DNA of 63,967 nt, counting the filler, from Conidiobolus incongruus B7586 (Eukaryota): assembly GCA_000697335.1 (NCBI GenBank). It is 10 parts of 10 records of this genome, joined end to end, with 100 filler letters (N's around TTAATTAATTAA, not from the genome) between each part and the next. Parts side by side here need not be neighbours in the genome. Positions count along the whole stretch, not along the records: positions 11,139 to 12,973 come from JNEM01007098.1; positions 13,074 to 23,259 come from JNEM01007099.1; positions 23,360 to 24,814 come from JNEM01007100.1; positions 24,915 to 33,012 come from JNEM01007101.1; positions 33,113 to 34,667 come from JNEM01007102.1; positions 34,768 to 56,330 come from JNEM01007103.1; positions 56,431 to 61,344 come from JNEM01007104.1; positions 61,445 to 62,668 come from JNEM01007105.1; 2 more parts are not named here. One strand, given 5' to 3'. The position numbers and the translations under genes are program-made. Under the pieces are notes generated by a model. The model was not told the DNA's origin. It did no database searches and was given only the letters and a program-made list of their open reading frames with translations. Position 1 is the first letter of the stretch; the number at the start of each line of letters is the position of its first letter. This document shows, piece after piece, positions 1 to 63,967 of the stretch.

Positions 1-2118
1 AAATAAAAAATATATACTAATTTATTAAAATTCAATATTATTAACTTAATAAATATTTAATTTAATATTTTTTAAATTTTATAAATTATTTTAATAATTA
101 ATTAAAATTATATTTAATACTTTTGAAAATTCCTCTAAAGTATAATAAATATATATTTCTATAATTTCTAATATATCTTTAATAAATATTTTTATTTTTC
201 TACCTATATATGGTTTATATTTAATATAATAATCATTATTTTGAAAATATATAAATTATTTTTAATAATATTTAAAAATAATTATATCATTATTAATATG
301 GTTAGTGATTTTATATGACTCAGATTGTTTATATATCAAATTAAAATAAAATAACATAAAATTTTATAAAAGATTATTATTCTTATTAAGCTTTAGTAAT
401 AATATTATAAAAAACTTTATATTTTGAAAAATAAAACAATTAGATTTTGCATTTAATTGATATTAATTTTAGAGTTTATAACTTCTTTTGAAAGTTAGTT
501 TTAAATTAATTCTACCAAATTATAGATTTAATTAGAAAACAAAATTAATATTTATAGTTACTTGGTAATTTATAAAATTTAAAAATATAAAATTAAAATT
601 TAAGATATGGTACTGTACATAACTGAGTTAGATTTTTTAAGAAACAAATTACAACTTTAAAAACTTACACCATTTAATCGTATTATTAATTAAATTATAA
701 AAAAATCAAGTTGAAATTGATTAAGAATTCTCAAACATTATATTTAGTAACTAGTCATTAATATTGATTTTATATTTTTTATTCATCCATCTAACACAAT
801 ATTTGATATGATAAATTTTAATAGGATGACTATTTATCCAATTTGAAACAAATATTAATATGAAATAATGATGTATTAATCATTAAAATAAAGGATTTAT
901 TCAATTTTTAACTCTCAATCTGTCTAATCATTATTTTAAATCAAAAAAATTGTTAGATGATCTAGTATAGTGTTTAATGAAAATCAGATATCCAAGATTC
1001 GGTGACTGGAAAGGTTCAATAAAAATGAAAATATTCATAATAGGTTAATGAGGTATTGATGACATATAGATATCTTTATAACCGTATATTTTCTATAATA
1101 TTATATTAATCTTTCAAAACTAGTACTGGTATATTGTATATATTGATTGAATTCATTTTATTTGAATCCATTTAAATAGATTTTATATATCACTAAAAAT
1201 AATAGAAAAAAATTAAATGAGTATCAATTATATATAATAATTAAAAGTTATTATTTCAATTTATTATTAATTACGAAATAAAAAAACAACAATTTTTTTA
1301 TAGAAATTTAAATACAAACTAATCTACTCACTCAGAAAATATAAATTTTTAATTATATTTTTTATAGAAATATTAAATAATATTAACACTAATATTAAAT
1401 ATAAACAACTTAGACATCTAATTCATTTGTCTCAAAGTATTTGACGAATTCTTATTGAAAAAACATTTTAATTTATAAATGATCCATTAATTAATAATAC
1501 TTTATGATATATTATCTATGTTAATAAAATTGTTATATTAAAGTGAAATAAGTAGCTCTATTTTTTGAGTATTCAATTAATTAATAAAGTATTCTTTTTT
1601 GATTAAAAAGTGTATATATATATTATTTTTAAATTAATTAAAAATATTAACTAAAATTTTTAATATTATATTTAATATTAAAATTAATATAATTTTTATA
1701 GAATAATCTATTTAACCTCAAAATTTTAATAAAAAATTTTTTGAAGAAAAAATTTAAAAATCGAACGATATAAAAATTTAAAATCAGGTTAGATTTTAAA
1801 AATTGTTTCAAACTAAAATATATTCTTACAATATGGTGGCAGTTGTGATAGTTTGACTATAAAGCATTATTATTATTATTATAACTCTAATTTAAAGTAC
1901 ATGAATTAATTCTTTCAAACTTAGATCAATATCGAAGATTGAACTAATGCTAGTTTTAGGTAATTTCTTTGTTTACGAATAACTCATGATATGATACTTG
2001 AACTATTCATTGATTTAATATTCAATACATTTTTGAAATTTTTCAGTTGAGTTTCATATTATTTTAGATATTGAATATATAAAGGAGGTAGTATTTACTT
2101 TTAGATCTATTTAGTTCA

Positions 2119-2983
2119 ATGAAATCGTTATCGATGAATGTATTATTTTGGTTTTTAATTATTCATCGTGGTTATTGCTATCAGAAGACTGATGGGAAGG
2201 AAAATATTGGTAACACTGTTAATAGTTTAATAACTGGTATTGCCAAATATGATGTGAATATTGGGCCAGGTAGTTAAATTATATTAAATGAATACAATAA
2301 ATTACTGAATTATTGGATAATTATAGGTAAGGGTAATTGTAACTATGAAACTGTTTTACCAATGGGACTTGCTTCGCTGGGACCTAAAGTATTTGGAGAT
2401 TCCGCTGCTTGCGGACAATGTCTTGAAGTGAAGCATAAGAATCATGCACTACGACTGAAAGTCATGGTCATGGACATTTGTGTCGGCTGCCAATCCAACG
2501 ATTTGATGCTAGACTATAACACATACACCCAATTGGGAGATACATTCAAGGGAAGTATTCCCGTTGAGTGGAATATGATCACCTGCCCAACGAAGGGATC
2601 GATAAAATACCAATTTTTCCCCAATAGCTCCAGATTTTGGTTTGGTATCGGGTAAATGGATCATATTTGATTAATGACTGATAAATAACTGATTGATTTT
2701 ATCAAATAGCATTCGAAACGCTGCAATTCCAGTGGCCAAACTTGAAATATACGGAGATTCTGGGTGGGTCAATATTCCGCGCAGCAATTTCAACTATTTT
2801 ATTCTCTCAGATCCAGGACCTGGACCTTACAAGCTAAGGGCAACCTCCAAGTTTGGAGAACAGATTGTAGAAGACAACGTTCCTCTTCTTAACGGCACGC
2901 TGTACGAAGGCAAAGCTCAATTTAGAAATAGCTCTATAGAGGCTACGACGCAAAATAAATTGTTTGAGTCGGATTTAGGTTGA
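2119..2983 (+). CDS. Secreted expansin-like protein (EXLX type: DPBB domain + CBM63), 3 exons: 2119-2269, 2327-2651, 2710-2983
   Basis: GT-AG introns 2270-2326 and 2652-2709 join the two track ORFs in frame. Hydrophobic N-terminus MKSLSMNVLFWFLIIHRGYC. Motifs GxGNCNY, ACGQCLEV, VMDIC, SSRFWFGIGIRN..IPVAKLE, GWVNIPRSNFNYF and GPGPYKLR match the BsEXLX1-type layout. TATA-like TATATAAA at ~2076. Confidence 0.9.
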
Positions 2984-4841
2984 GTATTTTCAAACCAAAA
3001 TAGCACAGCAATTGCTCCAATTTGAAATCGTATCAGCATAGGCGATCTTTGGTCATGGATTGGCCAAACTCTGTATTATCTCATCAAACTTAGTATATAT
3101 TATGAAATTTAAATAATAATAAAAGAGTTAGTAATATGATTGATTGGTGAAAGGTGTATGATCAACTCTTTGAAAATTTAACGAAAATATCCTATTCATT
3201 AAGCAGTATTTGGTATTAGTCGCTTATTCTTTTAATCAATTTATATTAAATTGACGAAAATAAATCGGAAATTGTAAAAATTATTTTTGTTTTTCAAATA
3301 AATAATATAATGATTTCATAATCTTCTTAATTCAATTCAGTCAAGTGACTTTGTTTATACCCTTTCGAAAAGCAATTTTGGAACTTAGAGATTGCAAGAT
3401 AATTAAACTACAGTGTGATTCTACCTATGATATCATCGAAATATGAGCTATAAATTCTAGACTCATGATTAAATAGTATGTTGTTATTCCTAGGTAGTTG
3501 ATCATCGAACAAATCACTCCACCTATTCATTCTAACCAAATTATTTCAATTTATTATTATGGATTGATTGATATCAAGTGACTTCTTTTAATCACTCTAT
3601 TATTTAGGTTGATCAATATTTTGGCTCGGAATAAACTTTTTATTTGATATTGATCGATAGCATCCTTAAAATCATATAACACACATACCATTTAATCGAA
3701 ACAAGGTATTTCATTCTGAATAATGATTTCATCATTTTTTTAGAATTTAAGGTATTCAAAATGACTGAATATTTACCATTCAATCAAAATAACTTTCATT
3801 AGAGAATACTTATGTAATTTGACTACTATCCATACTCATTGGCGTTTGTCCACTGACATATTTCATTTCATTCCACATATATTGCAAGATTCTCTAATCA
3901 TTCCCATTTATTCAAATTCGAAATATTGAAAGTTGATAAATTTTTTGAATGGGAATTAAGAGAGATAAATGTGACCAATGTCTTATCAAGATAACTTGCA
4001 AAATTGAGCGGAAATAGATTCCTAGTCATAAATTCTGGAGGGATCCATCTTTGAAATATCAATATTAATGATATGAGAAATGAATTGCAAAAAACAACTA
4101 ATTTTGCTGATAAATTTTTACTCAATCCTCTCTAAAGGGAAGGTCACACAACTCAAAAGTTCTCAAATTGAAAGGAGTTGAGAAAATAATTAAAATATAT
4201 TACCATATTTGCGAGAACCCTTATTAATTACCTGCTAAATATCTATTGTTTTATTTTGAAAATGGATCCAAGTACGGCTTCGGTACAATAATAACCAACT
4301 TGCCTTGAGTCAACTAGTTGGTTTAATTACCAAATACAACTAAAAACACCAGTATGACAAACTATCCACATATCACAAGCTATAAAATTGATTGAAATAA
4401 GTGGACATATAGTTTATTCATTTTACAATTCTCTCAGTCTAATATAATTGTTTATGGTATACTAATATTAAAATAGATATTAGAATGAATTACTTATTAT
4501 ATCCATACATCAAAACATATGGTTTTAGAATTGAAAAAATTGATGTGACTGATTAGAAAGATTATTTAGTTACTTATAGTAATTTATCATTTGATTAACT
4601 TTGAATAGTTTATTATTATTATTATTATTAATCTCTTTAACAAACTTCAAACTAATACATACATATATTTAAGGATATTTATTCTTTATTGAATAAATTA
4701 ACATTAAAATAATTAAAGGAATAAAAAATAATTTTTTTTTGAAATTTTAAATATTTATTTATTAATAATTTAGTTAAATTCACCGATTTTAAGTGTTACA
4801 AACTATCTTAAAAAATAATTAATGTAATACTTGAATTATAC

Positions 4842-4866
4842 TATATATATATATATATATATATAT
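4842..4866. repeat. (TA)n microsatellite; similar tracts at ~19369-19393, 41201-41226 and 49381-49414
   Basis: Perfect TA dinucleotide runs read directly from the sequence. Confidence 0.9.
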
Positions 4867-5403
4867 TTTAACAAAGAAAAAACTTAAAAATTTTAATCAA
4901 TAATTTTTAATAATTTTTTTATAAAATTCTATTACGAAAATTTCCGAATTTTAAAAATACAAAAAAAGGATATTACTAAATTTGTTCAAAAATCAATTAA
5001 AATCCTTAATATTGCATTATTTAGTCAATATCCAAATTTTAATTTAATTACAGTATTTAGTAATTTAAGATTTGGATCGATTAATTTAATTACAGTATTT
5101 GGTAATTTCAATTTGGAATAATGAAATTTGGATTTGATAAATTTAGATATTAAATAAGTCATAAATTGCTATTTTTATATCACTATCAAATTTATCTATT
5201 CAATATTTTATTGTCAGTTGATTAAATCAAAATCAGGTGAAGATATAATAAATTTTTTGATCCATTTGAACTTGAGTTTTTTCGAGGAATGAAATTGAAA
5301 AAAAATTAAATTTGGAAAATAAGTAAAGATGTTTGATATTATCTACAAATGTTCTTTTATTAATGATAAAATTAAAATAATAATTATATAATGATTAGTG
5401 TCT

Positions 5404-6414
5404 TCAGTTGGTACTTTGAGCCAATGCTAAAAGACTTAGACCAGCTTCGTATTTTTTGTTATGATTTGCACCCTCTGTATATTCAATTGGTCCTTTTATG
5501 CTATATCGACGATAATATGGTAATTCAGGAGATGTTGAACCTTGTGCAGAGAATGAATGGCGCATTTGAACTGGTGAAGAACTGTTGGGTCTGGCGGAGG
5601 AAGGAGGGGAGAGTGGAGTAAGGGTAGATTGTTCGTCCAAGGATGTTCCGTTGAGTAAGCTCTCGATTCCGGGTAGAGAAAATGTAGACGCCCTGCGCAT
5701 TTGTGTGGAAGAAGAGTATTGATAAGGATGGTAATCATGATGACGGGAAGGATATGAAGTGGATTCCATTGAAAAACTGGATTTAGGTTTTTTCCTTAGA
5801 TATTCTTTTTTGATTATTATTTATGAGTTTTGATATTCTTTCTTAAGTGGGATTTGAGAAGGAAGTGTTGTAACAGCAATAGCATGTGACTCCAAAGCAG
5901 GTGGTAGGAAGTTTTTCATTCTGCTTCCCTTGCTTTTAGAGGATAAGAATTGAGGATGTGAAGGAGGTAGAGCGGCATGGACAAAGTCTTCACCAAACAA
6001 GATTGTTAAATGGTGACGGATAGGATAGCAGGTACGAACAGCTAATTGATAAGCGTATTCATATGCGATCCAGGTACCCTGGATATTAATATCACCCCCG
6101 CGAAGTCTCCAGATATAGTCATTGAGTTGAGGGTAATGGTGAAGGATCTTAGTCACTTCTTCATTACCTCTTCCCAAAGCTTTCCATATGCCGGTCCAAA
6201 AAACGTGTCCACCTTCACAATCCCATCTCACCACAAAATCGGGTGTGTTGGGGCAGGATATCTTATACTCTAAAGTTCTAAGATAGCCATGTGGATTGAC
6301 GCTTGTGGAGTATTGAGCGGTAGTAACACTAACGTTAGGTATCACAGCGCGCTCAGGATAGTTAGGGCGAAGTGCAGAAGTAGATGATGGATATGTGGAC
6401 ATAGATGAAACCAT
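5404..6414 (-). CDS. APSES/KilA-N transcription factor (Xbp1-like clade); frame interrupted by a single in-frame TAA at 5823-5821
   Basis: VRWD..GHVFWTGIWKALG...RLRGGDINIQGTWIAYEYAYQLA.RTCYPIRHHL..LFGEDF resembles the Xbp1-type KilA-N domain. ORF 5769-5404 is in the same frame (17 sense codons after the TAA) and looks like a fungal TF tail (SLPGIESLL, S/P-rich, EAGLSLLALA). Confidence 0.85.
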
Positions 6415-9199
6415 AGTAAATATATAAAAATAAAATAAAGGAAAAGATAAAGAGATGAAAAGAAAATTGGAATGACGTGATAAGGGAATAGGAGAGGGTA
6501 TTTATACTCCAATTTTTGATTTTAAATGCATATTTGATATCCATAAGGTTTAATTGATTTTACCACACTCCTTCCAACCTTATGATCACTATTTATTTCC
6601 ATAATGATTGGTTCATTTAATAAATGCAATTTACAATGATATTTAAGGGTTTATTATGGAGTTAGATTGATTTGAATTGTACCTACTATCGGATAGAAGC
6701 GCCAAATGAGGCCATTATGGTGCAAGTCCTAAGCTTCCATCAACTACTAGAACCAAAACCAAATTACTGCTTTTACTGGGAGAAATAAATTGAAGTAAAC
6801 ATTTTAATTAATTCGAAATCAATTTGTAACACATTTTTGATTTGATAATTTGAATTTTACGACCCAAACCCTTCAAAATTTTCCTGTTTAATACAAAAGC
6901 ATTCAAGTTTATCTACTTATATTGCCTAGGTTTCAAACTTGTAATTATTTTTGAATTAGATGCAAATTATCTCTATCCACTTTATTAAAATCTGAACAAT
7001 TGAATTAAGTATTAACAAGTGAAACAAAATTGCGTTATTAATTATAAATTACAAAAATTTAATTTCGACTAAGTTATTATGAAAATGTCTATGAGATATC
7101 GTGGTAAGGTAATTCAAGATTATATTAACTTCACTTGATCGCGAATAAGTATTAGTGTAAGGTTACCCAGCATTCATAGTATTTAATTAAGATCCTCATA
7201 AAATCTTAGTAGGACGATTATTTAATTAGTTGATTTCAAAACAACTTAATTAGAAAGATAACCATCATTGAAACATGATAGGTGAAATAATTATATTAAT
7301 CAATATCCATAAAATTCGATTTATTGAACACATGCCGAATTGGTGAATTTAGTGCCAATACTAATGCTACCAAGGTAAATATTTAATTAGCAGTTTCAAA
7401 GCTAAAAATTTAGCCAATTTTTGAATTTAAATTGATTTCGAAGTTTGTTTACTATGCAATTCGAATCCTACCATAGTAATTGTTGATTTAACCTTCGATA
7501 ACTAGGTGGAAAGTATAACGGTACAAGTAAGCCTGTCTCTTTCAAATCTCTTCATGATCATCTATATTACCTTGAGATCAAGGCTATTAAGTAGGAATTT
7601 GAAAATATTCTAATTTGGAAATTTATTCAAATGATTAGAATACTAAGAAATTATAAAGACCACTGTTAAAATCAAAATCAATTCGAGCTATTTTTTCACG
7701 ATATCTCCCCTTTATTTCAAGTCAATTATAAATTTAATCTAACCACTTCAACCAACACAACAAACTTCAAAACTCATTTACATAAAACATAATTAAAATT
7801 CGAGCTGAAATCTTTATCAAATGAAATATTTCATTTAAACTGGTACTAACTTTGATTTAATTAGTTCAATGATACAAAAAGGTATTTGTTAAATTGATTA
7901 AAGAATAAAAATTAAAAAATAATTTTACCAAATTGATCTCATTTAGAGGATTATGCAAGTGATTTCACTCTATATTTCAAATAAGTATATGTAAAATTAA
8001 TCACACTTCAAATTGATTATACATCTTAAATTTAAAATAATAATATGCCTTGATAATAACTATTAATTTCTATTAAGTAATATTCACTCTTTATTCAGTT
8101 GAAAAAGGTAATGATTAGAACAATTTTAATCAGTTTAATAATTTAATATTTTTGAATAAGAAACAAGGATCAAAATATTAAAATTTAAAGAATAAAGAAT
8201 TAAGAAATATATATTATTGTAACAAAAAATCCAAAATTAAAATATTAGTAACGCACAATGATACTATGCTGATTTAATGATGAACAATTAAGCTAAAATA
8301 TCATTTATTATGATTGATTAATAGTTTATTGGTTATTGGAAAAATCGTCATATTTGAAATACGAATCTGAACTGTAAGTTAGAAGTATTGAAATTAAGAG
8401 TAAATAGCAGATCTTAATAATATACAATCGTTGGCACTCATAAAAAATTAGATACTCTTTTTAATAAACACAGTTTGATTATTGTGATAATGGGATAAGT
8501 TCTTCAAATCAAAGTGAAAATGAGTCAAAATAAAATGAATTATAGAGGATTTCAAGTTTTACAGTAATTGAAGAAAGTGACTTGATTTGGGTGAAATATT
8601 AAATAATTTGAATCCATGCTCACTTCCAAGTACTAACCTATTAAAGTGGATTATATATTTAGTTATTAAAATTTGGTTTAGAAAGTTAATGTCTTTGATA
8701 AAATAACTGGTGGTGAATTGAATCATTCGATGATTCTTAATTATTTGAAAATCCCTAGCACATCTTTAACTTTTCAAGTTATTATTGATATAGGAATTGT
8801 CAAGGTTAATTAATTTCTTAATTAACCAATTTAATTATTTAAATTGGTTTTACGGATTTTATAGAAATAATTCGAATTTTTCTTTAATTCACATTAATTT
8901 TAAGAGTGGGGAATTCTATTTGATAAATTGGGTTATATTTGTAATTAATTCTTTTATTTCAACTTTCTAAAATTAAAATTGTTGTAATGCATATGTTCAC
9001 CTCATTATTGATGCGAATTCGTTAATTTTTTAGAGTTTTCCATTTCGATTTAGTTTAACATTATATTTTATTATTTATTTTGATTTTTTTTTAAATTTCA
9101 TATTTGTAATCCTTTATATCATCTAATCTTCACTACCACTAGATTTACAAATCCCATTAATAATTTTGATATTGATTTAACAATTCTGCATCTAAGAAA

Positions 9200-9930
9200 A
9201 TGATAAATTAATTGAATAATTAAGAGAATATTGAAAAGATTATGACTTTTGAAATGGTTAATTATACCCCAAAAAGTAATTTAAATTACCAATAACTTAT
9301 AAAATTGTAGAGGAACCAGGACAAAAATCCGTGATCAATTTTGTAAAAGTATATTCACTTATCATTTAACTGATCAATTTCCTCCAATTGGAAATTCTGA
9401 GGTTTATATGGATCAAAATCAAAAGCAGCTATTTTTATATCTTCAAAATTATAAAAATATTAATACTGAATATTAGTTAAGACGGATATGATTACCAAAT
9501 ACAGAGGATTAGATTTTGGGAAATGGATAAGAACACATTAAACTGTGGTATGATTCAGCATAAATAATTATTTTTAAACTAACAGAATATTCAAAGTCTC
9601 AGATTGTAAGGTATTCAACCCAAATAACATTGAAAGTTTCTTTAGATTCGGGTTAAGGTAATTTAACTTTAATAAATATGGATTTAGAAATTGAGATTGA
9701 TGATGATTCAGTATGTTGGAAATGATTGGATTTGAATACAAAAACAACTACATCGTACTTTCTAACATAATAACTGTATTAATCAAGGGATAATATAAGA
9801 GAGCTTTAGATCCTAAAAATTCCTATATGACTGGAAGTGATCCAACATGCATTTAGACTTTAATCGACAAGTTGCTGAATCATTACTTCCTATTCCTTCC
9901 GATATCTTTTTATTGCCAAAAATGAATATC
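9200..9930 (+). pseudogene. Possible decayed coding relic of unknown family; boundaries approximate
   Basis: Locally higher GC with short protein-like stretches (FPPIGNSEVYMDQ, DPKNSYMTGSDP, HLDFNRQVAESLLPIPSD) broken by stops and frameshifts. No family recognised. Confidence 0.3.
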
Positions 9931-11038
9931 CAATTTAATAGCAATTAATTTAGGATTTATTTATTCTTTAAATTTTAACTGAACAATACTAAATATTTAT
10001 TTTGATTGCTGGCTATAAATATATTTATTCAATCAATAATTAATTTATATGATAGATTGATATTTATCATTTAATTTCAATAATTGATCAATATATTCTT
10101 TTATCTAATTACTTTAATCCATTTTTTGAACTAACTTAATAATTACAATATTTTATTTTTTAATAATAATGTGGAATTATAAATAAATAGCAAATTTTTA
10201 ATTTCTATATTTTCAAATATATTATGAGTTTTAAAAATATTTTATATAAAATTTATAAGAGAATTAATATTATTATTTAAGAATATATTATTGAATTTAA
10301 TCATGATTAAATTAGATAATAATTAACAAAAGTCTTTTATTTTATTATTTTTAAAACTTAATTTTATATTTTAAAAATAATTTTAAATTTATTAATACCT
10401 TAAATAATGATTTTTTTAAAATTATCATTTATTGTTATATTTCATATTTTTTAATTAAAATGGATATTATTCAATATTGTTTAAAATTTAAAAAAAATTA
10501 TAATAACTTTTTTTAATTAATTTTTAAAAAATCAAAATAATATTAATAATAATCTTTTTATCTTAAATAAAAAATTATCAAGTTATTTTAATATCAATTA
10601 TATAAACATTATATATATTAAATTTTATACTCAGTTTAATTAATAAAAATATAAATTTAATAGCTTATAATTTGATAAAGGTTTAAAATAACTAGAATAA
10701 TTATAATTAAATAAAGTTCTTTAAATATAATTAAAGTTTAATTTTTTATAGTATATATAATTAATAAGTTTATTTTAAATATTTTAAAATTATACAATAA
10801 AATATTAAACTTAGTTATAATAGTTTCTTATATAAATTTTAATAATTAATTGTTTTAATTATAAAAAAAATTAATTGAAAAATAACTTTTAGAAAATAAT
10901 TATAAAATTAAAATAACTTAATTTTTTACTTATAATTTACCCAAACTTTTATTAAAATAAATCAAAATATATTATATAATTAAAATATGTTATTTAATTA
11001 TAATATATTATATATAAATAAATTTAATTAATTAAAAA

Positions 11039-11138
11039 NNNNNNNNNNNNNNNNNNNNNNNNNNNNNNNNNNNNNNNNNNNNTTAATTAATTAANNNNNN
11101 NNNNNNNNNNNNNNNNNNNNNNNNNNNNNNNNNNNNNN
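11039..11138. other. Assembly gap linker N-run/TTAATTAATTAA/N-run (also 12974-13073, 23260-23359, 24815-24914, 33013-33112, 34668-34767, 56331-56430, 61345-61444, 62669-62768)
   Basis: Identical 100-bp pattern nine times; the 12-mer gives stops in all six frames. This is a scaffolding artefact. Confidence 0.97.
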
Positions 11139-11261
11139 TTTTTTTAATATTAATTTAAAAAATCTTTGATAATTATTCTTTAATATAAATATAGTTAAAT
11201 TAGATAATAAATTTTAAAAAAAATAATATTTTAATTATAAAAACTATTAAATATATATATA

Positions 11262-12833
11262 CACTGACCTACAAAAGTGAGTTATAAAATCAAAAACACT
11301 TATATTTTTACTAATAACTTGATTAATATTTAATAAAATAAATCTAAATTAAATAATTAAAATCTATTATATTTATTAATTATATATATTATTAAATGAT
11401 GATATTTAGCTATTAACTGACTAAAATATAAACCTTTAAATTTTACCTAGGGTGAGTTATAAATTTATAAGTTTTTGGTGATAAAAAAAAATTAAAATTT
11501 AGTATATCTATCTTTAACTTTTCTAACTTCTTTAAGTTTGTAGGGTATAGAATCAACTAACTTCTTATATTAAGAAGGGTTAATCTTTTTTATGCTTCTT
11601 GAATATATTTTTAAAGTTGATTTAAATCTTTAGCTGGGAGAAAAGCTTTAATAGCTTTTTTTAATTAATTCTAAAGGTGTTCAATTAGATTAAGGTTAGG
11701 AGATTAAAAAAACCACTTTATAACTATTATCTTGTTATTTTTAAGTTATTTTATAATAGAAGCTATAGTATAATAAAAAGTATTATCTTATTAAAAAATA
11801 ATATTAGATTTATTTAACTTATACTATTCAATAGTTTTTTTCAATTTATTATTTAGAATACTTTAGTATATTTTAGTTTTAATTTCCTTATTAACTTTAT
11901 AAAGATATTTTATACCTAAATATAACATACATTCCCAAATAATAATTAACCTATTATTATACTTTTGGGTAAAATTAACATGATAGTTACAAAGTAATTT
12001 TGTATCTTTTCTAAAGTATCTAGCTTTTCTATCAGATCCACTAAGATATATTTTTGTTTCATTAAACTAAATAACCTTACTCTAATCAATTTCAGTTTAA
12101 TATTAGTAGCAACATTTAAACTCCCACCTAGTTTTACAATGGGATTTCTTTAGTTGGGGGTGTTTTTTCTTAAAGTGTGAGTGGTATCTATGCTAACATA
12201 AAGCATGTATAATAGTATCAGTGCTAACCAATATTCTTATATAGTTTTATAATTCCTGTTGTATTTCTACAGTAATACCACACTTGCTTGTATTAACTAA
12301 CCTATAAATATACTTCTTATCATGTTCATCTATGATTTTAACATATTTAAGTTTAGGTTTAAATGTTTCTTTATTGTTATTCTTAACAGTTTTAGCTATA
12401 GTAAACTAGCTAACACTAGTAATTCTAATAATATCATGAGTTAATTTACCTTCTTTATAAAGTTGATTAATATGTAAGTAGATTTTTTTAGAGAGGGATT
12501 TAAGCATAATAATACTAATAAAAAGAATTTAGTATATTTGTAAAATATTATATAAAATAATAGCAAAGAGAGAAAAAAAATATAGTTATATATTGTTAAA
12601 TATATCCCCTTATCTCAAAAACCCACAAATTTATAACTCACCTTAGTTAAATATTAAGGGTTAATATTTTTGCTAATAGTTTACTAAATATATCTAAATA
12701 TATTTATTTATAATCAAATAATATACCTTAATTATATATTATAGTTTCAAGTAATCTAATATATACAATTGTTTTAGTTATTAATTAAAATATATATATT
12801 TTTAATTTTATAACTCACTTTTGTGGGTTAGTG
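11262..12833 (-). mobile_element. Tc1-family (DD34E) DNA transposon, subfamily A, full length (1572 bp), transposase inactivated
   Basis: TA flanks at 11260-61 and 12834-35. TIR CACTGACCTACAAAAGTGAGTTATAAAAT and its inverse at the right end. A consensus inferred across copies gives WSDETK, KYGGGSIIVWGC, QQDN-(34 aa)-WPPQSPDLNPIE and AKGGYTRF. Confidence 0.93.
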
Positions 12834-12973
12834 TATATTGTTAAATATATCCCCTTATCTCAAAAACCTACAAATTTATAACTCACCTTAGTTAAATATT
12901 AAATGTTAATATTTTTGCTAATAGTTTACTATATATATCTAAATATATTTATTTATTATTAAATAATATATCT
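12834..12973 (-). mobile_element. Fragment of a second Tc1-A copy (subterminal end region) fused directly to the previous element
   Basis: Near-identical to 12589-~12727, includes the inner repeat, and runs into a gap. Confidence 0.8.
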
Positions 12974-13205
12974 NNNNNNNNNNNNNNNNNNNNNNNNNNN
13001 NNNNNNNNNNNNNNNNNTTAATTAATTAANNNNNNNNNNNNNNNNNNNNNNNNNNNNNNNNNNNNNNNNNNNNACAATATAATTACAATTTATATTTTAT
13101 ATATTATTAAATATTATATTAATAAATAATTTAACAATAATAATTAAATATTATTTTAAATATTAATTATCAAATTAAATATTTTAATTATTTTTTTATT
13201 ATTCT

Positions 13206-16200
13206 TATAATAAGATCAATATATACATATTGTTTTAATATAAATAATATAGAAAAAGTCCTTGTTTATTTAATAATGGTTCCTTTTTTTATATGTAAAT
13301 GTTAATAAGGGTTCTATGATAAAATAAGACAAAATAAAATCAAGTAGATAAAAAGATAAGATAAAGTAAACAGATATGATTAATATGTTATGATAATAAC
13401 AAAGTAATCTAATCTATAATACTCCCTTTAGATTAAGATGTTTTTATTAAGAAACACTCTAATTATTAAATACTTTTCAGCATAAGTATAATAAGTATTA
13501 GTTTTTTGAACATTATTATAATATTCTTAAGTAGCTTTATTTTTAAAATAAATCTAAAGTATAAATGTCAGGGTGATTTTTTTTATCTATAACAAAATAA
13601 GATTTAAGCTAGTTTGGTTTTAATTTGGGGTTAAGTTATTTCTTATCATAAGGAGATTTGATTCCATCTGTTTTAATTATTATTAGTATTCTAAGTGAAT
13701 AATTTTTAATATAATAGTAGTGTTTATTATAATACTTAGCTTATTTATCTTATATGTGGGTGATTCTTTCCTGTGTAAATACTAATAATATATTATAATA
13801 TTTAAGAAAGCTAATTGAGTTTTAGGTAGTTAGGTTATTAGATCTTATGATTATTAAAACTTCAGGGTGATAACTATAAGTTAAGTAAAATAAAGTTATC
13901 CTAGTGGATAAATTAACAAAATTATTAAAGGTAAATTTTAAAAAGGGTAGTATTTGTTTCTAATTAGTTATGTTATATTTAAGATATAATTTTAAAGCTT
14001 TTTTAACTATATAAATATATCTTTCTAATTGTTTATTAGTTTGTTGATATTAGGAAGAACTAGGATTGTTTTAGCAATTAAGTAATTTTATAAGAGTAAC
14101 CTAAAATTTAAAAGTAAAGTAAGTATCATAGTCTATTATAATGATATAAGGAAGTCTATAGTATTAAAATATATGCTAGACAAATAGTTCAGTAATTTTT
14201 TTAGCATTTGTTTTATATTTTATTGGGATTAGATATAGTATTTTTATGAGTTAATCAACAAAGATCATAATACTATTGTAATCTGTGTTAAACTTTAGTA
14301 TATTAATAAAATCTATGGTGATATCTTTCTAGTGTTGTTTAGGGATAGGTAAAGAGTTTAAAGTTCTAGGAGGTAATTGGTTATTAATTTTATTGCTTTA
14401 ATATTTATTATAAAAGAACATATATTTCTTAACTTTAATTTTAATATATAACTAATAATAATTTTATGCTATTTTTTTATAAGTTCTTAATTAGCTTTAA
14501 TAACCATTAGTTATATTATTATAATATATAGTAAAGATTTTAGCTTTGATATCTAAAACATTAAGGATATAAATATAAGATTAATAGTAAAGAAGATTAT
14601 TGAGGAATTTGTAGTGTTTTACATATTATAAAATTTTAACTGTATTTATTTTGTTAAATAAAGATTTAATAATATTAAACTAATTATTATAATTTAAAAC
14701 AAACTTTATATCCTAGAATAAGTTAAATTTATAATTAATAGTAATATTATTTAACTAGGTAATAGGATTTTTATATTTTAAGTATAAGGGTATATAATTA
14801 ATTTTTTTAGATAATAAATCAATAATATCATTATAAACTCCTTTGATATATTTTATCTTAATATTAAATTTTTAAATATACTAACCTATAAAAGTAAGTT
14901 ATAAAATTATAATTATATATATTATTATTAATAACTCTATTAATTCTTAATCAAATTAAATTAAATTAAAATATATAATAAACTTATATTATTTATTTAT
15001 AATTAAGTATATTTAATCTAATTATATTAACTTTTAGTTGATATATTAAAATTTAAATTTTATCTAAGATGAATCATAAATTTATATATTTTAGTTATAG
15101 AAAAAAAATTAAAACTTAATATATTTATCTTTTATTTTCTTAACTTCCTTAAGTTTATAAAGTATAGAGTCAACTAACTTTTTATATTTAGAAGGATTAA
15201 TTTCATTTTAAGCTCTTTAAATATATTTCTAAAGTTCATTTAAATTTTATATTGATGGAAAAGCTTTAACTATTTTTTTAATTAATCTTAAAGATATTTA
15301 ATTAGATTAAAGTTAAAAGATTAAAGAAGCTACTTCATAACTATTATTTTATTATTTTTAAATTATTTAATAATAGAAATAATAATATAACAAGGGGTAT
15401 TATCTTATTAAAAAATAATATCTGATTTATTTAACCTATACTATTCAATAGTTTTTTTAATTCATTATTTAAAATATTTTAATATATTTTAACATTAATT
15501 CCCTTATTAATTTTACAAAAATACTTTACACTAGAAGATAACATATATCCTTAAATTATAATTAACCTATTATTATATTTTTAGGTTAAAATAACATATT
15601 GGTTATAAATTAGTTTTTTGTTTTTTCTAAAACATTTAGCTTTTGTATTAAATCTACTAAGATATATTTTTGTTTTATTAGATTAAATAACCTTACTCTA
15701 ATCAAATTTAATTTAATTTTAATAGTAACATTTAAATTCTTACTTTGCTTTATAATAAAACTTTTTTAGTTGGGGGTGTTTTTTCTTAAAGTATAACTAA
15801 TATCTATTATAATATAAAGCATATATCATAATATTAGAACTAATTAATATTCTTATATAGTTTTATAGTTCTTTTTATATTTCTACAGTAATATTATACT
15901 TACTTATATTAACTAACCTATAAATATATTTTTTATCATATTTATTTATAATCTTAACATATTTAAGTTTAAGTTTAGATATATTTTTACTATAATTTTT
16001 AATAGTTTTAATTATAGTAAACTAGCTAACACTAGTAATTCTAATAATCTTATAAGTTAATTTACCTTTATTATAGAGTTGATTAATATACAAATGAATT
16101 TTTTTAGAGAGGGATTTAATTATTTTGATACTAATATTATATAAAATAATAATTTACAATAATAATTAATAATAATAATATCAGTATATATATATATAAT

Positions 16201-19200
16201 TTAATAAAAGAAAAAAGATTTAAGTAATTTTTGTTTTATATACTCTTTTAAATCTTAAACTTATAAATTTATAACTCACCCTATTTAAAATTTAAGATTT
16301 AATATATTAACCAATAATATATTAAATATAATTAAATTTAACCTATTATAATTAGGTAATATAGTTTAATTATATACTTTAGTTTAAATTAATTTAGTTA
16401 AGAGTTATTTAAATTATAAGTAAATATATAGAGTGATTTTTATTTTATAACTTACTTTTATAAGTTAATATATAGTTAATCTATTTAATTTATTATTTAC
16501 TTAGATTTTTTTGATTATTGATATAAATAAGAGAAAGGTGATTAGTTAAGATATAGATAAAGTTAAAAGATAAGTATAAACAAAAATATTTTAAATATTC
16601 AATTAATATAAATAATTCTTGTTTATATACTAGGTAACTATGTTCTATAGGTAATATTTTATATAAATAAAAAACAATAGGTGAAATTTAATAATATCAA
16701 ATAAAAACTTAGTGATATTTACTCCCTTTTTAATATTATCTAGAGTATTAATATTGAAGTTGATGTTTATAGGTTATTTAAGCTAACTATTAATTATAAA
16801 GCAAAAGGCATCTATTATTATTATAACTAAGAGATTAAGATCAAATAAAACAAGGTAAAGGGTGTTAGTGATAGTATAAATTAAAATAATAAAGGTAGAG
16901 TATTTATTATATGACTAAAACCAAGGGTTTTTTTAAAAAGATTAGACAAAAAGGCACTAATTTCAACAAATGATTGAATAAAATTATAGAAATAATTGGT
17001 TATATTAAACAATAATTAAAGTGATGGTATATGTATAAGGTAAAGCTATTTATAAATATTTCAAATTTTGTTAAGATTAATATATACATTATTAGCTAAT
17101 AAAAGATAACTATAAAAAGAAACTTTAGGTTATATAAAAAGGTATTTAGATAATTTAATAAAAAGTATATTTTTTTAAAGATCTTAAATATATAATAATA
17201 ATATATAATATAATTTTTTATAATTGTAGAATAGAATAAAATATTGTCAAGATAAATAATTATAAAAGAATCTTAGATTTCAAAGAATAAGTTATTGATA
17301 AGTTATAGGAATATAACAAAAGTATTATAGAAATTAAAAGGAAATACTATGAATTTATAATATCTATAATAAATATTAAAAGCAATTAATAGAATAAAAT
17401 CTGGGTTTATAGCAATATTATAATATTTATCTTTTATATCAAGTTTAATAAAAATATTATAACCTATATTATAATCTTAAAGTTTAATTAAGTTTAGTAA
17501 TAAAGTTTTATCCTTAATGATTTTTTGTTAAAAGTTTAATAATTAATATAAAAGTGTAAACTTTTATTTTTTTCTTTATAAAGAAAATAAGTGATCTTTA
17601 AAAAAATATAGATGATTTGATAAAACCCTTACTAAATAGTTTAAATAATATTTCTTTAAAAATATTATTCTCTTTAAGAATTATGTGATAAATAAGATAA
17701 TATACTAGTTAAAATCTGAGCTCAAGTTTTATTTTATATTTTATGTTATATTTAGGTGATAATAAAATTTAAGATTAGAATTAATCTATGTATTTTTAAA
17801 TTAATATATATAATAGGTGGTTAAGATTTAAATTCATATTATTAATATTTATATTATTTTAATTAAGTTTAGGATTGTTAAGGGAACTAAAGTTTAAAAA
17901 AATTAAATTTTTAGATTTATGTTATTTTTTACTAATAATATTTTTAAAGGTAGATTTAAAAAGTATAAAATTACCTAACTCAATAATTAATTTATATTGA
18001 GTTTAGTATTAATTATCTTTATATATAGATTAAAATAATTATATTTTAACAAGAATAAGCTATAAGTAGTATAAAAATGTTAATAATCTTTAGTTATAAT
18101 TTAAAATAATAAATGGTTATAAATCTATAAAATATTAAAGATTAAATTATATATTAAGGGTGTAATTATAAACTAAAGGGTTTTATAGTAATCAGATATT
18201 AGTAATAAAATAATAATAATATATTTAAAAGACTATAAAGTTGTTTTATCACTTAAGGTGATATTAATAGGTTTTAGAGTTATTTTAAGATTTAATAGGG
18301 AAATTAAATTTTTATTGATTATATAATTATTAGCTCTATTATTAATAAATATAGTGATAGATTTAAAATTCAAATGTTTAGTGGTTAAAAGAGATATAAT
18401 GTTACTAATAATTTTAATTTGCTAACTAATAAAAGGTGTAGAACCAACAAAAGTAGTTAGCTTATTAATTTTTACTATTGGTTTTATCTTTTTTTAAAGA
18501 TAGATTAGGGGTTATTTAAATATTAAGCTAATTATTATTAGGGTAATTTCTTGAGTAATAATTATTATTAATTTTACAGCAATAGAAACAGTTATTGTTT
18601 TTACAAAAATATTTATATTCTTATTATATTAAAGATTTTAATAGTTGATTATTAGGTATAGTATACAAATAGGTGTCATTGATAACTTTGTTGTTAAAAT
18701 TATAGTTAGTAGGTATTTAATTAATATAATAATAGTGAACATTAATAAGACAACATTTATAATGATTAAGATATTAATAACAATAATTATATTTGTTAAG
18801 ACTGATAGCTAAATTAGTAATGTTTTAAAATAAGTCTTTTTATAAATTTATTTGTTAAAGTATATTATAATAAATATAAGACTTTAATTTATCTAAAAAG
18901 TGTATATTATAATTGAGATCTTATTTTAATGATAATTGATTCTTAAAATAGTGAATTTATTTAACAAATTCTTAAATAAATTATTTCTGAACTAAATTTT
19001 TTAATTTATTATATAAAAATATAATATTGTTAGTAGGGTAATATTCTTAGTATAATTCTCTGATAAGATTTCTAAAGGTTTAAATATTTTCATTAAGGTA
19101 TTTATTTGAAGATACTTAGATGTAAATTTATTAGTGATATTTAAACTAATTTCATATATTTCTAATAAAAAACTAAGATGCTATTAATAATTTGTCTTTT

Positions 19201-19732
19201 ATATTATAGCTAGATATATTAAAATAATTATTTAATATGTTTTTATAATTTTTAAGAGTATTAGTAAATTATTGTTTATTATAATTATAAAGTTTTTTGT
19301 ATTAGAGTTTTATATTAACTAGTAGTTAATTAAGTAACATTATTATGCTTAATATTTATAATTGATTTATTATATATATATATATATATATATAATTATT
19401 AAGTTAAGAAAATTAATTTTGGTTAATTAAATTATAAACAGGTAATTAATATCAAGATGATTTAAATTCTTAGTTTTTTTAATATTAGTGTAAAGATTAA
19501 GTATTTATTGCTATCATATAATAGGGTTAATATATATAAGTTATTTTAATATAAATAGTGTGAAAAAAGTCCTTATTTATTTAATAATGGTTCCCTTTTT
19601 TATATGTAAAAATTGGTGAGGATTCAATGATAAAATAAAACAAAATAAGATCAAGTAGGTAAAAATATATAATAAAGTGAGTAGATATAATTAATATATT
19701 ATAATAATAACAAAGTAATCTGATCTGTGATA
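13206..19732 (-). mobile_element. Ty3/Gypsy LTR retrotransposon, structurally complete but degenerate, interrupted by a Tc1 copy
   Basis: 216-bp LTRs at 13206-13421 and 19517-19732. 5-bp TSD ATTCT at 13201-05 and 19733-37. PPT (AAAGGGAG on minus) at 13422-29 and PBS-like TGATAGCA next to 19516. Relics of RT IYLD(N)ILFYS ~17240, RNase H end ..IEYIKG.. ~14850 and integrase (W)KDIT(M)DF ~14320, in RT-RH-INT order. Confidence 0.9.
14879..16470 (-). mobile_element. Tc1 (DD34E) subfamily B, full length, nested in the Gypsy RNase H region
   Basis: TA flanks at 14877-78 and 16471-72, degenerate TIRs, colinear with 59153-60717. The Gypsy pol frame resumes across the insertion. Confidence 0.9.
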
Positions 19733-22081
19733 ATTCTTTATAATTATTAATTAAAATAATTACCTTGATAATTTAAACTTTGTTAATAATATTTAATTTA
19801 TTTTTATATATTATTTTATTGCTTATATTTTTTTATATAAAATTATTCCATTTAATTATTTAAATTAAATCTTTCTTAATCAATCTAAAGTTATAATATA
19901 TTTTATTTTACATCCATTTTAAATTAATTTAATTTATGAAAATAATATTTAATAAAAGTTTATAATTAGTTGATTATTATCATATCAAGTTTTATATAAT
20001 ATATATTCTTATAATTTTTCTTAAAATATATAACTTTATTAATCTTAAAAAAGTTTTAATTTAAAAAATTCTCTTTTTCAAATAATTTAACATAAAAATA
20101 AATGTTTCAATAATTATAGTTAAAAATATTTTATTAATTATCTGATATATAAATTTTAATTTAACTGATAAAATATGATTAAAAATTTATGCTAATTATT
20201 AATCTTAATATAATTGATGGTAAATTACTTTGAATATAAATTTAATATAAAAAATTACTCGAAATATCATTAAATACTAATATATTTCAAATATTAAATA
20301 GCTAGATTATTAATGAGGTTTAAACTTGCCTTATTAAGGGGAATCCTATAAAAAGATAAGAAATATTAGGTAAAAAAGCCAAAAAGATAAGTAAAAAATA
20401 AAGAAAAAAAATTAAAGTTAATAGAAATAGAGGAGAAGGTTTATTTAGGAAAGTCAGATAGTTTAAATATTTTAAACTTATTAAACTATGGCTTATAAAG
20501 TGGATTTTCTAGAATATCACCAGTTCTTAGGACAAAAGGTTATATTATCCTTTTTATTATAATTATTTTTTGAAAAGTTATATGAAAAAAATATTATTTA
20601 GTTTGTGAATCACTAAAATTTAATTTCAAAATTAGAAACAAAGTAATAAGTGTTTTTTTATTAAAAGCAAAAATATGTATTCCGCTAAATATATACTTCT
20701 ATTAATGATAATATTCAAAGCCAATAGTTTTTTTTAAACAAAAAATTCAATGTTATAATTAAATATGCAAATATTAATAAATTAAATTTATAAACCCTAA
20801 ATAATTAATTAAAATTTTCCCTTTTAAAATATTTTAAAAATTTCAGTCATTTTATAAATATTTCCAATAAATATAATTTGAAATATAAATATTAATTAAT
20901 AATATGTTAAATTTTTATTTTATCACTTATTTATTCAATATATATAGATCCATAATTTTTTAATATAAATTAATCAATTTTGATAAATTTCTATTATTAA
21001 TTTTATTCAATTTAGAAAAGAAATTATTTCAAAAAATAAAACACTATATTAAATTATCAGAGATAATATAATTAGCATATTAATTAATTAATAAAATTAT
21101 AGAAAAAAAAATAATCAAAATTGATAATTTATGAAAATACAATTTTTGGAATTTAAAATGAGTTTATCAATCTAATTAAATAATATTTTAATTCGGAGCA
21201 AATTTAAAAATCCAATTAAACAACTATTTTATAAGCATCTAGTTCTATTTTTAAGGTTTCTCAGATCCAGACAAATGCTGATAAAAGAAAATATATTATC
21301 AAATTAAGTTATTGGAAAGTAAGTGTTTAAAAAAATAAAATTAGATTAAAATTCAAAATATATGTTTATAAATTTTTATATATATTAAGTTTTACTAATT
21401 AAAATATTCCTCATAATAAATATTACTCTAAACTTTGAATAATAAGAGTTTTTTGACATTGAAAATAAATAAGAATTTTAATATATATTTTACATAAATA
21501 AATATATAATATAATATTAATACTCCTTTTTATTATTAATAACTCTTAACGTTTGAAATTAATTATTTTTATTAATAACTTAAATTTGATATTTTATAAA
21601 CTCATTAAATTTATTAAATTTATTTATAATTTTTTATTGTTAGATATTTTTTTAGTTATTTAGGATAATTTTAATTATATAGATTAATATTTAAGAAATA
21701 TATTAATTATAAAAGATTTATTTAATTACAAAATAACTAAAAAATTTTTATAGCTATAAATTTATATAATTTATAATTATAATATAAATTAATAGATAAT
21801 TTTGTATTATTATTAATAAGGTTATTATTATTAAATTTGTTTTATTAAGAATTATATAGATATAACATATTTTGTTATATTTTATTATAATATTAATATG
21901 GAAATTAAGAAATGGCAAATTTTTTAATTTCTGATCTTTCAAATATATTATATGTTTTGAAAGATTACATATATATAAAATATATAGGAAAATAAATATT
22001 TTCAAACTATATATATATATTCAATTTTTATTTTTTTTTATTAAAATATTTTGATTTTAAAATTTATACTTAAATTTAATT

Positions 22082-23114
22082 ATGCTTAAATCAAATTGTA
22101 ATTATCAAATGGCTTTTATTTTTATATTTTTAAAACTTAATCATAAATCCTCTAAAATTATCTAAAACTTGCAAACAGTTTATAAAGATGGTGCTTTATC
22201 TAAAACTACCATATATTGCTAGATTTGTGATTTTAAAACTAAAAGGGACACTATTCAAAATTTACCAAAATCTAAAAGACTAATTTCTACTATTATTCTT
22301 TCACTTATTAATAGAGTAAAAAAATATATTAAGAAATATCTTTTTATTTCTGTTAGAGAATTATTAAAGTAATTTAATATTAATTATATAAGCATATTAT
22401 ATTTACTTAAGTTTAAACTTGGATTAATTAATAAAAATGTAAAATAGATACCTTATAATTTAACAAAAGTTTAAAAAAAAATAGAGTAACTATAGCTAAA
22501 CTAAACTTATTAAGGTATAACCAAAAACAAAGGTTTTTACAATGAATACTTATAATTGATGAAACTTAGATTCCTTTATATAATCCTTTACATAAAAATA
22601 AAACAAGATATTAGGTTAAGCTAAATCAATCCCCTTTATAAATTCTAATAAATAAGCATTTTAAATATAAGTGAATGTTAATTTTTATAATAGATTATAA
22701 TGGTATATGGTTTTCTTATTTAATACCTTAAGGGAAATCAATTAATAGTGAGTTATATATTACTTTTTCAAATAAAACAATTTCTAAATGGTGTTTTCAA
22801 TATAAATTGAGGATACCTATTATTTTGCATAATAATTATAAAATATATAAAGCTAAAGCTATAAAAGATTTTTTATATAAAAAAATTAGAGGGAGTTACC
22901 ATATCTAATAAATTCACCTGATTATAACCAATATGATTATAATTGTTTTAGATAATTAAAAAAACAGCTTGCAAGAAAAAAAATTCCTGCAAACAAATTA
23001 AATTGGTTTGTGAAATATCAAATTTCAGTCCTGAATAAAAAGAATTATTTTTTAAGTATTAAAAGCTTACTAAAGGTATAGAAAAAAGTTATTAATAATA
23101 AAAAAGGCTATTAA
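22082..23114 (+). mobile_element. Degenerate mariner-type (DD34D) transposase; TIRs not resolved
   Basis: After reverting transitions: VY(G)DGALSKTTIY(RW), LP(R)S(G)R(P), (W)IP(H)NL, IDET(W)I, LH(D)N..(H), LP(HP).NSPDYNQ(C)DY. These correspond to the mariner WVPHEL and YSPDLAPxDY motifs. Confidence 0.85.
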
Positions 23115-23359
23115 TTTTATATTATTCATTAATTTTTATATATTATTTATTAATTTATTTATTTAATTAATTTAATTTTAAAATTATATTATTATTTAAT
23201 TTCTGCACTAATATTTGATAATTGATAATAAATTAATTATTTATTAATTGGAATTTATCNNNNNNNNNNNNNNNNNNNNNNNNNNNNNNNNNNNNNNNNN
23301 NNNTTAATTAATTAANNNNNNNNNNNNNNNNNNNNNNNNNNNNNNNNNNNNNNNNNNNN

Positions 23360-24814
23360 ATATAATTAAAGTATATTATTTAATAATAAATAAATATATT
23401 TAAATATATATAGTAAACTATTAGCAAAAATATTAACCCTTAATATTTAACCAAGGTAAGTTATAAATTTACAGGTTTTTAAGATAAAAGGATATATTTA
23501 ATAATATATAACTATATTTTTTTCCTCTCTTTGTTATTATTTTATATTATATTTTACAAATATACTAAATTGTTTTATTAGTGTTATTATACTTAAATCC
23601 CTTTTTAAAAAAATCTACTTGTATATTAATTAACTTTATAAAAAAGGTAAATCAACTTGTGATATTGTTAGAATTACTAGTTTTAGTTAATCTACTATAG
23701 TTAAAGCTATTAAAAATAACAATAAAGAAATATTTAAACTTAAACTTAAATATATTAAAATGATAAATAAATATAATAAGAAGTATATTTGTAGGTTAAT
23801 TAATATAAGTAAATGTGGTACTACTGTAGAAATATAATAGGAATTATAAAACTATATAGGAATATTAGTTAGCATTGATACTATTATATATATTTTATAT
23901 TAGCATAAATACCACTTATATCTTAAAAAAAACACCTTTAACTCAAGAAATCCTTTTATAAAGTTAGGTAAAAGTTTAAATATCACTACCAATGTTAAAT
24001 TAAAACTAATTAGAATAAATTTATTTAATCTAATAAAACAAAAATATACTTTAGTAGATTTAATAAAAAAGCTAGATATTTCAGAAAAAATATAAAATTA
24101 CTTTATAACCATTATGTTAATTTTACATAAAAATACAATAGTAGGTTAATTATTATTTGGGGATATATATTATTTTTAGGTATAAAGTATCTTTGTAAAG
24201 TTAATAAAAAAATTAATATTGAAATGTATTAAAGTATTCTAAACAATAAATTAAAAAAAACTATTGAATAATATAGGTTAAATAAATCTAATATTATTTT
24301 CTAGTAAAATAATACTTCTTGTTATACTATAGCTTTTATTACTAAATAACTTAAAAATAATAAAATAATAGTTATAAAGTAACTTCTTTAATCTTTTAAC
24401 TTTAATTTAATTAAACACCTTTAGGATTAATTAAAAAAAGTTATTAAAGTTTTCCCCCTAGTTAAAAATTTAAATCAACTTTAAAAATATATTTAAGAAG
24501 TATAAAACAAGATTAACCCTTTTTAATATAAGAAGTTAATTGATTCTATACTTTACAAACTTAAAGAAGTTAGAAAAGCTAAAGGTAGATACATTAATTT
24601 TAATTTTTTTTATCACCAAAAACCTATAAATTTATAACTTACTTTAGGTAAAATTTAAAAATTTATATTTTAGTTAATTAATAGCTAAATATTATCATTT
24701 AATGATATATATAATTAATATATATAATAGATTTTAATTATTTAATTTAAATTTATTTCATTAAATATTAATTAAGTTATTAGTAAAAATATAAGTGTTT
24801 TTAATTTTATAACT
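23360..24814 (+). mobile_element. Tc1-A copy with both ends lost in gaps
   Basis: Reverse-complement colinear with 11262-12833 over its whole length. Confidence 0.92.
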
Positions 24815-25754
24815 NNNNNNNNNNNNNNNNNNNNNNNNNNNNNNNNNNNNNNNNNNNNTTAATTAATTAANNNNNNNNNNNNNNNNNNNNNNNNNNNNNN
24901 NNNNNNNNNNNNNNAAAAATAATAAAATAAAAATTATATAAAATATCCTAATTAAAAATTATTATAAAGAACTATTAATTCTAGTATATTCTTTATATTA
25001 TAGTTTATATAATTATAATATTAATTAGTAATTAAAAAATCATTTTCTTTAAAAAAGAAAGTTATTACTAAAATATTTAATTAAATTTTTAAAATATCAA
25101 ATTTTAGTTTTTAATAAAAAGATAATCTTTTAAATATTAAAAGCTTATTAAAAATATGGTATAAAGTTATTAATAATATTAATGAATATTGATTTTATAA
25201 TATATATTTATTTTCAACCTTAAAATATTCTTATAATTTAAAATTAAAAGTAATATCAAATGATTAAATTAAAATAATTTAAATTTTTCAAATTAAACTA
25301 AGTATATATATTAAGTGAGATATTTAAATATATTATATTATTTCAATTATTTATTGTTATACCAATTTGTAAAAATGTATAGCTATTATCTATAATTTTA
25401 ATTCTGAGAATTTTCCTTCAAATAAAAATTAAATAATATTATTATCTTATGGAGGCTCAATATAATATTAATATATAATTGCAACACTTAATTCCAATAT
25501 AGAGATACTTGTCAGTTATAAATAATGAAATTTGAAAGGTATAATTTTCAAATTATATGCTTATTGAAAGAATAATTCATTAAGTTACTTTACTTTTAGA
25601 ATAGTAATTTAATTGAGTAAAGAAAACAATTTCCCAATCACTTAATCCTCAAATTATTAAATTATTCAATAATTCATTGAAATAAATCACCAAAAAATTT
25701 ATGAATAATAGGTAAATAACGAGAAATGTATTAGTATGCTTGAATTGAAAATGA

Positions 25755-26093
25755 TATTGACACTGGCTGGGAAGTCAAGTGTCCAATAACTTTTAAGTAA
25801 ATAGTCGTCTTCTGGGACGGCACCTGTTTGGTGATATAAAAGGGGTAATTTATTGTTTAACCTGGATTATTGGGCTGTACCCTAGGAAGAGGACCGACGT
25901 GATAACTTGGTTGTAGTCGGCATATTTATAGTTTGCTTGACGTGTCTTCCCAGCGTACGAACCGTACGTCGGATGGAATGATTGATTGCATTGCTCGGGT
26001 GTATTTTGTGGTCACATTGCAGGTGGATCTGTGACTGGGTTCTCGAATGAATTGAATTGTTAAGGACGAACGGGTCCTCCGGCCCGTGACAAT
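25755..26093 (+). ncRNA. Candidate structured non-coding RNA of unknown class (~340 nt)
   Basis: Isolated GC-richer, CpG-retaining island tiled by at least seven stem-loops. G-U pairs favour the + strand. No convincing ORF. Confidence 0.55.
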
Positions 26094-26490
26094 ATTGTAA
26101 ATTAATGCTTTAGAGAAAGTAGATGGATAGTTTTGTAATTATAATTTGATTAATAAAATAGGCATAAAAATATACAATATAATCTTCCTAAGTATATTGT
26201 TCAGATATAAAAAGAATTATTAATTAAATTTCAATATACAATTGTATCTAATTAATATTTAAACAATAAAAATATTATGTTATTAACATTATTGATTATT
26301 AGTTTTAAATTATATTGTTGTGGAGGTTCATTTAACAGAAAATATTTCAAAATTTAGATAAATAAGGTCCCATAATTTGATTAAAATTAAAATTGATATA
26401 TAAACTTATCTTGAAGATATGGAAATATAATTCAATAGATCGGATATAGCCAGCAAATACACTAAAATATTAATATTTTTTTATTCAGTT

Positions 26491-28229
<1,739 letters not shown>

Positions 28230-30087
28230 ACCACCATTAATTAATTATATTAAAGACTTATTGCATTCATAGCAATATTAATTCTTTTATTTATTACACT
28301 TTCATTGATTGATTAATAAACCAATCATTTGAATATTGATAATTTATTGCTATTCACATTTTTATTCTATTCTTGTTAGTTTTGAATATTGATTGTATAT
28401 TAAAAAAATATTATAACTATAGAATATATCAAAATTTTTATTTTGAAAATAATACAAAATTTAATTAGCAAAATGCTTGATCTTTGTTAATAATCATTTA
28501 TTCTTCCAATAAAATTAGTAATTATATTGGCTGATCATATATACTATAAGTTGAGCTCAATACCAATATATAATTCATTTATTGATTCGAATATTAATAA
28601 GAATGATTAATAAAAAAGGAGTTTTCAATGATTAATATTTAACATGTATTGCAAATTATATTAATTAATTATTACAATCTTAAATTTATTTTTTTAAAAG
28701 TAATGTATGCTTTATTCAATTGAGTTTTAAAATTTATTAATATTTTGATAAATTGTATTTTTAATATTATATTTGATGTATATTACATATATTTAAAGTT
28801 CAACACTTCAAAATAAACCTAAATGAGTTAGTATTGATTTGATAACTATTTGAAACATTTGGTTGATATTCGTTATTATAATATTTTAAAGCTGAACAAA
28901 GAAATTATGTATATATTATTTCAAAAACTTTAAATTTATAAAGTTATTAGCGAAAGAATTACAAGTAATTATTAATTTTAACTTAATAACCATTGATTCT
29001 GAAAGAACTAATATGCTATTAAATACATATAACCTAATTAACAAATTGTTAAATTAAAAATGAGCTTATTTCGATCATTTAATCAATTAATTAATTAATT
29101 AATTAAATAGCCTATCAATTAAATGTTATCTCTTATATTAAATACTTGTTCCATCATTAATTTTCATCATTATGACAACCTTAATAATTGATATGTCGTA
29201 TTATTTAAACTATTTAGCACAATTTAAAAGTAATAAATTAAAAATCAATGCTACCTGCTATTGTGCAATATTAATCTGTAGCCTGTGATCTTCTTATCAA
29301 TTGCTGTATATCATATTATTGACAAATATATAAGAATAGATTTAATAAATCAGTTCTCTCTGCCGCAAATAATTAAATATATTGAATTTGCAATATTTAT
29401 AACAAAATATTAATAGATTTGATCAACACTACCACCCAGCCATAGATAGTCTTTTCACCTTAAAAATAACTTTTTAACTTGAACCACCAATCACAAATCC
29501 TCATTATTCAATAGGTAATTAAAATTTCAATTCACTTGGCACAACATTGCAAATTTCATAAAAATATGTCACCATCAGAACCTTAAATGGCAATTTCAAA
29601 CAATTGGTCTTTTTGCTCTATTCCTTGATAGTATTCATCTGGAGTAATTATTCATTTATTACCAAGAATGAAATTAAGTTTCAATAATTATTTAGTTAGT
29701 CATAATTCATCTATATCGAGTGAAATCATTATTAACTAGAACCAGTGAGTTAGGGATGATTACCAATAATTAAATTAGCTCAACATCATCAAAGGTAATT
29801 GTTTTGCCCCAAATGGATCACTCTCGAAACTCTAAAACTTATCCATTTAATTGATTGGCTCTTCATCCAATTGATTCATCACATAAAATCGATTACAAAA
29901 TAGTTCGATAGGTAATTGCACCATTTGGAATTAATATTAAGATCATAATGTTGCACAAAACTTATCACAAAAGTTATAATTGTGTAATTTTTCCTAATAT
30001 TGCAATGTTTTAAGGTATTTAAGGAAGAAATTGCCTCATAGTTTCATTTTATTTTAACAAAATATAAATTCATCTTAAATAATACAA

Positions 30088-30744
30088 ATGCTCGCTATAT
30101 CAAGGGAACACAGTATACCTCTACATAAAAGCCAATCTCAAGTATCACTTGCAGCCTCATGTTATAAAAAGGGCAGATCTACTATCCCTACCCTTGGATT
30201 CTATATATCACCATTTGGTATAATCACTAAAGTCAAAGTCCTAACGCCTAATTCAAAACTCAGATCTCATCACTACCAAAACATCCTATATCATCCAAGC
30301 TTTAGGTACATTCATTCAGATGACATATCTGTCTTTTGTCACTATCTTGAAAGAGCTAGTATTGATGATACATTTGTCAAGTTTACAATCAGGTGGTCAT
30401 CAGAAGCCATTCTACCCAAGAGAAGCAACCATGAAATCAGTTGGGTCACTTTGGACTGTATATGTGATAAAGATCATACAAACAATAATATTCTCTGCGT
30501 TCTAGCGCCTCCTAAAAACACTGTTAGTCTTAGAAATCTTCCTACTTCAATTCAAACAGCCGACACCGAGGCTACATCCGAGCTACTCAATTCTCTCATA
30601 GAAGAATCAAGTGTTTTTCAGAGCAAATATCTGGATTCAGCAAGATCAGAAACACCTGTCTCGCTCATAGAAACATCATTGGACGAGTTCAAAGAATCCT
30701 GGATTAGTGATATTTTCCACTCCATCCTATTCAGTATTTATTAA
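30088..30744 (+). CDS. 218-aa intronless protein with a probable PAS-like fold
   Basis: Clean ORF. FYISPFGII...FRYIHSDDISVFCHYL...FTIRW...ISWV...ILCV resembles the PAS 'iHpdD' helix and beta-sheet pattern. TATA-like TATTTAAG at ~30016. Confidence 0.6.
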   Translation: MLAISREHSIPLHKSQSQVSLAASCYKKGRSTIPTLGFYISPFGIITKVKVLTPNSKLRSHHYQNILYHPSFRYIHSDDISVFCHYLERASIDDTFVKFTIRWSSEAILPKRSNHEISWVTLDCICDKDHTNNNILCVLAPPKNTVSLRNLPTSIQTADTEATSELLNSLIEESSVFQSKYLDSARSETPVSLIETSLDEFKESWISDIFHSILFSIY

Positions 30745-33112
30745 AAATGGGCCTTATAGAATGAAGACCAGTTTATCCTGTTAATAAAACAATATTTAAC
30801 AATAATTAATGTAATTTAACCTATTAATGCCTAAAGTTCATACTCATCATTTTTTTTCATAATTCCCACAGTTTGGATTGATTCAAGCATTATCAAAAGA
30901 TATATAATATTGATTAACAACAAATAGTCAATAATATCATATAATTATACAAAAAAGAGGACTGCGAATTTAGAGATATATAATTATTAATCATTTCTTG
31001 TCATAATATATATTAATAATTAAATTAAATTTAACCAAATAAAATATAGGCTATTGCACTGTATTAGGTAAATTAAAACAGAGTTAATTTGAAACGAGCG
31101 TTTTACAATATTTCATATTTTTACATCATTTTACACTCTAAACAATAAAATTTGTCTAAAAAAACAGCGTAATATTTTCAATTAAAAATATTTTCATGTT
31201 AATTTTTTTAAAAAACTTCTCTTTGAAAAAGATAAAAATTACTTTGATAACTATTAAAAGTCTTATCAAATTAACTTTATCAAACAAAAATTATGATTTC
31301 AAATTTAGCAAATATCTATCAGGAATAAAATCAAATTTACTAAAGTTTTTAATCATTAAAATTATAGTGTCAAATTATTTAATCATATTCAAACTTTGGT
31401 TATTAAATTTCTTATATGAAAAGTTGGTGATACTTAAATATTAATATTTAGCAGATATTTTGACTATCAAAAAATATTTTTAATATAAGAGAATATACTT
31501 TGAAGGAAACATTAATTGATTTAAGTTTCTACAATAGTTATCTAACAGTAATTATTGGAAACTTTTTAGGAAAATCTATAGATAAGGTTACCATTTTAAA
31601 TTCAATATATTACTAATGAGTTAATTAACAGAATAAGATAAATGTAATATCTTACTCCATTTTTATCAGATGTAATTTAATCAGATTAATAAAATAGACC
31701 CTTTTTAAAAGATACCGAATATAGTGGAGTTTTCACATTTAATAGAATACAACTGAAAAGAGATATAAATTTTAATATTTTAAGTTACAAAATAGCATAT
31801 AGTAAATAAATATATATATAGGATATTCTATAATTAATGATTATTTTTTCATATTAATTTTATAAATTAAATATTTATACTCATATTATAAATATCGTGG
31901 TATATAATATCAAAATACTGAAAGAGTTTTTTTTATCAAAATATCCATTACAATGTCACCATTGGATTTGTATTTTAATGAATTTACTCTGTGTACAACA
32001 GAACAAGTATTTAATCTGACATAAAATATCTAGATATCAGAGATAAATTCAATACTTGAATTTATTATGACTATATTGATATATTCTATGAGTCATTGCC
32101 CTAAAAGTCATATCCATTTTTACCAATTTTCGATTACATTTTTATTAAGAGTATTAAAGAGTTTATGTTAATTAATTAATTAAAAAAACATATTAATTAC
32201 AATTTCAATTATATATATGGAATAGCCAAATGAATTAAAGTTTGATCAATTATCCTTTAATAAAAATATATAAAATAAATTGATTATTTTATTTTTTTAA
32301 TATCATTACTTTAAAATCATTTAGACATATATTCTTGATTAAATCAAAATAGTGAATTAAAACATTTATATATTCAATAAATATTAATATTGAATTATTA
32401 ATTATTCAGAAATATATAAGATTTATAAATAGTATTCTGAAACTAATTCTGGCTTTCTCCATTCTACATGAATAAGAATATATTTATGTAATTGATATTA
32501 TTAAACTATCCTTTTGTAAAATAAACAATCAGTCAAATACTTCAAGTCAAAAGTCATATCACTATTGTTTTAGTTTCACTCAATGAATTACCTGGAGATA
32601 ACTCACTATCATATAGATTAAACTCAACTTCCCAATCTAATTTTTATAATTTGATTAAAAGTCTTTGATATGATTGCTTATATAACTAGTTTATTCCTTT
32701 GATTCATATATAAAATATACCTTATTTATCAAATATACAGATATTTAAAATAATTAAATAATAACATAAATAAATCAAAATTATATTATATTTTTTTTAT
32801 TTTTTTTTAATAATTTTATCAAAAAAAAACAAAGATAAAAGCTAATATATATTAATATATTAGATAATTTTTATAAATATTATTTTATATTTTAAATAAT
32901 GGGAATTATTTATAATTCAAAATAAATTAATAATTTTAATATATAATATATAAAAATAAATATATAATTCAAATTTAATTGTTTTTTTATCATTAATAAC
33001 TTTTTATAATATNNNNNNNNNNNNNNNNNNNNNNNNNNNNNNNNNNNNNNNNNNNNTTAATTAATTAANNNNNNNNNNNNNNNNNNNNNNNNNNNNNNNN
33101 NNNNNNNNNNNN

Positions 33113-36100
33113 GTTATACTATTTTTATATTAAGTTTTCCTCTATATTATATTAGTATTTAATACTATACTTATATAATAACAATAATAAAACTATTAAA
33201 AACTTATTAGAAATTAATAATTACCTATATTAAATTTATTTATTATTATTTTAAATTTTATTTATAACCTATTTTATTTTAATTTAATATTATACACTAT
33301 AATACTATTAAAAAAAAGATATCCTTATATTATTTTAATAATGATAATAACCTAATTACTAAGTAAATCTAAAACTTTAAGCTTTAAAAACTTATTACCC
33401 TTTAAAAAGCTTATATTAAATAACTTTTGGTTAAGAAAAATATAACTCAAAAAGCTTAAATCCAACAAACTAATTATTTTACTATAGTTAATATATTAAA
33501 CTATTTCTTTAGTGTTTTTAAAAACAAATTAACTATTTACAATAGTTTTAAAAACCTCTACAAGCTTAAAAACTATTTTAAAAATATAAAGAATAATCTT
33601 AATTTAATTTATAATGAAAATTTAGAAAATATCCTTAAATTAATCACTTTTTTTAGAAAAATCTACTTACATTTGGTAGTTAACTTATTATAAATTTAAT
33701 CCTAAAAAGTTTTTAGGGGGATAACCTATTATAAAAATACAAACCTTTAAAAAATTAGAAAAAGCTTTTAAAAAAAGGTATTACCTAAAAAATTAAGTTT
33801 AATTAACAAAAGAAAAGCTTTCCCAACTTAAATAAAAAACTTCTATAAAGTAATTAATTAAAAAATTTAATAAGATATATTTAAATATATTAAATATCAC
33901 TAAAGAATAACAAATGTATAAGTTATTATAATATTTTAATCCTCAAGTAAAACTTTAGTTAATTAATAAAAAATATTTTGATAATTTATTTTTTTAACAT
34001 TTGTAATATAGTAATTATAATTGATAATAGTTTTTACTCTATAATTAAATCTTTTTACCTTAAAAATTAATCTTTTAAAACTTACTTTAGCCTACTTAAA
34101 TTTTAAATAATAGATGTTTCTACTTTAAAACTTTATGAGAAAACCTTTAATAAAGAAGTTAAAGCTTACTTGAGAATAAATAAAAGTTACTATTATTGTT
34201 AAAAGATATAGGTTAATTATAAAGTTAATAAATATCTTCTTAAAAAGAAATATTTGTTTAATTCTCAACAATTTTAATCTACCAATTATAAATCAAACTT
34301 GAATAATATTAATATTACCTTAAAATCACCTCTTTTATAATTAGTTAGCAGATTCTAATTTAATCTACAAAAGTTTCAATAAACTAATAATTCTACAAAT
34401 TAATTTATATATACTAGAGAAATCCAATTAATTAAATTATTAGAAATTAAAAATATTTTAGTAATTAATTTACCTTGTAATTCTTTACCTTTAATTATCA
34501 CTTTATTATTTATTTTATCTAGATATTTTATAGATATACTTGTTAATGTTTTAATTAACTTTAGTTATTCTAGTTGTATTATTCCTTCTTTTATTATTAT
34601 AAAATTATTTTTACCTACTAAAAAAAAACAGCTTAATATTTAAATATGCTAATAATTTAATTGAATANNNNNNNNNNNNNNNNNNNNNNNNNNNNNNNNN
34701 NNNNNNNNNNNTTAATTAATTAANNNNNNNNNNNNNNNNNNNNNNNNNNNNNNNNNNNNNNNNNNNNTTTAATTGAATAAATATCTAATATTATATTTAA
34801 ATATAAATCACTACTTTTTAACTACTTTCAATATATTAATTTCTTAATTAATAACATTAGTTATAATTTTATACTAGGTTAAAATTAGTTTGAATATTAC
34901 ATTCTTTTATCAATAAATATTACTCTAAAAGGTTACAACTCTATTTTATTTATATTCTAAAAGAAATTAGTTGAATTAATCTTAAAAAATTTATATTACC
35001 CTATTATAAAACCATTAAATACTTTATTTAATACTAACTCTACAATTGTATTAAATAATTCTATTATTATAAACAAAAACTAATATAAAAAACTTATTAA
35101 AAACCTTAATAATTTATAAAGATATATATCTATTTATTATTTATCTATTAATACCTTATTTGTTAATTTTAATAAAGTTATAATTAATAATCATTTCTTA
35201 TATAATATAATAAGTTAATTTGCTAATGTTTTTAAATTTATAAGTAGATTACCTTTTAAATATAATATTAAACATAAAATTAAACTTCTCTTAAATATAC
35301 AACTATATTTAAAGCTTACTTATCATTTATCTCCTGAATAATATTAAACTTTAAAAGAAGAAATCTAAAAATTACTTGAAAATAGGTATATTAAATTTTT
35401 TTCCTTATTATAAAAATCTCTTATCCTCTTTATACAAAAAACTAATGATAGTTAAAGACTATATATTAATAACTATATTTTAAACTCTAAAAATATTAAG
35501 GATAAAACTTTATTATTAAACCTATATGAGGTTAAGGATAAACTATTTAAATCTACTATATTTACTAAATTAGATATTAAAAATAGTTATTATAATATTA
35601 AAGTTGAAGAAAATTTTATTCCTTTAATTACTTTTAATATTTTATTAAACCACTATAAATTTACTGTTATTAACTTTAGATTATATAATACCATTGTAAC
35701 TTTTACTTAATTTATCAATTCTTTTTTTAACCTTGTTTTTAATAGCTTTATTATTACTTATTTTAATAATATCTTAATTTTTTTTAAAAACTAAAGAAGA
35801 ATATATATAATATATAAATTAAATCCTACAAATTATTCAAAAATATAAATTACTTCTAAAGTTATTAAAATATATTTTTAGTATCTCTTCTATCTTTTTC
35901 TATAGTTATATTGTTTCTTAAAGAATTAATATTGATTTAACTAAACTTAATAGTGTAAAAGTTTTTATCATACTTATAAACAAAAATTAATTTATGTTAA
36001 TATTTAAATTATTAAATTACTTTAAAGATTTCATTGATTCTTTTGTTGAAATTATAACTTCTCTAACTAATCTTTTAAGAAAAACTCTTTTTTTGAATAA

Positions 36101-38599
36101 ATCCCATTATATACTTTTTACATAAATGTTTTAATTTTCTATATTACCAATGTTTTTATTTTATCTAATTTTAATCTTAAACTATTTATTATTATTTCTA
36201 CTAACTTTAATTTTTTTATAATTAGTAGATAATTAACTTAATTTGAATTAAATTTATATTTTACCTTTTAACTATAAGATAAAATAGTAAATAAAGAAGA
36301 ATAAGTTAAGTTTAACTTTATAAATATTATCTTAACACTTATAACATTCTAATTGAGAAAAATAAAGCTAGCTAAATTAAAATACCTAGTTTATAAATAA
36401 AAACTTTTATTTTAGTAGAAATAATTAAAAATCATTTATATTTCTTGTTTTACAACTTTTTCTTAAAACTTATAGATTATAAATTACTTATCTACTTAAA
36501 CACTTAAAAGTATTTATTAACAAAATAAGTTAAATAAATTAAAACTATCCAAGCTTATTTTTTCTTTATCTATTATCTCTTAGATTAATAAATTATATTA
36601 TAGATACTTTGTTAAAAAATCTTATATATTTATCTTTATATTTTAATTGCAAAAACCTAGCAGATTTTAACATAATAATTATTAATAAAGGAAATAAAAG
36701 ATTTATTAAACTACTTTAAGAAATACTATTAAATAATAATTTTTTTATTTTAATTAAAGAAAAACTTTTTAAACTATTAGAAAACTAATTAAAATATGTT
36801 AAAAGATTTAAAATCATTGATAACTTACTATATTATAATAATTATTTATATATCCCTAATATTTTTAAGATTTAATAAGTAATATTTAATGATTATTATA
36901 ATTTACTTATTAGAAAATATCAAAACTAGTTAAAAACTGCTGAGAGAATTAAAATAAAATATTACTAACTTTCTTTAGTTAAATTAATTTAGAAATACAT
37001 TAATACTTATGATATATGCTAAAAAACTAAATATAATACTTAACTAAAATATAATAAACTTATTCCCCTATAAGTTTCTAATTAAACTTAATAACAAATC
37101 TAACTTAATTTTATAAAAATCTTTATATCAACAACTAATTATAATAATTTATTAATTGTAATTGATTTATTCTCTAAATATATTTATTTTATTCCTTGTT
37201 TTAAAACTTCTATAACTAAAGATATTACAAAATTATTATTCTCTAATATTTTTACCTATTATAGAATTCTACAAACTATTATATCTAATAGAGATATGTA
37301 ATTCAACTTTTAATTTTAAAAGTTATTATCTTTATCTTTTAAGATTAATCTAGTTATATTTACTATTAATCATTATTAAATTAATAAACTTATTGAAAAA
37401 ATTATTAAAACCTTAAAGAAAATAATTAAAGTTTATATTAACATTAATCAGTTAAATTAAAATACTTATATCTACTAACTTCAATATTTATTCAACACCT
37501 CTATCAACAAATCAACAGGTTTTAACCCTTGTTTCATTAATTATAATAAATATCCTAACTTAATAATTGCTTTAAAATTTTAAATTAATATATTTTTAAA
37601 TGTTGTTGAATTTTAATCTAATATTAAACATATTAATTCCTTTGTTAAATTTAAGTTAGAAGAAAATTAAAGGATTATAGAATAACAATATTCAAAGTTA
37701 TCTAAGAATACTTTTAAATATAAAACTAGTATATTTGTATACTTAAAATAATTTACCTTTATACCTACCTTACTTAAATCTAGCTTAAATCTAAAATACT
37801 TGCTATTATATTATAATCCCTATAAAATTTAATTTATTAATTTAAATTTTGAAAATATTACCTTAGAATTAGTTTTAACTTTAAAGATTAACTTTACCTT
37901 TTACATATCTAAAATCAAACCTTATTTTAAAGATTTTGATACTTTTCTTGATTAATTAAAAGTTTTAAAACTAGATTTAATTATTAATTAAAATAAAGAA
38001 GAAGAATACTATATTAATTATATAATTAAATCTAAATCTATTAGGAATAAGCTTTATTTTTATATAAAATAGATAAGTTATCTTATTGAAGAAGTTATAT
38101 AAGAACCTCTAGAAAATATTAAAAATACCTTAGCTTATTATACCTATTTATAAAAATCTAAGGAGTGTGTCTCTTTTAAGAAACTTATTAGGGAAGTATT
38201 AAAAGACTAATTTTTTAAATTTTTATATATACTTTCATATAATTTAATTAACTATAAATTATATAATTAATTTATATTTTTATAGCTAAATTAATTATAT
38301 AAATAATATTGAATTATTTAATAAACTAAATTCCTCTTTTTCTTCTCAATTCTTACTATTCTTTACCTTTTCACTATTTCTAAGATTGAAACTATATCTT
38401 ATCAATATTATAGTATATTAACACTACCCAATATAAATCTTAATATATCAGTGACTTATCCCAGTTTAAAGCTTAATTAAACTTTATTTATATTTGCACA
38501 CTATAGCCACATTATAATACCATGTTCTGTGTCACATTATTCTTATATTAAGTCTTCCTCTATATTATATTGGTATTTACTACCATGCTTATAATATAA
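33113..38599 (+). mobile_element. Ty3/Gypsy chromovirus, degenerate; 5' LTR truncated by a gap
   Basis: 5' LTR end 33113-33183 matches ~38531-38599; 3' LTR ~38197-38599 follows PPT AGGGAAG. Relics: protease ~34550, RT ~35270-35800 (Y.LSPE, S(P)ILF(V)QK, YFNNILIF for YxDD), integrase with (G)PY and FHISKIKPY ~37810-37925, chromodomain EEEYYI..II...YFYIK(W).(G)Y...(TW)EPLENI ~37998-38125. Confidence 0.9.
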
Positions 38600-41195
38600 T
38601 ACTTTAGTATAAAAATAAATTAAAAATAGTATAATAGTATAATTCCTATATATAGTCAATATACTTATTATATATTTGTATATAATGATTATTAGAAATA
38701 AAAACTAGTAATTATAAAGAATTGATAGGTATGATATTAAATCTCAAGAAATAATAATAATTAGTATTAAAAAATAATAAGATTTAAGAGAAAAAAAATC
38801 ATATTTATTGATTCAATTAAGGGTATTTATATTATTAGATTATTTAAATAATGGGATTATATATATACTAGGTTTAGATACAGATTTTAATATAAAAATA
38901 GAAAATTAGTTTAATTTTAATAAATAATAAAATATTATAATTTGAGAACTAGCCACTTAATAAGTTTTTTGAATAAATATTTATAATATATTTTATATTA
39001 ATTTTAAATTCCATTTATAAAATTAAATGCAATACTTAATAAAGGATAAAGAACTTTGATTTAAGTTAATAATATATAATTAATATATATAAATATTATA
39101 TTGATAAGTTAAGAGTATTTAAATTTTAATACCTTTTATATAAAAATTATTAACTATTTAATATTGAGAATTTCTGAATTTTTCAATATTTAATATTATT
39201 ATAAAATAAACAAATCATTAATATATAGTTTTAAAAAATATAATTCATTATGATAAACTAAGATTAATAATAATTTGACACTATTATTGATTAATTTGAA
39301 TTTCTATTAATATAAATTTTAATTTGTTTAATTAAAGTTTAATTAATAATATATAATATAAAAAATACTTAGATATTTCAAAGTAATATATATAATAATA
39401 TTTTTGTATTTTGATAAAATATGAATATTTGACAATTTGCTTAAACAAATATAAATTGAAGGCCAATCATAATACTTTATTTTAAACACCACTTTAATTA
39501 TATATTATCAAAGTATTTTTAAAATAATTTTTTTTCAATTATCCAATCATTTTAATTTTAAAAAATTTTTAATATATTAAATCAAAATTACCATTTTTAT
39601 AATACCAGTTATTATCAAAATATTGAAACAACGAATAAATTAATAGAACCATTTATCAGTGATAACTTAATTTTAAATAATGGTTTTATAGATTAGGTTT
39701 TATAATTAATTTTAATATAGAAGTACACTTCACTTATTTCAAATGGAATATATATTAAGATTTCTTTCTCATTAGCGTTTATTTATTTCTATTATACAAA
39801 AAGTTTTAATAGGACTAAATATAGTCATATAAAAAAAGTTATTTGAGAACCATTACTTCTAATTTAATTTTCATATATATATGATTGTTGAAATTAAGGG
39901 CTTGGAAATTTAAATATGATACCCATAATCTAGATCGTTGAATGATATGAAATATTTTTATATTATCAAAGCCTCTTTTTAATTGTTATATATTTCATTT
40001 ACTATAATAGAAGGTTTATTTTTTGATTTTTGGAAAGTATAGATTGTGAAAAAAATAAATATTGAACAAAGAGTAAAAATGATTTACAATAAGTCTCAAT
40101 TATTTGATATATGTGTTCTAACATGGTTGAAATGGATTAACCTTGGCTGTTTAAAAACATTATCTGAACTATTTTTTAAGTTTGATTATTATTCAAATTA
40201 ATAAGTTCCACCTATTTACAATTCGACTGTTCCTTAGGATGAAAAACAATTACTTTTCAATTTTACTTTCACAGAATTTGAGTTCTTTTATTCATGCCAC
40301 ATAATCAATAAGTTGAATAAAGTAAAATCTTTGCATTGCTTAATAAATTAAAAAACTTGTGACAACAAGTTTTAAAGACTGTTTTATATTGCTTAGAAGT
40401 GGTGAAACTGTATTGTGGTAAATTTCATTTGAATTTACATAATTGTAAAATATCAAAAATTTGTCAAAGGCATGGTAAACTATTTTTCCAAGATTTTAGG
40501 GTTAGTATACTAAATGATAAGGCGTGGTTTCAAAGTGGAATTAAGTATTGGGTCCTGCTGATAGGCTATTATAATAAGTCAAACTGAATAAGGTATATTG
40601 AAGGCTATAATTGTGGATATTTTTTATGTATATTATTTTTTGAAAGATTATGGGGAATATATCACTTTTGGTAAAATATACGCCAGTTATATTAACCGTA
40701 ATAATCACAAATATACATTATATTGATTACATTTAAGCAGATATTATACCAAAATTCAATGTATTATATATATATATTTATATTTATATACCATAAGCTT
40801 TACATTAAAGAGACAATCAAATATATAAATATATATGTATTTAAAATTCAAAATATATTATTGGTTCAAGATATATGATATCAATATTTAATTCTCAAAA
40901 AAAAATAAACTATTAGAAGGAGAATACTTAATTTAGTTAATAAAGTTATAGTTTTCTTGCATATACACTTATATACCAGTATAATAATCTATAAAACTGA
41001 AATTAATTAAACTTGTGGTACTTGAATTGACATTTCATTAATTTGAGAATTTTTCTATAATTTATGGTTATATTCAATGTAGTAAATTACGCCAAAGGTT
41101 AAACTATTCAATTTGTCATAGGTAACTTTGGCAAAATAAAAAAAATTTTTAATTGAATTTTATACCAAAGCTTAAAAAAAATAGATTATTTCATT

Positions 41196-41226
<31 letters not shown>

Positions 41227-41529
41227 TTCATTGTATTAAAAGAAATGGTTTAACACTGAGTTAATATTAATAGATCACATTTATCTAAAATATTTAATCT
41301 CATCTCCAACACTAATCTGGTAAATAATGTAATGATGTAATATTGTAAAGTGTGTTTTTGGTAACCGAGATTTGGCTAATATAAAAATTTCAAAGTCACC
41401 ATATATAAGGTTAATTGATATAATAGCCATTATCTCTCTTTGGCGTATTGGGAAATTAGCTAAACAATAATATAAAGGGCTGGTGTCCATAAGATAATAT
41501 CTATAATTTTTACTTTTAAAATATTCAAT

Positions 41530-42184
41530 ATGAAATTGAATTTAGTTTATTTCGGTTTGTTTTTTAACTTATTCCAATTGCAGCTGGCTGCATCTTTGGG
41601 AGAAGTTGGAATAAACCCTAAATTGGCTGCTATTCTTGAACCTGGATGGGAGAATATTCAAGTCAATGCTAATGATTTTACTCATGATTCAAAATCAAAA
41701 AAAGTGTAAGTGAATTATATATCTGCTGAAGTTGATTTCTAACCGTTTTTATAGTCGACGAAATGATTATGACCGCTCATTATTTAGTTTGGACAATCCA
41801 TACCGTAAATTTAATGTAAACAAAGTATTAGAAATGGTAAATGATATTCGCGCAAGAAATGGTGTCGGACCCCTTACTTTAGATAAAAAATTATATTACG
41901 TTGCTATGAAGCATAGCTGGGATCAATCAAGGCAGGGAGGAGGATGGACTCATGTCAGCTCAGATGGATCAAGCCTGCGAGATCGAGTACAAGCAGTTGG
42001 AATAGATTATAAGTATGCTGGTGAGTGTGTAGGTCTTGGCTATGATAGTCTTGAGGAAGCTATGAATGCATTTATCCAATCTGAAGAGCATTTTAAAATC
42101 CTTGTTAATCCCGAATCTAGTGTATTCGGTGCTGGGTATTGGAGAAGATATTGGACATTAAACTTTGTTGAATACCAACAGTAA
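41530..42184 (+). CDS. Secreted CAP/SCP (YkwD-like) domain protein, exons 41530-41705 and 41755-42184
   Basis: Signal peptide MKLNLVYFGLFFNLFQLQLA; 49-nt GTAAGT..TAG intron; VN.IRARNGVGPL.LD..L...A.KHS.D...THVSSDGSS..DRV...G....AGE....S..H...L.NP....G.G....YWTLNF. Confidence 0.9.
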
Positions 42185-43004
42185 TAGAGATATACTACTA
42201 ACAATAAATTTCAATATTTAATCATTTCAACAAAATTAATTGTTATACAATATAATATTTTAGTATTTTCAATATGAAACACACAAAATTTTTGAGTTTA
42301 GCATTGTTTCTGAATGGAGTTTGATATATCACTAAGATTATATTTATATATTAAAGTTACATTTCAACACTATTTTTTAAATATCTATATATTAAATACT
42401 TTATCGCTATTAAACTACAAGATTTGAAATCGATGATTATTACATAATATTAAAATACAAAATTGATTATGAAACAGATAAGTAAACACTTATAAAATTG
42501 ATTATATTCATTTTATTTTAGTATATGATAAGTATTGATATCTAATAATTATAATATTACCTTTTTTGAAAAATTTATTATCAAATATATATATATATAT
42601 ATTTATAATTCAAATATAAATATTAAATTTATTGAATGATAATAAATATGATTTAAATACGATTACATATTAAAATATTATGAATTATAACTGGAATTAA
42701 CCTTATTTCAAATGATCAATTTGTTTTGATGATTTAATTATAAAGAGATAAAAGACTGAATTCTTGGAACAAGTCGATGTAATATGATTTGATTAAATTT
42801 ATATTATAACAAATACAAATCAATGGTTGATTAAATAAAAATATCCTTGTAATTGGACAGAAATTATATTAATTTAATAAAATGCTAGCATTTTAATATC
42901 TAAAAGGAATATAATATTTATAGTGAAATTATTATTTTATGAGGATTAAAGACACAATTAGATTAAATAATTTTAATGTTTTTTTTCATTTTAAAACTGA
43001 AATA

Positions 43005-44004
43005 ATACTTAAAATTGCGGCTAATTCCACTGATATTCCGACTAGGGTCCTGACAGTCACCTTGAAGGGTCTAAAATATATGATACCTACCAAAATTTCA
43101 GAGACGACTGGCTTTAATTGCTGAACTGTAGATTGCAATTATAAAAAAGAACTTGAGTGTGGTTTTGATCCAAAGACTTACCATATTTCTCTATGTTAAG
43201 AGAAGATTGAATTCAGTGTTCGTACTGGCTGAAAATCAAAGTAAATCGGTTAGATATCTGAAAACATAATTAGCAAAATGAATCATGGGGTGTATAAGAA
43301 ATATATGAATTAAGCTAATATTGATAAATCTCTCAACCTTGAAGAATTCAGGGTTGATAAAACTACCATTTGGCGCTTTCTGAAAATAATTTCTAAAAGG
43401 TAAACCATTCAGAAAATGAATCAATACAACACTCAAACCCTGCGAAAAAGGCTAAGGTAACAAAGGAGCCTAAGCCAGAAAAAAGTGATCAGGTCAGCAA
43501 AGAATCCTATGTCAGGTAATTAGCCTGAATCTGCAATTCAACCAAAACTTGCCAAGGAACCTCAGTCTGTGGAGAAAGTTAAATTATAAAAATTATGTAT
43601 TTCATTAAAAACACTTGACTCAGTCAAACAATCTAGATCAACTAATAGACCAGATCAACTGAAAGAGCCTATATTGACATCCGAACCTGAATAAATTGGC
43701 TCCAATTAATCAATTTATCAGAACAAATAAAAAAGCTTGAATTGATCAAGTTTCAGAGCCAACAAACCAAGCTGAACCAACAAAAGAACCTGAATTATCA
43801 TACGAGTTTATTTTCAAATTAGTTAAGGAACATGTATTAGAAAACGAATCTGATCCAGTATATGGTCATAAGGAGACTAAAGAACATGAATTAATCTAGG
43901 ATCTTTTATCAGAAAGTTACCTTGTAGCATTAGAGCTTCCTGATTCAATATCTGACCTTGTGTCTACGAATGAACAAGCTAAATGATTTGTATGATGTCA
44001 CTAA
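43005..44004 (+). pseudogene. Transposase-derived HTH family paralogue 1 (pseudogene, long form with E/P-rich tail)
   Basis: Start decayed to ATA CTT (for ATG CCT). STDIPTRVL...GFDPKTYHISL...LNLEEFRVDKTTIWRFLK aligns to 44870-45658 with many stops. KEPE/EPT-type repeats run to ~43990. Confidence 0.85.
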
Positions 44005-44700
44005 TATCTATAAAATTTTCTAAAATTTTATTTTCAATATAACTGAGATGAATAGTATTTTAGCTATTTTACCATCAATGGTGTAAGATTGAATTAGATG
44101 AATATAAGCATTTGCACTACTTTATGTTGAAACCAAGGGAAAAAAAGTACTGAGTTTAATGGTTATTTGTGATGTTCCAGTACGAAAAAATAAATTCAAA
44201 TCAGAATTATGATTGCAATTATGAATATAATTTTGCAAGTGATACTATTAGTCTGTTTCTAATCAATTGTCCTAGTTTATCGACATTGATAAATACTTAA
44301 TTGTGATAAATGACAGTTTTATTATATAATAACTAACATAATAAATGAAAATTATTAATTCATTCCAATATGCATAAGTGTTTATTTTCTTTTAATAAAT
44401 ATTATTTTGTTCTATAAACTGCAAGATTAATTTATTATTAGGTTTAAAATATATATGGATATTAAAAACATCGCCAAATTTGGATATTAGACTAGACCAT
44501 AATCAAACATCTATAGTCACCAATATTATATTGTATATTTGTGGATTTTTCAATATTTTAGGAATGAATATTTACAATTTTGTTTCAGCGTAGATTGGGG
44601 TGAATTTTGTGCATTAAATTTGAGCTAAACTTTCTGGATAGATTTATCTCTAATTTAATTTATAAAATTTATTTCTAGCTTTGATGAAAAATCAAGATAA

Positions 44701-44803
44701 TGATTGGTTTGTCATTGGATTAAACCAATGAAAATTATTTACCAATCAGATCAATGACTCAATTACTGAAATTAACTAAAATGGTGAAAAACTAATGTCC
44801 AAT
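44701..44803. promoter_or_regulatory. Cluster of five CCAAT boxes upstream of HTH paralogue 2
   Basis: ATTGG at 44703 and 44714; CCAAT at 44725, 44742 and 44799. The first four are arranged as nested inverted repeats, 70-170 bp upstream of the ATG. Confidence 0.55.
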
Positions 44804-44869
44804 AGGTAAAAAAAGAAACATGAGAAATAAAAATTAAATCTGCTTTTTCACATTATTTTCCAATTAAAA

Positions 44870-45658
44870 ATGCCCAAAGCTGCGAATACAAGTAATACTG
44901 ATATTCCAACGAGAGCTATGGTTGTTGCTCTTAAGAGTTATGGAGACAAAAATGCCACAGAAATTGCCAAGATAACTGGTATTACCTGTAGTACCGTTAA
45001 CCGTATCTACAAAAAAGCACTTGAACGTGGTTTCGATCCGAAAGCTTACCCCATTTCTTTACGTATGGAACATCTCCAAGATGAGTCCCGTTCAGGTCGA
45101 CCAATGGTACAGACGGATTATGTACACCAAGCTGTAATCAACAAAGTGTCCGATATTGAGCATGGAAGAGGATTAAACTTAAAAGCTATTTCTAAAGAAC
45201 TTAACCTTGAAGGAGTCAAAGTGGGTAAAACTACCGTATGGAGAATTTTGAAAAACTCTGGGTTCCAGAAGATAAAACCCAGTAAAGAATCAGAGTCAAC
45301 CAATGAACAAGGGCCTGCCAATCAATCCAAGTCAGTTAATGCCTTCGAACTACCAAAGGGACCTGAAGTAACCATCATACCTGAAACTGCCAAAGAACCT
45401 GAGTCAATAAACGTACCTCAATCTACCAAGAAACCTGAACCAATGAATGAACCAGAACCAGAAAAGAATCTTTCACCAATTAAATTACCCAAGTCAGCTG
45501 ACGAAGTCGAATCAAAGCAGGAACTTGAATCGGCAAATAACTCAGAGTTGGCCAATCCATCCGAGTCAGCGAATGAAGCTGACGCAAGCAAGAAACCTGA
45601 GTCAGCAAAGAAAAATAAGACCGAAAAAGCTATTTGGGTTTGTACAACACAACAATAA
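44870..45658 (+). CDS. Transposase-derived bipartite HTH protein (paralogue 2, intact, 262 aa) with acidic E/P/S/K repeat tail and no DDE domain
   Basis: HTH1 (ATEIAKITGITCSTVNRIY), linker RSGRP, HTH2 (LKAISKEL...VGKTTVWRILK.SGF) as in Tc1/mariner N-termini, then KEPES-like repeats. No TIRs seen. Confidence 0.88.
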   Translation: MPKAANTSNTDIPTRAMVVALKSYGDKNATEIAKITGITCSTVNRIYKKALERGFDPKAYPISLRMEHLQDESRSGRPMVQTDYVHQAVINKVSDIEHGRGLNLKAISKELNLEGVKVGKTTVWRILKNSGFQKIKPSKESESTNEQGPANQSKSVNAFELPKGPEVTIIPETAKEPESINVPQSTKKPEPMNEPEPEKNLSPIKLPKSADEVESKQELESANNSELANPSESANEADASKKPESAKKNKTEKAIWVCTTQQ

Positions 45659-46622
45659 TTTAAAACCATATGAACAAGTTTGCACTTTGTTAAGGTTTAT
45701 ATATTTACAGTTATATTGGATAAATAAATTAAAAAAATCGCTTCTTTTTTATTGTAATCAATTGAATTAAATACATTATGTTCCTTCATGACTGTTTTAA
45801 TAATCCTTATCATCTAATGATTCAAAAACTTAATGTAGAATATAATACAATGGAAATAATATACAGTTTTCAAAATATAACTAAATGATATTTCAAGAAC
45901 AATCTGAGAATAAATAACACCCTTTAAAAGTCCAGTTCAACTTAAACTTCTGGAAAGATTTAAGTAATTTATTTGAATGAGTCAATATTGAATGGGATTG
46001 GAATGGATGGTGAATAAGTAATTGCAAAAAGTATTAATAAAAATATTTAAGATGAAAAAGTTGAGTAATCTCAATATTTTTGATCTCTCAACTAATATCA
46101 TTATTGGAATTTACTAATAAAATCTTCTCCAGTTATTACGCAATTTGAACCCTGATAGAAATTAAAATTATTATCCACAAGCATAATCTAATATTTTACC
46201 ATAAAATTTCAAATATGTAAAATTAGAAAAATAATAGCTATTTCGAAAATATATTGGTTAATATATTTCATATATTATGAAATAAAGTATTTGGATTTAA
46301 TATTTGTAACAAAAAACCTTTTGATAATATAGAATCATTGTATATCATATAAAATATTACTGATTTTTATTTAATGATTAATCTTTATAAATACTTGAAA
46401 AATTTTTAAATTGAAATTCAAAAATTAAATTAAAAAAAATATTGAAATTGAATTGAATTTATCCAATCAATATCTGAGAATAAGGAAGCTAATTCATAAA
46501 AATTGAGAGAGTGGGGTTAGTTTAAAAATTCCTGTCTCATTGATTAAAATGATATATTAAATATAAATTATAACTATTAACTCTTTATCATTATATTATT
46601 ATAATTATTTCACATTTAAAAA

Positions 46623-46940
46623 ATGCCAAAAGCTCAAAGCTCTAGTTACAATGATACACTAATGAGAACTCTGATCGTAGTACTCAAGAGCTACACGGAC
46701 AAGAGTACAGCTGAAATTGAGCAGATGACAGGTCAAAATAAACAGACTATTAATCGTATTTATCGATTAGCTGTGAAGCGTGGTTTTAATCCCGAGAAAT
46801 TGCCTCTCAATTTAAATTTGGAGCACTTGGGAATAAGCCCCAAAGAAACCAAGCCTAAGCCCAAACCTATGAAGAAAATGTGGATGCGACCAGACGAAAA
46901 ATCAGATGATATTGCTGGACCTAATTTTGGATCAGAATAA
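46623..46940 (+). CDS. Transposase-derived HTH paralogue 3 (intact, 105 aa, first HTH only)
   Basis: MPKA..DTLMRTLIVVLKSYTDKSTAEIEQMTG..KQTINRIYRLAVKRGFNPEKLPLNL.LEHL aligns with residues 1-69 of paralogue 2, followed by a basic KPKPKP tail. Confidence 0.82.
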   Translation: MPKAQSSSYNDTLMRTLIVVLKSYTDKSTAEIEQMTGQNKQTINRIYRLAVKRGFNPEKLPLNLNLEHLGISPKETKPKPKPMKKMWMRPDEKSDDIAGPNFGSE

Positions 46941-47870
46941 TACTTTATTGTACAGAGAGGTATATTTAATAAATGAACAAAGAGAAGAAAGACTAACTTT
47001 TTTTCTATTATATTTAAATTTAAGTACTTTGCTAATTATTTATATTTAGTATACAAAGAATATAATATCCCCAATTCTGAAATAAGAGAAAAAGAATCTA
47101 TTCAGTAGAATACATTCACAGCGTATATATAACATTTTGGTGATAACAAGAATAGAGTCCAAGTATACTAATAGTGATCTATAAAGCTTATATAAACATA
47201 ATTTCAATTTTTATTTATTAGGTCAAGAATAGTAACGAGTGTAACTTGAATCAAAAATCATGAATATTACAAATGTAGAACAATGAATATCATTTATTTA
47301 ACTGAATATATTTTATACTCCATATATTATATAATTTATTAAATATACATAGTGTAATATAGTTATATGTAAGAGCATATTACTAAATTTAAAATACAAC
47401 CATACACAGCAATACTAATTTGAAATATAGTGTATATTTAATACACTTAAATTATTTAAATTTATTAACCTGAAGTCACAATGATATTCCTGTATTTTTA
47501 GGACTAAATTTTTGAAATCAAAGAAATATTAAATCAAATTGATATTCAATTAAACATCAAACAGAATATCAATGCAAAAATTTTGAATCTAATAATTTAT
47601 ATCCAAATAATATACGAGTAAATAATTTAAAAATTGTTATTTATTATGAATTCAAGATGATTTATTAATTTTATTTAAATTTATTATTATTTATAAATGA
47701 TTAATACTTTCAAAATATTATAATCAAAGTTGAAAAGTACTCAAATTTGATGATGTGAATCATAATTAATTTATCAAAAAATCAACTGTAAAAAAATTGT
47801 TATTAAAAAATCCCTTGCAAACAGTGATACATTTTTTTTCGTTTCTAACTCTTCAACCAAATAATAAAGA

Positions 47871-48166
47871 ATGGGCAAAGGTTGCAACTGAAACTCACCC
47901 TGTCTAATCAAAGTATTAAAATGGTATTATTTAAGAGCTTAGGGGACAAACCAGCAACTCAAATGGAACAGAGAACAGGAGTCAAAAATGCCTCAGTCAA
48001 TTGAATATACAAATCAGTAATCGATCGTTATTATGACCCAGCAAATTTTTCAATAGATTTAGGTCAAGAACATATCAATTATAAATATAAGAAAGATGAG
48101 GTAAAACCAAAGAGAGTTGGAATGTATGAATTCACAAAGATCAATGGATACCTTGTGTTATTTTAG
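47871..48166 (+). pseudogene. Transposase-derived HTH paralogue 4 (pseudogene, short form)
   Basis: MVLFKSLGDKPATQMEQRTGVKNASVN*IYKSVIDRYYDPANFSIDLGQEHI, with TGA at the conserved Arg and a frameshift near the start. Confidence 0.78.
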
Positions 48167-48619
48167 TAATTGAGGTATTTTTTCAATATAATTAAAGAGC
48201 TTTATCAATAAATAATTTATTCAATAATTTAAATATTAGATAACTTTATCATAGTAAATCAAAAGTTTATTTCTCAAGTTCATAAGATCAAAGAAAGAAA
48301 GAAAAACTATATTAATAATGATAAAAAAAAGTTTAATATAAATATTTTTTATTTAAAACAAATTGAATTATACTTAGTTAAATATATCTATTATAATATA
48401 AAAAATTTATATTCTAAATTTATTATTATTAATTCAAATATTCAATTTATGAAATATTTTTAAAGATTAAATTTTATTAAAAATATAATAATTATTTTGA
48501 TTAAATGAGATATTATAATAAAATTTTTAAATTTGAATAATATTATCATGGAATAAGTTATATCTTTAATAATTAAAATAAAAACAAAATTTAAAATTGA
48601 ATTTTTGTTCATAGTAATA

Positions 48620-48950
48620 ATGTGAGCAACATCTAGTGTCTCCAATACACTCTATTTAACAAAAGCTATAATTGTGAGCTTAATGAGATTAGGCTGTAAG
48701 TCAACAGCCGAACTTGATCAAATAAAAGGAGTAAAGAAAACTATAATTTAACTTGTTTATAAATCTATATTGGACAGTAGTTTTGACTCCATTAAATTTT
48801 ATATTGAATTATCAAGTTTCCAATCAGTCACAAGCCCAAGGTTATTAAAGTTAAACATCCTATAAAGTTAAGATCTGGGTTCAGAAAAGATAATGAGTCC
48901 AAAGTTACTGCTAAATTATTTGACCTTTGTTTGTATTTGAGTCTGATAAT
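48620..48950 (+). pseudogene. Transposase-derived HTH paralogue 5 (pseudogene, short form; 3' end approximate)
   Basis: M*ATSSVSNTLYLTKAIIVSLMRLGCKSTAELDQIKGVKKTII*LVYKSILDSSFDS aligns with paralogues 2-4. Confidence 0.72.
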
Positions 48951-49375
48951 TGAGTTTTTATGATATAGCGAATATGACAAATCAAGTGTATTTTTTATTT
49001 AAGGTATTTTAAATAAACATTGTAAACTGTTTTATACATGATATATTTAATTTTCTAAGTTTATATTTCAAAACAAAATAACAGAATTTTTACAAATCTT
49101 TATTATACACTTGTTCAAAAGATAGATAAACTTAAAAATGATAAATTGTTTAAAATGAAATTTATAAATTGGTGGAATAATGCATTTAATTTCATTTTAC
49201 AATAATTATAGTATTTAATTTTGTTTTTGAAAGAAATATAGTTGATAGTATATTTTTATTGATTAATTATTTAATAATATAAATTTCTTAAAAGGTTTAG
49301 ATTCTTAAGGCTCTTTTTTATGCTTAATACCAATTACCTATCTAATTTGGTAATATTAATTTTTTCAATTGAAAC

Positions 49376-49417
<42 letters not shown>

Positions 49418-49531
49418 ATTTAATAAATTTAAAATCTAAATTATAAATAATAATTGCTACAAATATATAAATATGTTTTGAAATTTATATAACATAGTAA
49501 GCTTATTTTGATATTTAAGTACTTATTGTTA

Positions 49532-52029
49532 TTATTTACCATTAATAGGTTTTTTGTTATCGAGTAATCCGATAATATCTTCAGGAATTGCTGGGACGTT
49601 CCCTGGCTTGTTGGGATTGAAAGATGCCATTTCTGATTGGGTAGGGATAGAGAAGGGTAACAGATGATTAGGGTCTTTGAGTTCGTTTTGGATGGGGTAT
49701 GGAATGGGCTGATTGGACTCAAGAACTGGGGATCTAGTCGGTGTTGCGGATTGGATAGTTATATTATCTATTCCTTCGGCCATTTGAAGATCCAGATCAA
49801 CACTATCAGTATCCTTATGAGAGAGAGTAGGAGATTGCTCTGAGGAAGTGGGTGGGTATGGAGAATTAATGCTTGAATCCATTTCAGAAGGCTCTGAGGA
49901 TATGGTATTTGAATTCTGAGTAACCAAGATTCGAGGTGCTATTTTTGGAGTTGGTGTTGTGTCAACGTCTTGTAGAATCATAGATTGTCTTCCATCCCTA
50001 GTGGCAGCTTTAGATTCCAATTGTTGGCATAAAACTTGGTCAGATGTCACTTTAATATAGTCAACAATTTCGTCAGGAATTCTAGGCTCGTCTGTTTCAT
50101 AACGATAGTTCTCACTAACTCTTCGAATTTGTAGTGGATTTAATTCCTCAAGTGATTTAAGAGTATCAATGAATTCTTGTGAAGAGGTGTGAGATGAAAA
50201 GATTTGAAGGAACTGCAACAATTGAATCAAAGGTTTGAAATGATGATTCAAATGGTGAACCAAGGGACTAGATCCATGGTTACGAATCCAATCTTCAATA
50301 TTAGTGATATTCATTCGAATTTGCATTGCTCTGCTGCGACAACAGTATTTCTTATGTTTCAAAATTTGGTTAAAGAGATGGCAGGAAATGAAATAAATCA
50401 ATTGATTCAAAATGTGATGGACAAGCATAGGATGGACTTCATAAGTTTGTAAAACAAATAACGTATTTCCCAAAATATTAGTAATCGTAGCAGGTGAAGG
50501 TTTGGTTTTTCCATTGATACCAGCGTGAGGGGTCTTTGGCTTCCTTCTCAAACTTAAAGTTCTTCTCAATGATAACGAGGAGCTACCTGAGTCACTAGGT
50601 TGATCCTCAGAATCATCATCATCATCACCGCCTCCAAGTCCAAATAAAAATGATTTTTTCTTTAAGCCAAATTTAGATTCATCCGTTAAACCTGGAATAG
50701 TTTCACAGTTAAGAATGGCCTGATTAAGTTCAAGATGGAGCTTATTTTGAGCTTCTTTTACGAAAAGTTGGTAAATTTCGTGAACCAATTCAGAAAGAGA
50801 CAATTGATGATCGACTGTACCAGCGACAAGGCTGGTGTCTTTCTTAATATAATATAGTAATTGAGTAGTGTTGGCCATCCAAAAAGTAATTAACATGGGA
50901 TCATCTGGATTTTTCCTCAATCTAGTAGTCAATGCGTTAATAAACCCATTCAACAAGCTATCCAATAAATCTGGTGTGCTGTAGTAATGAGCAAATCGAG
51001 CACATAAAAATATGACATTTGCGGGCGCTAGTTTCTGTTCTCTGGTATACATTGGCTTGATATTTGTGACAACAGTTGATAGAATATGGGGTACTTGATC
51101 TTCATTAAAAACATACATTTGATCTGGCATGCATTGATCCCAAATGAATTCAGAATTCATAAAGTCGTTCAATGCTTCATCCTTATACCCATCGTTTTGG
51201 CCATTCATCATATCTTCCAAATTGTTTCCTAAGGTTTCAATCTGAGCAGCTTTATCAGCGTCATATTTGGCAAATTCATCTTGAATTCCATCTGGATCAG
51301 TATAAGCCATACTGTTTATTGATAAAGTATCGAAATCACGAGAGTCGTCTAGAGCATTTAAACTAAAACAACTCGCTACAGATTGTCGCGATTGATGCTT
51401 TCTTTGAAAGTTATAAGATAAAATTTCGGTCAACTTGACACTCTTCTGGTTGCTGTCAGCAGTGATACCATGATTAATAATATCTACAACAGTTCTTCCT
51501 TTAGCAGTTTTAGTAGCTGGGGAAGCGCCATTTTCTAATAATATTTTGACAATATCTTCGTGATTATTATTAGTTGCCCACATTAGTGCTGGCCATCCGA
51601 CTATAGAGAATTAATAGGGTAAATAATTTTGAGTAATTCGATATAAATAAACTTACTTTTATCTTGAACATTAACACTAGCACCATTTTCCAACAAAGTT
51701 TTAACAATATCGAAATAACCAAAGCAAGCAGCATAAACTAGAGGGGGAGTACCGTCCGAATCAGGTTTATCCAAGTCTAAATACTCTCTCACTTCTTTGA
51801 TTAATTTTTCAACCTCCTCCAAGTCGTTATTACTACAAGCTCTCTGTAGGAATTTGGTAAGTTTTTGCGTCTTCTCCTCCTTAGTATAATAATTTTTATT
51901 CGCTATCTCCATAGGAGTCTCCAAAGTTTCGGAAATTAAATCTATTAGAGCTTCGTCTACACTTTGAGTCGAGTTATTCCTGCCATTTCTGTGAGGATCA
52001 GGTGACTGATTTGAAACTACTTCTGCCAT
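49532..52029 (-). CDS. Ankyrin-repeat + DIL (dilute) domain protein, exons 52029-51657 and 51600-49532
   Basis: A 56-nt intron 51656-51601 (GTAAGT..TAG) joins the ORFs. Ankyrin repeats GTPPLVYAACFG and GWPALMWA; F.WDQC.PDQM motif; DIL signature LFNQIL...CCRSRAMQIRMNITNIEDW..LIQLLQFLQ..LNPLQI....NY. Confidence 0.92.
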
Positions 52030-54463
52030 AGTTTAATCTAACAAATTTATTGAATATAAGGTTCTGATGAATATTAGTTGAATATACTGAATATCTGTAC
52101 CTTATTTACAATTTTATAAAATAGAATCAGAATAGAGAGTAGATTTAATATGATATAATTAAATCTGAATAGTATAAAATAATAATCAATTATAAAAGTG
52201 ATTAAGTTGATTTCAAATAACGTATTCAAATAAAGAGCGATAAGAATGAATTTTACTTGTTGAATAATATTAAATTAATGGAGTATTAATGGGAAAAACT
52301 ATATTTACTAAACTTTAAACAAAACTATTAAAATTAATCTATGAACTTATATATTTTAAAATGAAAACCATTAATCCAACCAAATTATTAAATATTCTTA
52401 TCAATATTTTAAAGTTAATAAGCTATTTGTTATTTCATCATTTTAAAGTTAATTTATTTGAATTCAATTTGTTTGCTAATCTATTCTAAATTGGGAACCT
52501 TCATTTTGATAATTTGGATTAAAACCAATATTGCAAGTATCACAGAGATAATTTGGGGATCCATAATTCATATTAACCCCTTTTAATAAACTGTCATTGA
52601 TGAAATTTTTATAATATCAGCATCTATTTTATAAATCAATATATATATTTAAATATTCATTTGGTAATGATTCAGTATTAATAATTAGTAGGGATATTTA
52701 TGCAAGTGTAATTTAAAGTTGAGAAATATAAATTTTATTTTTAAAATGGCATGATATTATAATAATTCAAATATTAATAGGATAACCATTGCATTAAGCT
52801 TTTTCAAAATATACATTTTAAATTTTCTAAAAATAATAGATATTTAATAATATAATCATAATTTAAAATATTCTTAACAATTTCGTCAATTTTTTAATAC
52901 AACAAACATGAATTAAATAATAAATTAATGGATTAATTTCAAGCTTTTGAATATTAAAAATAAAATTAATTATACAATGATAAATCATAATTCCCAATAT
53001 GATTTTTAAAACTAAAAATATGTTATATATTTTAATATTATAACAGATAAATAATAAATAATAAATAATACAAATGAAAACTTAAAATAATTCAATTTAG
53101 ATATCCTTATTAAAATTAGAAAATTAATTTATTGATTTTACTATTCATAATACCCAATATTAAAGTTATATTAATTAAAATGTGAATCAATATCTTTTAT
53201 AATCTTGTATATTTAAATAATATTTCAAAAGAAAATTATTATAAACCCTATAGCTGATATAGAGATAGAAATATGATTTAGTTTTGCAAATTATATTGAA
53301 TCAAACTATATTATTGATAGGGCTATTTGCGTTTTAGAATTGTTCAATTATCATTTGGAAACCATTGATGATATCATTTTTTGTTGATTTAGTCTAGATG
53401 CGTTATTTAAATCCTCTCATTTACATCATAGTAAATGTTCATCCAATTACCAATTTCAAGTCTCTATTATAAACTCCAAATTATATAATAAAATTTTTTA
53501 TTATGATATAATTTTTTAAATTCAATATCAAGGTTGTACATATATTTATATTATTCAGGCTAAAATCCTTTGATATAATTAAAATTATGATTATTTTCTG
53601 AATTTTCTTTTATTAACCCCAGATTATAAACTCACAAATTTAATATTTTTTTGATTAAATTCAAAAGGAGAATTTAAAATATAGCTAAGTTTGAATTGAA
53701 AAATGAAGATCATAATTGTAATGCTGGAGTAGATACATATTACTTTCGTTTAAATATATCATATATATCATTAAAAAATGCTATAATTAAAAACTACTCT
53801 TCCAATTTGAATTCAACAAAGTTAAATTAATAATTCAAGAAATTTTACATTTTAAATTGTTTTAATATAATATAAACTAGAAATCAATGCCTCTATTATT
53901 TTGAATATTAATTCAAATTATTTAAAAATAAGAAAATGGCAGTATATGATTATTTTCACAGTTATTAATCAAATGATACTCTATTAACGAGTAATTTGGT
54001 ATTACAACAAAATCCTCAAGCCCATAGTGTGAATAAATCAGATGTAATAATAATAATAATTATTATACAGAATTAAGTTTATACATATTTATATATTCCA
54101 TATAATCACTCATATATTAGTGTTTGATCATATGTAATATGATTTTTATATTTAATGAATTGTAATTAAATATTAATATAATCATTATTGAACTAAAATA
54201 TATATTAATTTTCTGTATTTTATATATAAATTGCTATATTTTATAAACCACACTAATATCATATCATTTTATAATTTAATTAGAAAAAAAAATCAATATG
54301 ATCACTTAAGACAGGATAGGAATTAATCAATGAATATATAAAATTTATTTAACACTTATAGCACATATTATAAAGTAAATAATCAGATAAGCTAGAACTT
54401 CGTTTTATATATAATAAAGTAGTCATCTTTAAGTTATTAAGTTACAACTTTAAAAAAAATTAT

Positions 54464-54895
54464 TCAAACCTTGAAAGTTGGTCTATGTGTTTGAGTACCT
54501 GTGGAATAATTATTACGATTTCCAATTGCTTGAATATTAGTTGCTTGCTCCTCATCAATTCCTACCCCAGTTCTTCCAATATTTGGTGAATGTTCCAAAT
54601 TTCGAGAATTTTGCAAGTTAGAGACATTTTGTTCGATGGAATCACTTGCTTGTTTAAGTTCAGATATAGTACTGCCAGTTCCAGTATAAAAGCTATCCCG
54701 GTCTCCAATAGACTGAATTTGCTCAAGATCTTGTTCAGTGATTCCTGTATTTTGTTCACCACCAATATTGGCTGATCTATCAACTGCGTTCTGGACTTGT
54801 GACGCATAAGATCCTCTTCCGGTAGGCTGACTTTTTTCAACTTCAGATGCTCCAAATGCATCAGCAGCTTCTTTAGATACTTTATGTTGACTCAT
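54464..54895 (-). CDS. Small hydrophilic SMP/LEA-like protein (143 aa)
   Basis: VSKEAA..GASE......RGSYASQVQNAVDR resembles the seed-maturation-protein motif; two internal GI.E.....IQ.IG.R....TGT repeats; TATA-like element upstream. Confidence 0.65.
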   Translation of the reverse strand: MSQHKVSKEAADAFGASEVEKSQPTGRGSYASQVQNAVDRSANIGGEQNTGITEQDLEQIQSIGDRDSFYTGTGSTISELKQASDSIEQNVSNLQNSRNLEHSPNIGRTGVGIDEEQATNIQAIGNRNNYSTGTQTHRPTFKV

Positions 54896-56430
54896 TGGTA
54901 CTATAATATTGCTTTAATTCAACTTGAAAGATAAATGAATATTTTGAATTTATATAGTCAGAGTTTGATATAGTGAACTCATTATTAGTGATATTAATGT
55001 CAAATATATAAATATCAGATCACCAATGTCTCATTAGAATATAATATTTAGTCATTATTAACAAATTCCTTAAATAAATTATCTTAATAAAAAAATAATA
55101 ATGAATTAATATAATAATGATGTGAGATTTTAAAAATGACTCAATTATTATTTCAATTTGATTTAATTTTTTGTTAAAATTAGGAAATTTTTCGATCATT
55201 CAAATTAATATCAAAGTAAGGCTTTTTCAAATAATGCTGCTAAATCAGTTTAAAAGTGGTTTATTTTTTAAGAAACTTAAGTTATAAAATGTTTTTAAAT
55301 AAAATGTTTCAAATAATAATATATCAAATAGGATCAAGAATAATTATATATATATTGAATATATTTTAAAATAATTATTTTTTTTAAAATTGATATATTC
55401 GAAATTTAAAAAATTTAATAATTAAAAAATTTTTCAATTATTTGGTGTTTAATTATATTCAAGTTTAAAGTAATTTTTAAATATAATATATTTCAAAATT
55501 GTTTAAAAAAATATTTGGTTACTATATATACTTCAAAATTTTTTTTCTAATTTGATAAAAGACAATTTATCTTAAAAAATCTAATATTAGATAATAATTT
55601 TAAGGTTAATATATTCTATATAGATATTATAAAAAATAATATATTGAAATTATAATCCTCTATAACTGCTTATTAGTGTTTAGCTAATATGATTCAATAG
55701 ATATAGAAATTGCAAATAATATTATTAATATTCATTATTTATTTGCTTGGTTATCTTATTAAGAAGGTAATAATTTCTTAGTGAAACTTTTACTAATGAT
55801 TATTTGGGGATATTCGATAATAGTGAAAAATTGGAGTTAAAAATATAAGCTTTGTTTTGAATAATTACTAACGCTATTAATGATTAATGAATTTATATAC
55901 TAAATTATATTGTCACAAGTAATTTTATATTGCTTTGGATAGTGCATTATTTTATTAGAAATTTCAGATATATTGATTCCACTATCTAAATATTAATATT
56001 AACATCATTTTCCACTATATATCATAATTTTCATATATATTAATTTTAAGATAAGATTTATTGTATTTCAAATGAAATTATAAAAATTAAACTTATACTC
56101 AAGTATTTTAATAAGTTTGAAATTATATCTTAAAAACTTGAACTAATATTACATTATATAGTATCTCTAATTAGCTTTAATTAAATTAATTAAATTTGAA
56201 ATTTTTCTTATCAATATTAATATTATTTTATATAATATAAATAATTAAATTATTACTATTAATTAGAAAAATAATAATTTTTCAATTAATAATCTTATCA
56301 TTTATTGAAATTTTGAAATATAAAATATTGNNNNNNNNNNNNNNNNNNNNNNNNNNNNNNNNNNNNNNNNNNNNTTAATTAATTAANNNNNNNNNNNNNN
56401 NNNNNNNNNNNNNNNNNNNNNNNNNNNNNN

Positions 56431-59144
56431 TTATTATAGTTAAAATTATTAAAAATAATAATAAAAATATATTTAAATTTAAACTTAAGTATGTGAAGAT
56501 TATAAATAAATATAATAAGAAATATATCTATAGGTTAGTTAATATAAACAAATATAATATTATTATAAAGTATTACAATGATTATAAGACTATATAAGGA
56601 TATTAATTAATATTGATATTATTATATATATTTTATATTAGCATAGATATCACTTATATCCTAAGATAAAATACCATTAACAAAAGAAATCATATTATAA
56701 AATAAGATAGGAGTTTAAATATCACTATTAATATTGAATTAAAATTAATTAAAATAAAGTTATATAGTTTTATAAAACAAAAATATATCTTAATAAATCT
56801 AATAAAAAAGCTACATATTTCAGATAAAATATAGAATTACTTTATAACTATTATGTTAATTTTACATAAAAGTATAATAATAGGTTAATTATTATTTAAG
56901 GATATATATTATATTTAGATAACAGATATCTTTATAAAATTAATAAGGGAATTAATACTAAAATATACTAAAGTATTTTAAATAATAAATTAAAAAAACC
57001 ATTGAATAATATAAATTAAACAAATTTAATGTTATTTTTTAATAAAATAATATCTTTTGTTATATTATAACTTTTATTACCAAATAGCTTAAAAATAACA
57101 AAATAATAGTTATAAAATGGTTTCTTTAATTTATTAATCTTAACTTAATTTAATATCTTTAAGATCAGTTAAAAAAAGCTCTTAAAGTTTTTTTTTAATA
57201 AATTATTTAAATTAGCTTTATAAATAAATTTAAAAAATATAGAATATGATTAACCTATTTTAGTATAAAAAGTTACTTGATTCTATACCTTGTAAATTAA
57301 AGATATTAGAAAAGCTAAAGGTAAATATATTAAATTTTAATTTTTTTATCATTAAAAACCTATAAATTTATAATATACCTTAGGTAAAATTTAAAGATTG
57401 ATATTTTAGCTAATTAATAATTAAATATTATAAATTAGTAATTTATATTATTAATAAATATATATAATTTTAATTATATAATTTTGGTTTATTTTATTAG
57501 ATATTAATTTAAATTATTAGTAAGAATACACTAACCTGCAAAAGTGAGTCATAAAATCAAAAACACCTATATTTTTACTAATAACTTGATTAATAATTAA
57601 TGAAATAAACCTAAATTAAATAATTAAAGTCTATTATATTTATTAGTTATATATAACATTAAATGATGATATTTAGCTATTAATTGGTTAAAATATAAAC
57701 CCTTAAATTTTACCTAAGGTGAGTTATAAATTTGTGGGTTTTTGGTGATAAAAAAAAATTAAAACCTAGTGTATCCACCTTTAGCTTTTCTAACTTTTTT
57801 AAGTTTGTGGGGTATAGAATCAATTAACTTCTTACACTAAGAAGGGTTAATCTTGTTTTATGCTTCTTGAACATATTCTTAAAGTTGATCTAAATTTTTT
57901 GCTAGGGGGAAAACTTTAATAGCTTTTTTTAACTAATCCTAAAGGTGTTTAATTAGATTAAAATTAGGAGATTAAAGAAACTACTTTATAACTGTTATCT
58001 TGTTATTTTTAAGCTATTTGGTAGTAGAAGCTATAGTATAGCAAGAGGCATTATCTTGCTAGAAAATAACATTAGATTTATTTAACCTATATTATTCAAT
58101 GGTTTTTTTCAATTCATTGTTTAGAATACTTTAGTACATCTTAGTATTAATTCCCCCATTAACTTTATAAAGATACCTTATACCTAAAGACAATATACAT
58201 CCCTAAACAATAATTAACCCACCACTATACTTTTAGGTAGAATTAACATAATAGTCACAAAGTAGTTCTATATCTTTTCTGAAGCATCTAGCTTTTTTAT
58301 CAAATCTACTAAGGTATATTTTTGTTTCATCAGACTAAATAACCTTACTCTAATTAGTTTCAGTTTAATATTAGTGGTGACATTCAAACTCTTGCCTAGT
58401 TTTATAGTGGGATTTTTTTAGTTAGGGGTGTTTTTTCTTAAGATGTAAGTGGTATCTATGCTAACATAAAGCATGTATAATAGTATCAGTGTTAACTAAT
58501 ATTCTTGTATAGTCTTATAGTTCCTGCTATATTTCTACAACAGTACCATACTTGCTTGTATTAATTAACCTATAGATATACTTCTTATCATGTTTATCTA
58601 TGATTTTAGTACACTTAAGTTTAAGTTTAAATGTTTCTTTATTGCTATTCTTAACAGCTTTAACTATAATAGATTAACTAACACTAGTAATTCTAACAAT
58701 ATCACAAGTTGATTTACCTTCTTTATAAAGTTAATTGATGCATAAATAGATTTTTTTAGAGAGGGATTTAGGTATAATAATACTAATAAAAAAAATATAG
58801 TATATCTGTAAAATATTATATAAAATAATAATAAAGAGAGAAAAAAGATATGGTTATATATTGTTAAATATATCCCTTTATCTCAAAAACCCACAAATTT
58901 ATAACTCACCTTGGTTAAATATTAAGGGTTAATATTTTTGCTAATAGTTTACTAAATATATTTAAATATATTTATCTATTATTAAATAATATACCTTAAT
59001 TATATATTATAGTTTCAAGTAATCTAATATGTACAATTGTTTTAGTTATTAATTAAAATATATATATTTTTGATTTTATAACTCACTTTTACAGGTTAGT
59101 GTATAATTGTTTTTGATTTTATAACTTATTTTTATAAATTAGTA
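56431..59144 (+). mobile_element. Tc1-A-related copy (56431-57528 plus 59102-59144), split by a nested copy
   Basis: Colinear with 23360-24814. The terminal ~43 bp resumes at 59102 exactly where the sequence broke at the TA at 57527-28. Confidence 0.88.
57529..59101 (-). mobile_element. Tc1-A, full length (1573 bp), the least degraded copy, nested in the TIR of the previous copy
   Basis: TA duplication at 57527-28 and 59102-03; both TIRs present; QDNAS motif still readable ~58050. Confidence 0.94.
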
Positions 59145-59152
59145 TATATATA

Positions 59153-60717
59153 CACTAACCTACAAAAATAAGTCATAAAATTATAATTATATATATTATT
59201 ATTAATAACTCTGTTAATTCTTAATCAAATTAATTTAAATTAAAATATATAATAAACTTATAATATTTATTTATAATTAAATATATTTAATCTAATTATA
59301 TTAACTTTTAGTTGATATATTAAAATTTAAATTTTATCTAAAATAAGTTATAAATTTACATATTTTGGTTATAGAAAGAAAATTAAAACTTAGTATATCT
59401 ACCTTTTGCTTTCTTAACTTCCTTAAGTTTATAAGGTATAGGGTTAATTAACTTCTTATATTAAGAAAGATTAATTTTATTCTAAGTTTCTTAAATATAT
59501 TCTTAAACTCATTTAAATTTTTTACTGGTGGGAAAATTTTAACTGCTTTTTTTAACTAATCCTAAAGGTGTTTAATTAAATTAAAGTTAGGGGATTGAAG
59601 AAGCTACTTCATAATTATTAATTTATTATTTTTAAACTATTTGGTAGTAGAAATATTAGTATAGCAAAAAGTATTATCTTGTTAGAAAATAATATCTGAT
59701 TTATTTAACATATATTATTTAATAGTTTTTTAAATTTATTATTTAGAATATTTTAGTATATTTCAATATTAATTCCCCTATTAACTTTATAAAAATACCT
59801 TACACCAGAAGATAGCATATATCCTTAAGCTATAATTAACTTATTATTATATTTTTGGGTTGAAATAACATAATAGTCACAAAGTAGTTCTTTGTCTTTT
59901 TTGAAATATCTAGCTTTTCCATCAGATTTACTAAAGTATATTATTATTTCATTAAACTAAATAACCTTACTCTAATTAATTTTGGTTTAACTTTAATGAT
60001 GATATTTAAACTCTTACCTAGCTTTATAATAGAACTTCTTTAATTAAGGGTGTTTTTTTTGAGGTGCAAGTGGTATCTATTATAATATAAAACATATATA
60101 ATAGTATTAGTACTAACTAATATTCTTGTATAGTTTTATAATTTTTTTTATACTTCTACAGTAATATTACACTTACTTGTATTAACCAACCTATAAATAT
60201 ACCTTTCATTATATTTATTTATAATCCTAGTACATTTAAGTTTAGGTTTAGATATATCCTTATTATAATTTTTAACAGTTTTAATTATAGTAGATTAACT
60301 AGCACTAATAATTCTAATAATCTTATAAGTTGATTTATCTTTACTATAGAGTTGATTAATATACAAGTGAATCTTTTTAAAGAGGGATTTAGGTATTTTA
60401 ATACTAATATTATTTAAAATAATAATATTAGTATATTTATTTATATATAATTTAATAAAAAAAAAGATTTAAGTAATTTTTGTTTTATATACCCCTTTAA
60501 CTTCTAAACCCACAAATTTATCACTTACCCTATTTAAATTTAATGTTTGATATATTAACCAATAATATATTAAATATAATTAAATATAACCTATTATAAT
60601 CAGGTAATATACCTTAATTATATATTTTAATTTAAATTAATTTAGTTAAGAATTGTTTAAGTTATAAGTAAATATATAAGTGATTTTTATTTTATAACTT
60701 ATTTTTATAGGTTAGTG
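59153..60717 (-). mobile_element. Tc1 subfamily B, full length (1565 bp)
   Basis: TA flanks, TIRs CACTAACC.../...GGTTAGTG, colinear with 14879-16470. Confidence 0.93.
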
Positions 60718-60719
60718 TA

Positions 60720-61344
60720 TAATTAATTTTAATTTATAAAGCAATATTTAGTATATTTATCTTTTGCTTTTTTAACATCCTTATGTTTATAAAGTATAAA
60801 ATCAAATAAATTCTTAAATTTAACAAAATTAATATTATTCTAAGTTTTTTAATTATATTTTAAAAATTAATATAAATTTTTTACTAAGGGGAAAATTTTA
60901 ATTAAATTTTTTAATTGATTTAAAAGTTATTTGATTAAATTAAGATTAAAAAATTTAGGAGGTTATTTTATAATAATTTTTTTATTATTGATAAGCTATT
61001 TGATAATAGAGATTATATTATAACTAAAGATATTTTTATTAAAAATTAATATTTAATTTTTTTAACATATTTTACTCAAAATTGTTTTCAATTTATTATT
61101 TAAAAAATATTAATATAACTTAAAATTAATTAATTTATTAATTATCTTAAGATTGTTTATACCTAATAATAATATATATCCTTAAATTATAATTAAGCTA
61201 TTATTGTATTTTTGGGTTATAATAATATAATAGTTATAAAATAGTTTTTTATCTTTTTTGAAATATTTATTTTTTTATTAAATTTATCAGAATATATTTT
61301 ATTAAACTAAATTAAATAACCTTATCTTAATTAATTTTAATTTA
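60720..61344 (-). mobile_element. More degraded Tc1 relic (transposase C-terminal half)
   Basis: Colinear with the catalytic region of the A/B copies but more divergent and almost free of G/C; ends in a gap. Confidence 0.75.
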
Positions 61345-61444
61345 NNNNNNNNNNNNNNNNNNNNNNNNNNNNNNNNNNNNNNNNNNNNTTAATTAATTAA
61401 NNNNNNNNNNNNNNNNNNNNNNNNNNNNNNNNNNNNNNNNNNNN

Positions 61445-62668
61445 ATATAATATTTTATAAATATACTAAATTTTTTTATTAGTATTATTATATTTAAATC
61501 CCTCTCTAAAAAAATCTACTTGTGTATTAATTAACTTTATAAAAAAAGTAAATTAACTTGTGATATTGTTAAAATTACTAATGTTAGTTAGTTTACTATA
61601 GTTAAAGTTGTTAAAAATAACAATAAAGAAATATTTAAACTTAAACTTAAATGTGTTAAGATTATAGATAAATATAATAAGAAGTATATATGTAGGTTAG
61701 TTAATATAAGCAAGTATAGTACTACTGTAGAAATATAACAGGAACTATAAGATTATACAAGAATATTAATTAACACTAATATTATTATATATGTTTTATA
61801 TTAATATAAATACTACTTACATTTTAAAAAAAACACCTTTAATTAAAAAAATCCTATTGTAAAATTAAATAGGAGTTTAAATGTTACTACTAATGTTAAA
61901 TTAAAACTAATTAGAGTAAGGTTATTTAATCTAATAAAACAAAAATATACTTTAGTGGATTTAATAGAAAAGCTAGATACTTTAAAAAAAATACAAAATT
62001 ACTTTGTGATTATTATGTTAATTTTACCTAAAAGTACAATAGTAGGTTAATTATTATTTAGGGATATATGTTATTTTTAGGTGTAAAGTATCTTTGTAAA
62101 GTTAATAGGGGAATTAATATTGAGATATATTAAAATATTCTAAACAATAAATTAAAAAAAACTATTGAATAATATAAATTAAATAAATCTAATATTATTT
62201 TCTATTAAGATAATACTTTTTATTATATTATAGCTTTTACTACCAAATAACTTAAAAATAACAAGATAATAGTTATAAAGTAACTTCTTTAATTTCTTAA
62301 CTTTAATCTAATTAAACACCTTTAGGATTAATTAAAAAAAGTTATTAAAGTTTTCCCCCTAGTAAAAAATTTAAATTAACTTTAAGAATATATTTAAGAA
62401 GTATAGAACAAGATTAACTTTTTTTAGTGTAAGAAGTTAATTGATTTTATACCTTATAAACTTAAAGAAGTTAAAAAAAACTAAAGGTAGATATATTAAG
62501 TTTTAATTTTTTTTATCACTAAAAACCTATAAATTTATAACTCACTTTAAGTAAAATTTAAAGGTTTATATTTTAGCTAATTAATAGCTAAATATCATTA
62601 TTTAATAATATATATAACTAATAAATATAATAGATTTTAATTATTTAATTTAGGTTTATTTTATTAAA
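61445..62668 (+). mobile_element. Tc1-A copy between two gaps
   Basis: Colinear with 23360-24814. Confidence 0.92.
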
Positions 62669-62768
62669 NNNNNNNNNNNNNNNNNNNNNNNNNNNNNNNN
62701 NNNNNNNNNNNNTTAATTAATTAANNNNNNNNNNNNNNNNNNNNNNNNNNNNNNNNNNNNNNNNNNNN

Positions 62769-63967
62769 TTAAAATCTATTATATTTATTAATAATATATA
62801 TTATTATATGATGATATTTAGCTATTAATTGGTTAAAATATAAACACTTAAATTTTACCTAAGGTGAGTTATAAATTTGTAGGTTTTTGATGATAAAAAA
62901 AATTAAAACCTAATATATTTACCTTTAGCTTTTTTAACTTCTTTAAGTTTGTGGGGTATAGAATCAATTAACTTCTTATACTAAAAAAGATTAATCTTAT
63001 TTTATATTTCTTAAATATATTTTTAAAGTTGATTTAAATTTTTTATTGGGGGAAAACTTTAATAGCTTTTTTTAACTAATTTTAAAGGTGTTTAATTAGG
63101 TTAAAGTTAGGAGATTAAAAAAACCACTTTATAACTATTATCTTGTTATTTTTAAGTTATTTAATAATAAAAGTTATAATATAACAAGAAGTATTATCTT
63201 ACTAGAAAATAACATTAAGTTTATTTAACCTATATTATTCAATAGTTTTTTTTAATTTATTGTTTAAAATACTTTAGTATATTTTAATATTAATTCCCTT
63301 ATTAACTTTATAAAGATACTTTACACCTAAAGACAACATATATCCCTAAATAATAATTAACCTATTATTATACTTTTAGATAAAATTAACATAATAGTTA
63401 TAAAGTAGTTTTGTATTTTTTTTAAAGTATTTAGTTTTTTTATTAAATTTATTAAAGTATATTTTTGTTTTATTAGATTAAATAACTTTACTCTAATTAG
63501 TTTTAATTTAATATTAGTAGTAACATTTAAATTCCTACCTAGTTTTATAATAGGATTTTTTTAGTTAAGGGTGTTTTTTTAAAATATAAGTGGTATCTAT
63601 GCTAATATAAAATATATATAATAGTATTAGTGTTAACTAATATTCTTGTATAATTTTATAGTTCCTACTATATTTCTACAGTAGTATTATATTTACCTGT
63701 ATTAATTAACCTATAGATATACTTCTTATTATGTTTATTTATAATCCTAGTATATTTAAGTTTAAGTTTAAATGTATTTTTATTGCTATTTTTAATAGCT
63801 TTAACTATAATAAACTAACACTAGTAATTCTAGAAATATCACAAGTTAATTTACCTTTTTTATAAAGTTGATTAATATACAAGTGGATTTTTTTAGAGAG
63901 GGATTTAAGTATAATGATACTAATAAAAAAAATTTAATATATCTATAAAATATTATATAAAATAATA
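62769..63967 (-). mobile_element. Tc1-A copy truncated by a gap and by the window end
   Basis: Colinear with 57620-58830. Confidence 0.92.

What the first reader, a model, noticed from the sequence alone, without database searches (positions are those of the whole stretch)
11262..63967. Repeat-restricted, RIP-like C->T hypermutation (CpG and CpA biased) in what appears to be a non-Dikarya fungus
Seen: copies of the same TE stay colinear with few indels but differ almost only by C/T and G/A changes on both strands (e.g. CACTGACCTACAAAAGTGAGTTAT at 11262 vs CACTAACCTGCAAAAGTGAGTCAT at 57529; likewise the two 216-bp LTRs). By eye I found no CpG in the TE blocks (~11.2-19.7, 33.1-38.6, 56.4-64 kb), whereas genes have many. 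Trp codons mostly become TAG or TAA, CAR becomes TAR and ATG becomes ATA, which is a CpA/TpG bias; CpT is the best preserved context. Tc1, mariner and both Gypsy elements are all affected. Established: RIP (RID/DIM-2 dependent, CpA-biased in Neurospora) is characterised in Dikarya. Inference: a homology-dependent mutational defence, or non-CG methylation followed by deamination, operates here.
Basis: partly seen in the sequence, partly recalled or inferred. Interest (0 to 1): 0.78.

Follow-up and report, generated by a model that had tools for sequence, protein, structure and literature searches.

The report
RIP-like transposon hypermutation outside Dikarya
Every transposon in this stretch of an early-diverging, Conidiobolus-like fungus has lost all its CG dinucleotides and many other cytosines through C-to-T changes while neighbouring unique DNA is spared, a pattern likely produced by a DNA-methyltransferase-linked defence resembling the repeat-killing mutation system accepted so far only in higher fungi.

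Summary
In 23.7 kb of Tc1, mariner and Gypsy DNA there are 0 CpG (159 expected) and CpA is depleted. Equally AT-rich non-TE DNA keeps both. Five Tc1 copies differ by 1428 transitions and 99 transversions, and their mutations fit no single tree. Per-cytosine loss runs CpG >= CpA > CpT > CpC, about 50-370 times the transversion rate. Only 4-23% of events are at CpG. Conserved Trp codons read TAG 33, TAA 40, TGG 5, TGA 0 of 81. CpG-only decay and genome-wide AT drift fail their tests. One correction: CpC, not CpT, is best kept. The host groups with Entomophthorales. The most likely cause is methyltransferase-linked mutation of silenced repeats; a homology trigger, meiotic timing and the enzyme are untested. 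An index-only hint exists for Zoophthora, while a kingdom-wide screen scored Conidiobolus coronatus 'no_rip'. This scan noted similar patterns before in Endogonales and Dimargaritales (unchecked notes).

The parts
11262..12833 (-). Tc1 family A copy A1, full length, TA-flanked, 0 CpG
57529..59101 (-). Tc1 family A copy A2, least mutated; transposase frame 57759-58775 has no frameshift but 23 stops
23360..24814 (+). Tc1 family A copy A3 (whole small contig between gap linkers)
61445..62668 (+). Tc1 family A copy A4 (whole small contig)
62769..63967 (-). Tc1 family A copy A5 (small contig, cut by the window end)
14879..16475 (-). Tc1 subfamily B copy B1, nested inside Gypsy-1 (ends approximate)
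59153..60717 (-). Tc1 subfamily B copy B2; B1 vs B2 differ by 174 transitions and 29 transversions
56431..57500 (+). Tc1 subfamily C copy C1, partial (contig edge; right end approximate)
60743..61344 (-). Tc1 copy D1, partial and more diverged
13206..19732 (-). Gypsy-type LTR retrotransposon 1; 216-bp LTRs at 13206-13421 and 19517-19732, ATTCT target duplication, RNase H and integrase remnants, 0 CpG
33113..38677 (+). Gypsy-type LTR retrotransposon 2 (gap linker at 34668-34767), gag and integrase remnants, 0 CpG
22050..23259 (+). Mariner-type transposon remnant, 0 CpG (left end approximate)
   Evidence: PF01359, E 0.006
43000..43990 (+). Control: low-copy pseudogene of a Tc1-HTH-derived gene; keeps 11 CpG and shows no context bias
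44873..45658 (+). Control: intact Tc1-HTH-derived ORF (paralogue of the pseudogene), 22 CpG
49532..52029 (-). Ankyrin/DIL-domain gene used to place the host with Entomophthorales

Best explanation
Transposon copies in this Conidiobolus-like fungus carry a huge excess of C-to-T changes on both strands, likely because a cytosine methyltransferase of the DNMT1/DIM-2 type attacks silenced repeats in CG and non-CG contexts and the attacked cytosines are then fixed as thymines. Shown: the changes are confined to TE DNA, fit no single copy genealogy, follow the 3' neighbour (CpG >= CpA > CpT > CpC), and come in successive hits, since a CpC becomes a better target once its neighbour has turned to T. 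Inferred: the enzyme, the targeting by repeat or heterochromatin status, and a deamination step faster than simple chemistry (enzyme-assisted or unrepaired), as in the mitotic Dim2 mutator of Zymoseptoria. The outcome is that of RIP: stops fill every transposase frame and GC falls from at least 33-38% to 15-23%. Whether the trigger is DNA homology, and whether it acts before meiosis, is open.
For: Maximum-likelihood rates per cytosine (5 copies, 353 sites): CpG 1.4 (0.7-4.7), CpA 0.85 (0.73-1.01), CpT 0.46 (0.40-0.56), CpC 0.21 (0.15-0.27), against 0.0039 transversions per site. Polarised on the intact transposase P0099: CpG 86/110, CpA 118/155, CpT 71/171, CpC 105/294 mutated. 216 of 338 residues are explained by C>T/G>A alone, 86 by the reverse direction. 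The 3' base removes 156 deviance units and the 5' base 25. Neurospora RIP also depends on the 3' neighbour, which the authors tie to base flipping by methyltransferases. In CC pairs the 5' C is lost in 23/252 cases when the 3' C is intact and 50/174 when it is T. All 10 possible splits occur and the best tree fits 44 of 120 informative sites. About 25,000 contig pieces per run from the same sample vary at 293 of 368 C/G positions by transitions, with 29 transversion positions (run X4). Intact relatives are not CpG- or CpA-poor: 11 of 12 have CpG o/e 0.69-1.06. Precedent: Dim2 drives C>T in methylated TEs during mitosis (PMC8016269). 5mC marks TEs in CG and CHH in Phycomyces and is repeat-bound in Linderina (PMC11258239). 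Entomophthoralean proteomes carry PF00145 proteins (PMC11105155).
Against: No methyltransferase gene and no methylation were observed: no genome is held, and PF00145 also covers the tRNA methylase DNMT2 (recalled). Zymoseptoria Dim2 spares CG (>98% of changes at CA), whereas CG is wiped out here. In Amselem 2015, CpA/CpT signatures occurred only in genomes with RID/Masc1. A weak strand signal leans towards episodic RIP: copy-by-strand interaction p=0.04, and same-strand clustering at 20-60 bp p<0.001 in one of six distance bins. The CC coupling is partly confounded, because non-adjacent CWC pairs are also coupled (0.28 vs 0.59). Codon 137 (Trp in 47 of 60 relatives) appears as TGA in about 22% of read depth and never as TGG or TAG at 1% or more. 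That breaks the hierarchy and may be an inherited stop or an Arg codon, so some shared changes may predate amplification.
Confidence: 0.55

Rival explanations
1. A true RIP analogue: duplicated DNA is recognised by homology in the sexual (zygospore) cycle and mutated in bursts by a RID-like or co-opted methyltransferase, with ordinary CpG methylation decay on top.
For: Rates of 50-220 times the transversion rate at non-CpG sites, with CpA the first non-CpG context. All TE classes are hit while a linked 62%-identical duplicate is spared. Weak strand bias and clustering. Conidiobolus forms homo- or heterothallic zygospores (PMC7136305). RIP index 24.2% in Zoophthora radicans, with two-domain methylase candidates. 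C. coronatus has 0 repeats of 1 kb or more at 95-100% identity and 555 at 80-95% (supplement), though assembly collapse could also give this.
Against: CpG >= CpA here, whereas CpA stands out in Neurospora. [quoted passage not shown] The spared duplicate is too diverged to test homology. The first run test found no copy with p<0.05.
Confidence: 0.26
2. Purely passive hydrolytic deamination of very dense CG plus CH methylation in TE heterochromatin, with poor T:G repair and no catalytic help.
For: The hierarchy CG > CA > CT > CC is the usual order of 5mC contexts (recalled, no call). CG and CHH methylation of TEs exists in Phycomyces. Mutation load is not shown to be decoupled from copy age: only 23 transversions in five copies.
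Against: Non-CpG sites mutate at 50-220 times the transversion rate, well above the roughly 30-fold recalled for heavily methylated mammalian CpG. Human CpG is only about five-fold depleted at 70-80% methylation, against 0 of 159 here. A CpG-only simulation leaves 96% of Trp codons intact, against 6% observed.
Confidence: 0.13
3. An AID/APOBEC-type cytidine deaminase edits transposon DNA.
For: Pure C>T excess. Some same-strand clustering. A small 5' effect, with CCA the hottest CpA (81/124).
Against: Specificity lies in the 3' base, not the 5' base (156 vs 25 deviance units), unlike APOBEC motifs (recalled). Both strands and both DNA and RNA transposons are hit alike.
Confidence: 0.04
4. Genome-wide AT drift, intrinsically CpG-free elements, or an assembly or sequencing artefact (chimeric or damaged repeat contigs, intact copies collapsed into gaps).
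For: The genome is very AT-rich, all nine gaps lie at or inside TE blocks, and three copies are tiny contigs. Chimerism could inflate homoplasy.
Against: AT-matched non-TE DNA keeps CpG and CpA. The pseudogene control has ts/tv 125/138 and flat contexts of 0.26-0.32. Intact relatives are CpG-normal. In contigs of the sample's reads the intact base at one Arg CpG (58406) holds only 1.5-2.3% of depth, so hidden intact copies are few.
Confidence: 0.02

Closest known systems
Repeat-induced point mutation (RIP) of Neurospora crassa (RID and DIM-2 branches)
   Same: C:G>T:A excess on both strands, limited to repeats, all TE classes dead, 3'-neighbour specificity with CpA first among non-CpG contexts, positive composite RIP index (40 of 41 TE windows).
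   Different: CpG is lost completely and is at least as hot as CpA. The host is Zoopagomycota. RID, homology trigger and premeiotic timing are not shown.
Dim2-dependent mitotic C>T mutagenesis of Zymoseptoria tritici (PMC8016269)
   Same: C>T mutation of TE regions far above background, strong CpA component, no need for meiosis.
   Different: There more than 98% of changes are at CA and CG is spared. Here CpT and CpC together carry about half of the visible events and no CG survives.
CpG-first, CpA-second TE signature of Tuber melanosporum, and CpG-only signature of Microbotryum and rusts (PMC4352252)
   Same: CpG is the top context, as in Tuber.
   Different: Tuber has RID/Masc1 and Dim2. The basidiomycete pattern is CpG only, whereas 77-96% of events here are non-CpG.
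RIP-index signal in Zoophthora radicans and other Entomophthoraceae (PMC11105155)
   Same: Same order of fungi, same direction of dinucleotide bias.
   Different: That report is a dinucleotide index without copy alignments, context rates or controls, and its table leaves out Conidiobolus and Neoconidiobolus for that analysis.

Membership tests
RIP (Neurospora type) | Large excess of C:G>T:A transitions on both strands of repeats | tested here: met
   1428 transitions vs 99 transversions; C>T and G>A about equal per copy
RIP (Neurospora type) | Restricted to repeated DNA, unique DNA spared | tested here: met
   one 64-kb window only
RIP (Neurospora type) | Mutations arise in each copy after insertion | tested here: met
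   best tree fits 44 of 120 informative sites; Trp>TAG/TAA in subfamilies A, B, C and D, with A and B diverged under codon constraint; some inherited changes not excluded (codon 137)
RIP (Neurospora type) | CpA preferred over all other dinucleotides, CpG included | tested here: not met
   CpA > CpT > CpC holds, but CpG >= CpA and no CG survives (Neurospora statement)
RIP (Neurospora type) | Episodic, strand-clustered mutation | tested here: inconclusive
   p=0.04 interaction and one significant distance bin of six; no signal
RIP (Neurospora type) | Triggered by sequence homology of any duplication above about 400 bp and 80% identity (thresholds recalled) | not testable with these tools
   the only non-TE duplicate found is 62% identical
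RIP (Neurospora type) | Acts in premeiotic haploid nuclei | not testable with these tools
   needs crosses; zygospores exist in the genus
RIP (Neurospora type) | RID/Masc1 methyltransferase present and required | not testable with these tools
   no genome held; literature places RID in Dikarya only
Dim2-type mitotic mutagenesis (Zymoseptoria) | C>T almost only at CA, CG spared | tested here: not met
   294 of 677 visible events at CA; 0 CpG left (paper)
Dim2-type mitotic mutagenesis (Zymoseptoria) | DIM-2-class enzyme, 5mC on TEs, mitotic timing | not testable with these tools
   no genome, methylome or mutation-accumulation data
CpG decay of methylated TEs (DNMT1/Masc2 type) | Excess mutation confined to CpG | tested here: not met
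   27 of 677 events at CpG by GC-maximised reading, 86 of 380 by outgroup; simulation
Dikarya (host) | Conserved host protein groups inside Ascomycota or Basidiomycota | tested here: not met
   Ank/DIL protein sister to Neoconidiobolus + Entomophthoraceae, SH-aLRT 99, quick tree of one gene; C. coronatus fragment 76% identical over 80 aa

The most novel reading that the evidence does not exclude
A homology-triggered, RID-independent RIP operates in Zoopagomycota. Repeat-directed hypermutation would then predate the Dikarya or have arisen twice from DNMT1-type methylation, and k-mer screens miss it in AT-rich genomes.
Probability: 0.26. Interest if true: 0.85.

Novelty: new variant of a known kind. 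Interest (0 to 1): 0.63.

Why it matters
The latest kingdom-wide screen concludes that RIP-like signatures are unique to ascomycetes and scores Conidiobolus coronatus 'no_rip'. Earlier work tied CpA/CpT signatures to RID. This window gives alignment-level, controlled evidence of mostly non-CpG repeat hypermutation in an entomophthoralean. It also shows why that screen could miss it: no 4-mer here passes the two-fold-plus-two-fold rule, because unique non-coding DNA is already as AT-rich as the mutated repeats (my 4-mer version on this window only). Culturable, zygospore-forming Conidiobolus species would let one ask directly whether RIP grew out of ordinary repeat methylation. The defence might also bear on why Conidiobolus genomes stayed less repetitive than those of Entomophthoraceae (inference).

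Tried and rejected
Whole-genome and methyltransferase search: no genome is held. The word-seeded protein search with the mutated transposase found nothing; the full HMMER search did. Gypsy frames scanned on the wrong strands gave no Pfam hits; the right strands did. Runs X5 and X7 gave no laid contigs, which is no proof of absence. No RNA holder was listed. CHG-type symmetric targeting was rejected: CAG/CTG are not depleted and CWG pairs are not coupled. A clock-versus-burst test from transversions had too few events (23). Leakage into flanks could not be tested, because CpG spacing in AT-rich flanks is already hundreds of bases and many TE ends abut gaps. My first impression that the active ancestor was CpG-poor (6 CpG by GC-maximised reading) was weakened by the outgroup, which implies 11 Arg-codon CpG sites in the ORF alone. 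The careful tree did not finish; the quick tree was used, with 29 of 98 hits chosen by hand for taxonomic spread. In one search, 37 of the 39 variant rows were used (two transversion rows dropped). Three CpT sites there at over 95% loss may be rare T>C variants, and without them CpT (0.13) is no higher than CpC (0.15). Bewick et al. 2019, the most relevant methylome survey, was not read and could bear on novelty and on the enzyme. Three large supplementary tables of PMC12543289 could not be opened.
Full report
Observation. The window is a gene-bearing, very AT-rich fungal scaffold with nine 100-base gap linkers. Self-alignment finds nine Tc1-type copies, two LTR elements and a mariner remnant. 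Pfam supports these identities weakly once stops are read as X. A full search finds an intact, gap-free colinear 338-residue Tc1 transposase, P0099, 40% identical to copy A2. The nine TE blocks (23,711 bases, bounds set from alignments, LTRs, gaps and translation) hold 0 CpG where 159 are expected, with CpA o/e 0.63. Non-TE, non-ORF DNA under 20% GC (16,585 bases) holds 43 CpG with CpA o/e 1.08. Richer non-coding DNA and ORFs look the same. The composite RIP index is positive in 40 of 41 TE windows and 0 of 72 non-TE windows.

Spectrum. The ten pairs of family-A copies show 1428 transitions and 99 transversions; B1 vs B2 174 and 29; the Gypsy-1 LTRs 30 and 5. A likelihood fit that allows for sites lost in every copy gives per-cytosine rates of CpG 1.4, CpA 0.85, CpT 0.46 and CpC 0.21, against 0.0039 transversions per site, i.e. 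about 370, 220, 120 and 50 times (the CpG value rests on 8 cytosines). Polarising on P0099 gives 78%, 76%, 42% and 36% mutated. The CpG share of events is 27 of 677 by the first route and 86 of 380 by the second, so most damage is non-CpG either way. Trp codons contain no CpG and give an unbiased test. At nine Trp positions of P0099, in nine copies, the codons are TAA 40, TAG 33, TGG 5, TGA 0, other 3. With the tenth position, codon 137, they are TAA 48, TAG 33, TGG 5, TGA 1, other 3. Simulations show that CpG-only decay leaves 96% TGG, a flat non-CpG rate gives TGA about equal to TAG, and only a 3'-graded rate set resembles the data, still with too many TGG.

When the changes happened. Among 120 informative sites all ten possible splits occur, 58% of site pairs are incompatible and the best tree fits 44. 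The copies were therefore mostly hit separately, though chimeric assembly or gene conversion could add to this. Subfamilies A and B differ by transversions mainly at third codon positions (12 of 19, p=0.007), so they diverged while coding and were killed in parallel. Codon 137 is an unexplained exception. In read contigs it appears as TGA in about 22% of depth and never as TGG or TAG at 1% or more, which suggests an inherited stop or an Arg codon. Tests for bursts are weak: copy-by-strand interaction p=0.04 and same-strand clustering at 20-60 bp (p<0.001, one bin of six), and nothing significant.

Beyond the window. Four runs of one sample, possibly the source of the assembly and so not independent, hold the window. 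About 25,000-32,000 contig pieces per run lie on copy A2. In run X4 they vary by C>T at 147 positions, G>A at 146, T>C or A>G at 130 and by transversion at 29; the tool notes that some differences went uncounted (368 C/G positions). Over 78 bases read in full, mean loss is CpG 0.70, CpA 0.64, CpT 0.36 (median 0.09) and CpC 0.15. Intact bases at the hottest sites hold 1-3% of depth, so a few young copies may exist but collapse of intact copies does not explain the picture. Of the first twelve of 72 metagenomic Tc1 relatives, eleven have CpG o/e 0.69-1.06 and all have CpA o/e above 1.

Control. A low-copy pseudogene at 43.0-44.0 kb, paralogous to an intact Tc1-HTH-derived ORF at 44.9 kb, has decayed with 125 transitions and 138 transversions. 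Its C>T is flat across contexts (0.26-0.32) and 11 CpG remain. The gap-free first 190 columns give 43 and 30 with similar contexts. Decay alone, even of TE-derived DNA, therefore does not give the signature. At 62% identity this pair does not test homology sensing.

Host. The ankyrin/DIL protein hits Massospora, Neoconidiobolus and Entomophthora first among named proteins and matches a Conidiobolus coronatus fragment at 76% over 80 residues. In a quick one-gene tree of 30 rows it is sister to Neoconidiobolus plus Entomophthoraceae with SH-aLRT 99, outside Dikarya. A Conidiobolus-like entomophthoralean is the best reading; the species is not determined.

Mechanism. Dependence on the 3' neighbour (156 vs 25 deviance units) points to a cytosine methyltransferase rather than an APOBEC-type enzyme (inference; the same dependence is described for RIP in passages of 10.1101/344036). 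The rates seem too high for passive chemistry alone (the comparison with mammalian CpG rates is recalled). I put 0.55 on methyltransferase-linked mutation of silenced repeats, 0.26 on homology-triggered RIP, 0.13 on passive decay of dense CG and CH methylation, 0.04 on a deaminase and 0.02 on artefact or drift. No enzyme or methylation could be examined.

Literature, as seen. PMC12543289: passages, section 9 and supplement rows; RIP-like signals unique to ascomycetes, C. coronatus 'no_rip'. PMC10515909 / PMC11105155: passages and supplementary file 3; RIP index 24.2% in Z. radicans with stated caveats, Conidiobolus not in that analysis. PMC8016269: passages. PMC4352252: passages and part of Table 2. 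PMC5751038, PMC11258239, PMC7862722, PMC12344493 and PMC7136305: passages. PMC13297926: passages and section 9. Searches listed no alignment-based report for Conidiobolus, but the library covers only open PMC and bioRxiv papers. Four unchecked notes of this scan describe similar patterns in Endogonales and Dimargaritales; none concerns this genome.

Verdict. Real, strong and controlled. It works like RIP in outcome but fails the CpA-first test, and membership of RIP is unproven. It is a new variant of a known kind, partly anticipated in print. Interest 0.63.

Noticed in passing
window 43000-46940: Tandem cluster of three Tc1-HTH-derived sequences (one pseudogene, ORFs at 44873 and 46623) with Pro/Glu/Lys-rich tails and no DDE domain seen in the ORFs; possibly domesticated transposase fragments. 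Only three unnamed relatives of similar length were found.
   Followed up: partly
window 58365-58367 (Tc1 codon 137): A usually conserved Trp position reads TGA or TAA, never TGG or TAG, in 9 copies and in read contigs; may mark an inherited stop (amplification of dead copies in trans) or an Arg codon.
   Followed up: partly
window 11039-62768, nine places: Gaps have the form 44 N + a 12-base six-frame stop linker + 44 N, all at or inside TE blocks; contig order across them is not assured.
   Followed up: partly
window 56431-63967: Dense cluster of six Tc1 copies, with C1 and A2 tail to tail and A2, B2 and D1 adjacent; the least mutated copy (A2) sits inside it.
   Followed up: no
window 10266-10864, 10859-11034, 24916-25256, 32843-33005: Older, shorter remnants related to the mariner and Tc1 ends, with ts/tv near 1 at about 70% identity; probably saturated relics.
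   Followed up: no
window 5404-6501 (-), 26850-27209 (+), 41714-42184 (+), 2278-2655 (+): Host genes: a KilA-N/APSES-like protein (resemblance recalled, no Pfam hit), a tyrosyl-tRNA-synthetase-like exon, a CAP-domain protein and a DPBB/expansin-like protein; all keep CpG.
   Followed up: no
L011:463-1446: One metagenomic Tc1 relative is CpG-depleted (o/e 0.20) but CpA-rich (1.42), the pattern expected from CpG-only decay; a natural contrast to this window.
   Followed up: no
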